Origin: Mobula hypostoma | Lineage: Eukaryota | Reading direction: 5' to 3' | Assembly: GCF_963921235.1 (NCBI RefSeq) | Contig: NC_086108.1 | Span: 13,020,001-13,084,000, forward strand | DNA: 64,000 nucleotides | Part shown: piece after piece, positions 1-64,000 of the stretch | Numbering within the stretch: the first letter of the stretch is position 1 | Layout: every line of letters begins with the position of its first letter | Made by a program: the position numbers and the translations under genes | Notes under the pieces: generated by a model | What the model was told of the DNA's origin: nothing | Databases searched by the model: none | The model's input: only the letters and a program-made list of their open reading frames with translations

Positions 1-159
1 CCCTAGGTGGTAGACAATGATCCCTCTAATTTGTCATGACCAGGGTGCGCAAAAAGTTTTTACATTCTCCTCATGACTGATTGGGTTTCCTCCGGCGTTC
101 TGGTTTCCTCCCACAGTCCAAAGATGTACCAGTTGGTATGTTAATTGGTCGTTGTTATC

Positions 160-2940
160 ATGGTTATAGGAGGGGTGTGATTGGCAACTAAATATTCCTG
201 GATTTAATTGCTTCAGGTGTGATAGAATGGGAGGGACAAGAGGGGGAGGTGTTGCATTGCTTGTCAGAGAAAATATTACAGCGGTGCTCTGGCAGGATAG
301 ATTAGAGGGCCCGTCTAGGGAAGCTATTTGGGTGGTATGGAGGAATGGGAAAGATGCAGTAACTCTTATGGGGGTGTATTATAGACCACCAAATGGGGAG
401 CGAGAATTGGAGGAGCAAATTTCTAAGAAGATAGCAGATATTTGTAGTAAGCACAAGGTTATGATTGTGGGAGATTTTAATTTTCCACACATAGATTGGG
501 AAGCCCATACTGTAAAAGTGCTGGATGGTTTGGAGTTTGTAAAATGTTTGCAGGATAGTTTTTTGCAGCAATACATAGAGGTACCAATCAGAGAAGGGGC
601 AGTGTTGGATCTCCTGTTAGGGAATGAGATAGGTCATGTAATGGAGGTTTGTGCTGGGGAGCACTTCAGGTCCAGTGATCTCAATGCTATTAGTTTCAAT
701 ATAATTATGGAGAAGGATAGGTCTGGACCCAGGGTTGAAATTTTTGATTGGAGAAAGGCTAACTTTGAGGAGATGCGAAAGGATTTAGAAGGAGTGGATT
801 GGGACAATTTGTTTTATGGGAAGAATGTAATAGAGAAATGAAGGTCATTTAAAGGTGAAATTTTGAGAGTACGGAATCTTTATGTTCCTGTTTGGATGAA
901 AGAAAAGGTTAAAAGTTTGAGAGAGCCATGGTTTTCAAGGGATATTGGAAACTTGGTTCGGAGAAAGAGAGAATTCTACAATAAATATAGGCAGCATGGA
1001 GAATATGTGGTGCTTGAGGAATATAAAGAATGTAAAAAGAATCTTAAGAAAGAAATTAGAAAAGCTAAAAGAAGATATGAGGTTGCTTTGGCAAGTAAGG
1101 TGAAAATAAATCCCAAGGGTTTCTGCCGTTATATGAATAGCAAAAGGATAGTGAGGGTTAAAATTGGTCCTTTGGAGAAGCAGAGTGGACAGCTATGAGT
1201 GGAGCCAAAAGAGATGGGGGAGATTCTGAACAATTTCTTTTCTTTGGTATTCACTAAGGAGAAGGATATTGAATTGGGTAAGATAAGAGAAACAGGTAGG
1301 GAAGTTATGGAAACTACAATGATTAAAGAAGAGGAATTACTGGAGCTTTTAAGGAATATAAAAGTGGATAAGTCTCCAGGTCCTGACAGGATATTCCCTC
1401 AGACCTTGAGGGAAGTTTGTGGAAATAGCAGGGGCTCTGACAGAAATATTTCAAATGTCATTAGAAACAGGCATGGTGCCGGAGGATTGGCGTATTGCTT
1501 ATGCTGTTCCATTGTTTAAAAAGGGTTCTAAGAGTAAACCTAGCAATTATCGGCCTGTGAGTTTGACATCAGTGGTGGGTAAATTGATGTAAAGTATTCT
1601 TAGGGATGGTATTTATAATTATCAGGATAGATAGGGTCTGATTAGGAACAATCAACATGGATTTGTGTGTGGAAGGTCATGTTTGACAAATCTTATTGAA
1701 TTTTTTGAAGAGGTTACTAGAAAAGTTGACGAGGGTAAACCAGTGGATGTTGTCTATATGGACTTAAGTAAAGCCTTTGACAAGGTCCCACATGGAAGGT
1801 TGGTTAGGAAGGTTCAATCGTTAGGTATTAATATTGCAGTAGTAAAATGGATTCAGCAGTGGCTGGATGGGAGATGCCAGAGAGTAGTGGTGGATAACTG
1901 TTTGTCAGATTGGAGGCTGGTGACTAGTGGAGTGCCTCAGAGATCTGTACGGGGTCCAATGTTATTTGTCATATATATTAATGATCTGGATGATGGGGTG
2001 GTAAATTGGATGAGTAAGTATGCAGATGATACTAAGATAGGTTGAATTGTGGCTAATGAAGCAGGTCTTCAAAGCTTGCAGAGAGATTTAGGCCAGTTAG
2101 AAGAGTGGGCTGAAAGATGGCAGATGGAGTTTAATGCTGATAAATGTGAGGTGTTACATTTTGGTAGGACTAATCAAAATAGGACATACATGGTAAGTGG
2201 TAGGGCACTGAAGAATGCAGTAGAACAGAGGGATCTAGGAATAATGGTGCATATTTCCCTGAAGGTGGAATCTCATGTGGATAGGGTGGTGAAGAAAGTT
2301 TTTGGTATGCTGGCCTTTATAAATCAGAGCATTGAGTATAGGAGTAGGGATGTAATGTTGAAATTGTACAAGGCATTGGTGAGGCCAAACTTGAAGGATT
2401 GTGTACAGTTTTGGTCACCGAATTATAGGAAAGATGTCAACAAAATAGAGAGAGTACAGAGAAGATTTACTGGAATGTTACCTGGGTTTCATCACCTAAG
2501 TTACAGAAAAAGGTTGAACAAGTTGGGTCTTTATTCTTTGGAAATGTAGAAGGTTGAGGGGGACTTGATTTAAAATTATGAAGGGGATAGATAGAGTTGA
2601 CGTGGATAGGCTTTTTCCATTGAGAGTGGGTGAGATTCAAACAAGAGGACATGAGTTGAGAGTTAAAGGGCAAAAGTTTAGGGGTGACATGAGGGGAAAC
2701 TTCTTTACTCAGAGAGTGGTAGCTGTGTGGAACGAGCTTCCAGCAGAAGTGGTTGAGGCAGGTTCGATGTTGCTGTTTAAAGTTAAATTGGACAAGTATA
2801 TGGACAGGAAAGGAATGGAGAGTTATGGGGTGAGTGCAGATCAGTGGGACTAGGTGAGAGTAAGAGTTTGGCACAGACTAGAATGGCCGAGATGGCCTGT
2901 TTCCGTGCTGTAATTGTCATATGGTTATATATGGTTATAT
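160..2940 (+). mobile_element. CR1-clade LINE, 5'-truncated ORF2 (AP endonuclease plus RT), disrupted, inserted into a V-SINE
   Basis: ORFs with GVYYRPP, GDFNFP, KAFDKVPH and KYADDTKIG, broken by stops and frameshifts. Tail (ATGGTTAT)n. SINE halves at about 60-160 and 2941-2990. Confidence 0.93.
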
Positions 2941-3470
2941 CCCGTGATTAGGCTAGAATTAACAGGGGATTGCTGGATCTACACTATATCTCAGTAAAAA
3001 AAAATAAAAAATAAATTCCTAACCTATTCAATCTTTCCTTATAACTATAGAATAGTAACTATACCAGGATCAATGAAAGACCACCCAACTACAGCGTTCA
3101 GCCCGAGTGCAGAAGACTCCAAACTCTGCAAATGCAAATATAAGTAAATAGCAATAAATAATAAGAACATGAGATGAAGACTCCTTGAAAGTGAGTCCAT
3201 TGGTTGTGAAAACACTTCAGCTAATCTCTTACTTTTAACAAGTCTATAGAACGGTCTGTTTTTATTGTGCTTTTAGATTACTTTACATTCTGCTTTCCTT
3301 TTCTTATTTTGCCTTTGTTGGGCACTTTTAAAACTGTGCTTCGAGGTCACATCTGTGAAAACTTGAACAGATGAAAAGAATAGCTTTGTGTTTTATAAGG
3401 AAGTCTAACAAAGCTGCTCTGAGAATCCTGCTATTTATAGACTCCTAAATCAAACTACGTTTTGCAAACT

Positions 3471-4975
3471 CAGTGTTCCCAATCTCTTATAGCCTAACGC
3501 CCCCCCCAAAGTACCTTCATACGTACGACGCCCCTCCTAAAGCACCTTCATACTTGCCAACGCCCTTCTTAGGCACAATATACTTTTTGGCGTCCCCATA
3601 GTGAAAAATCATGTCTACCATATGTTTACACAAGAAAAATGATTCTGCTTTAAATTTTTATTTGTCTTTAAGCCTAGCTTACACAGTACCTGTGTGCTAT
3701 ACAGCAGCTTCGATATCAATGTGATCCTTGAGCTTGATGGTTTTTAGCGAGAATTCAAATATCCGATTCAAGTTGTGACAGCAAAAGCCTTAAGTCCCCA
3801 TGTGTAAAAATGTCCAAGCAGTTTCTGTTTTTTGTGAGTATGTGATTCATTGCACTAGCCTCTTTCAACAAGGTAAGAGGATAGAAATGCAATGAAGTGC
3901 AGATTGGTTCTTTTTCAAAGACCAGGGAACTTTGTATGACTGTGTAGCCACACACCACAAAAGCCGACATTTTTGAAAAGCATTTTTGCTTGTTCATCAT
4001 TCTAAATTTCGATAATTTCTTCCTGCAAAGCTCTTTTCCTGTTCTTCCATCTTGCAAAGAAATGGGTCAATTACCCATTCTGGAATTTCTAGATTCTGAA
4101 AACCCTTCTTCAATGACAGCAGGTATATGCAGTACTCTTGCAAATCATCATCAGTGAAAGAGAGTGCCATACTTTCCATGCAGGGAAACTGTGAGAACAT
4201 TCGTCTCCCAATATTTTGCTTGTATATTTCCAATTTTCCAATAAAAGTGAACACTGTACTTTTTGCCTGGATTAAATTGAAATTCTCACCATGCACTGTC
4301 ATATTTAGAATGTTCATTTTGTCATTCAGATTGGCTAGGTATGCCACATCTCCACGTAGAAGTTCAATCTTGTTTCCCAAGCTCTAGTTGACTTTGAGCT
4401 AAATTTCAACCAGTGTCAAAAAGATCAAAGAAACGTTTTAAGCAGCAGCCTTTTAACAGACAATGCATTTCACTGTGAAGAAGCAAGTATTCAAGCTCTT
4501 CACTGTTACCTTGGCATAGCTGGCGAAATATCCTGCTATTTAATGTATGAGCTTTAATTTTGTTGATAGCACATATTACAAGAGTCATGCTTGAACAAAG
4601 CTGCTAGCTGAGGGTTTTGGCTGATGGGTGAATTACGCAATGGATTGCAAACAGACTTGGAATTTCTGTTTTCATAAATGCCACTAAACCAGTACAGTGA
4701 CCTGTTATGTTCCTAATTGGAATACTTTTATCCTCAATATACATTTTGAGCTCGACGTAGATTGATTCTTCACTGATAGTTGTTCTTAACTTTTGAACCG
4801 TACATATGCCATTAGCAGTGCTTCGTTGTCTCACACAGTTGACTTATCCAATTGTATCCCAAATTCTGTGTTTTGTAATTCTGTGCATAGTTAATACTCA
4901 ATTACTTCATTCATTTCGTCAATACGATGAGCTACAGAGTTATTACTCAGAGAAATTGATTTTAAATTACTAATC
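3471..4975 (-). mobile_element. Decayed hAT (Buster/Charlie-type) DNA transposon with transposase remnants
   Basis: Minus-strand fragments AIHCVIH, LLLHSEM.C..KG.CLKRFFDL and DVAYLANL..KMNILN resemble ZBED8/SCAND3-type transposases. Terminus-like CAGTGTTCCCAA at 3471. Confidence 0.8.
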
Positions 4976-5275
4976 ACAAACTAGAGAAAGTCTGCAGATG
5001 CTGGACATCCAAGCAACACACACAGAATGCTGAAGGAACTTAGCCAGGCAGCATTTATGGAAAAGAGTTACTTCAGGTCAAAATCCTACATCAGGACCGG
5101 AGCAAAAAAAAATGAGGAGTCAAAGTAAGAAGGTGCGGGGAGCGGAGGAAGAAATAGAGGGTGATAGGTGAAACCGGGAGGGAGGGGAAGGGTAAAGTAA
5201 AGAGCTGGAAAGTAGATTGGTGAAAGAGATACAGGGCTGGAGAAGGGAAATCTGATAGGAGAGAACAGAAGGTCA
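4976..5275 (-). mobile_element. 3' end fragment of a Penelope-like retroelement
   Basis: Reverse complement resembles the 3' end of the element at 22248-23290: pyrimidine-rich run, gtcctgatg..., then gctgcc...gttcc..cagca..tgtg. Confidence 0.6.
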
Positions 5276-5399
5276 TGGAATGGCTGAGTTATAAGGAAAG
5301 ATTGAATAAGTTGGGACTTTATTCCTTGGAATGTAGAAGATTGAGAGGAGATTTGATAGAGGTACACAAAATTGTGAGACATATAGATAGGGTAAATGC

Positions 5400-5630
5400 A
5401 GGTTCAATTTCCGCGCTGCCCATAAGGGAGTTTGTACGTTCTCCCTGTGACCGCGTGTGTTTCCTTCGAGTGCTCCGGTTTCCTTCCACAGTCCAAAGAC
5501 GTGCCAGTTGGTAGGTTAATTGGTCATTGTAAATTGTCCCATTATTAGGCAAAGATTAAATCAAGAGGATTGCTGGGCGGTATGGTTCAAAGGGCTGGAA
5601 GGGCCTATTCTGCACAGTATCTCAATCAAT
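5400..5630 (+). mobile_element. V-SINE (HE1-like)
   Basis: Central domain gtttgtacgttctccctgtgaccgcgtg...tgctccggtttcc..ccacagtccaaagac. Further copies near 60-160 (+), 10960-11160 (-), 13770-14110 (+) and 19800-19990 (-). Confidence 0.75.
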
Positions 5631-6211
5631 CAACCAATAAATAATAAATAAACAAGTAAATGAATAGATAGATAGATAAATGACTGAATAAATAAGTACA
5701 TAGAATAATAGATAGGTAAATTTATTGAACTTGTTGTTGTGCTATGTGACTTCAAAACATTAAACTAACTCAAAGTCATCCAAAACTAACTTCGAGTTTA
5801 AGCGAGGTGCGCACGTATCACAAGATATTCTGAAAAAAGATTCATAGTTGCCAGTCACTATCCTTTATAGTGTTTGGGCAAGTTTTAATGTTGGAAGATT
5901 TATGAACATTCACACGATAGGCCACACTGATTCTGCTTCTTCACTAATTAAGACCATAGCTCATCTGATTGTGTCCTCAGTTCAATATTCCTGTCGTACC
6001 TGCAAAAACGTATCTACCATTACCTTAATGTTCCAAGACTCTGCCTCTTCCATCATCTGAGGAAATTAGTCTCAGTTTTATGGCCCTCTGAAAAATAAAA
6101 TGATTTATTATGTCATATTTCATAAATCCAAGTGGAGGTCACTTGAATATGACTGACCCATATTCATCACTTCCTCGCCATGGCCTCGGTAACTTCCTAT
6201 ACATTTTACAG

Positions 6212-7345
6212 CAGGGGTCCCCAACCTTTTCTGCACTGCGGACCGGTTTAATATTGACAATATTCTTGCGGACCGGCCGACCGGGGGGGGGGTGGGGGGC
6301 GCGGTAGGGTTGCCAACGAACAAGAGTAGCAGTCAAATGCGTTTACCCAAGACTACAATGACCATGAAGCCTTGCGCTGGCACCAATGCGCATGCGCGTC
6401 GTGACCTGCCGATTTCCCCCCCCCCCCCCCAAAGCAAATTCTTTTTGGCGATTCTGTTCGTGGGGGTGGGTATTAATCACTACCGGAATATAGGTGATAA
6501 GTGGGTAATACACTCAATTTTGTTTCTAAAAGGGTTTATCTAACGAATTTAATATTAAACACACAGCTTGAAGTGTTGAACGAACTTCCAGTAGAAGTGG
6601 CAGAGTCAGGTTCGATATGATCATTTAAAGAAAAATTGGATAGGTATATGGACAGGAAAGGAATGGAGGGTTATGGGCTGAGTGCAGGTTGGTGGGACTA
6701 GGTGAGAGTAGCGTTCGGCACGGACTAGAAGGGCCGAGATCGCCTGTTTCTGTGCCGTAATTGTTACATGGTTATATAAGTCACTTATAAGTCAATAGCA
6801 TCATAACATTTTAAGTAATATTTGGATATTAAACACACAGCACATATTTTCCCAGTATGAATATATAAAATCATTGCAACACACCAATATCGCTGAATCA
6901 GTGGGAGCCCTGGGCTTGTTTTCCTGCAACAAGACGGTCCCATCGAGGAGTGATGGGAGACAGCGATACTCGAAGGGGGTTCCTCATGTCCAGTCTATTC
7001 CGCAATTTAGTTTTCGTTGCATTCATTGCAGAAAAATGTTGGAAATGAAAGCAACGCTTTCAGTGCTTCCGTGGCTATCTCAGGATATTTAGCCTTGACT
7101 TTGATCCGGAATGCCGGCAGAGATGTTCTGTCAAACATACTTTTCAGCCCGTTGTCATTTGCAAGCTCAAGGAGTTGATCGCCTTCCCGCCCTGACACGG
7201 ATGACGCGCGGGTCATGACCTCGCGTGCGTAATGGCTGATCAGTGGCCGTGACAGGGAATGAGGAAAGGTGCAGCTGACCAAATCATATCGCTTCCTCGC
7301 GGCCCGGTGGCGCATGCTCTGCGGCCCGGTGGTTGGGGACCGCTG
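6212..7345 (-). mobile_element. Non-autonomous hAT/Charlie element with TIRs and 8-bp TSD
   Basis: TIRs CAGGGGTCCCCAACC (6212) and GGTTGGGGACCGCTG (to 7345). TSD TTTTACAG at 6204-6211 and 7346-7353. Internal transposase C-terminal piece (KYPEIATEALKALLSFPT) on the minus strand. Confidence 0.92.
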
Positions 7346-8169
7346 TTTTACAGTGTATATTAATTTAATCAACATTCTTTCCTCCACACCTTTATGCTTT
7401 ACCCACTTTCTCAATCCTTCCTACATCAACCCTCCTAGCTTGTTTTTAATTTATCTATGTGACTGTGGACCCCTTGAAGGTCAAGTCCTGGGTAGAGAAT
7501 GTCAGAAGGTTCTCTTGCAAGGATCAAACAATTCATTTGCTTTAAATCCCATTGGATTATGATCTCCAATGCTACCCTCTTATTTGGACAAAGATCCTCA
7601 ACCCCACAAGTAAACTCTGTGGTCCTCAGTGTGACTGATTAGAGATCCAACAGAATGTTGCCTGAAGTGCAGGGGTTCTACTGTCGGCAGAGATCGGATT
7701 GGCTGGGGTTGTGTTCCTTGGAGTGAACGAGCTGAAGAGTGAACTTTATTTCCCATTGCACAGATATAAAATTCTGAAAGGCTTAGATAATCAAGGTTTT
7801 TCCCAAGGTAGAGGAATCAAAATAGATTTAGGGTTAGAGCAAGGAGTTTTAAAGAGGATCTGAGGGTTAAGTTTTTACCAAAGTGGTTGATACCTGGTAT
7901 GCACCACCAGAAGAACTGGTGGAAGCAGATAAGAGATATTTTCAATTATATAATTGGGGATGGTATAGGTGGAGAAGATACAAATGCAAGTAAATGAAAC
8001 TAATGCAGAAGGGGAACAATATCAGTTCGGGCATTTGGGTCAAAGCCCCAATTTGGTTCTGCGTAACTCTAGACTCAGTGACCCACTCTTCCATTGGACA
8101 AGGATCCATCCATTTTCTGATTTGACACTTGATTTGCAATTTATTACCAATTGAACAGTGATCTGAAAA

Positions 8170-8870
8170 TTCCATTCTCCTACTGGAGAGATATACCCAA
8201 CCGCATTCTCCTATTGGACAAATGTACCCAGTTCCATTCTCCCATTGGACAGACACACCCAGTTCCGTTCTCCCATCGGAAAGATATACCCAGTTCCCTT
8301 CTCCCATTGGACAGACATACCCAGTTCCATTCTCCCATTGGGCAGATACACCCAGTTCCGTTCTCCCATTGGACAGATACACCCAGTTCCGTTCTCCCAT
8401 TGGATGGATACACCCAGTTCCATGCTCCCATTGGACAGATACACCCAGTTCCATTCTCCCATTGGACAGATACACCTAGTTCCATTCTCCCATTGGACAG
8501 ATATACCCAGTTCCAGTCTCCTACTGGAGAGATATACCCAGTTCCATTCTCCCATTGGACAGACACACCCAGTTCCGTTCTCCCATCGGAAAGATATACC
8601 CAGTTCCCTTCTCCCATTGGACAGACATACCCAGTTCCATTCTCCCATTGGGCAGATACACCCAGTTCCGTTCTCCCATTGGATGGATACACCCAGTTCC
8701 ATGCTCCCATTGTACAGATGCACCCAGCTCTATTCTCCCATTGGACAGGTACACCCAGTTCTGTTCTTCCATTGTACAGATACACCCAGCTCTATTCTCC
8801 CATTGGACAGGTACACCCAGTTCTGTTCTCCCATTGTACAGATACACGCAGCTCTATTCTCCCATTGGAC
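8170..8870. repeat. 31-bp minisatellite, about 22-23 copies, consensus CCCATTGGACAGATACACCCAGTTCCATTCT
   Basis: Read directly. Explains the overlapping repetitive ORFs on both strands. Confidence 0.95.
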
Positions 8871-8940
8871 ATATGTAGCTATTTCCATTATCTCAGTGGA
8901 CAATGAATTCTTATTGCAAACATTGTGCTGATGCCAGCAG

Positions 8941-9194
8941 ATCAACAGATACCATCAGTTGTTAACCTACAAGTTGACCACCCTCCTGAAGTGTCTGTGA
9001 AGGTCCACCAGGTCTCACGGGTAAATGGAGGAAGGAACAGCAGTTCTGCTCTGCAACCCATCGAACAGGGAACCCATCAGAGGGCACTGCGTGATCAGGC
9101 AATGGAAGATCAGCTGGGATCTCTCACGGTCATTCCGCAGTCTGGTGCTGACTACCCGTTCGGCTACTGCTTCACCGAGATAACAAATGGACAG
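8941..9194 (+). CDS. LTBP4: LTBP4-like exon: pre-hybrid region and start of the hybrid domain (...IPSVVNLQVDHPPEVSVKVHQVSRV...PFGYCFTEITNGQ)
   Basis: Resembles the recalled LTBP motif VxVxVxHPxExSVxxHQVxRV and LTBP4 GFGYCF. Donor CAG|GTAGGA at 9194, phase 0. The acceptor is uncertain (AG ending at 8937, 8940 or 8948); an in-frame stop at 8904 limits it upstream. Confidence 0.8.
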
Positions 9195-11639
9195 GTAGGA
9201 AAAATGATTTTACAAACAACCTTTCTCATGTTAGCCAGAGGAGATAGTGGAACAGTCATTTTAATTACATAAGCAGGGGAAGTATAGATGGAAATGACCC
9301 AAGTAAGTAAAACTAATGTGGACGGGGAGAAATGTCAATTGTGGGTCAATGGGCCCAGTTTGGTGCTACATAATTCTAGACCTCATGACCACTTTTCCAT
9401 TGGACACATTATGTCAGCCTCTCGCACCAGCCTTGGAAATCCATTCCAGGCATGCACCTCCCTCTGTGTAAAAATAAAAGACCTACCTCTGACATCTCCT
9501 TAGCTTCACTCCACTCCCCTTAAACGGATGTCCTCAGATATTGGCCATTTCCACCCTGGTTGTCCACTCTGTCTTACTAAATTCAAATCAAAGTTCAAAC
9601 TACATTTATTATCAATATACATATACTTTATACAACTTTGAGATTCATCTCCTTACAAAACAAAAAGAAACAATAGAAACCATTAAAACAAAAGAAGACC
9701 ATCAAACATCCAATATGCAGAGAAAAAAAATCAAGTCATGCAAACAATAAAAGAAAGCAAAAAGTGTAGTATATGGTGAGTTTAATATTTATGATGCAAT
9801 GGTAATATATGAAAGATGACTTTTTGGAGCGACAACTATCTGTGACCTCCCATATTTGTCTCCCATATTTGAGACAGTAAGCATTTGTATTTCAATTGTG
9901 TCAAAGATTTGAAATGTAACATGTCCAGTGGTTCTAATGCCACTACTGTTTTCCTGATCAGTGACCGTTTCACATTGCACTCCTCTTTCCCATACATTCA
10001 TCTCCATTCTCCTAATCCCATCACTATGTCATGGCTTGGAGTTTTGATGTTTATTTCAAGAGATTAAGTGTATAGATAGGGTAAACATAAACAGACTTTT
10101 CTCCCACTGAGGTTTGGAAGGACCACCACCAGAGGTCATTGGCTAAGAGTGAAAAGTGAAAAGTTTAAGGGGAACATGAGGTGAAGCTTCTTCACTCAGA
10201 GGGTGGTCAGCGTGTGGAACAAGCTGCCAGAGCAAGTGGTGCATGAGAGCTTGATTTCAACATTTAAGAGAATTTGGATAGGCACATGGATGGTAGGGGT
10301 ATGGGGAGCCATGGTCCCAGTGCAGGTCTATGGGAATAGGCAGTTTAAATGGCTCAGCACAGACTAGATGGGTCAAAGGGCCTGTTTCTGTGCCATACTT
10401 TTCTATGACTCCATGAATTCACTGGAATCCAATTAACAACCAAATTCTAATTCAGTTGTCTTCACATGGGTTGTTACATTTTCCCCTACCATTCCAGAAC
10501 AGATTAAATTTGCCCTCTCTAAATAATGAGGAGTAACTTGATAGAGGTGTTCAAGAGGGTAAGAGGCATGTATCAAGTGGACAGCCAGAAGCATTTTTCC
10601 AGGATGGAAATGGCTAATATGAGAAGGCAAAACTTGAAGATGAATGGAGATAAGTGTAGGGGAGAATGTCAGAGGTAATTTTTTTTACACAGAGTGTGGT
10701 GGTTGCATGAAACGTCCTGCCAGGTGTGGTGGCAGGGGCATTTAAGAAACTCTTAGATAGGCATATGGATGATCGAAAAATAGAGGACTATGTGGAGGAA
10801 AGGATTAGTTTAATCTTTGCATATGCTGTACTGTAATGCTCGATGTTCCATGTTATGTGTTTTTTCAGCAATCACAGTATTTTTAGTTTGGTTTTCATTT
10901 CTATTTTATTTCATTTTATTGAGATACAGCAGTCCTTTGAGTCATACGCCTAGCAAACCCTGATTTAACCCTAGCCTAATCACGGGAGAGTTTACAATGA
11001 CCACTAACCTACCAACCTGTATGTCTTTGGACTGTGGGAGGAAACCAGAGCAACAAGAGGAAACCCACGCGGTCACGGGGAGAACATACAAATTCCTTAC
11101 AGACAGTGGCAGGGAGTGAACTGGGGTTACTTGTACTGTAAAGCGTTGCGCTAACTACTATTCTATATCATGCATTTTTTCTAATTTGATACACAGCTGG
11201 TCGATGTGTTTTTTTAAAAATCTGTTAATACAAAGGCAGCATTTTGAAGGCTGGGTCTTGCTTCTATCGGAAATTTGTAAATCGACAATGCGCCCTCTGC
11301 GTCCTCCGTCTTCTCTAACAGATACTGAATGCCAGGTAAACTGTAATGGGAGTGCTAAAGGCATTAGCCACTGAGCTGTGACACCAATAAATTCACAACA
11401 CGTTAGTAGCCACAAATTGTTGGTCCCACGCCTGCTGGAAACAGGCTTGTGATTGGAAAGTGGAACATGTACAGGACAGGAACAGCGGCATTGAAAAGGT
11501 TTTTCAGATGAGCTCCTGCATACCCGTTCACATGAATGTAAATTCGACTGCTAGGATTCTCAGAATCAGAATCAAGTTATTATCACTGGCACAGGTTGTG
11601 AAATTTGTTGTCTTTGCAGCAGCAGCACAATGCAATACA

Positions 11640-13670
11640 TGAGAAGCTAAAGTCAGATGTATCAGTATTACAGTGGAGTAAAGAGAATTACAGAGGCATG
11701 AGAGAGGAGCTGGCCAAAATTGATTGGAAAAGAACACTGGCAGGGGTGACAGCAGAGTAGCAAGGGCTGGAATTTCTGGACGCAATTCAGGAGCCATAGA
11801 ATAAGGTATATACATCCCAAAGAGAAAGGCAAGATGACACAACCATGGCTAACAAGAGAAGTCAAAGCCAATATAAAAGCCAAAGAGAGGGCATAATAGA
11901 GCAAAAAGAAAAGCGGGCAATTAGAGGATTGGGAAGCTATTTAAAAACCAACAGAAGTCTTAAAGAAGCTAAAGATGGAATACAAAAGTTAGCTAGCCAG
12001 TAACATTAAAAAGGATATCAAAAGTTTCTTTAGATACATGAAGTGTAAAATAGAGGTGAGAGTGGATATCGGACCACTGGAAAATGATTCTGGGGAGGTA
12101 GTAATGGGGGGCAAGGAAATGGCAGATGAACTGAATAAGCATTTTGCATCAGTCTTCACTGTGGATGACACTAGCCGTATGGTGGAAGTTCCAGCTGTCG
12201 GATATCATGAAGTTACCATAACTAAAGAGAAGGTTCTTTGGAAACTGAAAGGTCTGAAGGTCGACAAGTCACCTGGACCAAATGGACTGCACCACAGGGT
12301 TCTGAAAGCGGTGGCTGAAGAGATTGTAGAGGCATTAGTGATGATCTTTGAAGAATCACTAGATTCTGAAATGGTTCTGGAAGACTGGAAAATTACAAAT
12401 ATCACTCCACTCTTCAAGAAGCGAGGCAGAAGAAAGGAAACTATAGGCCAGTTAGTCTGACCTCAGGGGTAGGGAAGATGTTGGAGTCGATTGTGAAGGA
12501 TGAGATCTCAGGGTACTTGGAGGCACATGATAAAATAGGCTGTAGTCAGCATGGTTTCCTCAAGGGAAAATCTTGCCTGACGAATCAGTTGGAATTCTTT
12601 GAAGAAGTAACAAGCAGGGTAGACAACGGAGAATCAGTTGATATTGGGTACTTGGATTTTCAGAAGGCCTTTGACAAGGTGCCACCCATGAGACTGCTTT
12701 ACAAGCCTATTGTATTACAGGAAAGATTCCAGCATGGATAAAGCGGTGACTGATTGGCGGGAGGCAACTTCGTTGCAAAGTTTGCAGACATTATGTAGAG
12801 AGGTGGAGGGGCGGATAATTTTGTGGCAGCAGAAAGGCTACAGAAGGACTTAAACAGATTAGGAGAATGGGCGAGGAAGTGGTAGATAGCATACAGTGTC
12901 AGGAACTGTATGGTTATGCACTTTGGTGGAAAAAATATAAGGGGTGATTATTTTCTAAAAGGAGAGAAATACAAAAAACCTAGGTGCAAAGGGCTTGGGA
13001 GTTCTTGTGCAGAAATCCCTAAAGGTTAATTTGTAGGTTGAGACTGTAGTGAGAAAGGCAATGGCAATGTCAGCATTCATTTCAAGAGGACTAGGTTATA
13101 AAAGCAAGGATGTAATGTTGAAACTTTTTAAAGCACTGGCGAGGCCTCACTTCATTTGGGCCCCTTATCTTAGAAAGGATGTGCTAAAACTGGAAAAGGT
13201 TCAAAGGATGTTCACAAAAATGATTCCAGGATTGAATGGCTTGTCATATGAAGAGTGTTTGATGGCTCTGGGCCTGTATTCACTGGAATTCAGAAGAATA
13301 AAGGGTGACCTCATTGAAATCTATCAAATGGTGAAAGGTCTTGATAGAGTGGATGTGGAGAGGATGTTCCTCTGGTGGGAGAGTATAAGACCAGAGGACA
13401 CAGCCTCAGAATGGAAGGTCATCTTTTTAGAGTGGAGATGAGGAGGAATTTCTTCCGCCAGCGAGCGGAGAATCTGTGGAATTCTGTGCCACAGGCAGCT
13501 GTGTATATTTAAGGCAAAGGTTGATAGATTCTTGATTGGTCAAGGCATGAAGAGATATGGGAAGATGGCAAGTGTTCGGGTCTGAGATGAAAATGGATCA
13601 ACCATGATGAAATGGCGGAGCAGACTCACTGGGCTAAATGGCCTAATTCTGCTCCTATATCTTATGGTCT
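11640..13670 (+). mobile_element. Degraded CR1 LINE ORF2 with 3' end
   Basis: ORFs with DKSPGP, QHGFLKGKSCLTN, LDFQKAFDKVP and LGLYSLEFRR. 3' end ...ctaattctgctcctatatcttatggtct. Confidence 0.9.
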
Positions 13671-14879
13671 TTTAATAATAGAGAAAAAACTGTGTTACGT
13701 TAAGTATATATATTAAATAAGTAATGCTAAAATCAAAATTGAAAAGTAGTGAGGGTTCAGTGTCCTTTCAGGGCAGTACAGTAGTGTAATGGTTCGCACA
13801 ACACACAGTACCAGCGACCTACGTTCCATTCCCCACCCCCCTGCTGCCTGTAAGGCGTTTGTACATTCTCACCGTGACCTCATGGGTTTCCTCCAGGTGC
13901 TCCAGTTTCCTCCCACAGTCCAAAGACATACTGGTTGGTAGGCTAATTGGTCATCAAGATTAGGCTAGGATTAAATCGAGGGATTGCCGGGTGACGTACT
14001 GGTTGGTAGGCTAATTGGTCATCGTGATTAGGCTAGGATTAAATCGAGGGATTGCTGGGTGGTGTGGCTCAAAGACCGGAAGGGCCTGTTCTTCACAGTG
14101 TCTCAATAAATAATGAAAAAAACAAATGGGATGGCAGAGGGAAAGAAGCTGTTCCTGAACCATTGTGTGTGTCTTCAGGCTGAGGAAAGCATTAAGATAA
14201 TCTTGTGTTCTGGCCAACATTCCCCAGTGGAAATAGCGACTGTCTGTAGCAATTATAAATGGGTGTAATGATTGGAGCTTCTGAAGAGAGAAGGTGAGCT
14301 TCTGGGCATGTCAGCTCAGAGCAATAGGTTCACTTTAGCTGTGCAGTGGGATGTGATTGGAGATGAGGATACCGACAGGGGCATACAGATGACTGGAGTG
14401 GAAACTGGTTTGGATGGATTGTGGAGGTGGTGGTGGTTAGAGAGGTGGAGCTTAAGCTTGGGCCCTCAAAAGAAGTGATGCAACATGGAGATTTGGTGTT
14501 GACGGAAGTGCAGTGCTGGGATGGGGCAGCGAAGGAGGAAAGCTGTTGTAATTTGAGGTTCCTGTCCAGTAACGCACTGGGAACTCCATGTTTTCCCACT
14601 GGTCGCTCTAGGAGGCCCTGGTCCGATATCCATTGCATTGATCCAAAATGCAGTGATGTTCGGGGAAGCACGTCAGCCCAAAAGCTCATCAAACTCGGCC
14701 TGATACGCAAGGGTGCCTCGAGCGTGAAACTACCCAGCCAGGTTTGTGGAGGGATATGTGAAACAACCCAGAATTAGTAGTTATTGCATTTCCTGTTGGA
14801 TGAGGAGATCAGTTTTAATCCTCATAGTGCTTAAACTTCAAATTTCAAAATAAATTTATTACCTAAATATGTATATGTT

Positions 14880-15482
14880 ACAAGGATGAGATGTTGAGGC
14901 TTAATAAGGCACCAGTGATGCTTCACTTGAAGTATTGTGAACAGTTTTTGGCTTTTATTGAAGAAAACATGTGTTGACACTGGAGAGTGTTTAAAGGAGT
15001 TTCACAAAATTGGTTCTGGCATTAAAAGACTTAAAATATGAGGAGTGTTTGATGGCTCTGGGCTTGTACTTGCCGGAATTCTGAAGAATGAGGGGGATCT
15101 CACTGAAACTTATCAAATGTTGAAAGGCCTTGATAGAGTGGATTTGGAGAGGATGCTTCTTACGGTGAGAGAGTCCAAGACCAAAGAACACAGCCTCAGC
15201 ATAGAGGGAGGTCCATTTAGAATGGAGAAGATGAATTCCTTTAATCAAAGAGTCATGAATCTGTGGAACTTGTTGCCACAGTTGGCTGCGGAGGCCAAAC
15301 CATTGAGTATATTTAAGGAAGAGGTTGATAAATTCTTGATTAATCAGGGCATGAAGAGAACTGGGGAGAAGGCAGGAGATTGGGGCTGAGAAGGAAATGG
15401 ATCAGCCGTGATGAAATGGTGGAACAGACTCGACGGGCCAAATGGCCTAATTCTGCTGCTGTATTTTATGTTCTTATGGTCT
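14880..15482 (+). mobile_element. CR1 3' fragment
   Basis: GDLTETYQMLKGLDRVD...QRVMNLWN motif and CR1 3' end. Confidence 0.85.
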
Positions 15483-16079
15483 GATATGTCTGCATATAGT
15501 ACCTTGAGATTCATTTTGTTTCAGGCATTTACAGGAAAAATAAAGAAATATGATAGAATTATGAAAAACTAACAACAACCAATATGCAAGATAGAATAAA
15601 TTGTGCAAATAATAATAAAATGAATAAATAATACTGAGACATGAAATGTCGAGTCCTTGAGCACGAGTCCATACGTTGTGGAACCATTTCAGCAGAGAGG
15701 TGAGTAGAGGTATCCACCCTGCTTCAGGAGTTCGGTGGCTGTAGAGTCATAACTGTTCGTGCCGCCTTTGTGATGGCACATACATGCCGGGCCCAGAGCA
15801 CACCTTCTGATGTGGTACTGCCAGGGAAGTTAAAGTTACCGGCCCTCTCTACCTCCAAACCCCTAATGAGGACTGGCTCATGGACCTCTGACTTCTTCCT
15901 CCTGTGGTCAATAATCAGCCCTTTGCGTGAGTGAGAGGTTGTTGTTGTGACACCGTTCGACCAGACTTTCAATCTCCTCCTTTTCTATAAAGAAATGGTG
16001 AGTAATTGAATTGCTGAGTACAGCACCCTGGAAGATGTAGCTGGCCCCATAATGATGTTTTCTTTCCCTCTGATGTCAG

Positions 16080-16182
16080 TGCACCTCCCCTCTGACTGGG
16101 CTGCGGACACTGGAGCACTGCTGCCGAGGAGGAGGAGTGGGCTGGGGAGTGACCGAGTGTAGCGAGTGCCCGGTGTCTCCAG
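16080..16182 (+). CDS. LTBP4: LTBP4-like hybrid-domain exon (CTSPLTGLRTLEHCCRGGGVGWGVTECSECPVSP)
   Basis: Acceptor tttctttccctctgatgtcag|, donor G|GTAAGC. 103 bp, phase 0 to 1. Resembles recalled LTBP4 CASPLPGLRTQEVCCRGAGLAWGVHDC. Too short for the ORF track. Confidence 0.9.
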
Positions 16183-16329
16183 GTAAGCATGGATCTCCAA
16201 CTTCCGTGTAAGTTATCTTCGAAACTGTGTGAGCTCACGTATCTTCCTCATACTCAAGATATTTGTAATTTCTGTGTGTCTTTCCCAACACTGTGTTGGC
16301 AGCGCAGTGGTGCAGCTACAAGTAGAGCC

Positions 16330-16955
16330 ACTGCCGGTCATCCAATCTTCTATCCATGCTAGTTTATTTCCTGTCATTCCAGGGACTTTCATTTTGTTTA
16401 GCAATCTCACCTGAAGCATCTTGTCAAAGACCATCTGAAAATCCAAGCAAACAACATCCACAGACTCTCCTTTGTCCATCCTGCCTGTTATTTCCTCATG
16501 GAATTCCAATACATCTGTCAGGGAAGCATTCCCCTTTAGAAAATCATGCCTACTGTGGCCTATTTAATCATGTGCCTCCCAGTACCCGGAAACCTCATTC
16601 TTAATATTGAGTCCAATGCCTTACCAATCACTGCAGTCAGGTTACCCGGCCTATAATTTTCTTCCTTTTTCTGCCCACCCTTCTTAAAGAGTGGAGTGAC
16701 ATTTGCAATTTTCCAGTCCTCTAGAGTCACTCCAGCACCAGATTGTTGAAAGGTCACCGATAATGCACTAACGCTTCTACAATCTTTTCAGCTATCTCCT
16801 TTAGAACCCTGGGGTGTAGTCCATCTGATCCAGGTGACTTATCTACACTCAGACCTTCCAGCTTACCAAGCACCTTCTCCTTAGTAACAGCAACAGCACT
16901 CACTTCTGCTCCCTGACACTCCTGAATTTCTAACTTTCTGCTAGTATCTTCCACG
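16330..16955 (-). mobile_element. CR1 RT fragment
   Basis: Minus-strand DKSPG.DGLHPRVLKE, DWKIANVTPLFKKG and LDFQ..FDK motifs. Confidence 0.85.
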
Positions 16956-18084
16956 GGTTTGGGACGGGGGAGACAGGTGGCATAGGAAGGTCCTGCCTGC
17001 TGAAGTAGCTTGTTGCCATAAAGAGTTTGGTCATCGGTATTACATGATGAACAAAGGATAGCACATAAATGCACAGCTGATCTTGACCTGGTTGAAGGAC
17101 ACGTGGACTAGAAGAGGCCTAAGTATCCAACTGTTCTTCTCATGAATGAACGTTTATCTCATTTCTCCTCTCCCCAAAGCACTGAAGCTTGGCTTGAAAA
17201 GCGGAGTCCCCAAAAATGGAGGTTTAAGAATTTGCTGTTAAAGTACAGATGTTGGCTAATAACATATTTCACTATATGATCAGGACTTTTTTCCCTTTTT
17301 TCTTTCTTTACCAAACAGCTTCAATCTTGGTAGTGGGTTTAGATTTTTTTTATATAATAAAATGATCACATTTCAATATTACGATTTAATTTAATTTACA
17401 TGAATATAGGGTAAAGAGATTGCAAGTGTGACTCAAATATATTTGGTATTATTTTATCTTTTTTTGATTTATAATATATATCTTTGTGTACTCTGTATTC
17501 TTCTATGTAGAACTTAATAAAAATATTGAAAAAGAAAGAAAGAATTCTGACCTCCAGTACAGCATGCAAATGTTCAAGGACGTCGTACCCAAGGATGAAG
17601 GACCACAGCTATTTGACCTGTAATCCGTAGAGATCATTCGTTCAAAAATTCATAGTTCTCATACAGTATGTGAGGTGTGTCGATCATGAGCAGATTGATA
17701 CTTCCATGGAACTTGTTACAGGGTCCCACCTATTCAACAGAGACCAGAGAAATTAGAGAGTCCAGGGCAATACTCTGATTTCTACATGGCAGTGGCTCTC
17801 TGGAAAATGTTTCAATGAAATCCTCACCTCCCCTCCATCATTCACTTACCCTTCCCACCCTTCATGGCCTCTCTTACCTACCCACTCCAATTTCTCACCT
17901 CTATATCAATCCTCTGTCCTAATCTCTCACACCCTATGCTCACCCTCTCCCTCCTTCTCACCATTGACATTAAACCATCTCCCATTCTTCCAGCCTCTGT
18001 GTCTCTCATCACATCCTCCACTTCCCTCTTGCTCTGACCAGTTTGTTGTGAACAGTTCCAAAAGTGAAGTTATTGACCCTAGAG

Positions 18085-19205
18085 GATTATGTAGAGTCAT
18101 AGAGTCACGGAACACTACATCACAGAAACAGACCCTTCGCCTATCTAGTCTGTGCTGAACTATTAGTCTGCCTAGTCCCATTGACCTGCACCTGTATCAG
18201 AGCCCTCTACCCCTCCTATCCGTGTACCTTTCCAAATTTCTCTTAAATGTTAAAATAGAACCACATCTACCACTTCCGCTGGCAGCTCATTTCACACTCT
18301 TGTCACCCTCTGAGTGAAGAAGTTTCCCCTTATGTTCCCCTTAAACATTTCACCTTTTATCCTTAACTCATAACCTCTATTGCTAATCTCACCCAACCTC
18401 AGTGGAAAAAGCCAGCTTGCATTTACCCTATCTATGTCCGTCATAATTTTGTATACCTCCATCAAATCTCCCCTCAATTTCTACGTTCCAAGAAATAAAG
18501 TCCTAACCTATTCAACTGTTCCCTATAACTCAGGTCTTCCAGACCTGGCAACATCCTCGTAAATTTTCTCTGCACTCTTTCAATCTGATTGATATTTTTC
18601 CTGTAGCTAGGTGACCAGAACTGTACACAACACTCCAAATTAGGCCTCACCAACATTTTATACAACTTCAACATAACATCCCATCTCCTGTACTCAATAT
18701 TTTGATTTATGAAGGGCTAAAGCTCTCTTTATGACACCATCTACTTATGACATTAGTTGCAATGAATAATGGAATGGTATTCCCAGACCTGTCCCCTCAG
18801 TGCCCTATGGCTCACTGTATAAGTCCTACCCTGGTTTGTCATCCCAAAGTGCAACACCTCACACATCTACATCTGTCCTTTCTCAGCCCATTTTCCCAGC
18901 TGGTCCAGATCCTGCTGCAAGCTTTGATAGCCTTCTGCGTTGTCCACTGCACCCCCAATTTTGATGTCATGTGCAAATTTGTTGATCCAGTTTTCAGATC
19001 ATTGATATAGATGACAAACAAGAATAGACCCAGCACTCATCCCTGCAGCACACCACTAGTCACAGGCCTCCAGTCAGAGGGGAAACCATCGACCACTACT
19101 CTCTGGTTTCTCCCATAAGGCCAAAGTCTAATCTAATTTACTACCTCATCTTGAATGCCGAGCAACTTGAGCAGCCTCCCATGCGGAACCTTGTCAAAGG
19201 CTTTG
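18085..19205 (-). mobile_element. CR1 3' fragment
   Basis: Minus-strand LYKMLVRPNLECCVQFWSP and RGDLMEVYKIM motifs. Confidence 0.85.
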
Positions 19206-19465
19206 TTGTTTGGAAGCAGCCACCTCAGGACGTAGCCTCTTGAACTTCAGTTACTGTGGTCCTGAGCTCTGTAACCAGACTTCTGCAGCACTGAGATATC
19301 CAGGGACAAAAAGTCACCCTGTGGCCACCACCCCCTCCCCCGCCGCCGCACCAAGGCCAATGGCTTTGGGCCTTAGATTGAGGCTTCATTGTGTCTTGGG
19401 TTCGGTCATTAATAAATTCAATGTTTCCTCTTTGTTCATTAATAATCTGGTCCTTTATTCTGCAG

Positions 19466-19516
19466 AAAATGACTGCCCGCAAGGATTTCGGAAAGCAGCT
19501 GACGGTGAATGTCAAG
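19466..19516 (+). CDS. LTBP4: LTBP4-like short exon ending the hybrid domain (ENDCPQGFRKAADGECQ)
   Basis: Acceptor tttattctgcag|, donor G|GTAATG. 51 bp, phase 1-1. Carries the CPxGFxxxxGxC motif. Confidence 0.85.
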
Positions 19517-21203
19517 GTAATGTAGTCAGCATACCAGAGGTTCTGGAGCCTGTTCCTCTGCCACTTAATGCCCTGGGTAACCCATTACGGTATGGTGCTG
19601 GGTGGCAGTAACGTCAGCAACCAAGGAAAACCCCATGTCAAAGCCACACCTCATGAGAAATGATTTCATGCGGGGATGTGGTGGGACACCTGCTAGTCTC
19701 TGTCGTGAGTGTTGATCCATCTGCCCATTAGTGCCCTGGGCAGGACATACACTGTGTGATAAACCTTATATGTGAATATTCATTGCAATACAGTGTGGAA
19801 TAGACCCTTCCACCCCTTCGAACCACACTGCTGAGCATTCCCCCAATTTAATCCTAGCTTAATCATGGGACAATTTGCAATGACCAATTAAACTACCAAC
19901 AGGTACATTTTTGGATAGTAGGAGGAAACCAGAGCACCAGGAGGAAGCCCAGGCTGTCACGAGGAAAATGTGCAAACTCATTACAGCAGCGGTGGGGATA
20001 TTGTAAGCGCTCACAGTCTGGGTGCGGGCAGGAGGAGCAGTTTGATTGGATGCGGTTTTCTTTGCCCTGACTTGCTGCGGGTATCACTGCTGTCCAACAC
20101 TTCCCAAATCAACAGCGGCGTTTCGATGGGTAGGCAGAGTTTGGCAAGAGAGAATAAGTCATGGTTTCATTAACTGGCCGATACAGCAGGAACTGGAATC
20201 CTACTGGTACAATGCAGTTTGCAGGGTAAATGAGTCTTTGTAAAAGTCGGGAGGATAGAAGCACCTACAGTAGTAAGGCCACTGGAGAAAGTCCAGCAGC
20301 ATCTGGGCTCATAGATTAATAGTGGTATTTGGAAAATCCCATTCCCTCGTTCTCAGTGACAAGTGCAAGGAGAGCAGGTATTTGCCTTCACTGATTTATG
20401 TCATTTTCTACACGTCCTGTGCATTCTGCACATTCCTCCCAACTAATTTGTATCCTGTTATTTATGGACAAAATTCCACACTTGCCATGTTATACTTATA
20501 AGAGCCATTCGGAGCCAAACTGAAATATCAGACGGGAGAGGTAGAGTCTAGCCACAAAGGCCATAACTCATTACTTCATCCAACAAAACCTTCCCGTTTC
20601 CTCCCATATTTGGCCGTTCTTCGGCACAAGTCTTTCTGAAGATGTGATCCTACTGCCAATTCCAATCAGAGTGTTACATTAGGTAGTCATGGGCAACAAC
20701 TCCCACCTCTCCTACCAAGTTAGACAGTGGCCCCATCTTCTGTAACCTGCTCTTTATCACAACTCCATCCTGACCTTTTCTGGTACCATCTCCTCCTCCC
20801 CCACTAGAGAGGGTAGTTTCGGGTTCATGATGGGCAGTAATCCCAAGGGAAGTGTGTAGAATAATCCTGCCGCTGTTCTCTGAGCGCATGTACTACATGA
20901 TAATGCTGCTACTGGAAAGGACCGTTCCGGTAACAACAAACAAGTGAGGATTATAGCGTAGATGGTTAAAACAGATGGCAAATCCAGGCTCTTCCTTAAG
21001 GATCTTTCCTCTTCTTCTGAAAATGATCTGGGCATAAAATGTAAGTACAAAATAATTGTTCAGAAATCCCAACCATGGTTATTGTAGTTCTCGTAAAACA
21101 TGAAAGTAGAAGTATGCTTTTAACCCTGTGCTGCCCACCCCCACCACCCCGCCACCCCGCCCCCAGTCTGCAGAGCCTAAATCTTTTGTCCTGCTTCTTG
21201 CAG

Positions 21204-21326
21204 ACATCAATGAGTGCAGCTGGCCAAGAATCTGTCAGAACGGCAAGTGCATGAACATGAGAGGCAGTTACAGCTGCGTCTGCAACCCTGGCTACGTCCA
21301 AGATACTTCCAAGAGCCGATGCATCT
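21204..21326 (+). CDS. LTBP4: LTBP4-like cbEGF exon (DINECSWPRICQNGKCMNMRGSYSCVCNPGYVQDTSKSRCI)
   Basis: Acceptor ctgcttcttgcag|, donor T|GTAAGT. 123 bp. cbEGF consensus D-x-N-E-C...C-x-N-x-x-G-S-Y-x-C. Confidence 0.93.
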
Positions 21327-21669
21327 GTAAGTGATCAAACTGACAGGACGAGTTCACACAGCTTTCTCCAGGAAGCATGGGCAACTCCAGCACATCCATA
21401 ACCTTGCACACAGTTGTAAAGACTTCCTTGTAGAGCTGCTAAATACCTTCCACCACTCTCCTCCTGGCAAGCTGTACCCATAGATTCATCTATGACAGAT
21501 GAAACTCATGAGCGCCCAGAAGGAGAATATTTAGACGAGTATACTCAGTGGAGAACACTATTTTAAATATCACCACACTAACTAACCCCATGATCCTGTG
21601 TGTCAGACTATGTAGGTTCTACAGTCCCCTCCCTTTGGTCCTGTAGCAGACCTGATAAAATCGGCTAAG

Positions 21670-23950
21670 TTAAATTTGGTTTCCTTCAGGGCAAGTCTTG
21701 CCTGACAAATTTTTGGGAATTCTTTGAAGAAATAGCGGGCAGGATAAGCAAAGGAGAGCCAGTGGATGTTGTGGACCTGGATTTTCAGAAGGCTTTTGAC
21801 AATGTGCTGCACACGAGGCTACTTAACAAGCTATAAGCCCATGATATTACAAAAGATTCCAGCATGGATAAAGTAGTGGCTAATTGGCAGGAAGCAAAGA
21901 GTGAGAATAAAGGGAGCCTTTTCTGGTTGGCTATCAGTGACTAGAGTTGTTTCACAGAGTCTGTATTGGGATGATTCCTTTTAGGTTTTATGTCCATGAC
22001 TTAAATGATGGAATTAATGGTTCGTGGCCGAGTCTGGGGATGATACAAAGATAAATGGAGGGGCAGGCAGTATTGAGGAAGCAGAGAGGCTATAGAAGGA
22101 CTTGGGCAGATTGGGAGAATGGGAAAATAAGTGGCAGATGGAATATAGTGAAGGGAAGTGTGTGGTCATGCACTTTGGTAGAAGGAATAAAGGCCTACAT
22201 TATTTTCTAAATGGAGAGAAAATTCAGAACTCTGTGATGCAAAGGGATGCACATCCTCAGCCACTAAACTCATAATTCCCACACCCCGTACCGCTGGGTT
22301 TTACCTCCTCCCCAAGAGCCGCAAGCCTGACTGTCCCATGCGACTTCCGCCACCTTCAACAGGACCCCACCACTAAGCACATCTTTCCCTCTCCAGCCCC
22401 CCTCCGCTTTCCGCAGGGATCGGTCCCTCCGCGACTCCCTGGTCCACACGTCCCTCCCCACGGATCTCCCACCTAGCACTTATCCCTGTAAGCGCAAGTG
22501 CTACACCTGTCCCTACACCTCCTCTCTTGCCTCCATTCAGGGCCCCAAACAGTCCTTCCAGGTGAGGCAACACTTCACTTGTGAGTCTGTTGGGGTCATC
22601 TATTGCATCCGGTGCTCCTGGTGCAGCCTCCTCTACATCGGTGAAACCCGACGCAGATTGGGGGACCGCTTCATTGAGCACCTCCGCTCCGTCCGCCACA
22701 ACAGACAGGATCTCCCGGTTGCCACCCACTTCAACTCTGCTTCCCACTCCCATTCAGATATGTCCATACATGGCCTCCTCTACTGCCATGATGAGGCTAA
22801 ACTCAGGTTGGAGGAGCAATACCTCATATACCGTCTAGGTAGTCTCCAGCCCCTTGGTATGAACATAGAATTCTCCCCCCAACTTCCAGTAATTCCCTCC
22901 CCCTCCCTTCCCCTATCCCTATGTCACTCTGCCCCCTCCCCCAGCTGCCTATCACCTCCCTCATGGTTCCGCCTCCTTCTACTACCCATTGTGTTTTCCC
23001 CTATTACTTCTTCACGTTTCCTGCCTATCACCTCCCTGCCTCCCCTCCCCCACCACTTTATCTTTCCCCTTACTGGTTTTTCACCTGGAACCTACCAGCC
23101 TTCTCCTTCCCACCCCCCCCCACCTTCTTTATAGGGCCTCTGCCCCTTCCCTCTACAGTCCTGACGAAGGGTTTCAGCCCGAAACGTCAACCGATCTTTT
23201 CCACGGATGCTGCCCGACCTGCTGAGTTCCTCCAGCGTGTTGTGAGTGTTGCTTTGACCCCAGCATCCACAGATTATTTTGTGTTTATGAGATGCAAAGG
23301 GACTTGGGAGTCCTTGTGCAGGATTCCCTAAAGATTACTTTGCAGGTTGAGTCTGTGGTGAGGAAGGCAAATGCAATGTTTACATTCATTTGAAGAGGAC
23401 TAGAATATAAAAGCAAGGATATAACACTGAGAATTTATAAAGCACTGGTGAGGCCTCACGTGAAGTATTGTGAGCAGTTTTGGGCCCCTTATCTAAGAAA
23501 TGATGTGCTGGCATTGGAGAGGGTTTAGAGGAGGTTCATGAGAATGATTCTAAGAATGAAGAGGTTATTGTATGAAGGGTGTTTGGTGGTACTGGGCCTA
23601 TATTCGATGGAATTTAGAAAAATGAGGAGGATTCTCAATGAAACCTATTAAATATTGGAAGGGTTAAATAGAGTGGATGTGGAGAGGATGTTTCCTTTGG
23701 TGGGGGATTCTAAGACGAGAGGGTATAGCAGAATAGAGGAACATCCATTTAGGGTGGTGGATCTGTATAATTCGTTGCCACAGATACCTGTGGATGCCAA
23801 GTCATTGGGTATATTTAAAGCTGAGGTAGACAGGTAATTGATGAGTCATGGCGTGAAAGGTTATGGGGAGGAGGCAGGAGATTGGGGTTGAGCATGATAT
23901 TAACTAGCCACGATGGAATGGCCTCATTCTGCTCCTATGTCTTATGGTCT
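21670..23950 (+). mobile_element. CR1 RT/3' fragment interrupted by a Penelope-like element
   Basis: CR1 sequence is continuous across the insertion at gatgcaaaggga and ends in ...gctcctatgtcttatggtct. Confidence 0.85.
22248..23290 (+). mobile_element. Penelope-like retroelement, 3' portion with GIY-YIG endonuclease
   Basis: ORF 22562-23134 reads FTCES.GVIYCIRC..C.LLYIGET.RRL.DRF.EH...HF...LQPLGMN. 12-bp flanking duplication GATGCAAAGGGA at 22236-22247 and 23291-23302. Confidence 0.9.
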
Positions 23951-24609
23951 AACACAGGTTCTACTGCCCTCTCCCTGTGGTAAGGGTGAATAGATCCTCG
24001 ATCCCTCCGGATGGGAGAGGGGGCTACCCTGGGAAATTTCAAGTCCGAGACCCATAGTTCAGTACAGAGCAGGGTAATCCTTGTGGAGCAGCAAGCTGAA
24101 GTGGCCTGTCCCTCACCTCCAACCCCAACACCCTGACCTTTTCCATCTGGCCCAGCGTTTAAATCCTCATCCAAATATCGGGTTCAATCTCTTCGATATA
24201 CTCTGGGGCCTGGAATCTACCGTCTCAATTCGACCCAGAACTTAAATTGATTGACCTACAGGTCTTCCTCGCTCTTGGCAACTGCCTCGCTTTGCCTCTG
24301 TCCTGCCACATTGGATTGCCTTCAAGTCCAAAGGGAAGTTACAGACTATTGCTTGCAATGGTCGCTCGCCAGAAAAAGAGTGATTAACGAAGTATTTAGC
24401 TGTTTTCCTTAGATCGTTGGCCACCAGCCAGAAGTGGCTGAGATTCACCAGCACCATCTTAAACCAGCTGAGTTCAACCTGCTGAGTTACTCCAGCACGT
24501 TGTTACTTGCAGTAGGTGTTGCATAGTAAAATGTGGGAGATTTTTAAGTGTGATTTTGTGAGTACTGCTTGCATTTACTGAATGGCTCACTGGGATCTCA
24601 ATGTTCCAG

Positions 24610-24774
24610 CACAGCAGGTTATCTCACTGACCCGAGGACCCTGTTACCGCATTTGGAGGAGTGGGTTCTGTTCCCTGCCTGTTGTCCAGAACATCACCAA
24701 ACAGATCTGCTGCTGCAGTCGTGTGGGGAAAGCTTGGGGTCCCAACTGCCAGAGGTGTCCTTCTCTGGGCACAG
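24610..24774 (+). CDS. LTBP4: LTBP4-like TB (8-Cys) domain exon ([55 protein letters not shown])
   Basis: Acceptor ttccag|, donor G|GTAAGC. 165 bp, phase 1-1. [17 protein letters not shown] matches the recalled first LTBP TB domain. Confidence 0.93.
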
Positions 24775-25677
24775 GTAAGCTGGAGGGTGGGGGACCCAGG
24801 TGCAGGAGAGAAAAGGAAGAGAGGGAAAGAGTGGCAGAGAGTACAGGTGAGAGAAGCGATGGGGAAAGGGGATGAGTGATGAGAAATCAGAATCAGAAGC
24901 AGGTTTAATATCACCGGTGTATGTCGTGAAATTTGTTGTCTTTACGCCAGCAGTACAATCCTCCAAATATCCGGACCTGCATCTCGGTTTTTTTGCATTA
25001 TCTTACTTTCCATTTCTCTATTTTCTATTTATGATTTATAATTTAAATTTTTAATATTTACTATCGATTTGTAATCCAGGGAGCAAGAAGCGCAGAATCA
25101 AATATCACTGTGATGATTGTAAGTTCTAGTATCAATTGTCTGGCGACAATAAGGTATAAAGTATGAAGTATGAAATGCATAATGATAGAAAAAATGTCAA
25201 TTACAGTAGGTGTATATATATATATATAAAAAATAGTTAAACTAAATAAGTAGTGCAAAATTAGAAATAAAAAAAAAGTAGTGAGGTAGTGTTCATGGGT
25301 TCAGTGTCCATTCGGAAATCACTTGGCAGAGGGAAAGAAAGCTGTCCCTCAGTTGTCGAGTGGACAGACGGAGAGTATTTATGTCGAGGGGAAAGAGAGG
25401 TGGAGAGGGTTAGGGAAAAGAACGTGCAAGTCTGGGAGAGAAGGAGAAGCAGTGGAAGTGTCGGGGTGGAGGGAGGGAGGTGAGCAGGAACGCATCGCGT
25501 TTCGGAAGGGGGGAAAGAGGAGATACGTGAAAGTGAGTGAGTGGTGTGGACAGGAGGAAGAGAAGGAAGGGGAGATCGAACAGAGGAAAGCAGAGGGAGT
25601 GGTAAGGACGGGGGGGTGGGGGAACTGCAGGAGCTACATAATTGAAGGGTGCTGTATCTCCACCTTTGCCTCTGCAG

Positions 25678-25839
25678 GTGCATTCCGGGAAGTCTGCCCT
25701 GCTGGACCTGGCTACCACTACACCAGGTCAGACCTCCGATACATCAACCGGGTGAACGAAGAGCGTAACCAGAACAGAGAGCGGGTGAATCTGGTGCGGC
25801 AAACCACCACCCTGGCACCTCGTGGCAGACACACTGTGG
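25678..25839 (+). CDS. LTBP4: LTBP4-like exon: end of TB domain and start of hinge (GAFREVCPAGPGYHYTRSDLRYINRVNEE...RHTV)
   Basis: Acceptor tttgcctctgcag|. FREVCPAGPGYHY..SDLRY closely matches recalled LTBP4 FREICPAGPGYHYSASDLRY. Donor taken as G|GTACGC (162 bp, phase 1); the exact end is less certain. Confidence 0.88.
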
Positions 25840-26148
25840 GTACGCTTGTAGTGGGCATGTTGAAGAAAAGGCAGGGCTGTGCAGAATGGTGTGGCAGTGG
25901 GTGGGCTAGGGCATTGTAGGGCTGCAGGGAAGGGAAAAGTCTTTGGGATGTTCAGGCAATGATGAGATGTTGAGGTTCAAGAGCCTGGGGGATGGTTGGA
26001 GGGTGAATTGCGGGCAGCGTTTCAGGGTTGGGTGGGAGATCAGTGTTGGGGATCTGTCACAATGCTGATTCAAGGTAGTAAACAGGTCATTAGAACCCAG
26101 AAAAGGGCAGTAGTAATCTTTCTCATTTTCTCGCCATTGCTGGTAAAG

Positions 26149-26229
26149 CTCCCAGGTTGAGAGAGATGACAAATGTCACCAGTTCGCCTACAACTACCAC
26201 CACGGCCCTGCCTCGGAGAACAACCCCAG
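26149..26229 (+). CDS. LTBP4: Probable Thr/Pro-rich hinge exon (APRLREMTNVTSSPTTTTTALPRRTTP)
   Basis: Pyrimidine tract, then aaag|, and donor CAG|GTGCGT. 81 bp, phase 1-1, open frame. Composition fits an LTBP hinge, but there is no conserved motif to confirm it. Confidence 0.55.
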
Positions 26230-27209
26230 GTGCGTGAATTCATAGCCAAAAATCTCATGAAATGATCTGGTTTGAAAGCACAGGGAATTCTTGCAATCAA
26301 GCATCATAATCAGTACAATAAGGATCTAACCTTCTGTTAGGAGAAGCATCCTAGCCTCAGTCTCCGGCAGTCCTTGATGCACTTGAATGGCCAGCAAGGG
26401 CCAAACACCTTTGTTTACCTGCAAGGCTCTTTTGTAATACCTCGATAGACTGAAGCTTCTCACCGAATCAGGACCTAGACCAGGGGTTCCCAACCTGGGG
26501 TCCATTGATCCCTCAGTTAATCGTAGGGGTCAATGGGAACCCCTGATCACTGAAGCCACAGAAACACCAAATGGCAGAGATTGCTGTTGACCAAGTTATT
26601 AGCAACTGTTGGCAGTGTCCTCTGTTATCCCTGTTCCATAAGACCATAAAAAAATTTATTATCAATTTCATATACATCCCAATATACAACCCTGAGATTC
26701 ATTTTCTTGTAGACATACTCAGCAAATCTATAGTATGGTAGCAATAACTGGATCAATGAAAGATCAACCAGAGTGCAGAAGACAACAAACTGTGCAAATG
26801 CAAATATCAGTAAATAACGATAAATAATGAGAACATGAGATAATGAGATAAAGAGTCCTTGAAATTGAGATAATTGGGAGCATTTCAATGATGGGGCAAG
26901 TGAGTGTAGTTATCCCCTTTTGTTCAAGAGCCTGATGGTTGAGAGGTGGTATCTGTTCTTGAACCTGGTGGTGTGAGTCCTGTGGCACACGTAACCGAAG
27001 GTAGAGATAGGAACTGGAACAGGCCATTCTGTCCTTGAGTCTACTCCACCATACACGGAGATCATAGCCGACCATCTATGCTAGCATGTACCTCCACCGA
27101 CCCCTTAACCTCTGCGTCGCTTAATTTTTAGAAATCTGTTGATTTGTTTCTGCATTCGCAACAGCACCTTTATTTCCTGCAGAGAAAAAAAAGAAAGCTC
27201 ACCTCTGTC

Positions 27210-27752
27210 CCAGGATACTGACGGACTTTTACCACTGTACCACTGAGAGCATACTCACCAACTGCATCTCAGTGTGGTATGGCAATTGTCCCGTATCGGA
27301 CCGCAAAGCACTCCAGCATGTGGTGAAAACTGCCCAGCGGATTATCGGCACCCAGTAGCCCACCACTGAGAACATCTACCATAAATGCTGTCTGGGCAGG
27401 GCAAAAAGCATTATCAAGGATGCATCTCACCCTAACCATGGACTTTTTACTCTCCTCCCATCTGGTAGGTGCTACAGGAGCCTCCGCTCCCGCACCAGCA
27501 GGCACAGGAAGAGCTTCCTTCCTGAGGCTGTGAACCTGCTAAACCTCACATCACAGCACTAAGCAGTATTGCACCCATATTGTACTGTCTCAGTACTTCT
27601 ATATTTGTGTGCTGTAGCACTTACCTTTTATTCACAGTTATTTTGTAAGTAACACTATTCTTTGCATTTCTGGTTAGATGCTAACTGCATTTCATTGGCT
27701 TTGTATCTGTACTCGGCACAATGACAATAAAGTTGAATCTAATCTAATCTAA
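27210..27752 (+). mobile_element. Rex1/Babar-like LINE 3' fragment
   Basis: Encodes ...ESILTNCISVWYGNC...RKALQHVVKTAQRIIG... and has an (AATCT)n tail. Confidence 0.75.
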
Positions 27753-29513
27753 AATTAACACAATGACGGAGACATTCTGGGTAGAGTTCACCACCCTCTA
27801 GCTGAGGAAATTTCTCCTCCTCTCACTCTTAACCAGCTTTAAAATGGAGATGAGGGGGAATTTCTTCAGCCAGAGAGTGGTGAATCTGTGGAATTTGTTG
27901 CCATAGGCTGTGTTGGAGGCCAGGTCATTGAGTATACTTAAGACAGAGGTTGATAGGTTCTTGATTAGTCAGGGCCTGAAGGGATAAGGAGAGAATGGGG
28001 CTCAGAGGAAAATGGATCGGCCGTGATGAAATGGCAGAGCAGACTCGATGGGCCAAGTGGCCTAATTCTGTTCCTTTATCTTATAGTTCCACTTCATATC
28101 AGAGAATGTATGCAATCTATATTCTGAAATTCCTTTTCTTCCCAGACAGCCACAAAAACAGGAGAATGTCCCAAAGAATGAACGATGGTTAAAACGTTAG
28201 AGCCCTAAAGGCCCCCCGCTCCGTCTCTCCCACGCACAAGCGGTAGCAAAGCAGCGACCCTCCCCCATCCCACCCTCTTCCGCAAAAAATTCATCAGCAC
28301 CCTCAACCCACTAGGCAAGCAATATCAAAGCCCCCAATAGAGACCATGATCTGCAGTACAACAAAAATTAGTTGTTTACCTGAAAATTCAGCACACCACA
28401 GACTCTTTCCCTTTATTAGGGAGAGAGAGAAAAAGGTGTCCCCTTTCACACTGAGAGGGAAGACACAACAAAGCAACTCGCTGATTTTATGGTGTGAAAA
28501 GTTTGTCCCGCGGCCCCCCCCCACCCGAGTCCTGTGATCCGAGAATCGGCCGCAATCTCTCACAAACCAATGAGAGAGAGAGAGAGAGAGAGAGCGCACA
28601 ATTCATTGAGTACAGAGCCTCCGGCAGCTGAACCACTGCTCCCGGTGTTCCGTTCTCCCCCACAGCACTTCACTCCGCAGCATTGGCTTAGAATCAGCCT
28701 GTCCACAGGGCCATGAAACCTCGGTACGCCGAAGGCCCGCTCATCTTCTAGTCCGCATCCTTGGTATATCAAAAAATGGCTGGCCATGAGCCTCCAGGAT
28801 CGGATCCCACCACCACAAAGAACCGAAGTCTGACTGTAACTCCAGGTCAGCATCTACAACAAACCCCATCCACACTGAAAAGGAAAAGGAGGGACATCAA
28901 TGGTAGAAATTAAACAGTTTTCGTAGATGAACACGAAGGAGTCGCAAATTAGAGCCATCATGACTCCGCCTCTTACTGTCTCATCTCCTAATCTGAAACT
29001 CTCCTTTTGGCTCTATTTTCCCTCGTCAAGTGGAACATCCTGGACTGTCAAACACTTGAAGAATTTTGCTTTTGAACTTCTTGGATGACCTCAATTTCTG
29101 GAGCTGTTCAGTAGTTGCCCAGTGTCGGCACATCTGGAAATGTTTCTGTGTAGTACTACGTTTAATTTAAAATCTGATTATATCCACATTGTGGTCAGAT
29201 GGTTAAAATTCATTTGAACCTCCATTCGATGTGAGCAGCAGGTCTGCCTGAGCTGTGGCAATGATGAAATGATGTAAGGCCTAGTTCAGTTTAAAGGGGA
29301 TTAACCTAACCCACCTGTCCATGTGGAGATCAGCTAAGAAAGGATGTGCTGCCACTCGGAAGGGTTTAAAGGAGGTTCATAAAAATGATTCTGGGATTGA
29401 AAGGCTTGTCATAAGTGGAGTGTTTGATGGCTCTGGGCCTCTACTCCCTGGAACTCAGAAGAATGGTGGAGCAGACTCAATGGGCCATATTGCACAATTC
29501 TGCTCCTAAGATA

Positions 29514-32500
29514 TAGGAGCAGAATTGTGCAATATGGCCCATTGAGTCTGCTCCACCATTTCATCATGGCTGATCCAATTTTCCTCTCAGCCCCAGTCTC
29601 CTGCCTTCTTCCCGTTTCCCCTCATACAGTGAGCAATCAAGAATCTGTCAACATCTGCCATAAATATACCCAATGACTTGGCCTCCCCTGCTGCCTGTGG
29701 CTAAGAATTCCACAGATACACCACTCTCTGGCTAAAGAAATTCTTCCTAATCCCCGTTCGAAAAGGACACCCCTCTATTCTGAGGCTGTGTCCTCTGGTC
29801 TTAGACTTACCCACCATAGGAAACATCCTCCACATCCACTCTATCAAGGCCTGCTGCGTTCACCAGCAACTTTTATGTGTGTTGCTTGAAATTCCAGCAT
29901 CTGCAGATTTCTCATGCTTGCCTTTCACCATTTGATAGGTTTCAATGATATCACCCCTCATTCTTCTGAATTCTCATGAATACAGGCCCAGAGCCGTCAA
30001 ATACTCCCTATATGACAAGCTATTCAATGCCAGAATCATTTCTGTTGAACCTCCTTTGAACTTTCTCCAGTTTCAGCACATGTTTTCTGAGATATGGAGC
30101 CCAAAACTGCTCACAGTACTCCAAGTGAGGCCTCAACAGTGCTTTATAAAGTCTCGACACTACCATCTTTGCTTTGATACTCTAGCCTTTTGAAATGAAT
30201 TCTAATATTACGTTTGCCTTCCTCACCATAGTCTCAACCTGAAAATTAACCTTTAGGGAATCCTGCATAAGGACTCCCAAGTCCCTTTGCACCTCAGTTT
30301 TCTGTATTTCCCCCCCATTTAGAAAATAATCTACCTTTTCATTTTTCTACTAAGGTGTGTAACCATACACTTCCCGACACTGTACTCCATCTGCCATTTC
30401 TTTGCCCATTCTCCTAATCCGTCTAGATGCTTCTGTAGCCTCTACTTCCTCAAAACGACTTGCCCCTCCTACCTATCTTCGTATCATCTACAAACTTTGC
30501 AACAAAGCCATCAGTTCCATCATCCAAATCATTGACATTTAACATAAAAAGAATCGTCCCAACTCAGACCCCTGTGGAACACCACTAGTCACCAGCAGCC
30601 AACCAGAAAAGGCTCCCTTTATTCCCGCCATTTGCCTTCTGCCAATCAGTCACTGCTTTATCCATGCTGGAAGCTTTCCTGTAATACCATGGGCTCGTAG
30701 CTTGTTAAGCAGGCTCATGTGTGGCATCTTGTCAAAGGCCTTCTGAAAATCCAAGTACACAACATCAACTGATTCTCCTCTGTCAATCCTGCTTGTTATT
30801 TTTTCAAAAGAATTCCAAGAAATTGATTCAGTGAGATTTTCCTTTGAGGAAACCATGATGACTACAGCTTATTTTATCATATACTTGCAAGTAACCTGAG
30901 ACCCCATATTTAATAATCAACTCCAACAAATTCCCAATCACTGTGGTCAGACTAACTGGCCTATAATTCCTTTCTTCAGCCTTTCTCCCTTCTTGAAGAG
31001 TGACACATGCAATTTTCCAGTTCTGCTGAACCATTTCAGAATCTAATAATTCTTTAAACATCTTTCCTAATCTATTTATGATTTCTGCAGGCCTCTTTCA
31101 GAACCCTGGAGTTTAGTCCATCTGGTCCAGATGACTTATCTACTCTCAGACCTTTCAGTTTCACATGAACTTTCTCTCTAGTAAAAGTAAATTCACACAC
31201 TTCATGACCCCTGACACCTGGAACTTCCACCATACTGCTAGTGTCTTCCACAGTGAAGACTGATGCAAAATAATTGTTCAGTTTGTCTTCTATTTCCTTG
31301 TCCCCCATTACTACCTCTCCAGCATCGTTTTCCAAAAGTCCGATATCCACTCTCACCTCTCTTTTACACTTGTTGTATCTGAAGAAACTTTTGGTATCCT
31401 CTTTAATATTATTGACTGGCCTACTCTCATAACTCCATCTTTACTTTCTTAATGAACTTTTTAGTTGTTTTCTGCTGGTTTTTAAAAGCTTTCCATTCCT
31501 CTAACTTTCCACTAATTTTGCTCTATTATATGCCCTCTCTTTGGCTTTTATGTTGGCTTTGATTTCTCTTGTTAGCCATAGTTGTGTCACCTTGCCTTTA
31601 GAATACTTTTCCTCTTTGGGGATGTATATATCCAGTGCCTTCTGAATTGCTTCCAGAAATTCCAGCCTTTGCTGCTCTGTCGCTATCCCTGCCAATGTTC
31701 TTTTCCAATTGATTCTGGCAATTCCTCTCTCATGCCTCTAATTCCTTTTACTCCTGACTTTAGCTTCTCCTTCCTAAATTTCAGGGTGAATTCAATCATG
31801 TTACGATCACTTGTCCCTTTGGGTTCTTTTTACCCTAAACTCTCTAATCAATTCCAGTTCATTGCACAGCACCCAATCCAGAATAGCTTATCCCCTAGTG
31901 GGGTCAACCATGAGCTGCTCTGAAAAGCCATATCACACGCAGTCTAAAATTCTCCCTCCTGGATTCCAGCACCAACCTGATTTTCCCAATCTACCTGCAT
32001 ATTGAAATTCCTCATGACTGTTGTAACATTGCCCTTTTGGCATGCATTTTCGATCTCCCTTTGAAATTTGTAGACCACATCTTTACCACTGTTTTGGGGG
32101 TCTGTTTAAAACTCCCCTCAGGGTCCTATATGCTTGCAGTTCCTTAACTCTGTGCACAATAATTCAACACCATTTGTCCTTCTGTCACCCTTTCATTTTT
32201 TTTACCAACAGAGCAATGCCACCCCCTCTGACTTGTTGTCTGACCTTCCTTGGACATTAAGATCCCAACTATAATCTTCTCTCAGCCATGATTCCTTCAA
32301 CATCATACCTGCCAATCTGCAACCGTGCAACAAGTCCATCTACCTTATTCCGTATACTGTGCGCATTCAAATATAACTCTAGTTTAAACATAGAAAACAT
32401 AGAAACATAAAAAAAATCTACAGCACAACACAGGCCCTTTGGCCCACAATGCCGTGCGAACATGTACTTACTTTAGAAGTTACCTAGGGTTACCCATAGC

Positions 32501-33760
32501 CCTCCATTTTTCTAAGCTCCCTGTACCTATCCAGGAGTCTCTTAAAAGATCCTATCATATCCACTTCCACCACCATCATCGGCAGCCCATTCCATACACT
32601 CACCACTCAGTGTAAAAAAACTTACCCCTGATATCTCCTCTGTACCTGCTTCCGAGCACCTTAAAACTGTGCCCTCTCGTGTTAGCCATTTCAGCCCTGG
32701 GAAAAAGCCTCTGACTATCCACATGATCAATGCCTCTCATCATCTTATACACCTCTATCAGATCATTTCTCATCAAAGGCCGAGTTCACTCAACCTATTC
32801 TCATAAGGCATGCTCCCCAATCCAGGCAACATCCTTGTAAATCTCCTCTGCACCCTTTCTATAGTTTAAACCCCACTGTGCAGCATAAACAAACCTTCCT
32901 GCTGGGATATTAGTCCCCCTCCAGTTCAGGTGCAAACTAACCCTTCTGTATAGGTCCAGCTTCCCTGGAAGAGAACCCAATGATCCAAAAGTCTTATGCC
33001 CTTCCTCCTATACCAACTCCTTAGCTATGTATTAAACTGTATAACCTTCCTAGTTCTGGCCTCACTAACACGTGGCACGGGTAACAATCCTGAGATTACA
33101 ACCCTGGAGGTCCTGTCCTTTAACCTAACACCTAACTCCCTGAACTCCCTAAACAGAACCTCATCACTTGTCCTACCCATGTCATTGGTACCTACATGAA
33201 CCATGATTTCTGGCTGTTCACCTTCCCACTTAAGAAGGCAGAGGACTCTATCAGAGATATCCCAGACCCTGGCACCTTGGAGGCTCCATACAATCTGGGA
33301 ATCTCGTTCTCTCCCACAGAACCTTCTGTCCATTCCCCTAACCAACAAATCCTCTTTCATCACTGCGTGTGGTTAAGTCGACCCCTCCCCTACACCACAA
33401 CAGTATCCAAACTGATATCCCTGTGGTTGAGGGGGATGGCCACAGGGGTACTCTGCACTGGCTCCTTAACCCCTTTCCCTTTCCTGACTGTCACCCAGTC
33501 TCCTGTGTCCTGCTCCTTGGGTGTAACTACCTCTCTGTATGTCCTATCTATCACCTCCTCAGCGTCACAGATGATCTGAAGCTCACCCAGTTCTAGCTTC
33601 AACTCGTTAACGCAGATTGTTAGAAGCTGCAGCTGGATGCATTTCTCATAGTTGTAGTCATTAGGGACACTGGAGGTCTCCCTGCCTTCCCACATCCTGC
33701 AAGAGGAGCGTTCAACTATCCTGCCTGGCATCTCTACTTCTGCTCAGCTAGGACTGAAGG
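29514..33760 (-). mobile_element. Long decayed CR1 LINE retaining ORF1 (coiled-coil plus SGNH-esterase-like part) and ORF2 pieces, nested in an older + strand CR1 (29330-29465 and 34071-34440)
   Basis: Minus ORF 33025-33363 (VHVGTNDMG...VVISGLLPVP) and ORF 33390-33731 fit ORF1. ORF2 motifs YLNAHSIRNK, DKSSGPDG and YLDFQKAFDK. A second CR1 piece at 32390-32861 is nested with TSD TAGTTTAAAC. 5' boundary approximate. Confidence 0.88.
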
Positions 33761-35189
33761 GAAGGAGAAAAAAAATCTTGAGCATTTCTTTCTCTAACTG
33801 AAGTGTCTCCTTGCTGAAGCCTCAAGATCACCACACTGACTCTGTCCAGTCAGCTGGCAGCCACTGCGACAATGACTACTGTGCTTATCGCTGCCTTTCT
33901 TTAATTTGCTCTTGTTAATCAATCACAAATGCAGATTGGTTGCTATTCAAAGCTCTTTTTTGCTGTAGTGACCAGCTGCAGGCTTTTCTATTCAGGCATT
34001 AGACCTGAGTGAAAACACCTCCTTCCCATGTCCAGATCAGTCGCTGGTCAAAGCTCTTTTTTTTTAGCAACCTATTGAACATTGAAGGGTCTCAATAGAG
34101 TGGATGTGGAGAGAATGTTTCCTCTAGTGGGAGAGTCTAAGACTAGAGGACACAGCTTCAGAATAGAGGGACGTCCATTTAGAATGGAGATGCAGAGGAA
34201 TTTTCTTAGCCAGAGAGTAGTGAATCTGTGGAATTCGCTGCCACAGGCGGCTTTGGAGGCCAAGTCATTGGGTATATTTCAGTCGGAGGTTGATAGATTC
34301 TTGATTAGTCAGGGCATGAAGGGATACAGGAAGAAGGCAGGAGACTGGGGCTGAGAGGGAAATGGATCAACCGTGATGAAACGGTGGAGCAGACTTGATG
34401 GCCTAATTCTGCTCCTATATGTTATGGTCTTAGGGTCTTAGCACAGGCTTTCTCCCGCTGGTAGCACCCTTTTGAGTTCACCTCTTACCCCTTTTTCTCC
34501 CAGCCAGCCCCACTTTTCATTTCATTGCCTCCCCCCCCATCCCCACAACAGACAACCGCTGTCCATGCATCAACACAGGGTGCTGATGTCCTTCACTTCA
34601 GCTGGAGCTCCGACCCTCCTTGCTCCATGACCCCCCCTACACCATCCTCCCCATCAGCAGAAGAGCCTTTGGAAGTATTTCACCGTACAGAGCCGTCCTG
34701 TAGGTGGAATTTGGCTGTGGAGCCCATACGTGAAACAGAAATTAACCTACTGCATGGCTTGATTTTTAACCCTTCGAGTTCTTCACAGACATTTATGGAG
34801 TAAGGCCATTTACTTTGGACTTGAAATTGTTTTTCTTTCTCTACAGATGCTCCTTGATCTTTTGGGTATTCCCAGAATTTCACTATTTCCAGTGTTGTAT
34901 TGCAGATTTCCAAAAACTCTGGTGTTCTGCATCTAAGTTACAGCAATTCCTTTCTTTCTCCTCCTAACATGCAGCTCCTCCAGACTGAGCAGCTGTGATT
35001 TACAAGCATTCACTTTCTTTCTCAGCTGATACCAGTCCTCCTCTACCTCCTCCACAGCTTAAACCATGTTTGAATTCAGACAGTTATGGTGAAAAACTCG
35101 TCTACAGATGCTGCCTCACCTGCTCAGCATCAGTCACAGTTTTAGTTCATGGCCTGGCCCAGATCTTTCTCGAAATATCTATGTCTTAT

Positions 35190-35690
35190 GGTCTTAAAGT
35201 CACAGTCACAGAAAAATACAACACAGAAACTGGCCATCTGGCCCACCTACTCCATGCCAAAACCATTTAAACTGCCTACTTCCAGTGACCTACACTGGGA
35301 TCATATCCCTACCATCCATGCACCTATCCAAATTTCTCTTAAATGTTCAAATTGAGCTCACATACATCAGTTGCACTGGCAGCTCATTCCACACTCTCAC
35401 CACCCTCTGAGTGAAGAAGTTTCCCCTCATGTTCCCCCTTAACTTTTCACCTTTCACCCTTAACGCTTGACATCTGGTTGTAGTCCCACCCAACCTCGGT
35501 GGAAAAAGCCTGCTTACATTTACACTACCTATACCCATCATAATAATTTTGTATACCTCCAACAAATCTCCCCTCCATCTTCTATGTTCTAAGGAATAAA
35601 TACAGACCTTCTTTATAACTCAGGTTCTCCAGACCCGGCAAGATCCTTGTAAATTTTCTCTGTACTTTTTCCACATTATTTACATCTTTT
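35190..35690 (-). mobile_element. CR1 3' fragment
   Basis: Minus ORF with RGNFFTQRVVRVWNELP. Confidence 0.8.
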
Positions 35691-36099
35691 CTTATGACAG
35701 GAGAATGGAACTGAGAGGGAAATGGATCAGCTGTGATGAAATGGCAGATCAGACTCAATGGGCTGAATGACCTAATTCTGCATATATGTCTTGAGGTCTT
35801 AAAATGTATATATGATCCCTGAAACATCAGAAAGTATTTATCTTTTACACTGCAAATTGAGAAGATTAACTGTTCTGTACTTTGAATATAACTGTTCTTT
35901 TTGAGCATCTGCAAATTTCTCTTTTACTGTAAGCTTTTTTTTATTCTCTGTCTGAATATCCTTTCCTCTCTATCAGCACTCCCTCATTTCTCATTGCTCT
36001 TTATGTTCCCATCTCCCTCCTTATAATTCACCTCCTGCTGTCAATCCCTTTCTCCTCGCTGTTTTAGTTTCTGTTTTCTCTCTCTATGCATTTCTGTTT

Positions 36100-37640
36100 T
36101 TCTCATTGTCTTCTTTTTAATCTCTCCCCTCTCCCTTACCCCTCCACCCCAAATCACTCCCCTCCCCTACCCCCCATTCTTCCTCTTTCCTCTACTCATC
36201 ATCCCATCTCTCCTCTCCGCTTCTTTCCCCAATCATTACACTCTCCTCTTCACTCTCAAAAACCCTCTGTCCCCTATTCTCCGACTCTCCTCTCACCCTC
36301 TCCTCTCAACTTCTCCCCTCCCACTCCCCTTCCCCCTCCCCTTCCCCCTCCCCTTCTCCCTCCCCCACTCTCCCTCTCCCACTCTCTCCCTCCCCCACTC
36401 TCTCCCTCTCCCACTCTCCCTCCCCCACTCTCTCCCTCTCCCCACTCTCCCTCTCCCCACTCTCCCTCCCCCACTCTCTCCCTCCCCCACTCTCCCTCTC
36501 CCCACACTCTCCCTCTCCCCACTCTCTCCCTCCCCCACACTCTCCCTCTCCCCACTCTCCCTCCCCCACACTCTCCCTCTCTCCCTGCTCCACTCTCCCT
36601 CCCCACTCTCTCCCTCCCCCACTCTCCCTCTCCCCACTCTCCCTCTCCCCACTCTCTCCCTCCCCCACTCTCTCCCTCCCCAACTCTCTCCCTCCCCCAC
36701 ACTCTCCCTCCCCCACTCTCCCTCCTCACCCTCTCTCTCTCCCCACTCTCCCTCCCACACTCTCCCCCCAACCTCCCCCTCTCTCTCCCTCCCCACTCTC
36801 TTTCCACCTCCCCCAGTCTCTCCCTCTCCCCACTCTCCCTCCCCCACTCTCCCTCCCCACCCTCTCCCTCTCCCCACTCTCTCTCCCACACTCTCTCCCT
36901 CTCCCCACTCTCCCTCCCCTACTCTCTCCCTCCCCCACTCTCCCTCCCCTACTCTCTCCCTCCCCCTCTCTTTCTACCTCCCCCACTCTCCCCTCTTCTC
37001 TCCCCTCCCCTCCCACACTTTCTCCTCTCCCTCAACTGTCCTCCTCTCATCCTCTCCCCTTTTCTCCCACTCTCCCCTCCCTCTTCCCCACTTTTCCCTT
37101 CTCCCCTCCCCTTCTACCCCACTCTCCTCATCTCCTCTCCCATTGTCTTCACTACTTTCCCCCTTTCATCTCCACTCTCCTTCTCCCCCTCTCCCCATCT
37201 ACCCCACTTTCCCCACCTCCCACCTTCTCCCCCTCCCCTCTCCCCATCTCCTCTCACCCCTTGTCCTCTCCCTCCACCACGCTTCCCTTCTCCGTCTCAT
37301 CTCTTCTCCTCTCCCCTCTCCCTTACTCTTCCCATCTTCTCTCTCCTCCCCTATCCTTTCCCTCTCCCCCACTCTCCCCTTCTCCCTCTCCCCCATCCTC
37401 TCCCCCATCCTCTCCCTCTCCTCAATCTCCCCTTCCCCCTCTCCCCGACTCTCTCCTTCTCCCTCTCCTCAATCTCCCCTCCCCAATCTCCACTTCTCCC
37501 TCTCTTCCCCAATCTCCCCCATCCCTCTCCCCCACTCTCCCCCTCACCTCTTCCCCTCCCCTCTCCCCCACTCCTCCTCTCTTCTTCCCACCAACCCTCT
37601 CCTCTCCCCCTCCTCCCCACTTCTTCTCCTCTCCCTCTCT
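36100..37640. repeat. Polypyrimidine low-complexity tract of about 1.5 kb built from CCCCACTCTCCCT-like units
   Basis: Nearly G-free on the + strand. Continues at about 38525-38740 after a CR1 insertion. Confidence 0.95.
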
Positions 37641-38525
37641 ACGAAGATAGGTGGAGGGGTGGGTAGTGCTGAGGAAGCAATGCGATTGTAGCGGAACTTA
37701 GACAAATTGGAAGGATGGGCAAAAAAGTGGTAGATGGAATACAGTGTTGGAAAATGTATGATAATACATTTTGGTAAAAGGAACAATAGTGTGGACTATT
37801 ATCTAAATGGGGAGAAGGTTCAAACATCAGAGATGCAGAGGGACTTGGGAGTCCTCGTGCAAGACTCCCAGAAGGTTAATTTACAGGTTGAATCTGTGGA
37901 CAAGAAGTCAAATGCAATGTTGGCATTTATTTCAAGGGGAATAGAATATAAGAGCAACGAAATAAAACTGAGCCTTTAAAAGACACCAGTCAGGCTGCAC
38001 TTGGAGTATTGTCAACAATTTTGGGCCCCACATCTCAGAAAGGATATGTTGTCATTAGGGTGTCCAGAGGAGGTTCACGAGGATGATTCTGGGAATGAAG
38101 AGGGGCGTTTGGCAGCTTTGGGCCTATACTCACTGGAATTTAGAAGAATGCGTAGGTATCTCATTGAAACCCACCAGATGTTGAAAGGGTTGGATTGGGT
38201 GGATGTGGAGAGGATGTTTCATATTGAGGGGGGTAGGTGTATCTAAAACTAGAGGGCACAACCACAAAATTGAGGACAGACCCTTTAGAACAGAGGTAAG
38301 GGGGATTTTTTTTTGCCTGAGAGTAGTGAATCTGTGGAATGCTCTGCCACAGACTGCGGAAGAGGCCAAGTCCATGCGTATACTCAAGGTGAAAGATGAT
38401 CGTTCCCTGAGAAGGCAGGTGTATAGGGTTGAGTGGGATTCAGGATCTGCCACGATGGAATGGCGGATCAGACTCAATGGGTTGGATGGCCTAATTCTGT
38501 TCTGATGTCTTGTGATCTTATGGTC
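37641..38525 (+). mobile_element. CR1 3' fragment inserted in the pyrimidine tract
   Basis: MEYSVGKCMIIHFGKRN, QRDLGVLV and LGLYSLEFRR motifs, plus CR1 3' end. Confidence 0.88.
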
Positions 38526-38783
38526 TCTCCCCCTCACTCCCAATCACTCTGCTCCACTTATACTCTTTCCCTCTCCCCAATTCTCCCTCTCTTTTCTCCC
38601 ACTCTCCCCTCCTCTTTCCCCCACTCTTTCCTTTCTCCTCTTCCCCTCCTTCACTCCCCCTCTCCTCTTCTCTCCACTTCCCCTCTCGTCACCTTCTCTC
38701 TCCCCCACCCCATCTCCCCCTCTCAGTCTCTTCCCCTTTTGTACAATCTCACTAACTCTTGAGATCTCACTCTCCACCCATAG

Positions 38784-38915
38784 CTCCTCAGCTTCACATC
38801 TGCCTCCGAGTCCCGCAGGTGTGTGGTCCAGGACGCTGCATGATGCGACAGCAGGGGTACACGTGTGTGTGCAACACGGGCTTCCGGCTGAATGCTGAGC
38901 GATCGCGCTGTATCG
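38784..38915 (+). CDS. LTBP4: LTBP4-like non-calcium EGF exon (PQLHICLRVPQVCGPGRCMMRQQGYTCVCNTGFRLNAERSRCI)
   Basis: Acceptor ccacccatag|, donor G|GTGAGT. 132 bp, phase 1-1. Resembles recalled LTBP4 CQRNPQVCGPGRCISRPSGYTCACDSGFRL. Confidence 0.92.
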
Positions 38916-40718
38916 GTGAGTAAGTGACTGCTGCGTGCAATGTTGCCGGGACTGTTTGGGGGTGAGAAGGACATTTATAGTTTCATGTGGTACATAGCTA
39001 GGGATCAGGCTCTCCAAAGTTCAAAGTAAACTTTATTGTCAAAGTACATATATATCACCATATACAACACTGAGATTTATTTTCCTGTGGGTATACACAG
39101 CAATTCTATGGAATAGTAACTGTAACAGGATCATTGAAAGATCAACCAGAGTGCAGAACAACAAACTGTGCAAATGCAAATATCAATAAATAGTAATAAA
39201 TAATGAGAGCGTGAGATAATGAGATAAAGAGTCCTTAAAGTGAAATTATTGGTTGTGGGACCATTTCAATGATGGGGCAAGTGACTGGAATTTTCCCACT
39301 TTATTTAAGGTTTTGGAGTAGTAACTGTTTTTGAACCTAGTGGTACGAGTCCTGAGGCTCTTGTATCTTCTACTGATGGCAGCAGGGAGAAAAGAGCATG
39401 GCCTGGGTGGTGAGGGTCTCTGATGATGGATCCTGCTTTCCTACTCAGCGTTCCATGTAGATGTGCTCAATGGGTGGGAGAGCTTTGCCCGCGATGTACT
39501 GGGCTGAATCCACAACTAGTTCCCATTGCCTGCGTTTGACCCATAACCCTAAAAACCAAGGGTTCCCAATCTGTGGTCCACATATCCCTCAGGTCATGGT
39601 ATGGGTCCATAGCTTAAAAAGGGCTGGAATTTTCTGCTCTGGACCTTGGCTATCCATGTACCTGTCCAAGTGATTTTAAAACAGTGGAAGTGTGGATGCC
39701 TCTACTACACTTTTGAGTCCTTACCCTTTTAAACCTACACTCTCTAGTATTAGACTGCCGTGCTCATGTAAAAAGACTGTTATTAGTTATCCTCCCACAA
39801 ATGAAATCTATTAGTGTTTTTCTTTACCTTATCTGCAGTGATATCTTATATATTCTTCTAATTTCCTTATTAGTGTACTTCCAGGGAAGCTCAAGAGGGC
39901 TTTAATCCACTGTTTGCTCAATATAATGAGAAATAATCTCTCGATTCTAACAGCCTCCCTTTGAAATTCATCCACTGTGGCGAAGTGTCTGCCTGAGCGG
40001 ATATACCGTGCAGTAGCATTGAGGACAAAGTAGGTTAAGTTGGGATCAGATTGACAGAGAGAAGAGAGGATGGGTGTGGGATCAATATCAAATTAAATCT
40101 AATCCAAGTTTAAATCAACCATAGATGAATACAGAGAAATGAAACAGTGTTCCTCTGGGGCCTAGATGCTGAACATACAATAAGAAAGATAATGAGCAAG
40201 CACAGAGTCACACAAAATAAAATATATTTAGCCCCAAATCCCTAAATGACATGTCCCGCAAATTGATGGTTCAGTTCTCAGCAGTCCAAAGATAACACAC
40301 GCATGCAATTTCACTGATCAAAAACTAGAGGGCAGCCCCAACCAAGCGTAGGCGCCATGCTACACTGCCTCTGGTGTGTCCTTTCCCGGACTGCAGCAGC
40401 AGGCAAGCCCGCAGCTTGAGGCCCAGTCATCATTACCACTGAGGGCACACAGCTCCCTGTCCACCTGTCACTCCACCAAACACGGGATGTTACAGATTGC
40501 TGAGGGAGATGTTACTGAGTTGAGGTGAAGGGAATTCATGCCACCTAGTAGCTACTTTGGATTAACTACAATGTGGGTACCAAGAGATGAGCCACAATGA
40601 CTAACTGCCTGAAGAGTAGTTTAGTGTTGGTTCATAACCAATGTCAGAGTGCAGTTGCAATCAGACTTGTGTCAGGTATCTAATGTTCCTGGATTGGAGA
40701 GTTTTGTGTTTTTCACAG

Positions 40719-40844
40719 ACATGGATGAATGTGGACAAAGGCCTTCACCCTGCCCCAATGGTCGATGCGAGAATGTGGTTGGCAGTTACCGTTGTGTGTG
40801 CTCCAGAGGATTTGTGGCCAATTCTCAAGGCACAGATTGTATTG
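40719..40844 (+). CDS. LTBP4: cbEGF exon A1 (DMDECGQRPSPCPNGRCENVVGSYRCVCSRGFVANSQGTDCI)
   Basis: Acceptor ttttcacag|, donor G|GTAATG. 126 bp, phase 1-1, 6 Cys, calcium-binding consensus. Confidence 0.92.
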
Positions 40845-41656
40845 GTAATGTCAGCAGTTTCTTACACCTCGGCCTCTCTCGATGGGATGGGTGGGGATGG
40901 ATTGAGGGTGGGATGGGGCATTCCATTTGAATGTTGAAACCCTTCGATTGAGTGGATGTGGAGAGGGTGTTTCCTATGGTAGGGGAGTCTACTGCCATAG
41001 GGCACAGCCTCAGAATAGAGGGACTTCCATTTAGGTCATAGATGAGGAGGCATTTCTTTAGACAGATGGTGGTAAATCTCTGGAATTTGTAGCCACAGGC
41101 AGCTGATTCTTGATTAGTCATGACACGAAGGGATATGGGAAGAAGGCAGGAGATTGGGGCTGAGAGGGAAAATGGATCAGCCATGATGAAATGGCTCCTT
41201 TATCTTATGGTCTTATGGTTTTAACTGAAACTCCAGGCAATTGTTGTCACTCGGGCCCAAACAGTAGGACCCAATATCTATCCACCATCTGATCCACAGG
41301 TGCATCTCCCTGACCCTATACAAATGGGGAAACAGGCATCATCCCCCCATGTTCCCAACTCTTCCCACATCCAGAGGACCACAAGGAAAGTGGAAGCAGA
41401 CTCTGTGGAGGGATTTATGGAGTCTGTTAGGTGACAGGATGGACAAAGAGGTTTAACTTTAAATCGAAGACTGGGTGTAATGAGAGAATTAAATAATTAG
41501 AATGTGCCGGGAGCTGGGACAGAATTGTTGGAGTTAAGGAGGGAGGAGATGGTCACCGTGAAATTAAAGGTTAAAACCAAGAGCAGAGGTGAGGGAATTA
41601 TCAGCCATCCCAGGACAGTGATCTCCTAACACTCCATGGATTCTGCCTTCTTTCAG

Positions 41657-41776
41657 ATATTGATGAGTGCTTGAATGAGCTCACTTGTCCAAACTCTGAG
41701 TGTGTGAATTCCATTGGATCTTTCCACTGCCTCCCCTGCTCCACAGGATACCAGATCCGGGATGGAAAGTGTACAG
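41657..41776 (+). CDS. LTBP4: cbEGF exon B1 ([40 protein letters not shown])
   Basis: Acceptor ttctttcag|, donor CAG|GTAAAA. 120 bp, phase 1-1. CxxC spacing as in recalled LTBP4 DVDECENHLACPGQECVNSPGSFQCRTCPSG. Confidence 0.92.
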
Positions 41777-43633
41777 GTAAAACTGTTAGTGTCTCTAAAC
41801 TATAGTACCGAGAGCACTGTGTGCACAGGAGAGACAGCTCTTAGAATCATCAAACATACTCAGCAAATACAGAGAAAATCTCCCTGTAACTGTCACACCA
41901 AACACCTCCAAAACAGACAGTGCAAATTAGATATAGAGTGAATCTCCTTCTACAATATCCCATTAGACATTCCCACTGTAGAGACAATGTAGGCGAGACA
42001 TAAAGGAAACCTCCTTGGTGTTGCTCACAAAACACACCCATGACAGGGATAGCACTGATTAGATGGAGAGGAAAGCTCCCTCTACACTCTGCCATCATTG
42101 GAGGGGCAAAATGAATTAGACATTAAATCTTTTTCCAATGGTTCAGAAGCTGGATTAATGATGAAATAAATCTCCCTTTGTCACATAATGTCACAGAGGG
42201 ACAACATGAGTTGGATATAGAATACATCTTAATGTTCCATTGAACATCCCACAGCAGGAACAGTGTAGATTAGTTGCAGGGTAAATCTCCTTCTAAACTG
42301 TTTTGTCACACCCTCTATGGTAGTGATATTGTATAGTAAGTACAGAAAAAATCTTCCTCTATACTGTTTCGAAGTTCAAAGGTCAAAGTAAATTTTATTA
42401 TCGAACAAAAAGTATGTCACCGTATACCACTCTGAGATTCATTTCCTTGTGGGCATGCTCAACAAACCAATATAGAATCAATGAAAGACTGCCCAACTAC
42501 AGCATTTAACCAGAGTACAGGAGACAACAAACTGTGCAAATGCAAAAAGAAGAAATAAACAAACAATAAACATCCAGAACATGAGATGAAGAGTCCTTGA
42601 TACTGACTCCATTGGTGCTGTAAACTTTTCAATGACAGGGCAAGTGAAGTTGAGTGAAGTTATCACCTCTGGTTTAAGAGCCTGATGGTTGAGGTGTAGT
42701 AACTGTTCCAGAACCTGGTGGAGTTCATCCTGTATCTTCTTCCTGCTGTCAGCAGTAAGAAGAGAGCATGTACTGGGTGACACCAGTTTGGTGTCATCTA
42801 CAAACATACTAATCAGCTCACCTACAATCTCAACCAAATTGTTAATCTATATAATGAGCCACCATCAACCCAGCTCCAATCCCTGTTGTACATTGTTGGT
42901 CACAGGTCTCCTATCTGTAAACCAGCTCTCACACTCACCCTCTGCCTCCTACCTCCAAAACCATTTTGTTTCCAATTTTCTAACTCACCTTGTATTCTAA
43001 ACTTCCTCCACAGCCTTATAAAAGGCTTTGCTATCATATAGGGCCTTATAAAAGGCCTTGCTAAAGTCTATGTAGACAACATCCACCACAGTCTCTAGTC
43101 AATCCTGTTCGTCAGTTTCTCATGAAAAATCTATTGAACTTCTGAAGTGTGATCTCCCATGAGCCATGCTGACTATCCCTAATCAGTCCTTACCTTTCCA
43201 AATGCAACTAGCTCTTAGCCCTCCGATTCCTTACAGTAACTTTCCCTCCAGTGAGTTCAGTGTTCACTGGCCCATGCTTCCTTGACTGGTGAGCGTAGAC
43301 CTTCTTAAATACAGTCACAACGTCAGCAGTCTTCCAGTACCTCACCTGTGGCTAATGAAGATACAGAAAGCGCTACCACAACCCCAGTAATCTCCTTCCT
43401 TCGCTCTCAAACAGCCCTAAAATATATCTGGTCATGCCTGAGGGATTTATCTACCATTATGTGTTACAAGACCAACAGCTGGAGGGCGGCCCCCAATCAA
43501 GCAAGGATGCAACGCTACACCACCTCCAGTGTTACCTCTCCTGGACTGCAGAAGCGGTCAACCCTCGGCTTGAGGCCTGGTCCTCAACGCAACCAAGGCC
43601 ATACATTCCCCTGCCGTCTCTCGTCCCTCCAAA

Positions 43634-45595
43634 TTGTTCATGATGAGGATGTCTCCAAGTTCACGCAAAGGGTCACGAGCTTCATCCACAAGTGCATCGA
43701 GGACATTGTCAGGGTCTATGAAAACCAGAAACCCTGGATCAACAATTGCATGCGAGCTGCACTTACTGCACAGCACAGAGCTTACATTGCATGTGACCAA
43801 CAGGAACTCAAGAAGTGCAGCTACGATCATCAAGGCGGCGAAATGACATTACAGGGACAAGATCCAGACACAACTCTCCACCGACAACACACACAGTTTA
43901 TGGTAAGGTCTGCACATCATCACAGACTTCAAAGCTAAACACAGTGGTGTTTTCCAAGTTCACTACCTCTCTCTCAGTGAGCTAAATCTTCTTTACTCTC
44001 GGTTCGATGTTGCCATCACTGAGTCCCCAGGAGAACCACGAAACGACCTGCTCCTTGGTCATCTCTGAGGCTGAAGGACGCAGGTGTTTCCAATGAGTGG
44101 ACAGTTGCAAGGCTGCAGGACCGGTCGGCATCCCAGGGCGGGTACTCGGGATGTGTGTGGCGCAACTGGCAGGTGTGTTTACAGACATTTTTAATTTCTC
44201 CCTCTCCCAGTGTAGAGTGCCCTCCTGCTTCAAAACATCCACCATTGTCCCTGTACCAAAAAATACCAAAGTAACATGTCTGAATGACTGGTGTCCTGTT
44301 GCACTAACCTCAATAATAACCAAATGCTATGAGAGGCTGGTCAAGTACTACATCTGTAGCATGCTGCCACCCACACTGGACCCCCTACGATTTGCCTACC
44401 GACACAACCGATCAACAGATGGCACAATAGCCACAGCTCTACATACCATCCTTACACATCTGGAGAAGAAGGATACTTCTGTGAGAATGCTGTTCTTGGA
44501 CTACAGTTCAATATTCAACACAATAATTTCCTCCAGACTTGACAAGAAGCTCAGAGACCTCGGCCTTCACCCTGCCTTGTGCAGCTGGATCCTGGACTTC
44601 CTGTCAGATCGCCGGCAGGTGGTAAGAGTGGGCTCCCTCACCTCTGCCCCTCTGACCCTCAACACAGGTGCCCCTCAGGGCTGTGTCCTAAGACCCCTCC
44701 TTTACTCTCTATATACTTACGACTGTGTTGCCATCCACAGCTCCAATCTGCTGATTAAATTTGCTGAGGATACTACATTGATTGGCCTAATCTCAAATAA
44801 TAACGAGGCAGCCAACAGTCATCACCCTGACACAGTGGTGTCAAGGAAACAACCTCTCCCTCAATGTCGCAAAAAACAAAGGATCTGGTTGTGGACTACA
44901 GAAGGAATAGAGACGGGAATAGAGATATTAACCTCAATGGATCTGGGGTTGAGAAGATGAACAGCTTTAAGTTCCTTGGCATATACAGCACCGAAGATCT
45001 CATGTGGTCTGTACGTACCAGCTGTGTGGTGAAAAAAGCACAGCAGTGCCTCTTTCACCTCAGACGGATGAAGAGGTTTAGTATGGGCCCCAAATCCTAA
45101 GAAATTTCTATAGGGGCACAACTGAGAGCATCCTGACTGGCTGCATCACTGCCTGGTATGGGAACTGTACCTCTCTTAATCACAGGACTCTGCAGAGAGT
45201 GGTGCGGACAGCCCAGCGCGTCTATAGATGTGAACTTCCCAATATTCAGGACGTTTACAAATACAGGTGTGTAAAATGGACCCGAAGGATCATTGGTGAC
45301 CTAAACTATCCCAGCAACAATCTATTGCAGCTGCTACCATCCGGGAAACGGTACTGCAGCATAAAATCCAGGACCAACAGGCTCTAGAACAGCTTTGTCC
45401 ACCAGGCCATCAGATTGATTAATTCACACTGATACAATTATATTTCTATGATATATTGATTGTCCTGTTGTACATACCATTTATTGCAAGTTATTATAAA
45501 TTGCACATTGCACATTTAGACAGAGACAAAATGTAAAGATTTTTACTCCTCATGTATATGAAGGATGTAAGTAATAAAGTCAATTCAATTCAGTT
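43634..45595 (+). mobile_element. Rex1/Babar-like LINE, 5'-truncated RT, present only in the B1-A2 intron
   Basis: ORF 44097-44960 (KAAGP.GIPGRVL..C..QLAGVFTDIFN...LFLDYSS.FNTI...GAPQGCVL.P). (CAATT)n tail. Interrupts the unit motif ccaccaaacaa.tgatataa. Confidence 0.88.
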
Positions 45596-45711
45596 CAAAC
45601 AAGTGATATAACGAATTGCTGAGGGAGTTGTTACTGAGTTGAGATGAAGGGAATTCATGCCATCTAGTAGCTGCTTTGGAGTAACACAATGTGGGTACCA
45701 TCTGATGAGCC

Positions 45712-46592
45712 ATACTGATGATACAAAGATAGGTGGAGGTGCAGGTGGTGTAGAGGAAACAGAGAGTCTGCAGAGAGACTTAAATAGTTTAGGGAAATGG
45801 GCAAAGAGGTGGCAAATAAAATACAATGTTGGAAAGTGTATGGTGGAAGAAATAAATAGGCAGACTATTATTTAGATGGGGAGAGAATTCAAAATGCTGA
45901 GATGCAAAGGGACTTGGGAGAACTTGTGCAAGATACCCGAAAGGTTAACCTCCAGGTTGAGTTGGTAGTGAAGAAGGCAAATGAAATGTTGGCATTCATT
46001 TCTAGAAGTATAGAATATAAGAGCAGGAATGTGTAGTTGAGGCACTCGTGAGACCACACTTGGAGTATTGTGTGCAGGTTTAGGCTCTTTATTTTAGAAA
46101 TGATATAATGACATTGGAGAGGGTTCAGAGAAGATTCCAGGAATAAAAGGGTTACTGTATAAGGAATGTGTGGCAGCTCTTGGGCTATATTCCCTGAAGT
46201 TCAGGAGAATGAGGGGTGATCTCACAGAAACATTCCAAATGTTAAAAAGCCTGAACAGACTAGATATGGCAAAATTATTTCCCATGGTAGGGGAGTCTAG
46301 GATAAGAGGACACAATTTCAGGATTGAAGGATACCCTTTGAAAACAGAGGTGCGGAGAAATTACTTTAGTCAGAAGGTGGTAAATCCATGGACTTTGTTG
46401 CTACAATCGGCTGTGGAGACCAAGTCATTGGGTGCATTTAAGGCAGAGATAGATAGGTTCTTGATTAGCCAGGACGACAAAGGGTATGGGAAGAAGGCAG
46501 GGAAGTGGGGATGACTGAAAGAATTGGAACAGCCCATGATTGAATGGCGGAGCAGAATTGGTGGGCTGAATGGCCTCCTGTATTTTATGGTC
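45712..46592 (+). mobile_element. CR1 3' fragment, present only in the B1-A2 intron
   Basis: Starts at DDTKIGG and ends at ttttatggtct. Splits the unit motif gatgagccacaatgtccaactgcc. Confidence 0.85.
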
Positions 46593-46729
46593 TAATGTCC
46601 AACTGCCTGAAGAGTGGTTTAGTGTTGATTCATAACCAATGTCAGAGTGCAGATGCAATCAGACTTGGGTGAGGTATCTAATATTCCCAGGATTATGGGA
46701 TTATGTGTTGTGTTTTGTTTTTTCCACAG

Positions 46730-46855
46730 ACATGGATGAATGTGGACAAAGGCCTTCACCCTGCCCCAATGGTCGATGTGAGAATGTGGTTGGCAGTTAC
46801 CGTTGTGTGTGCTCCAGAGGATTTGTGGCCAATTCTCAAGGCACAGATTGTATTG
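46730..46855 (+). CDS. LTBP4: cbEGF exon A2 (same protein as A1)
   Basis: AG/GT intact. One synonymous difference from A1 (TGC>TGT). Confidence 0.88.
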
Positions 46856-46987
46856 GTAATGTTGGCTGCGTCTTACGCCTCGGCCTCTCTCGATGGAATG
46901 GGTAGGGATGGACTGAGGGTGGGATGGGGAATCCATTTGAATGTTGAAGGCTTCTGTAGAGTGGATGTGGAGAGGATGTTTCCTATG

Positions 46988-47582
46988 ATCATCATCATCA
47001 TCTGATGCCGTGCCCAGTTTGAGCTTTGACTGCCATGGCCCACACACTCCTGTTTCGGGTCAAGTGGATCAATTCACTGGTATTCACTTCCAATTCTCTG
47101 GCTGCTATCTCCATCATAATTTGTCTTTGTCTTCCTCTTGCTTTCTTTCCTTCAATCTTTCCCATAATTACTGTGCATTCCAACTCCTCTTTCCTAATCA
47201 CAAGTCCAGTGAAGTTACGTTGCATTTTCATGATCTCATACATTATTTCTCTTTTTGTGTTTACTCTGTTCATGAAATCCTTGTTAGATATTCATTTCAT
47301 CCATGATATTCTTTGCACCCTCCTCAAAAACCACATCTCTGCTGCTATAATTCGTTTCCTCATGTTACTAGATATTGTCCAACATTCTGAGCCATATAAC
47401 ATAACTGGATAAATGTAACATTTCAGTACTCTGAGGCGGGTTGTCATGCCTAGTTTAGTATTGGTCAGTATACACTTCATTCTTGTAAAGATGTCTTTTG
47501 CCATCCCTATTCTTCTTTTGATGTCCAAGTCGCACCTGACGTCTGATGTCACCCAACTTCCTAAGAAGCAAAAGTTCTGTAT
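46988..47582 (-). mobile_element. RTE-clade LINE 3' fragment, present only in the A2-A3 intron
   Basis: Minus ORFs FCFLGS...DIKRRIGMAK..F...MLYGSECWT and GKIEGKKARGRQR. (GAT)n tail at about 46988-47002. Confidence 0.85.
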
Positions 47583-49349
47583 TATGGTAGTGGAGTCTAA
47601 AGTCAGAGGGCACAGCCTCAGAACAGAGGGATATCCACTTAGAATGGAGATGAAGAGGAATTCTGTAATCCAGAGAATGGTAAATCTGTGGAATACGTTG
47701 TCACAAGCAGCTGAGGAGGCCAAATCATTGGATATATTTAAGGCAGATCTTTCGCTTTGTAATCAGTCAGGGCATGAAGGGATATGGATCGAAGGTAGGA
47801 GATTGGGTCTGAGAGGAAAAAATGGATCAGCCATTATAAAACTACAAGGGAATCAATGAAAACCACCCAACTAGGGTGTTCAACCAGTGTGCAGTAGACA
47901 ACAAACTGCAAATACAAAAAGAAGAAATAATAATAATAGATAAGCACTAAATATTGAAAACATGAGATGAAGTGTGCTAGAAAGTGAGTCCATTGCCTTC
48001 AGGAACATTTCAATGACAGGGCTAGTGAAGTTGAGTGAAGTTATCACCTCTGGTTTAAGAGCCTGATGGTTAAGGGGTAGTAACTGTTCCTGAACCTGGT
48101 TGTGTAAGTCCTGAGGCTCCTGTACCACCTTCCTGATGACAGTAGTAAGAAGAGAGCATGCACTGGGTGGCACCAGTTTGGTGTCATCTACAAACGTACT
48201 AATCAGCTCACCTACAATCTCAACCAAATTGTTAATTTATATAATGAGCCACCATCAACCCAGCTCCAATCGTTGTACATTGTTGGTCACGGGTCTCCAA
48301 TCTGCAAACCAACCCTCACCCTCAAGCTCTGCCTGTTACGACAAAACCCCATTTGAATCCAATTTTCTAACGCGTCTTGTATTCTAACCTTCTTCACCAG
48401 CCTACAGACAGGACCTCGTAAAAGGCCTTGCTAAAGTCTATGTAGACAACATCCACCACACTGCTCAAGTACAACATGTTGGTCACTTCCTCATGAAAAT
48501 CTATCAGACTTCTGAAGCATGATCTCCCATTAACCATGCTGACTATCCATGATCGGTCCTTGCCTTTCCAAATGCAGCTAGCCCTCAGAATCCCTTACAG
48601 AAACTTATCCTCCAGTGGGTTCAGTGTTCACTGGCCTGTGCTTCCTTGACTGGTCCATGTAGCCCTTTTTAAATACAGTCCCGACATCAGCAATCTTCCA
48701 GTAACTCACCTGTGGCAAATGAAGATACAGAATTCACTACCATGACCCCAGCAGTTTTCTTCCTTCCCTACCAAAATAACCTAGAATACACCTGGTCATG
48801 CCCTAGGGATTAATCCACTATTATCTGCTTCAAAACCACTAATGGGAGGGCAGTCCCCAACTGTGCATGAACGCAATGCTACACCACTTCCAGTGTCTCC
48901 TGCCCTGGACTGCAGCAGCCCTAATCTCCTGACTTGTCCCTGTATCTCATCGTTCCCTGACTAATCAAGAATCTATCAACATCTGCCTTAAATATACCCA
49001 ATGACTTGACCTCCACAGTCACCTGTGGAAACAAATTCTACAGATCTGTGGCCTAGTCCTCCCTACAACCAAGGCTACACAACTCCCCCGCTGTCTGTCA
49101 TGCCACCAAACAAATTATATAACAGATTGCTGGGGGAGATGCTACTGAGTTGAGATGAAGGGAATTCATACCACCCACTAACTACTTTAGATTAACTGCA
49201 ATATGTGTACCATCAGAGGAACCACAACGTCCAACTACCTAAAGAGAAGTTTAATGTGGGTTCATAACCAATGTCAGAGTGCAGTTGCAATCAGACTTGG
49301 GTCAGGTATCTAATGTTCCCAGGATTGGAGAGTTTTGTGTTTTCCACAG

Positions 49350-49475
49350 ATATGGATGAATGTGGACAAAGGCCTCCACCCTGCCCCAATGGTCGATGCG
49401 AGAACGTAATTGGCAGTTACCGTTGTGTGTGCTCCAGAGGATTTGTGGCTAATTCTCAAGGCACAGATTGTATTG
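49350..49475 (+). CDS. LTBP4: cbEGF exon A3 (variant RPPP, ENVI)
   Basis: AG/GT intact, 126 bp, open frame, all Cys kept. Confidence 0.88.
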
Positions 49476-50359
49476 GTAATGTCAGCAGTTTCTTACGCCT
49501 CGGCCTCTCTCGATGGGATGGGTGGGGATGGATTGAGGGTGGGATGGAGGAATCCATTTGAATGTTGAAAGACCTCGACAGAGTGGATGTGGAGAGGATG
49601 TTCCTGTGAGGGTGGAATCTAAGACCAGAGAGCACAGCCTCAGAATAGAAGGACATCTATTTATAACAGAGATGTAGAGGAATTTCTTTAGCCAGAGAGA
49701 GGTAAATCTGTAGAATTAGTTGCCACAAGTGGCTGTGGAGGCCAAGTCATTGCATATATTTAAGGCAGACCTTGATAGAATCATGATTAGTCAGGGCATG
49801 AAGCGATACAGACAGAAGGCAGGAGATTGGGGCTGAGAAGGAAATATGGATCAGCCACAATAAAATGGCAGATCAGACTTGATGGGCTAAATGGCCTAAT
49901 TCTGCTCCTATATCATATGGTCTTATGGTCTTAACTGAGTTTCCAGGCAATTGTCATTCTAGCCAGTACACCGCACTAGTATCTATTCAACATCTGACCC
50001 ACAGGTTCATCACCCTGACCCTTTACAAATGAGTGAACAGCCATCTGCTCCCATGTTCCCAGCTCCTCCTCCATCCAAATTAATCACATGGAATGTGGGA
50101 GCAGACCCCATGGAGAAAGATTCATGGAGTCTGTAAGGTGACAGGACGGATAAAGAGGTTTAATTTTAAATTGAAAAATGGGTGTAATGACAGAATTAAT
50201 TGGAATGTGCTGGGAGCTGGGACAGAATTGTTAGAGTTAAAGAGGGAGGAGATGGTCACCATGAAAATGAAGGTTAAAAGCAAGAGCAGGGGTGAGGGAA
50301 TTATCAGCCATCCAGGGACAGTGATCGCCTAACTCTCCATGGATTCTGCTTTCTTTCAG

Positions 50360-50479
50360 ATATTGATGAGTGCTTGAATGAGCTCACTTGTCCAAACTCT
50401 GAGTGTGTGAATTCCATTGGATCTTTCCATTGTCTCCCCTGCCGCACAGGATACCAGATCCGGGATCGAAAGTGTACAG
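50360..50479 (+). CDS. LTBP4: cbEGF exon B2 (variant PCRTGYQIRDRKCT)
   Basis: AG/GT intact, 120 bp, open frame, all Cys kept. Confidence 0.88.
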
Positions 50480-53060
50480 GTAAAACAGTTAGCGTCTCTA
50501 ACCAGTAGAACTTTGAGCCTTGTGCACGTGGGAGTCATCAAACCTACTCAGCAAATAGAGAGAGAAGCTTCCTCTAACTGTCAATGGTTCAATTTAATGT
50601 CAGACAATGCATACAATCTGAATCAGTACTCGTCACAGGCATCCACGAAACAGAAATAAACTCAAAGAATGAATGACAGAAAACATTAGAACTCCAAAGC
50701 CCCCTCTCCCCCTCCCCCACTTGCTCCAGCAAAAACATTGACCCTGCGCCCTGAACCACCCAATTCAAAGTCCCCCAAAGTGACTTTAAGGTAAAGTCCA
50801 TCAAAAACGACAGTCCTTCCCATTCCTTCAGTATCTCAGATAGGCTCTCTCTCAAGCGGGGTTAAAGAGAAATCGCTCCTGAAACAAATGAGTGAGGGAG
50901 ACCAGCAGCTCAGTTTTGATGTCTCATCAAAAACTTCCAAGACAGACAATGCAGATTAGATATGGAGTGAATCTCCTTCTACACTATCCCATTAGACATT
51001 CCCACAGCACGGTCAACACAGACTAGATCTAAAATGAACCTCCACTGCGCTGACCCATCAAACGTTCCCATGACAGGGATAGCACAGAGCAGACAGAGAG
51101 AAAAGCTCCCTCTGCACTCTCCCATCACAGGAGGGACAAAATGAGTTAGGGATTAAATATTTTCCTTCACTATCATTTCAAGTGGTCGAGAAGCCAGATT
51201 AATTAGGAATAAATCTCCCCTTGTCATATACTGTCACAGAGCGACAACGTGAGTTGGGTATAGAGTATGTCTTCATGTTCCATTTAATATCCCACAGCAG
51301 GAACAGTGTAGATTAGTTGTGGGGCAAATCTCCATCTAAACTGCTTTGTCACACCCTCTATGGTGGTGATAGTGTACAGTAGGTACAGAGTAAATCTTTC
51401 TCTATGCTGTTTCGAAGTTCAAAGTAAATTTTACTATCAAACCACAGACGTATATGCCACCATAGATAACCGTGAGAATGATTTTGTAGTTGGCATACTC
51501 AAGAAATCTATGGAATAATAACTACAAGGGACTCAGTGAAAAACCCCCCAACTAGGGTGTTCAACCAGTGTGCAGAAAACAACAAACTGTGCAAATACAA
51601 AAAGAAGAAACAATAATAGTAAATGAATAAGCACTAAATATCGAAAACATGAGATGAAGCATGTTCGAAAATGAGTCCATTGCCTTCGGGAACATTTCAA
51701 TGACAGGGCTAGTGCAGCTGAGTGAAGTTATCACCTCTAGTTTAAGAGACTGATGGTTGAGGGGTAGTTTCTGTTCCCGAACCTGGTGGTGTAAGTCCTG
51801 AGGTTCCAGTAACTTCTTTCTGATGACAGCAGTAAGAAGAGAGCATGTACTGGGTGACACCAGTTTGATGTCATCTACAAACATACTAATCAGCTCACCT
51901 ACAATCTCAACCAAATTGTTAATTTATATAATGAGCCACCATCAACCCAGCACCAATCCCTGTTGTACATTGTTGGTCACAGGTCTCCAATCTGTAAACC
52001 AGCTCTCACACTCGCCCTCACCCTCAATCTCTGCCTCCTACCACCAAACCCTATTTGGATCCAATTTTCTAACTCACCTTGTATTATAATCTTCTTCACC
52101 AGCCTATCATACAGGACCTTGTAAAAGGCCTTGCTGAACTCCATGTAGACAACATCCACCACGCTGCTCAAGTCAATCCTGTTGGTTACTTCCTCATGAA
52201 AAATCTATCAAACTTCTGAACCATGATCTCCCATGAACCATGCTGACTATCCCTAATCAGTCCTTGCATTTACAAATGCAACTAGCTCCTAGTCCTCAAA
52301 ATCCATTCCAGTAACTTGCCCTCCAGTGAGTTCAGTGTTCACTGGGCTGTGCTTCCTTGACTAGTTCATGTAGACCTTCTTAAATACGGTCACAACATCA
52401 GCAATCTTCCAGTACCTCACCTGTGGCTAAAGAAGATACAGAAATCACTACTGCGATCCCAGTAGTTTTCATTCTTTCCTACCAAAATGACCTAGAATAC
52501 ACCTGGTCATGCCCTAGGGATTTATCCACTATTATCTGCTTCAAAACCACCAATGGGAGGACAGCCCCCAACCGTGCATGGACGCAACGCTACACCACCT
52601 CCAGTGTCTCCTTCCCTGGACTGCAGCAGCCCTAATCTCCTGACTTCTCCCTGTATCTCATCATCCCCTGACTAATCAAGAATCTATCAACATCTGCCTT
52701 AAATATACCCAATGACTTGGCCTCCACTGTCACCTGTGGAAACAAATTCTACAGATCTGTGGCCTAGTCCTCACTACAGCCAAGGCTACACAACTCCCCC
52801 GCCATCTGTCGTGCCACCAAACAAATGATATAACAGATTGCTCGGGGAGATGTTACTGAGTTGAGATGAAAGGAATTCATGCCATCCACTACCTACTGTA
52901 GATTAACTGCAATATGTGTACCATCAGGTGAGCCACAATGTCCAACTGCCTAAAGAGTAGATTAGTGTGGATTCATAACCAATGTCAGAGTGCAGTTGTA
53001 ATCAGACTTGGGTCAGGTATCTAATGTTCCCAGGATTGGAGAGTTTTGTGTTTTCCACAG

Positions 53061-53186
53061 ATATGGATGAATGTGGACAAAGACCTTCACCCTGCCCCAA
53101 TGGTCGATGCGAGAACGTGGTTGGCAGTTACCGTTGTGTGTGCTCCAGAGGATTTGTGGCTAATTCTGAAGGCACAGATTGTATTG
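53061..53186 (+). CDS. LTBP4: cbEGF exon A4 (variant NSEGTDCI)
   Basis: AG/GT intact, 126 bp, open frame. Confidence 0.88.
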
Positions 53187-54056
53187 GTAATGTCAGTGGT
53201 TTCTTACACCTCGGCATCTCTCGATGGGATGGGTGGGGATGGACTGAGGGTGGGATGGAGGAATCCATTTGAATGTTGAAAGGCCTCGACAGAGTGGATG
53301 TGGAGAGGATGTTTCCTGTGATGGTGGAATCTAAAACCAGAGAGCACAGCCTCAGAATAGAGGGACATCCATTTATAACAGAGATGAAGAAGAATTACTT
53401 TAGCCAGAGAGAGGTAAATCTGTAGAATTAGTTGCCACAGGTGGCTATGGAGGCCAAATCATTGGATATATTTAAGGCAGACATAGATAGAATTGTGATT
53501 AGTTAAGCATGAAGAGATATGGACAGAAGGCAGGAGATTGGGACTGAGAAGAAAAAATGGATCAGCTGTAATAAAATGGCGGAGCAGACTGGATGGGCTA
53601 AATGGCCTAATTCTGCTCCTATATCTTATGGTCTTAACTGAGTCTCCCAATTGCAGTCACTCCAGCCAGTACACCACCCCAGTATCTATACAGCATCTGA
53701 CCCACAGGTTCATCACCCTGACCCTTTACAAATGGGTAAACTGCCACCTTCCCCCATGTTCCCAGCTCCTCCTCCATACAAAGAATGAGAGGGATTGTGG
53801 GAGCAGGCCCCATGGAGAAAGATTCATGGAGTCTGCAAGGTGACAGGGCAGATAAAGAGGTTTAACTTTAAATTGAAAACAGGCTGTAATGGCAGAATTA
53901 AATAGAATGTGCTGGGAGCTGGGACAGAATTGTTGGAGTTGAAAATGGAGGAGATGGTCACCATGAAAGTAAAGGACCAAGAGCAGAGGTGAGGGAATTA
54001 TCAGCCATCCAGGGACAGTGATCGCCTAACACTCCATGGATTCTGCTTTCTTTCAG

Positions 54057-54176
54057 ATATTGATGAGTGCTTGAATGAGCTCACTTGTCCAAACTCTGAG
54101 TGTGTGAATTCCATTGGATCTTTCCACTGCCTCCCCTGCTCCACAGGATACCAGATCCGGGATGGAAAGTGTACAG
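54057..54176 (+). CDS. LTBP4: cbEGF exon B3 (nucleotide-identical to B1)
   Basis: AG/GT intact, 120 bp, identical to B1 by eye. Confidence 0.88.
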
Positions 54177-56116
54177 GTAAAACTGTTAGCGTCTCTAACC
54201 TGTAGCATTTAGAGTCTTGTGCACATGGGAATCATCAAACCTACTCAGCAAATACAGAGAAAAGCTTCCTCTAACTGTCAATGGTTCAATTTAATGTCGG
54301 ACAATGCATACAATCTGAATCAGTACTCGTCACAGGCATCCACGAAACAGAAATAAACCCAAAGAATGAATGACAGAAAACATTGGAACTCCAAAGCCCC
54401 CTCTCCCCTCCCCCACTTGTTCCAACAACAACATTGATCCTCCTCTCTGAACCCCCAATTCAGAGTCCCCCAAGGTGACCTCAAACTTTGTGACCTAGCA
54501 CAGAATAGACAGAGAGGAAAGCTCTCTCTTCACTCTCCCATCACTGTAGGGACAACATGAGTTAGGGATTAAATCTTTCTCTTCACTATCGTTTCAAGTG
54601 GTCCAGAAGCCAGATGAATTATGGAATAAATCTCCCTTTGTCATCAACTATCACAGGGACAATGTGAGTTGGATATAGAGTATGTCTTCATGTTCCATTG
54701 AACATCCCACAGCAGGAATAAATAAACACATAATATCAAGAACATGAGATGAAGCATATTCGAAAGTGAGTTCATTGCCTGCGGGAACATTTCAATGATA
54801 GGGCAAGTGAAGATGAGTGAAGGTATCACCTCTGGTTTAAGAGCCTGATGGTTGAGGAGTAGTAACTGTTCCTAAACCTGGTTGTGTAAGTCCTGAGGCA
54901 TCTGTAACATCTTCCTGATGATAGCAGTAAGAAGAGAGCATGTACTTGGTGACATCAGTTTGGTGTCATCTACAAGCATACTAATCAGGTCACGTACAAT
55001 CGCAACCAAATTATTAATTTATATAATGAGCCACCATGAACCAAGAACCAGTCCCTGCTGTACATTGTTGGTCACAGGTCTCCAGTCTGTAAAGCAACTC
55101 TCACAGTCACCCCTCTGCCTCGTACCACCAGATCCCTTTTGTATCCAATTTTCTAACTCACCTTGTATTCTAAACTTCCTCCGCAGCCTTATAAAAGGCT
55201 TTGCTATCATATAGGGCCTTATAAAAGGCCTTGCTAAAGTCTATGTAGACAACATCCAACACACTGCTCAAGTCAATCCTGTTGGTCACTTCCTCATGAA
55301 AAACCTATCAAACTTCTAAAGCGTGATCTCCCATGAACCCTGCTGACTATCCCTAATTGGTCCTTGCCTTTCCAAATGCAGCTAGCTCTTAGCCCTCAGA
55401 ATCCCTTACAGTAACTTTCCCTCCAGTGAAGTTTCTGTTCACTGGCATGTGCTTCCTTGGCTGGTCCATGTAGACTTTCTTAAATAAAGTCACAACATCA
55501 GCAATCTTCCAGGACCTCACCCGTGGCTAATGAAGGTACAGAAATCACTACCATAATCCCAATAGTTTTCTTCCTTCCCTACCAAAATAACCTAGAATGC
55601 AACTATTATCTGCTTCAAAACCCCCAACCGAGCATGGCTGCAATGCTACACCACCTCCAGTGTCTCCTCTCCTGGACTGCAGCAGCCCCAATCTCCTGAC
55701 TTCTCCCTGTATCTCATCATTCCCTGACTAATCAAGAATCTATCAACATCTGCCTTAAATATACCCAATGACTTGACCTCCACAGTCACCTGTGGAAACA
55801 AATTCTACAGATCTGTGGCCTAGTCCTCACTACAGCCAAGGCTACACAACTCCCCCGCTGTCTGTCATGCCACCAAACAAGTGATATAATATATTTCTGG
55901 GGGAGATGTTACTGAGTTGAGATGAAGGGAGTTCATGCCACCCACTAACTAATTTGAACTAACTACAATGTGCATACCATCAGATGAGCCACAATGACCA
56001 ACTGCCTAAAGAGCAGTTTAATATGGGTTCATAACCAATGTCAGAGTGCAGTTGCAATCAGACTTGGGTCAGGTATCTAATGTTCCCAGGATTGGAGAGT
56101 TTTGTGTTTTCCACAG

Positions 56117-56242
56117 ATATGGATGAATGTGGACAAAGACCTTCACCCTGTCCCAATGGTCGATGCGAGAACGTGGTTGGCAGTTACCGTTGTGTGTGCT
56201 CCAGAGGATTTGTGGCCAATTCTCAAGACACAGATTGTATTG
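56117..56242 (+). CDS. LTBP4: cbEGF exon A5 (variant NSQDTDCI)
   Basis: AG/GT intact, 126 bp, open frame. Confidence 0.88.
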
Positions 56243-58108
56243 GTAATGCTGACTGCATCTTATGCCTCGGCCTCTCTTGATGGGATGGGTGGGGATGGAT
56301 TGAGGGTGGGATGGAGGAATCTATTTGAATGTTGAAGGCTTCTGTAAAATGCATGTGGAGAGGATATTTCCTATGGTAGTGGATTCTAAAGTCAGAGGGC
56401 ACAGCCTCAGAATAGAGGGACATCCACTTAGAATGGAGATGAAGAGGAATTCTGTAAGCTAGAGAATGGTAAATCTGTGGAATACGTTGTCACAAGCAGC
56501 TGAGGAGGCCAAATCGTTGGATATACTTAAGGCAGATCTTTAGCTTTGTAATCAGTCAGGGCATGAAGGGATACGGACAGAAGGTAGAAGACTGGGGCTG
56601 AGAGGAAAAAATGGATCAGCCATAATAAAACTACAAGGGAATCAATGAAAACCACCCAACTAGGGTGTTCAACCAGTGTGCAAAAGACAACAAACTGTGC
56701 AATTACAGAAAGAAAAAAACAATAATAATAAATAAATAAGCACTAAATATCGAAAACATGAGATGAAGCGTGCTAGAAAGTGAGTACATTGCCTGCAGGA
56801 ACATTTCAATGACAGGGCTAGTGAAGTTCAGTGAAGTTATCACTTCTGGTTTAAGAGCCTGATGGTAACTGTTCCTGAACCTGGTGGTGTAAGTCCTGAG
56901 GTTCCAGTAACTTCATGTACTGGATGACACCAGTTTGGTGTTATCTACAAACATAGTAATCAGCTCACCTACAATCTCAACCAAATTGTTAATTTATATA
57001 ATGAGCCAGCATCAACCCAGCACCAGTCCCTGCTGTACATTGTTGGTCACAGGTCTCCAATCTGTAAACCAATTCTCATGCTCACCCTCTGCCTCCTAAC
57101 ACTAAACCCATTTTGTACCCAATTTTCTAACTCACCTTGTATTCTAACCTTCTTCACCAGCCTACAGACAGGACCTTGTAAAAGGCCTTGCTAAAGTCTA
57201 TGTAGACAACATCCACCACACTGCTCAAGTACAACATGTTGGTCACTTCCTCATGAAAATCTATCAGACTTCTGAAGCATGATCTCCCATTAACCATGCT
57301 GACTATCCATGATCGGTCCTTGCCTTTCCAAATGCAACTAGCCCTCAGAATTCCTTACAGAAACTTATCCTCCAGTGGGTTCAGTGTTCACTGGCCTGTG
57401 CTTCCTTGACTGGTCCATGTAGCCCTTCTTAAATACAGTCCCGACATCAGCAATCTTCCAGTAACTCACCTGTGGCAAATGAAGATACAGAATTCACTAC
57501 CATGACCCCAGCAGTTTTCTTCCTTCCCTACGAAAATGACCTAGAATACACCTGGTCATGCCCTAGGGATTAATCCACTATTATCTGCTTCAAAACCACT
57601 AATGGGAGGGCAGTCCCCAACTGTGCATGAACGCAATGCTACACCACTTCCAGTGTCTCCTCCCCTGGACTGCAGCAGCCCTAATCTCCTGACTTGTCCC
57701 TGTATCTCATCGTTCCCTGACTAATCAAGAATCTATCAACATCTGCCTTAATTTACCCAATTACTTGGCCGCTACAGTCACCTGTGGCAACTAATTCTAC
57801 AGATCTGTGGCCTAGTCCTCACTACAATCAAGGCCACACAACTCCCACGCCGTCTGTCGTGCCACCAAACAAATGATATAACAGATTGCTGGGGGAGATG
57901 TTACTGAGTTGAGATGAAGGGAATTCTTGCCACTCACTAACTACTCTGGATTAACTGCAATATGTGTACCATCAGATGAGCCACAATGTCCATCTGCCTA
58001 AAGAGAAGTTTAATGTGGGTTCATAACCAATGTCAGAGTGCAGTTGCAATCAGACTTGGGTCGGGTATCTAATGTTCCCAGGATTGGAGAGTTTTGTGTT
58101 TTCCACAG

Positions 58109-58234
58109 ATATGGATGAATGTGAACAAAGGCCTTCACCCTGCCCCAATGGTCGATGCGAGAACGTGGTTGGCAGTTACCGTTGTGTGTGCTCCAGAGGA
58201 TTTGTGGCTAATTCTCAAGGCACAGATTGCATTG
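58109..58234 (+). CDS. LTBP4: cbEGF exon A6 (variant DMDECEQR)
   Basis: AG/GT intact, 126 bp, open frame. Confidence 0.88.
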
Positions 58235-59111
58235 GTAATGTCAGCAGTTTCTTACACCTCGGTCTCTCTCGATGGGATGGGTGGGGATGGATTGAGGGTG
58301 GGATGGGGGAATCCATTTGAATGTTGAAAGGCCTCGACAGGGTGGATGTGGAGAGGATGTTTCCTATGATGGTGGAATCTAAGCCTCAGAATAGAGGGAC
58401 ATCTATTTATAACAGAGATGAAGAGGAATTTCTTTAGCCAGAGAGAGTTAAGTCTGTAGAATTAGTTGCCACAAGTGGCTGTGGAGGCCAAGTCATTCGA
58501 TATATTCAAGGCAGAAGTTGATAGAATTGTGATTAGTCAGGGCATGAAGAGATACTGATAGAAAGCAGGAGACTGGGGCTGAGAAGAAAAAATGGATCAG
58601 CCACAAGAAAATGGCAGATCGGACTCGATGGGCTAAATGGCCTAATTCTGCTCCTATATCATATGGTCTTATGGTCTTAGCTGAGTCTCCAGGCAATTGT
58701 AGTCATTCTAGCCAGTACACCGCCCCAGTATCTATCCAACATCTGACCCACAGGTTCATCACCCTGACCCTCTACAAATGAGTGAACAGCCATCTGCTCC
58801 CATGTTCCCAGCTGCTCCTCCTCCATCCAAATTAATCACACGGAATGTGGGAGCAGACCCCATGGAGAAAGATTCATGGAGTCTGTAAGGTGACAGGACA
58901 GATAAAGAGGTTTAGTTTTAAATTGAAGACAGGCTGTAATGGCAGAATTAATTAGAATGTGCATGGAGCTGGGACAGAATTGTTGGAGTTAAAGAGGGAG
59001 AAGATGGTCACCATGAAATTAAAGTTTAAAACCAAGAGCAGAGGTGAGGGAATTATCAGCCATCCAGGGACAGTGATCTCCTAACACTCCATGGATTCTG
59101 CTTTCTTTCAG

Positions 59112-59231
59112 ATATTGATGAGTGCTTGAATGAGCTCACTTGTCCAAACTCTGAGTGTGTGAATTCCATTGGATCTTATCACTGCCTCCCCTGCTCCACA
59201 GGATACCAGATCCGGGATGGAAAGTGTACAG
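59112..59231 (+). CDS. LTBP4: cbEGF exon B4 (variant GSYHC)
   Basis: AG/GT intact, 120 bp. The F>Y change keeps the consensus aromatic residue. Confidence 0.88.
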
Positions 59232-60659
59232 GTAAAACAGTTAGTGCCTCTAACCTGTAGCATTTAGAGTCTTGTGCACATGGGAATCATCAAACCTACT
59301 CAGCAAATACAGAGAAAAGCTTTCTCTAACTGTCAATGGTTCAATTTAATGGCGGACAATGCATACAATCTGAATCAGAACTCTTCACAGACATCCCCAA
59401 AACAGAAAGAAAACCCAAAGAATGAATGACAGAAAACTTTAGAACTCCAAAGCCCCCTCTCCCCTCCCCCACTTGCTCCAAGATCCTCCTCTCTGAACCC
59501 CCAATTCAGAGTCCCCCAAAGTGACCTCGAACTTTCTGACCTAGCACAGAGTAGACAGAGAGGAAAGCTCTCTCTGCAATCTCCCATCACTGTAGGGACA
59601 ACATGAGTTAGGGATTAAATATTTTTCTTCACTATCATTTCAAGTGGTCCAGAAGCCAGATGAATTATGGAATAAATCTCCCTTTGTCATCTACTATCAC
59701 AGGGACAACGTGAGTTGGGTATAGAGTATGTCTTCATGTTCCATTGAACATCCCACAGCAGGAACAGTGTAGATTAGTTGTGGTGCAAATCTCCATCTAA
59801 ACTGTTTTGTTACACCCACTTTGGTAGTGATATTGTCGAGTAGGTACAGAGAAAATCTTGCTCCATACTCTTTGGAAGTTCAAAGTAAATTTTATTATCA
59901 AACCTCATATATGTCACCCTGAGAATCATTTTGTAGTGGGCATACTCAAGAAATCTATGGAATAATAACTACAAGGGACTCAGTGAAAAACCCCCCAACT
60001 AGGGTGTTCAACCAGTGTGCAGAAAACAACAAACTGTGCAAATACAAAAAGAAGAAACAATAATAATAAATAAATAAGCAATAAATATCGGCAACATGAG
60101 ATGAAGCGTGTTCAAAAGTGAGTCCATTGCCTGCGGGAACATTTCAATGACAGGGCTAGTGAAGTTATCACCTCTGGTTTAAGAGCCTGATGGTTGAGGG
60201 GTAGTTTCTGTTCCTGAACCTGGTGGTGTAAGTCCTGAGGCTCCTGTACTTTCTTCCTGATGACAGCAGTAAGAAGAGAGCATGCGCTGGGTGACACCAG
60301 TTTGGTGTCATCTACAAACATACTAATCAGGTTATCTGCAATCTCAACCAAATTGTTAATTTATACAATGAGACACCATGAACCCAGCACCAAATCCTGC
60401 TGTACTTTGTTGGTCACAGGTCTCCAATCTGTAAACCAACCGTCACCCTCACCCTCTGCCTCTTACCACCAACCCATCATACTGGTCATGCCCAGGGATT
60501 TATGCACTATTATGTGCTTCAAGACCACCAACTGGAGGGCAGCCCCCAACCAAGCAAGGACTCACTACACCACCTCCAGTGTCTCCTCTCCTGGACTGCA
60601 GCAGCAGGGAACCCCACAGTTGTCTTGTCTTGTCCATACTGCACCAACCGCAGCCGCTG

Positions 60660-60805
60660 GGCTATAAACGTGCAGGAGCAATGTGTGGTTAAGTACCTTG
60701 CTCAAGGACACAACACGCTGTCTCCAAATGCAATTCTCTCCTCAGCTGCAGCTTGAACTCACGACCTTCAGATCACTAGTCCAACGCCTCAACCACTTCG
60801 CCATG
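60660..60805 (-). mobile_element. tRNA-derived SINE head, present only in the B4-A7 intron
   Basis: Minus strand reads tggcgaagtgg (A-box-like), gagttcaagc (B-box-like), then gtgtccttgagcaaggtacttaa. Confidence 0.65.
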
Positions 60806-61105
60806 AGGCTTAGTCGTCGCTAAAACCGAGATTGCGCTGCTCCCCTGTCGTCTGTCATGCCACCAAACAAAGGATACAACAAATTGCTGGGGGAATGTTA
60901 CTGAGTTAAGATGAAGAGGATTATTGCCATCTAGTAGCTTCTTTGGAGTAACTACAATGTGCATACCATCAGATGAGCCACAATGACCAACTGCCTAAAG
61001 AGCAGTTTAATATGGGTTCATAACCAATGTCAGAGTGCAGTTGCAATCAGACTTGGGTCAGGTATCTAATGTTCCCAAGATTGGAGAGTTTTGTGTTTTC
61101 CACAG

Positions 61106-61231
61106 ATATGGATGAATGTGGACAAAGGCCTTCACCCTGCCCCAATGGTCGATGCGAGAACGTGGTTGGCAGTTACCGTTGTGTGTGCTCCAGAGGATTT
61201 GTGGCCAATTCTCAAGGCACAGATTGTACTG
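61106..61231 (+). CDS. LTBP4: cbEGF exon A7 (variant GTDCT)
   Basis: AG/GT intact, 126 bp, open frame. Confidence 0.88.
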
Positions 61232-62090
61232 GTAATGTCAGCAGTTTCTTACACCTCGGCCTCTCTCGATGGGATGGGTGGGGATGGACTGAGGGTGGGA
61301 TGGGAGAATCTATTTGAATGTTGAAATGTCTCCACAGAGTGGATGTGGAGAGGCTGTTTCCTGTGATGGTGGAATCTAAAGTCAGAAAGCTCAGCCTCAG
61401 AAGAGAGGGACATCTACTTAGAATGGAGATCAGGAGGAATTTTTTAAACCAGAGAATGGTAAATCTGTGTAATACATTGTCACAAGCAGTTGAGGAGGCC
61501 AAATCATTGGGTATATTTAAGGCCAATGTTTAGATTTGTAATTAGTCAGGGCATGAAGGGATATGGAAAGAAGGCAGAATATTGCAGCTGAGAGGGAAAA
61601 TGAATCAGCCATGATGAAATAGCTTAAATCTGTTCCTGTACCTTATCGTCTTTTGGTCTTAACCGAGTCTCCAGGCAATTGTTGTCACTCTAGCCAGAAC
61701 AGTGGGGCCCAGTATCTATCTAACATCTGACCCACATGTACACCACTCTGACCCCTTACAAATGAGGAAACAGGCATCTGCCCCCATATTCCCAGCTCTT
61801 CTCACATCCAGAGGAACACAGGGAACGTGGGAGCAAACCTGTGGAGGAAGTTTCATAGAGTCTGTAAGGTGACAGGACAGATAAAGAGTATTAATTTTAA
61901 GTTGAAGACAGGGTGTAATGACAGAATTAATTGGAATGTGCTGGGAGCTGCGGCAGAATTGTTGGAGTTAAAGAGGGAGAAGATGGTCACCATGAAATTA
62001 AAGGTTAAAACCAAGAGCAGAGGTGAGGGAATTATCAGTCATCCAAGGACAGTGATCGCCTAACACTCCATGGATTCTGCTTTCTTTCAG

Positions 62091-62210
62091 ATATTGATGA
62101 GTGCTTGGACGAGCTCACTTGTCCAAACTCTGAGTGTGTGAATTCCATTGGATCTTTCCACTGCCTCCCCTGCCCCACAGGATACCAGATCCGGGATCGA
62201 AAGTGTACAG
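62091..62210 (+). CDS. LTBP4: cbEGF exon B5 (variant CLDEL...PCPTGYQIRDRKCT)
   Basis: AG/GT intact, 120 bp, open frame. Confidence 0.88.
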
Positions 62211-64000
62211 GTAAAACAGTTAGCGCCTCTAACCTGTAGAACTTTGAGCCTTGTGCACGTGGGAGTCATCAAATAGAACGAAAAGCTTCCTCTAACTGTC
62301 AATATTTGAATTTAATATCATAGAATGTATACGACCTGAAATTCTTACTCTTTGCAGACATCCACAAAAGAGAAAACTCCCCAAAGAATGAATGACAGAG
62401 AACATCAGAACCCCAAACCACCCCCCATTCCTCCTCACACACAGAAGTAGCAGTAGTGGCGTCAACTCTTCCCCTCCCCTGCTTGCTCCAGCAAAAGCAT
62501 CGACCCACCCTCCCTGCACCATGCAAGGAATAGCAATGTCCCTAAAGGGATCTTGGTCAAGAGTCCATCTAAAACTTCGGTCTGTCCCAACGCTTCAGTA
62601 TCTCAGACAGACCAGACAGACTCCCTCTCTCTTTCTAGCAAGTGGGAGAGAAATCACTTAAAAACATTACTAATTCGATTAAACCATTACTGCTAACACT
62701 TCTTTGAAATAAATTCTGGTAAAATATCACTGCAAGCAGTGAAGAAGCAATTAAAGGTGGTGGATTCGAGAAATGGGCCTTGCTGGTATGCTGCAAAATC
62801 GATGCAGCGGAGCTGGAGCCATGCCGGTTGGAGTGAACAATTCGGAGAGGAGAAGTCGAGGTTGTGGAGTTCCGATGCCCTTCCAACTAACTTGGGTGCA
62901 AGGGTGGCTTGCTGTAGACACCAAGCTGATTTGGAGAGGTTGAGAATGGATTTTTCGGCAGTGTCATCTGGGCACAAAGCAAATTGCTGGGCGGCATGTG
63001 CTAGGCCTGGAGCAATTTGCGCAGCGAAGCCTGGGTCCTAATACAATCTGCCTTTGGATGATTTAAATGCCTGCCACATAGACTGGAAAGGCAGATAGTC
63101 AAGAGGTGGGTGAGGATGGATCACTTTAAGTGCCGAGCAGAGTTGGAGAGGTTAAGAACAGCTTCTTTAGCAGTGAAATCTTGGCCTGAAGTGAATGAGC
63201 TGGGTGGTATTTTCTAGGCCCGAAGTGATTTGTCACAGTAGAACCCAAGTGCTAATGTGAGGTGCGATCCACTGTGGAAAGACTGGGTGCCGAGTGTCTG
63301 GAAAGGTTGGATTGCTCTGGGCATTGAGCTGATTTGGGGAGGTCAAGAACGGCTTCTTCAGCAGTGAGTTCCAGGCCTGGAGCAGTTCGATGCAGCAGAG
63401 CCTGGGTCCTAATGTGAGGTGCGATCCGCTCTTTAGACAATGTAAACACCAGCCTGGATAGACTGGGCATCCCTTTCTTCATGACACTAAGACTCTGAGA
63501 CTGGCCCCAACTGCTGTGCTTTGTGCCTGCAAACTTTCCCGCTAATATGATGAACTGAATAACTGAATACCAAGGCTTTGGACCTACTCTAGGCTGTTCC
63601 GGGGATTTGGATCATTTTGGTTCAGAATGCTCTTGTTGGTGCTCCCTTCTATCATTTACATGATTTTTTTCTCTCTCTTTCTCTGAGGGGGTTGGTCTTT
63701 TTTTAATAGCCTTCTTTCAGGTTCCTTGCTTTGCGACTGCCTGTAAGCAAACAAATCCCAAGGTTGTATCATTTATACATTCTTTGATAATAAATGTACT
63801 TTGAATCTTTGAATCTTCTGCATCAAATGAGAATGGGTGACCAGCAGCTCACTGCTTTGATGTCTCATCAAAAACTTCCAACACAGACAATGCAGATTCG
63901 ATATAGAGTGAATCTCCTTCTACACTATCCCATTAGACATTTGCTTGGCAGGGACAACACAGACTTGCTCTAAAATAAACCTCCTCTGTGCTGACCCATC

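Follow-up and report, generated by a model that had tools for sequence, protein, structure and literature searches.

Tandem amplification of a two-exon cbEGF unit in the central region of a ray LTBP4 gene

How did a ray gene come to carry a long run of near-identical calcium-binding EGF (cbEGF) exons, and does the run serve the protein? This question is raised by a 64,000-nt stretch of Mobula hypostoma DNA, the whole of which is referred to here as the window. Taken as a whole, the locus is probably best explained as a tandem amplification of exons, still functional, within the central run of cbEGF modules that ray LTBP4 encodes.

Anatomy of the array and identity of the gene

The window sequence contains seven A exons of 126 nt each and five B exons of 120 nt each, all on the plus strand and in the order A B A A B A B A A B A B, preceded by exon N (38784..38915, plus strand), which encodes a single non-calcium EGF. 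The array begins with an outer, old unit composed of A1 (40719..40844) and B1 (41657..41776), the latter of the C4-x-x-C5 type, and continues with A2 (46730..46855), a solo A with its B partner deleted, A3 (49350..49475), B2 (50360..50479), A4 (53061..53186), B3 (54057..54176), a further solo A, A5 (56117..56242), A6 (58109..58234), B4 (59112..59231), A7 of the other outer unit (61106..61231) and the final array exon B5 (62091..62210). All 12 exons have AG/GT ends and are phase-symmetric and stop-free, and each retains six Cys together with the calcium-binding and packing motifs of a cbEGF domain: a D-x-D-E-C start, the first Asp of which is formed across the splice, an N-x4-aromatic motif, and a Gly-aromatic packing motif. 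PF07645 scored above cut-off for A1 and B1. The A copies differ from one another by 1-7 nt and the B copies by 0-7 nt.

The exon ends, the frames and a search of the animal's own genome, which returned 7 A and 5 B copies and none outside the window, bear out the intact in-frame exons and their order as proposed by a sequence-only reading of this DNA. That reading had counted "at least 12" exons and taken the unit to be still running at position 64000. The count is exactly 12, as the own-genome search found no others and the next exon (~66056) encodes a different cbEGF; the array ends at 62210, and the start of the B5-E intron (62211..64000, plus strand) carries spacer homology only, which ceases at ~64336, just past the window. 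No N occurs among the letters of the 264 kb examined. The 494 residues said to have been added are correct as the total of the array, but compared with sharks, which have a single AB, the protein gained 412 aa net.

An automated RefSeq model labelled Mobula hypostoma, XP_062919690.1 (P0022), agrees exactly with the translated exons over 1842 of its 1934 residues and contains all 12 array exons. It maps exon by exon to the locus and carries 3 TB and 23 EGF_CA stretches (Pfam), and a genome search gave three TB matches at the locus; 14 of its 19 central cbEGFs are each matched by another at 85% identity or more. Upstream of the array, on the plus strand and with approximate ends, lie coding exons for the N-terminal region into the hybrid domain (8940..9194, which translates exactly to P0022 residues 304-388), for the hybrid domain, assigned by position and cysteine pattern only (16080..16181, residues 389-422), a short coding exon (19465..19515, residues 423-439), the cbEGF exon preceding TB2 (21203..21325) and the 8-Cys TB2 exon (24612..24776, PF00683 over cut-off). 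Two hinge exons (~25680-25838 and ~26148-26228, within 25680..26228, plus strand) follow.

The domain order, namely EGFs, hybrid, cbEGF, TB, EGF, central cbEGF run, TB, 2 cbEGF, TB, EGF and cbEGF, is shared with vertebrate LTBP4. In a non-EGF tree built from TB2+TB3+TB4 (140 columns, midpoint root, no mammal, and Neoarius excluded with only two TB parsed), the gene falls in the LTBP4 clade with the coelacanth, frog, bird and fish sequences (100/99), while the other three LTBP loci of the genome group with LTBP1 (83/71, weak), LTBP2-like and LTBP3. By this tree the window gene is identified as an LTBP4 orthologue, which upholds its initial description as LTBP4-like. Several shark and sawfish database names would make it an LTBP1, an identity that the TB tree rules out. 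The LTBP4 neighbours SHKBP1 and NUMBL form a conserved synteny. In the ray, a NUMB-family gene is located on the same contig, 8.8 Mb from LTBP4, and a minus-strand ORF (L011:6452-6874), ~50 kb past the last coding exon of LTBP4, presumably resembles SHKBP1/KCTD3; it gave no match in Pfam or Atlas.

The array maps between TB2 and TB3, in agreement with its proposed place between the N-terminal region and the TGF-beta-binding TB domain. TB3 aligns gap-free to LTBP1 TB3 (1KSQ, E 1.6e-21), has a Cys6-Cys7 loop two residues longer than that of a fibrillin TB (1APJ), and is predicted to be of the TGF-beta-binding type; passages of PMC8446450 assign the Cys6-Cys7 loop area of TB3 a role in latent TGF-beta binding by LTBPs. 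The same passages give human LTBP4 20 EGF-like domains, 17 of them calcium-binding. The ray protein differs in having 23 cbEGFs (Pfam), 19 of them central, compared with 8 in sharks and ~13 in human, the latter worked out from the published totals by subtraction.

Construction, age and upkeep of the array

Reconstruction from the copies shows that an ancestral A-B exon pair was duplicated together with its introns, that one unit then lost its B by a deletion with short microhomology, that the resulting solo-A junction was copied again to give ABAABABAABAB, and that the outer units are the oldest. A2-A3 and A5-A6 have a common deletion breakpoint: at 47830..47850 (approximate) the A-B intron is joined to the B-A spacer at a short A/T-rich microhomology, with the breakpoint as at ~56630, where the second copy of the junction lies (56620..56640, approximate). 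Inner A-B introns form one clade (100/100), B5 most resembles the sole B of sawfish (90%, against 80-85% for B1-B4), and a dispersed repeat near the first-duplication junction matches the one in the intron between N and A1 at only 67-68% identity. Most branching in the DNA trees built from A or B plus short flanks is unresolved; trees of the 40-residue modules, where few forks are supported, join the ray's A modules to those of shark and sawfish and its B modules to theirs (support 97 and 98). An insertion of ~2 kb is found only in the B1-A2 intron (43587..45595), has no counterpart in the other spacers, is highly repeated in the genome and shows very high contig depth; it is probably a retroelement, family unspecified. 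The copies would have arisen by unequal crossing-over, which phase-symmetric exons make easy because the reading frame is kept.

The amplification had been called recent, which does not hold. Synonymous divergence (pS) is 0.098 for A and 0.063 for B, compared with flanking-intron distances of 0.076-0.123, and this intron-like synonymous divergence of 6-10% rules out a very recent origin; the copies differ by ~8-12% at neutral sites, a figure several-fold above the 2.2% that separates this genome from a second species, and dasyatid stingrays have the expansion too. Nonsynonymous divergence is lower, with pN of 0.018 (A) and 0.026 (B) and pN/pS of 0.18 and 0.42, respectively. Among the variable sites, 11 of 23 changes are synonymous vs 22% expected (P=0.005), the test on B exons alone being not significant (P=0.15). 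Under neutral decay, the probability that all 12 exons are intact is 7e-6 to 4e-4 in a star-tree simulation, which gene conversion would weaken. Purifying selection is shown by these substitution patterns to act on all 12 array exons, which are thus near-identical despite their neutral-site divergence. Downstream, a duplicate exon C' is 95.6% identical to C, with one Cys lost and another gained, and is missing from the four myliobatiform models. There may also be some gene conversion between array copies, since the B1 and B3 exons are identical though their flanks are 11-15% divergent, and A5 and A7 agree at every position of 100 nt of upstream flank.

Distribution of the A/B slot across vertebrates

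Outside the window, all counts derive from automated protein models, and the searches yielded no LTBP4 of a skate, guitarfish, chimaera or mammal, a sampling gap that says nothing about whether these animals have such arrays; Sphaeramia is not counted. With an EGF-rich query, fibrillins dominated the 120 matches listed of 2403; a non-EGF region query was used. The A/B slot holds 12-13 modules in all four myliobatiform ray models and a single AB (2 modules) in 11 of the 12 other chondrichthyan models, these 11 being nine of the ten shark models plus those of sawfish and electric ray. This distribution and the grouping of ray A and B with those of sharks and sawfish support an array derived within rays, not an ancestral one. 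Mobula has the order ABAABABAABAB in two species, whereas the dasyatid models (Hypanus and Hemitrygon) have ABAAAAAABABAB. The array is already present in the public record, in P0022 and the RefSeq LTBP4-like models of Hypanus and Hemitrygon, as annotation only; literature searches found no published description of a ray LTBP4 array.

Expansion is not unique to this lineage, as had been supposed: coelacanth and several lineages of bony fishes have also enlarged this slot. It holds 7-15 modules in sturgeons and paddlefish, 15-22 in eels, 15 in a mormyrid, 18 in one catfish and 4-5 in stickleback and pipefish, although some of these bony-fish cases were found by a search ranked on score, which favours long arrays, and expansion frequency cannot be read from them. 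Frogs have 5 in all six models, birds 3-7, and coelacanth 14 in one model and 8 in another. One B-type module stands near the front of the central run in coelacanth, frog and bird models, with 2-6 A-type modules before B in frogs and birds. The modules after the slot number 6-8 in all 22 models; E, F, G and H are single in the models parsed, and a second, smaller C/D duplication comes and goes. Central cbEGFs total 19 in devil rays, 20 in dasyatids, 8 in sharks and up to 28 in an eel model. Modules cluster by lineage (B, 9 changes vs 32.7 shuffled; A, 18 vs 66.6). Judged from these models, coelacanth, sturgeons, eels, a mormyrid and a catfish have each amplified the slot separately, which makes the ray array one instance of a recurrent hotspot.

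Events of this kind are already known. In the tenascins, too, one matrix-protein module was duplicated repeatedly, with copy number varying by vertebrate: PMC1578592 and PMC11401434 describe lineage-specific multiplication of FN3 domains in tenascin-W, whose third FN3 domain is present in 1 to 9 copies, and concerted evolution in tenascin-X. The protein and the module are others, and the ray array repeats a cbEGF unit of two exons, with higher-order structure, within an adaptor for TGF-beta and elastin. Since tenascins show such events, it is a variant that adds no new mechanism.

Function of the added modules

The closest likeness is the array of 11 cbEGFs in LTBP1, presented in passages of PMC5039643 as a calcium-extended spacer from the matrix-binding N-terminus to the TGF-beta-binding C-terminus. 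These passages give its length as 23.2 nm by SAXS vs 32 nm for an ideal rod and describe the run as flexible, no rigid rod. LTBP1 is a paralogue with diverged, non-repetitive modules. By this analogy, the ray array is likely to be a calcium-stiffened spacer. Most or all copies would be spliced in together, giving 19 central cbEGFs instead of 8, and calcium at the domain interfaces would produce an extended, semi-flexible arm ~21-29 nm longer. This arm would separate the N-terminal fibulin/fibronectin/heparan-sulphate-binding end from the C-terminal TB3 and tropoelastin/fibrillin-binding end, and the A/B slot would be a length-adjustable spacer, repeatedly expanded across vertebrates, with E, F, G and H kept single. 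We infer that the array may affect elastic fibres or latent TGF-beta. That the added length was favoured by selection instead of tolerated is a proposal we make tentatively, at a little less than even confidence.

The extra length might be harmless, with symmetric exons in repeat-rich introns duplicating easily and selection merely purging copies prone to misfolding or unpaired cysteines once spliced in. Such tolerance shares its whole anatomy with the spacer and differs from it only on function. The 2 to 22 modules of the slot follow no evident ecological pattern, 12-13 being present, in differing arrangements, both in benthic stingrays and in pelagic devil rays, and the behaviour of the C/D duplication is in line with tolerance as well; purifying selection on included exons is expected under either explanation. 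However, the other central exons are equally symmetric, yet E to H have stayed single, and devil rays and dasyatids reached near-equal totals (19 vs 20) by different routes, with the two Mobula species having the same order. Besides, the superfluous duplicate C' decayed, whereas none of the 12 array exons did. We regard tolerance as a serious possibility, albeit one that we would not favour.

Alternatively, the exons could form a splicing cassette, used for tissue-specific, graded-length LTBP4 or, at the extreme, for one A and one B per protein. Exon-bounded RNA contig pieces from runs X21, X22 and X23 include exon N (X21, X22) and B3; the RNA label of these runs is a guess, no listed run being on record as RNA, and runs X9-X20 (7-11% of words) do not enter the evidence. 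Repeats filled the 15 joint rows listed of 723, the exon joints were deduced among 32 contig pieces listed of ~105,000, and the mapping covered 38700-58690, with B4, A7 and B5 beyond it. One RNA contig from the second species continues for 4 nt beyond the A5 acceptor in a way that fits only a B exon end, the joined letters of this B-to-A junction being inferred from the overhang in one contig of a run flagged as probably DNA. A and B pieces are ~3-3.5 times as deep as the exon-N contig in X21 and X22, a weak indication, as contig depths are poorly quantitative. The exon ahead of one X23 piece is A or N, which are indistinguishable there, and no array-spanning read or contig was found among the run data mapped to the locus. 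The splice-like B-to-A contig argues against strict one-A-one-B use; together with the depth it speaks, modestly and from one contig, against a mutually exclusive cluster with one copy of each type per transcript. The homologous exons and introns, intact splice sites and protein constraint are those of a functional tandem exon duplication.

Several points favour a splicing cassette: every array exon is frame-symmetric, mammalian LTBPs are alternatively spliced according to parts of PMC5039643, and predicted isoforms exist, 14 of them in Polyodon. In the public Hypanus models, isoforms X3-X7 and X9 (of nine parsed) skip 1-5 modules, and the predicted isoforms together span 8-13 slot modules, so that LTBP4 length in Hypanus may vary by splicing. 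Near-identical copies, however, give little functional choice, the sole model of the window gene includes all 12 exons, and mis-mapped reads can yield predicted isoforms of near-identical exons. A splicing cassette appears unlikely to us.

Less likely again is that an A or B module bears a binding site whose multiplication would increase the avidity of partner binding or of self-association. The same two modules were amplified repeatedly across lineages, and avidity was proposed for the repeated tenascin-W domains in PMC1578592. Against this, the mapped LTBP4 interactions, in the portions of the literature available, involve the N-terminal part and the surroundings of the C-terminal TB domains, with one cell-binding site mapped only to the N-terminal half; moreover, the modules are just 45-60% alike between lineages, some of which amplify A only.

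It is very improbable that a long array ancestral to jawed vertebrates was homogenised by gene conversion within lineages and lost in sharks. Many bony vertebrates do have at least 5 slot modules, and the identical B1 and B3 exons and A5/A7 flanks would fit, but the single AB of sawfish, electric ray and most sharks would require several independent losses, and alignable introns of ~80-93% identity are not expected in a very old array. False duplication in the assembly can be set aside, the array being real and not inflated by misassembly, as the introns are only 80-93% identical (flanking introns 8-12% divergent) with private insertions and deletions, a DNA run of the second species matches intron pieces specific to one copy, with 96-99% identity and a depth of 36-60 (next-best copy at most 88%), and another Mobula model has the identical A/B order.

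The amplified spacer of ray LTBP4 is a well-resolved case of how an exon array is built, by pair duplication, one deletion, block copying and selective upkeep. The LTBP central cbEGF run is viewed as a spacer, and the literature searched contained no test of the effect of its length. One orthologue here provides a natural length series, from 8 modules in sharks to as many as 28 in the eel model, with stingrays and devil rays between them at 19-20, and rays themselves offer a clean short-versus-long contrast; the series lets the effect of the spacer on elastin deposition, on the fibulin-4-driven compact-to-extended switch and on TGF-beta activation be tested. It is conceivable, though we consider it somewhat doubtful, that LTBP4 has a dedicated length-tuning slot directly behind the hinge, independently amplified in several lineages to give between 2 and 22 modules beside neighbours kept single, in which selection, perhaps with alternative splicing inside a species, sets the reach between the matrix anchor and the TGF-beta/tropoelastin end. 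If so, elastic-fibre geometry or the force of TGF-beta release would be tuned through it.

The array and its LTBP4 host gene

Positions 40719..62210 of the window hold seven 126-nt exons (type A) and five 120-nt exons (type B), each encoding a cbEGF module and ordered 5' to 3' as ABAABABAABAB, as the sequence-only reading had described. All twelve have AG/GT ends, are phase-symmetric and free of stop codons, and keep the six cysteines together with the calcium-binding and packing motifs, while A1 and B1 score above the Pfam EGF_CA cut-off. The suggestion that the unit still runs on at position 64000 did not hold, as 120 kb of downstream sequence contain no further A or B, only spacer homology stopping at ~64336; the first exon beyond it, at ~66056, encodes a cbEGF of another kind. 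Searches of the animal's own genome found no A/B copies beyond these seven plus five, and the whole array is contained in the window. An assembly artefact is ruled out by homologous introns only ~80-93% identical with private insertions and deletions, by eight listed contig pieces from a DNA run of a second species (seven intronic, the rest on exon N, the non-calcium EGF exon at 38784..38915) that differ at 81 of 3693 bases (2.2%) and that competing copies, where matching at all, resemble at no more than 88% identity, and by the identical exon order in a second Mobula model. Simple repeats lie further upstream: a 31-bp minisatellite of ~23 copies (8170-8902) ends ~40 bases before the coding exon at ~8940, and long pyrimidine-rich (CT) tracts occupy 36120-37640 and 38540-38780, the latter immediately before exon N.

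The translated locus matches the automated public model P0022 (XP_062919690.1), labelled LTBP4-like and Mobula hypostoma, exactly over 1842 of 1934 residues; residues 1-89 found no match within 80 kb upstream, and three junction residues are also unmatched. The gene extends over at least 185 kb, and P0022 includes all twelve array exons, between TB2 (24.6 kb) and TB3. By its counts of TB matches, the genome carries four LTBP-type and three fibrillin-type loci. In a three-TB-domain tree the gene joins named LTBP4 of coelacanth, frogs, birds and fishes (100/99), confirming the proposed membership of LTBP4, and the other three LTBP loci join LTBP1 (weakly), LTBP2-like and LTBP3. Several shark and ray orthologues (P0016, P0167, P0169, P0214, P0024) carry the database name LTBP1-like; P0016 and P0215, those put on the tree, join LTBP4. 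On the minus strand of L011:6452-6874 lies a possible SHKBP1/KCTD3-like ORF without a Pfam or Atlas match; a gene of that kind would be expected next to LTBP4. A lone TB-family match occurs on the same contig, 1.8 Mb from the gene (G000:C50:11266609-11266704). The TB3 of the gene aligns gap-free with that of LTBP1 and exceeds fibrillin TB by two residues, in an area said to bind latent TGF-beta in excerpts of PMC8446450.

At the LTBP2-like locus, two TB-family matches contain an internal TAG (L027, G000:C1:17729771-17729905, and G000:C1:17675159-17675260); they probably overrun exon ends, and a clean TB2 could be parsed from L027. In the LTBP2-like TB3 of sharks and rays (P0175, P0178, P0179; L028), the Cys6-Cys7 loop has four residues, as in TGF-beta-binding LTBPs. 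Mammalian LTBP2 lacks TGF-beta binding according to excerpts of PMC2172518, and from the loop sequence chondrichthyan LTBP2 may have kept it. Great white shark and sawfish LTBP2-like models (P0175, P0176) contain 2-3 near-identical cbEGF twins as well.

Construction, age and constraint

The most divergent A-B introns are A1-B1 and A7-B5, and the three inner ones form one clade (100/100). Unequal crossing-over would be the engine of amplification; the breakpoints of the first duplication were looked for and not located. Downstream of each solo exon, A2 and A5, the intron is chimaeric: an A-B intron start is joined to B-A spacer at one shared breakpoint with short A/T-rich microhomology. A single B deletion therefore took place and was afterwards copied.

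Compared in pairs, the copies diverge at synonymous sites by 0.098 (A) and 0.063 (B), at nonsynonymous sites by 0.018 and 0.026, and in flanking introns by 0.076-0.123. Since synonymous divergence is intron-like and nonsynonymous divergence low, the near-identity of the exons reflects constraint and not youth; contrary to what had been supposed, the amplification is not very recent, because neutral divergence among copies is several times the 2.2% between M. hypostoma and the second species. Of 23 changes, 11 are synonymous where 22% would be expected (P=0.005 overall, 0.012 for A and 0.15 for B taken separately). Star-tree simulation put the probability of twelve intact exons without selection at 7e-6 to 4e-4, figures that gene conversion would soften, and the identical B1 and B3 exons hint at such conversion.

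A second small duplication, C-D-C'-D, lies at 82.6-95.2 kb in window numbering (L002:8556-8684, L003 ~6896-7021, L004:430-558 and ~1100-1225). Both D copies translate identically, and C', the downstream duplicate of C, keeps its splice sites. However, C' is short of one original cysteine, has acquired a new one, and appears in none of the four myliobatiform models; surplus copies can thus decay in this gene. The array is real and functional.

A recurrently expanded slot

Modules were counted at the slot, the A/B position in the central cbEGF run, from one automated protein model per species, usually the longest, and the homologue search on the EGF-rich region ranks long arrays first, with skates, chimaera and mammals absent from the sample. 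Myliobatiform rays have 12-13 slot modules in four of four models (ABAABABAABAB in both Mobula models, ABAAAAAABABAB in Hemitrygon and Hypanus), whereas a single AB is found in 11 of 12 other chondrichthyans (sawfish, electric ray and nine of ten sharks). The exception is a catshark model (P0241) with three identical A, which may have arisen recently and independently or may stem from assembly or annotation. Because all four myliobatiforms share Ser in the first B and Pro in the last B at one position, their sequences suggest that expansion started in the common ancestor and then went on separately.

Beyond chondrichthyans, the slot comprises 14 modules in coelacanth (8 in another model), 7-15 in sturgeons and paddlefish, 15-22 in three eels, 15 in a mormyrid, 7 in arowana, 18 in one catfish, 4-5 in stickleback and pipefish, 5 in six of six frogs and 3-7 in six birds. 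Near-identical twin modules are present in coelacanth, sturgeons, eels, mormyrid and catfish and absent in frogs. Modules cluster by lineage far above shuffled labels, and ray A and B group with shark A and B (support 97 and 98). After the slot, all 22 models have 6-8 modules, of which only C and D vary, with CDCD in sawfish and separate C/D doublings in frogs and birds. The gnathostome ancestor may have had AB or several A plus B. Thus the lineage-specific amplification proposed from sequence alone stands within chondrichthyans, but not as an event peculiar to this lineage, and the array is older and more widespread than that reading held.

Expression and likely function

In three runs guessed to be RNA, contig pieces on exon N, A and B begin and end at splice sites. 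One piece from X21, a run of the second species, is exon-bounded although flagged 'probably DNA'; it continues 4 nt beyond the A5 acceptor before departing from the genome sequence, and as only B exons end in those four letters, a B-to-A splice is indicated; single-cassette transcripts cannot contain one, so this piece argues against a single A and a single B in every transcript, the outcome that the sequence-only reading had named against itself. A and B pieces are deeper than the exon-N contig in X21 (55-88 vs 25) and in X22, labelled as M. hypostoma (16-20 vs 5.6), a weak hint, contig depth being an unreliable gauge. No record in the runs examined spans the whole array. Among Hypanus models the slot ranges from 8 to 13 modules, and partial skipping is therefore possible. 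An X22 B-exon contig (window:54140) shows two differences from B3 and has no full-length match among the five B copies of the assembly; it may be an allele, a recombinant copy or a contig chimaera.

Excerpts of PMC5039643 describe the 11 tandem cbEGFs of LTBP1 as flexible yet calcium-extended, measuring 23.2 nm compared with an ideal 32 nm, in a molecule whose contour length is 55 nm. By our arithmetic from these lengths, ten extra ray modules would add about 21-29 nm. For LTBP4, partial texts (PMC8446450, PMC11960800, PMC8224675, PMC2172518) assign cell binding, and matrix partners by homology to LTBP1, to the N-terminal part, and tropoelastin and latent TGF-beta1 binding to the C-terminal part, with fibulin-4 opening a compact form held by N-to-C contacts. 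A longer arm would alter the reach between these ends, and most likely the array acts as a spacer of the kind found at the centre of LTBP1. The chief competing view holds that this slot is simply where the protein can lengthen freely, selection doing no more than keep the included modules foldable.

Tenascins offer similar events: according to excerpts of PMC1578592 and PMC11401434, one FN3 domain of tenascin-W has multiplied in a lineage-specific manner, and tenascin-X varies in its domain counts. The array exons are already in automated public annotation. Among the listings of our full-text searches, no paper dealt with this array or with differences in LTBP4 length among vertebrates, although LTBP-evolution reviews could mention variable cbEGF counts; PMC3906135, as excerpted, treats only the C-terminus, and a term search of the main text of a 2026 manta and devil ray genome preprint (10.64898/2026.10.27.761883), whose supplements might list the gene, found no LTBP, EGF or exon duplication. 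The value of the finding rests mostly on the recurrent hotspot and on the testable length series it provides.

Follow-up and report, generated by a model that had tools for sequence, protein, structure and literature searches.

The LTBP4 gene of the ray Mobula hypostoma carries a tandem array of twelve exons which, judged by their sequence, are calcium-binding EGF (cbEGF) exons, seven of type A and five of type B. The array probably arose when a unit of A, intron and B was repeatedly duplicated in tandem. Its copies are probably kept alike by two forces, purifying selection on the protein and gene conversion in short tracts with the exons at their centre.

An array of twelve EGF exons in LTBP4

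All coordinates refer to the window, the whole stretch of 64,000 nucleotides that was analysed. The A exons are 126 nt and the B exons 120 nt long, and they follow each other in the order ABAABABAABAB (40719..62210). The exons of the array and its surroundings are as follows.

21204..21326, + strand, single-copy cbEGF exon of LTBP4 that precedes a TB domain (Pfam EGF_CA above cut-off; matches batoid LTBP4 proteins)
24610..24774, + strand, exon encoding most of a TB (8-Cys) domain (Pfam TB above cut-off; TB domains of fibrillin and LTBP1 in the PDB)
38784..38915, + strand, E0, single-copy EGF exon immediately 5' of the array (block-covered by contigs in 3 of 4 runs)
40719..40844, + strand, exon A1, cbEGF (residues 661-702 of P0131; Pfam)
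41657..41776, + strand, exon B1, cbEGF, identical to B3 (sequence; Pfam)
46730..46855, + strand, exon A2 (sequence)
49350..49475, + strand, exon A3 (S>P and V>I, both found in the second Mobula species)
50360..50479, + strand, exon B2 (S>R, G>R)
53061..53186, + strand, exon A4 (Q>E)
54057..54176, + strand, exon B3, identical to B1
56117..56242, + strand, exon A5 (G>D, absent from the second Mobula)
58109..58234, + strand, exon A6 (G>E, absent from the second Mobula)
59112..59231, + strand, exon B4 (F>Y, absent from the second Mobula)
61106..61231, + strand, exon A7 (I>T)
62091..62210, + strand, exon B5 (N>D, S>P, G>R), final exon of the array
L001:2056, past the end of the window, exon C, next EGF exon after B5

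An AG acceptor, a GT donor and phase 1-1 are found in 12/12 exons with no indels or stops, and so are the six Cys and the motifs D-x-D-E and C-x-N-x-x-G-S-[FY]; an earlier note on this DNA had likewise reported that every copy keeps its splice sites, length, six Cys and motifs. The A/B copies are 95-96% identical in amino acids, and over the whole array 12 silent and 11 replacement sites vary. On recheck, B1 equals B3 and A1 differs from A2 by a single silent base, as had been stated. The earlier list of substitutions is exactly right for the amino-acid changes and lacks most of the silent ones. A genome search found no further A or B copies outside the window (matches inside the window, 7/7 for A and 5/5 for B).

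The RefSeq Mobula hypostoma protein P0131, named LTBP4-like, contains all 12 translations in this order, RefSeq gene models being predictions and no independent proof. Among 18 protein matches, LTBP4 stands in the visible name of 14, one is LTBP1-like and three are unnamed or partly shown; some chondrichthyan orthologues carry the LTBP1-like label. TB (8-Cys) domains are interleaved with runs of cbEGF in a protein of ~1300-2000 residues, which is the pattern of the LTBP family. A Numb-family gene (NUMB or NUMBL) sits 8.8 Mb off on the same contig, and NUMBL is presumably the neighbour of LTBP4 in human. Six Cys at the EGF spacing of PF07645 are present in 12/12 exons, and A1 and B1, the 2 of 12 exons scanned, exceed the Pfam EGF_CA cut-off. 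All 12 also match the calcium consensus D/N-x-D/N-E/Q ... D/N ... Y/F, taken from PMC9805176, which gives human LTBP4 four TB and 16 EGF-like domains and links cutis laxa to loss of one LTBP4 calcium motif. The roles of LTBP4 in elastic fibre assembly and TGF-beta storage are described in PMC6943813. Vertebrate LTBP4 resembles the ray gene in the order of TB and cbEGF domains and in having one phase 1-1 exon per EGF; the ray gene differs in its seven A and five B near-identical copies.

Divergence of exons and introns

The contrast between exon and intron divergence is far beyond chance. The five-unit tree has a length of 0.42-0.44 for the deep intron versus 0.089 for exon A and 0.077 for exon B; equal divergence of exons and introns would have refuted the earlier note. 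The deep-intron tree is well resolved, whereas the exon trees are star-like (0.08-0.09). The earlier note described the introns as decayed, which is overstated: deep-intron divergence is ~15-25% for old pairs and ~2-15% for young pairs, and the A-B introns can still be aligned at 75-92% identity. Its transposable element insertions in the introns are real, including the following two.

43966..45162, + strand, LINE-like insertion whose reverse-transcriptase-like frame is broken, in the B1-A2 intron only (repeated outside the array; reverse-transcriptase identity judged by eye)
45717..46593, + strand, interspersed repeat 136 nt 5' of A2, missing in the other units

We rejected the idea that the contrast is due merely to fast-changing intron repeats, as the tree length is 0.417 for the unique deep intron and 0.444 for the LINE part.

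Probable gene conversion near the exons

Differences between copies were assigned to an old and a young class, defined by the deep-intron tree. Old-class differences occur at 10/217 near-flank sites versus 124/628 deep sites (0.046 versus 0.197 per site; P 1e-8) and young-class differences at 14/217 versus 50/628 (P 0.55), where the flank windows, like the tract ends below, were picked after the alignment had been inspected and the counts are small. Within the exons, 4 silent old-class changes were observed versus 13.3 expected from the introns (P 0.003), and 6 silent young-class changes versus 5.4 expected; the silent old:young ratio by itself is not significant (P 0.07). A shortage of old silent changes combined with young ones at the intron rate is the pattern of conversion. 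The earlier note had proposed comparing silent divergence with intron divergence, a value well below the introns speaking for conversion, and the old class gives this result.

At three places the relationships between copies contradict the intron tree: in these mosaic tracts, A2 goes with A1, A5 with A7 and B2 with B5. Exon A2 is closest to A1 (1/126 differ), yet its downstream intron is closest to that of A5 (15/252). The other two are likely conversion tracts.

50443..50558, + strand, likely conversion tract, exon 3' end and ~80 nt of intron, in which B2 follows B5 rather than B3/B4
55960..56088, + strand, likely conversion tract, 129 nt of intron 5' of A5 equal to the stretch 5' of A7

Nine sites of the first tract are shared with B5 and one is discordant; B2 and B5 differ at 2/67 sites within the tract and at 26/120 beyond it. 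A5 and A7 differ at 0/94 sites near the exon, 17/115 further upstream and 34/251 downstream. A GENECONV-like permutation test for runs on the B units is clearly significant for B2-B3 only (+92 to +240), and gives P 0.03-0.04 for B2-B5, 0.03 for B3-B5 and 0.01 for B4-B5, uncorrected for 6 pairs. This formal run test for conversion tracts is weak, so it is the class test and the direct tract contrasts that carry the case for conversion. Among the public contigs described below, those of run X9 show, at full depth, three silent letters in exon A that are private to this run. We note that A/B changes common to the copies within a lineage could equally be produced by lineage-specific duplication.

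Two accounts dispense with conversion. In one, selection acts on the codons and on ~100 nt of splice-regulatory flank, and the three youngest units have lately come under weaker selection. The flanks of cassette exons are often conserved, the zone of low divergence hugs the splice sites, and the weakness of the run test fits as well. However, constraint cannot switch the nearest relative of a copy, as seen for A2 and A1, the A5 flank and A7, and the B2 tract and B5; in these very flanks young-class changes are as frequent as in the introns, and a derived I>V in both G copies of one species (see below) is left unexplained. We consider this account very unlikely. In the other, unequal crossing-over took place repeatedly, its breakpoints lying inside exons or close to them, and the mosaic consists of chimaeric units instead of short non-reciprocal tracts. 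Copy number and order do differ between Mobula and the dasyatids, and solo A units join an A-downstream to a B-downstream intron. Each tract, however, reverts to its original partner on both sides within ~100-200 nt, which demands two close crossovers each time, and the F/G copies downstream are homogenised with introns that do not align. We therefore regard crossing-over without conversion as extremely improbable.

Probable purifying selection

The 11 replacement and 12 silent sites correspond to a dN/dS of about 0.34 (P 0.01). Young-class replacements number 6 versus 14.2 expected (P 0.012), and such a scarcity even in the young class indicates selection; dN/dS is about 0.4 in the young and about 0.2 in the old class. 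Among 50 domains of four rays, none of the 30 distinct amino-acid changes hits a Cys (P 0.009), and the two changes in the calcium motif (D>N and F>Y) both stay inside the consensus. The second Mobula species retains 9/12 copy-specific amino-acid changes, and the two species differ at 9/494 residues of the array, a level similar to the 2/221, 9/296 and 9/484 residues in the remaining protein. The earlier suggestion of purifying selection and/or exon-centred conversion is thus borne out on both counts by these tests.

Splicing and use of the copies

Contigs from four public runs were searched, none recorded as RNA and one (X5) marked 'probably DNA', and for the 3' end of the gene no recorded RNA run is listed either; their best share of sampled words is 0.85 and none is complete, so the runs may come from other species, and they were judged to be spliced from joints and missing intron cover alone. 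Contigs from 4/4 runs cover A and B without the unique intron parts. A GT..AG-spliced A-B joint is present in 3/4 runs (the fourth has 2 other letters between), a B-A joint in 4/4 and an A-A joint in 2/4; circular RNA could be an alternative source of the B-A and A-A joints. Among the rows listed, at least one copy-specific letter appears, at B position 84 (B2/B5-type, 55/98 depth in X5). The letter at A position 56 that distinguishes A1 from A2 was found in 0/4 runs.

These joints also bear on whether the copies are an assembly artefact or mutually exclusive alternatives, with a single A or B in each transcript. Mutually exclusive splicing usually starts from near-identical exons in tandem, according to PMC8373072. 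A-A, A-B and B-A joints are not those of a cluster with one copy per transcript, and the copies are too alike to be useful alternatives. As for an artefact, the introns diverge by as much as 25% and carry insertions peculiar to single units, and the second Mobula species is annotated with the same A/B order. Both ideas are refuted in the main by the spliced joints and the second-species annotation, and we give them next to no chance.

Downstream in the same gene, F2 is identical to F1 at 122/129 positions, and the two share Mobula-specific residues. Polarised with the second Mobula, four replacements are derived in F2, one of them moving a Cys, and two in F1; none of the four myliobatiform annotations includes F2. 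The G copies both read DV in M. hypostoma, whereas they read DI in the other four batoid species showing two of them. The F/G copies have been homogenised although their introns do not align, and F2 looks like a converted yet damaged exon, one copy apparently dying. Because conversion can keep an unused copy intact, as F2 illustrates, intactness does not prove the use of each copy. Conversion might thus tidy the array while several of the inner copies, seldom or never spliced in, are overwritten by working ones. F2 itself, nearly identical to F1 yet damaged and unannotated, speaks for this, as do Hypanus isoform models that skip A/B exons and the higher dN/dS of the young class. On the other hand, young-class replacements still fall short of expectation, most copy-specific changes persist in the second Mobula with zero Cys lost, and the spliced contigs hold A-A and B-A joints and the B2/B5-type letter. 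We hold unused inner copies to be unlikely, and all 12 exons are likely functional.

Comparison with other lineages and known systems

Hypanus sabinus, Hemitrygon and the second Mobula have near-identical A/B domains in tandem in LTBP4, as here. The dasyatids differ in their order, ABAAAAAABABAB (9 A, 4 B), and in frequent residues of their own (V at A2, T/A at A42, V/I/A at B10). Some Hypanus isoform models omit one exon, either an A or a B, and others omit five A exons. Of the other cartilaginous fishes, 7/8 have a single A and a single B, as do most sharks. In amphibian LTBP4 there are 3-4 A-type domains, old and diverged, beside a single B, and the coelacanth and many ray-finned fishes have expansions of their own; in several other groups of fishes, the central rod appears to have grown longer independently.

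Intragenic repeat arrays include LPA kringle IV-2, the nebulin and titin blocks, the spidroin repeats and the Dscam clusters, and in such arrays tandem duplication of exons alters the number of domains, which are homogenised within a species. Their blocks are mostly alike across exon and intron, whereas similarity in the ray is limited to exon islands, and the ray copies, unlike those of Dscam, are spliced in series. In primate L/M opsins, duplicates evolve in concert through conversion and selection, according to PMC3924837; like the ray array, they form a mosaic of homogenised and diverged parts whose copies share lineage-specific changes. By that account, homogenisation affects the opsin introns and selection keeps an exon distinct, the reverse of ray LTBP4, where this happens within one gene and homogenisation persists where introns no longer align (the F/G pair). 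The class of mechanism is already known and the protein is already in RefSeq, while the array is undescribed in the literature searched: no papers on it or on variation in LTBP4 EGF number were found there, subscription journals lying outside the search, the papers on conversion were of a general kind, and the main text of bioRxiv 10.64898/2026.10.27.761883 mentions LTBP zero times.

Proposed mechanism and significance

Under duplication with exon-centred conversion and selection, unequal crossing-over between units would have created and reshuffled the copies, possibly aided by shared LINE pieces. Exon similarity kept by selection would leave the exons as the best substrate for non-allelic repair, and tracts of roughly 100-400 nt would overwrite the exons and near flanks while the deep introns drift apart. 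Any exon may be skipped without a frameshift, since all are in phase 1-1. If most transcripts carry most copies, the stretch from the hinge to the third TB domain would hold 19 cbEGF domains, where most sharks have 8 and the sawfish 10, and a longer calcium-stiffened spacer is predicted.

The array offers an unusually clean natural record of conversion on exon islands inside a single gene, in which old differences have been erased near the exons only and new ones build up at a normal rate. The same gene holds a second, older homogenised pair, F/G, with introns that can no longer be aligned. The array is also a warning that an intact exon in such a setting is no proof of use. By its sequence, it would lengthen the stiff central rod of LTBP4. 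Among jawed vertebrates, the number of central EGF domains in this cutis laxa gene ranges from 8 to well over 20, a variation that makes the role of spacer length directly testable.

The exon array and its gene

The array A B A A B A B A A B A B lies within 40719-62210 and contains seven 126-nt A exons (A1-A7) and five 120-nt B exons (B1-B5), each encoding a cbEGF domain. An earlier note had read splice sites, six cysteines and the calcium motif as intact in every copy, and all 12 exons indeed carry them, with AG/GT ends and phase 1-1. Its list of amino-acid differences proved exactly right when all 12 exons were re-checked, as did the identity of B1 and B3 and the single silent base between A1 and A2. 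The variable sites among A and B exons comprise 11 replacement and 12 silent sites. A search of the animal's own genome found A 7 times and B 5 times, always inside the window, and no further copies outside it. The acceptor region of A2 is 12 nt longer than in the other six A copies (window 46700-46729), and repeat insertions flank A2 on both sides; A2 may be the weakest-spliced A copy.

A1 and B1 score above the Pfam cut-off for EGF_CA, and the exon at 24610 scores above that for TB and is similar to fibrillin and LTBP1 structures. The remaining EGF and TB exons are located on adjoining genome stretches, on the same strand, to ~75 kb beyond the window. An exon A query returned 18 proteins, 14 of them named LTBP4, and RefSeq XP_062919690.1 (P0131, Mobula hypostoma) contains all 12 translations, letter-exact and in the same order. 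These Pfam domains, protein matches and the P0131 identity mark the gene, at the sequence level, as devil-ray LTBP4. The array is therefore already present in the automatic RefSeq annotation.

Other repeats are found in and near the window: a 31-bp minisatellite (8170-8900, ~23 copies, 85% matches), a 1.4-kb C/T-rich low-complexity tract (36285-37639), a shorter one (38525-38740) ending just 5′ of E0 (the single-copy EGF exon before the array), and two 865-nt copies with 96.8% identity (L004:2608-3471 and L004:9117-9979, beyond the window), probably a young repeat insertion.

Evidence for gene conversion and selection

Across the five complete A-intron-B units and the two A units without a B, introns align at 75-92%. 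The deep-intron tree is resolved, with units 2, 3 and 4 as young relatives and units 1 and 5 as old, and its length is 0.42 in unique sequence and 0.44 in the LINE part. Approaching an exon, divergence drops to ~4-6% in the nearest 50-100 nt and to 3-4% in the exon itself, whether the pair is old or young.

Differences were divided into an old class (sites private to unit 1, unit 5 or both) and a young class (variable within units 2-4), which account for 124/628 and 50/628 deep-intron sites, respectively. In near flanks without splice signals, whose limits, like those of the tracts below, were set after data inspection, the old class falls to 10/217 (P 1e-8 vs deep intron) and the young class stands at 14/217 (P 0.55). 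For silent exon sites, observed and expected changes are 4 and 13.3 in the old class (P 0.003) and 6 and 5.4 in the young class; the silent old:young ratio taken alone gives P 0.07. Constraint predicts a drop in both classes, so the loss of the old class alone points to overwriting.

Three tracts switch partners. Exon A2 differs from A1 at 1/126 sites and from A5 at 6, and in its downstream intron the closest match is A5 (15/252 differ, vs 34/206). Upstream of A5 and A7, 129 intron bases are identical. B2 tracks B5 between exon position 84 and roughly +80 (2/67 intron sites differ, 26/120 beyond; P 0.0004). A permutation run test for conversion tracts gave a weak result. The exon-centred conversion proposed in the earlier note is supported by the erasure of the old class only and by these tracts, and the silent-versus-intron comparison that it suggested places old-class silent changes well below the intron expectation. 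In the second Mobula protein (P0130), the third B domain has P and R, the residues that characterise B5, and B3 of Mobula hypostoma equals B1; this is likely a species-specific conversion.

Purifying selection, also proposed there, is supported by the replacement:silent ratio of 11:12 (~73% replacements expected, P 0.01; dN/dS 0.34), by 6 young-class replacements against 14.2 expected (P 0.012), and by the absence of cysteine changes among 30 distinct amino-acid changes in 50 A and B domains from four rays (P 0.009). Calcium-site changes in those domains are D>N and F>Y only. The serine of the relaxed POGLUT2/3 glycosylation consensus, as described in PMC13756544, is kept in 12/12 array exons. 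The two Mobula species differ at 9/494 array residues, within the range for the rest of the protein, and 9/12 copy-specific changes are common to both. Selection for foldable domains is shown for the exon set as a whole.

An internal control

A second doubled exon pair lies downstream of the array in the order F1 G1 F2 G2.

Doubled exons F and G downstream in LTBP4
L002:8556-8684, F1
L003:6896-7021, G1
L004:430-558, F2, with a moved cysteine
L004:1100-1225, G2, one silent base apart from G1

The likeness spans each exon and no more than 90 nt beside it; of the introns, 8.2 kb and 539 nt long, the middle parts do not align. The FGFG order recurs in sawfish and amphibians, so the doubling is likely old. 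DV stands in both G copies of Mobula hypostoma and DI in those of four other batoids, which marks DV as a derived change shared across the G copies. F2 and F1 share Mobula-specific residues. F2 also carries four replacements that are derived, of which one takes away a cysteine and another creates one; it is absent from 4/4 myliobatiform annotations and looks like a pseudo-exon. Judged from its sequence, the F/G pattern indicates that conversion acts on exon islands in LTBP4 of Mobula hypostoma, and that even an exon homogenised not long ago can be dead or dying. The A and B copies do not look like F2.

Splicing evidence

Eighteen public sequencing runs carry the 3′ end of the gene, none on record as RNA. 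Four, one each from coded organisms A, B, E and C, were compared with E0-A1-B1. A and B were covered in all four runs and unique intron bins in none. The A-B joint with GT..AG occurred in three, the fourth having two other letters between; the B-to-A joint occurred in 4/4 and the A-to-A joint in 2/4. These joints are those that a serially spliced array would give, although B-A and A-A joints could alternatively come from circular RNA. Serial splicing is read from joints at the level of exon type, A or B. The B2/B5 letter appears at 55 of 98 depth in run X5, and run X9 shows, at full depth, three silent letters in A that are its own. None of the four runs showed the A1/A2 letter at position 56, which is weakly informative because the runs may be from other species and contigs drop variants.

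LTBP4 arrays in other species

We parsed 42 LTBP4-like proteins from 141, taking domain type from the top-scoring alignment, a rough guide in distant species; the listing was ranked by score and favours repeat-rich proteins, so counts are biased. The second Mobula has the same A/B order as Mobula hypostoma, and the order in Hypanus and Hemitrygon is ABAAAAAABABAB. A single A and a single B are found in 7/8 other cartilaginous fishes; Scyliorhinus torazame carries A three times, all identical. Separate long A/B runs occur in coelacanth (up to 13 A), paddlefish, sturgeon, three eels, two catfish, a mormyrid, pike and two salmonids; copies within a species are 0.43 to 0.97 identical. The A or A/B expansions of these fishes, together with that of the catshark, are represented by P0019, P0048, P0075, P0078, P0027, P0080, P0082, P0096, P0102, P0110, P0122, P0124 and P0067. 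Hypanus isoform models (P0001, P0128, P0129, P0132, P0134, P0137, P0138) omit a single A, B or G or five consecutive A exons, suggesting frame-neutral length variants. A mobulid-genome preprint (bioRxiv 10.64898/2026.10.27.761883) gives ~20 Mya for its mobulid pair, a date that indicates only roughly how old the array order must at least be, as that pair may differ from the one including P0130.

Mechanism and meaning

The A-B unit would have multiplied by unequal crossing-over in the ray lineage; the exons being phase 1-1, whole domains are gained without frameshift. Similarity islands left by selection may go on drawing conversion. Exon-array expansion with conversion and selection is well supported here as a real case. 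The mechanism class is already known and the protein already annotated; our literature search found no description of this LTBP4 array or of length change recurring in LTBP4. The predicted product has 19 cbEGF domains from the hinge to the third TB domain, versus 8 in most sharks. Since calcium makes cbEGF links fairly linear, according to PMC13756544, more such links are predicted to give a longer spacer. LTBP4 joins fibulin-elastin complexes to fibrillin and stores TGF-beta (PMC6943813), and the extra rod length may be adaptive or merely tolerated.

Follow-up and report, generated by a model that had tools for sequence, protein, structure and literature searches.

Do inverted repeats that flank the exons of a tandem array control how those exons are spliced, or were they simply carried along when the array was duplicated? 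The question is raised by the LTBP4 gene of Mobula hypostoma, which lies in the 64,000-nucleotide stretch analyzed here (the window) and contains a series of similar exons, four of them bracketed by opposite-facing repeat copies (Table 1). We favor the second answer, with a probability of roughly 0.7: the inverted repeats would be one antisense LINE fragment copied with the exon units, an unselected by-product with predicted stems, and the exons would be mostly included. Some leaky in-frame skipping of array exons is possible.

The LTBP4 exon array

The tandem cbEGF array consists of seven A exons (126 bp) and five B exons (120 bp). All 12 have AG/GT ends, phase 1-1 and an open frame, and their translation equals that of P0017, a protein named LTBP4-like by its source, letter for letter; an A-type exon gives a Pfam EGF_CA match. 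Variant columns number 14 among the A exons and nine among the B exons. The LTBP4 identity of the locus follows from its architecture of TB and cbEGF domains and from the best protein matches, which carry that name. Two ray models (P0011 and P0019) bear the source label LTBP1-like. The pN/pS of the array exons is 0.15 (A) and 0.41 (B), and these values together with the 12 open exons rule out that they are pseudo-exons. In human, LTBP4 has isoforms without EGF exons.

Large duplicated blocks with 85–92% identity extend across the units. An assembly artefact is ruled out: the introns of the units are 8–20% apart, copy-specific variants occur in RNA, and the order is the same in a second devil-ray model. 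The ancestral state is one A-B exon pair, of which sawfish P0011 and P0152 each have a single copy. Additional protein searches returned mostly fibrillins, P0152 being the one further close relative. The array may be of more interest than its repeats: coelacanth, eels, paddlefish, and a mormyrid each show an independent expansion of the same LTBP4 exon pair. Our literature search found no paper on the repeated expansion of this pair in fishes.

Table 1. Array exons, repeat arms, and the empty site in window coordinates
Feature	Position	Strand	Remarks
Empty site before A1	40401..40417	.	~16 bp, replaced by arm in A3–A6
Exon A1	40719..40844	+	cbEGF, 126 bp; no arm
Exon B1	41657..41776	+	cbEGF, 120 bp
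Exon A2	46730..46855	+	cbEGF, 126 bp; no arm
Arm a3, upstream of A3	48916..49045	-	antisense LINE (CR1-type) fragment
Exon A3	49350..49475	+	cbEGF module, 126 bp, phase 1-1
Sense LINE 3′ end after A3	49561..49931	+	pairing part sA3 49706–49835, 84.6% to a3
Exon B2	50360..50479	+	cbEGF, 120 bp; between sense sA3 and antisense a4 (86%) at 2.8 kb
Arm a4, upstream of A4	52627..52756	-	antisense
Exon A4	53061..53186	+	
Sense pairing part sA4	53418..53546	+	80.8% to a4
Exon B3	54057..54176	+	between sA4 and a5 (81.5%) at 2.1 kb
Arm a5, upstream of A5	55683..55812	-	antisense
Exon A5	56117..56242	+	variant pattern seen in spliced RNA contigs, joined to B exon
Sense pairing part sA5	56473..56600	+	A2/A7-type lineage; 74.6% to a5
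Arm a6, upstream of A6	57676..57804	-	antisense; cluster of 8 changes
Exon A6	58109..58234	+	
Sense pairing part sA6	58452..58581	+	80.8% to a6
Exon B4	59112..59231	+	
Exon A7	61106..61231	+	no arm; other insert, ~190 bp, at nearly same site
Exon B5	62091..62210	+	final array exon

Position and origin of the inverted repeats

The four antisense arms are 129–130 bp long, and each ends 304 bp ahead of its exon. They lie within 3 bp of where the first-pass annotation had placed inverted repeats of ~130 bp around A3–A6, and none was found before A1, A2, or A7, as it had also reported. A sense LINE 3′ end stands behind the exon in every A unit, and its pairing part starts ~230 bp after A3–A6, again as annotated. 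These four exons are flanked in both introns by opposite-facing copies that are 75–85% complementary. The arm family corresponds to the 3′ terminus of an element encoding reverse transcriptase, a long copy of which (11675–13671) carries RVT_1 (E = 4e-8) and ends in the arm family; the CR1 label given to it at first pass agrees with the ORF2 end and is putative, L2 and Rex being other candidate placements. A known structured RNA is ruled out by a search of positions 40000–64000 that gave 0 Rfam matches.

Tight bracketing of exons by this repeat is uncommon, contrary to our expectation for this genome. No control EGF exon is bracketed in this way (0/119 at 0.5 and 1 kb, 0/118 at 2 kb). LTBP4 exon pieces from outside the array give 0/22 within 2 kb, and all control exons together give 0/141 at that distance; among evenly spaced spots in the flanks, six of 1191 (0.5%) are bracketed at 500 bp. 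The control loci have 2–11 times fewer copies of the arm repeat. In one study, the enrichment of inverted Alu pairs at skipped exons is greatest close to the exon (PMC13019944). We counted both the rarity of the geometry and the closeness of the arms to the exon against the by-product reading.

Left and right junctions are identical in all four antisense arms, and A1 shows the empty site. The arms are 91.5–97.7% alike and form one clade (support 100/95). Judged by their common junctions and single clade, the four arms are one insertion, copied by duplication; the identical junctions rule out four independent insertions.

The first-pass annotation had seen in the shared variant tctgtAgaatt a hint that the arm is a local inverted copy. 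The sharing is real, but the variant does not mark a local copy, since it is also present in two of eight distant copies and ~6% of background copies. A genome search with the arm returned 4939 first-look candidates, and 36 of the 40 that were scored lie outside the window; at 88–92% identity, these are closer to the antisense arm than the local sense partners are. Of five rare variants carried by the sense arms of A3, A4, and A6, only one is common to all arms, and the tree does not group the antisense arms with those sense arms, a grouping that is nevertheless not rejectable (p-AU = 0.43). On these sequence comparisons, a local inverted copy is unsupported as the origin of the arm. Ordinary retrotransposition is unlikely, there being neither a 3′ tail nor a target duplication. 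Its lack of a 3′ tail and its replacement of ~16 bp suggest that the antisense piece probably came into one unit through a templated, repair-type insertion. The sense LINE copy would have been inserted before the array expanded, and the antisense piece would then have been carried into further units by unequal crossing-over together with gene conversion.

Pairing, selection, and splicing

Predicted duplex energies are –126 to –173 kcal/mol for the four own pairs, beyond those of 50 shuffles (–48 ± 7). A stem across the exon is predicted in both units that were folded (z = –10.8 for A3 and –4.4 for A5). An arm paired with an unrelated copy at 34224 reaches –173 to –190 kcal/mol, about equal to its best array partner. 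Six nested pairings fall within 14 kcal/mol, and these many near-equal predicted registers bear out the proposal that any antisense arm could pair with any sense arm. The proposed in-frame loop-out likewise agrees with the exon phases, as skipping any array exon keeps the frame. The own pairs contain 20–33 non-Watson-Crick positions, and their longest perfect runs are 11–21 bp. Predicted 3′ splice-site accessibility does not differ between exons with arms (0.35–0.38) and A1 and A7 (0.38–0.39); at the 5′ splice site it is alike with and without arms, except for A4, which is more open. Under the by-product reading, the stems would be transient and imperfect, A-to-I editing would affect some intronic sites, and in-frame skipping or circle formation would be minor at most, a level that a modular cbEGF rod could absorb.

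Comparison of the copies suggests no sign of selection on pairing, because variability within the intron is highest in the sense arm (36/127 columns, vs. 217/1112 in the upstream intron; P = 0.027) and no arm shows a preference for its own partner. The own pairs have 23 G-U vs. 31 A-C transition positions, i.e., no G-U excess, and conserved pairing with compensatory change was not found among the paralogous copies compared. The antisense arm varies less than the upstream intron (12/129 vs. 217/1112 columns, P = 0.004), which we counted against the by-product reading; the difference loses significance without A5 (P = 0.20), and similar quiet patches also occur in non-arm intron.

The splicing evidence consists of assembled contigs from four runs, with rare isoforms dropped and the RNA status of the runs guessed. 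Variants in the runs differ from this assembly; the arms are not necessarily present in those animals. The contigs of three runs cover array exons and no unique intron, and their joints, A>B (GT..AG), B>A, and A>A, are all as expected with every exon retained; the array exons are uncovered in the fourth run (X4), which counts neither way. The bracketed A5-type exon is spliced to B in two runs. No B>B joint, which would be diagnostic of A4 skipping, is among the joints listed, and skipping of A3, A5, or A6 alone would leave joints of colinear appearance. Joints that seem to go back (A>A and B>A) are also normal linear joints of the array. In contigs placed over 20 kb, where other genomic copies of the repeat swamp the arms, mismatches are A>G in 8–10 and T>C in 11–13 places, which counts neither way for editing. 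All 12 exons are retained in four of four devil-ray models (among 15 of 16 cluster members listed); in a related stingray, five of the nine models listed skip array exons in frame.

Alternative readings and known systems

The best-surviving alternative, which we regard as unlikely though worth serious consideration, is that accidental stems cause in-frame skipping of A3–A6, B2/B3, or whole blocks, together with some circles, and yield an unregulated mixture of lengths; B2/B3 would be affected through sense-then-antisense pairs. The predicted stems, the many near-equal registers, and the uniform phase would all permit this, and the complementarity (75–86%) resembles that of TBXT (228/297), where an inverted pair of 77% identity suffices for exon skipping (PMC10901737). 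Deletion of Alu arms shifted inclusion by ~1 to >40% (PMC13019944). A>A joints have 0.53–0.56 of the depth of A>B joints, vs. 0.4 expected at full inclusion, a comparison that is crude for contig depths. However, the arms are only 130 bp long and rich in mismatches, B>B is missing among the joints listed, no skip inside the array occurs in devil-ray models, and the A5-type exon has a depth near that of a single-copy exon (37 vs. 25 in X1, a weak indication).

We consider it improbable that the LINE fragment, multiplied by exon duplication, gave competing stems that set the number of cbEGF modules in devil-ray LTBP4, as a length dial. The first-pass annotation had envisaged such a length-tunable protein; the devil-ray models, in which every array exon is kept, speak against tuning through the arms. 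If this were true, how long a matrix protein is would trace back to a transposon accident, and the locus would show competing structures recently born by duplication in nature, in an elastic-fibre scaffold protein; LTBP4's change from compact to extended form matters for elastic fibres (PMC11960800).

It is very doubtful that the arm was retained for another reason, as a splicing-factor binding site aiding exon definition or as a DNA hairpin promoting rearrangement of the array. Its low variability extends over ~30 bp of flank on each side, and two a6 changes match sense arms, a pattern expected from template switching across the inverted repeat, but A1, A2, and A7 are intact without an arm, quiet patches exist elsewhere, the array also expanded in other lineages, and duplicated-block boundaries are not centered on the arms, the insertion point itself apart. 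The least credible reading is a selected switch like the docking/selector system of Dscam, where one pairing or another decides which exon block is used. In its favor, the antisense arm varies little, and competing structures have been proposed to arise through duplication of stem arms (PMC6071210). It is already largely refuted by the co-inclusion of exons, which are joined A>A, A>B, and B>A. No single docking site exists: the antisense arms number four, and the sense partners lying within the array or next to it number at least seven. The partner arm is unconserved, without partner preference or wobble excess, and the elements are fragments of a repeat that has thousands of similar copies in the genome. 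What stands of the first-pass interpretation is the pairing registers and the in-frame skips; the local copy, selected pairing, Dscam-like choice, and length tuning are not supported.

Under the by-product reading, two repeat insertions were turned by duplication into four exon-bracketing hairpins, an ordinary kind of event in a repeat-rich genome. The locus also offers a built-in experiment on the splicing effect of an imperfect 130-bp pair: a single transcript contains near-identical exons of both kinds, four that have arms and three that lack them.

Among known systems, the TBXT AluY/AluSx1 loop-out (PMC10901737; PMC13019944; 10.1101/2025.03.07.642063) is alike in that an older and a later opposite-facing copy, ~75–85% complementary, bracket an in-frame exon; the ray arms differ in being LINE 3′ fragments of 130 bp rather than ~300 that were multiplied by exon duplication, and any skipping here is putative. 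In back-splicing by inverted repeats, exons likewise lie between short, imperfect repeats in their flanking introns, and hairpin stability predicts the outcome poorly (Liang and Wilusz, PMC4201285); here, in contrast, near-identical array exons make a back-splice joint look linear, and circles are putative. With duplication-born competing structures, the array shares tandem duplication of exon and stem arm and the resulting many-to-many pairing, but, set against Dscam (PMC6071210), both ray arms are duplicated, no single docking site exists, exons are co-included, and the pairing is unconserved. Chicken CR1 3′ fragments behave like SINEs, form dsRNA within 2 kb, and are ADAR substrates (PMC5625713); the ray pairs exceed the 65% identity criterion used there, editing here being predicted only. 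Compared with LTBP4 elsewhere, the ray locus is alike in its TB domains and central cbEGF rod, and differs by the seven A and five B exons that arose from one ancestral pair.

Exon array and bracketing repeats

The window spans 13020001–13084000 of contig C50 in a 3.5-Gb animal genome and includes a portion of a gene on the plus strand that has TB and calcium-binding EGF (cbEGF) exons; most of its best protein matches bear the name LTBP4. The tandem cbEGF exons run A1-B1-A2-A3-B2-A4-B3-A5-A6-B4-A7-B5. All 12 have AG/GT ends and phase 1-1, and their translation matches P0017, a devil-ray model named LTBP4-like, letter for letter. The genome search found these seven close copies of the A exon and no others; pN/pS is 0.15 for A exons and 0.41 for B exons. 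The 90 intron bases before A exons (e.g., 49260–49349) are 97%–98% identical among copies, more than the synonymous sites of those exons, and may be conserved for splice control or mark a conversion tract centred on the exon. Introns of the gene also contain a minisatellite with a 31-bp period (8170–8902) and a long tract rich in pyrimidines (36122–37640). A second, separate duplication is found further down the gene (L018–L019 region; window-relative 90892 and 95096; about 26–35 kb and beyond past the window; P0011): a single cbEGF exon is doubled in stingrays and devil rays, and a two-exon pair in sawfish.

The first-pass annotation described antisense LINE pieces ("arms" a3–a6) upstream of A3–A6 only, and we recovered all four at a constant distance, with none before A1, A2, or A7. 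The pieces belong to a family formed by the 3′ end of an element that encodes reverse transcriptase (a long copy contains RVT_1); the first-pass annotation labelled it CR1, a probable placement. Each arm is predicted to pair with the sense copy downstream of its exon, with duplex energies (−126 to −173 kcal/mol) far below those of shuffles (−48 ± 7; perfect duplex, −256). On folding, the long stem appears in the A3 (z = −10.8) and A5 (z = −4.4) regions.

Antisense arms and their pairing with the sense partner of the same unit
Arm	Position	Strand	Location	Identity to partner (%)	Duplex energy (kcal/mol)
a3	48916–49045	−	304 bp before A3	84.6	−173
a4	52627–52756	−	304 bp before A4	80.8	−156
a5	55683–55812	−	304 bp before A5	74.6	−126
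a6	57676–57804	−	304 bp before A6	80.8	−164

The bracketing repeats are real; their geometry is uncommon, their origin single, and their kind known.

Origin of the arms and of the array

Both junctions are identical in all four arms, A1 retains an empty site (about 16 bp in place of the arm), the arms form one clade (support 100/95), and the units are linked by 2- to 3-kb blocks at 85%–92% identity; the four arms therefore derive from one event. Arm-to-arm identity is 91.5%–97.7%. A7 has a different insert at nearly the same spot, an interspersed repeat of about 190 bp (60617–60803). As an internal piece, the arm stops short of a 3′ tail of about 90 bp that distant copies have. No target-site duplication accompanies the arm, which probably entered by a repair-type insertion. 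We regard the inverted repeats as a by-product of duplication, with a probability of roughly 0.7.

The suggestion of a local inverted copy as the arms' source is unsupported by sequence comparison. Outside the window, all 36 scored matches share 88%–92% identity with a5, vs. 86.9% for the best local partner. The variant tctgtAgaatt, on which the idea drew, occurs in two of eight distant copies and in 6% of 36 informative background copies. Among five rare variants common to the A3, A4, and A6 sense arms, one is found in every arm and a second in a6 alone. The tree separates the arms from those sense arms with weak support, and a union is not rejected (p-AU = 0.43). A cluster of eight changes in a6 (57750–57800), two matching these sense arms, may have arisen when the template switched briefly from one inverted arm to the other, or may be a local sequence error.

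Among the 15 cluster relatives listed of 16 members, all four devil-ray models keep 12 exons. Two stingray genera have the array AB-AAAAA-AB-AB-AB; in sawfish and the model P0152, AB is present once. The coelacanth array contains 13 A-type modules, and A/B runs of their own occur in eels, paddlefish, and a mormyrid. Expansion of the A/B pair is therefore recurrent, and either predates the arrangement at this locus or is independent of it. Species-specific residues are common to copies in rays, coelacanth, eels, paddlefish, and mormyrid (P0001, P0016, P0019, P0045, P0031, P0111, P0113, P0118); the LTBP4 A/B pair (window 40719–62210) expanded independently in these lineages, an expansion on which we found no paper.

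Rarity of the geometry

Taking 100 paired bases at 72% identity as the cut-off, we found bracketing at none of 119 control EGF exons within 0.5 or 1 kb, none of 118 within 2 kb, and one of 116 within 3 kb, at four loci that are poorer in the arm repeat (0.13–0.69 vs. 1.48 copies per 10 kb). Non-array LTBP4 exon pieces, a set that may miss exons (21 from tblastn and one from RNA), are bracketed in 0/22 cases within 2 kb, 2/22 within 3 kb, and 11/22 within 5 kb. Evenly spaced flank spots give 6/1191 (0.5 kb), 26/1181 (1 kb), and 91/1161 (2 kb). Tight bracketing is rare per exon, contrary to prior expectation. No special cause need be invoked for a 0.5% configuration that arose a single time where exons are so numerous. 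Ranked among the 46 inverted matches in the gene that lie <5 kb apart, the best array pair is 16th. Around the TB-domain exon at 120093 (L017–L018 area, window-relative 111579–122735) lie much longer LINE pairs in inverted orientation (up to 1.3 kb, 77%), predicted to form the gene's strongest dsRNA. EGF exons at the control loci (on C59, C73, and C63) seem to be bracketed less often than evenly spaced spots there (0/118 vs. 2%–3% within 2 kb), which hints weakly at avoidance of such pairs close to exons.

Splicing, selection, and known systems

Measurable loop-out of the bracketed exons, that is, stem-driven skipping, is the strongest alternative, though we consider it unlikely. Predicted splice-site accessibility is much alike with and without the arms. 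Under a rough loop penalty, six nested pairings fall within 14 kcal/mol of one another, and for a4 and a5 the better predicted partner is the sense arm already transcribed upstream; such pairing would put B2 and B3, not A exons, in the loop. B2 and B3 lie between sense-then-antisense pairs at 49706–52756 and 53418–55812 (86% and 81.5%), stronger than those around A4 and A5.

Of six runs listed, each consisting of contigs and presumed to be RNA, five were examined. Over A1–B1, three of four runs cover exons A and B with no unique intron. Depths in X2, X1, and X5 are 16, 80, and 13 for A>B joints (GT..AG), 7, 80, and 19 for B>A, and 9, 42, and 7 for A>A; a colinear transcript predicts 5:4:2. In two runs, the A part of a B>A contig has four differences from A1, including an A5-private position, which is the A5 pattern, so an A5-type exon, bracketed in this assembly, is likely spliced in order. 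In X5, the B part of this contig has three differences, as many as B3 of a related model shows. Among the seven joint rows listed, in contigs that drop rare forms, there is no B>B joint, the kind that skipping of A4 alone would give. Go-back joints at the array are unreadable as circles. In one stingray genus, five of nine listed models leave out B, AB, or five A exons and stay in frame, though reads mis-mapped between near-identical exons may account for such models; B exons are the most often skipped in stingray models.

That the arms are kept for some other role seems improbable. Least probable of all is a switch in which pairing is under selection and chooses exons. The arm does vary less than the upstream intron (12/129 vs. 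217/1112 variable columns, P = 0.004; 6/129 among A3–A5, P = 3 × 10⁻⁵), but significance is lost without A5 (11/129 vs. 149/1156, P = 0.20), the quiet zone reaches about 30 bp past the arm, and non-arm intron also has 130-column windows with one and four differences, as gene conversion would give. The sense partner, moreover, is the most variable region (36/127, P = 0.027), and among A3, A4, and A6 its variability exceeds that of the element's unpaired part (21/129 vs. 10/131, P = 0.036). Duplex comparison gave no clear own-partner preference for any arm, the best partner of all four being an unrelated copy at 34224, and own pairs have 23 G-U vs. 31 A-C transition positions.

In the openly accessible literature, LTBP4 papers included (PMC11960800; PMC4381339), we found nothing on this locus; "LTBP" is absent from the main text of the devil-ray genome preprint, whose supplements could bear on it. 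CR1-group elements are reported to make up 22%–34% of shark and ray genomes (PMC13343379). Related reports cover TBXT exon skipping by an inverted pair (PMC10901737), Alu duplexes and exon skipping (PMC13019944; 10.1101/2025.03.07.642063), circular RNA from intronic repeats (PMC4201285), editing of chicken CR1 along with hyper-editing in the elephant shark (PMC5625713), and a duplication model for competing structures (PMC6071210).
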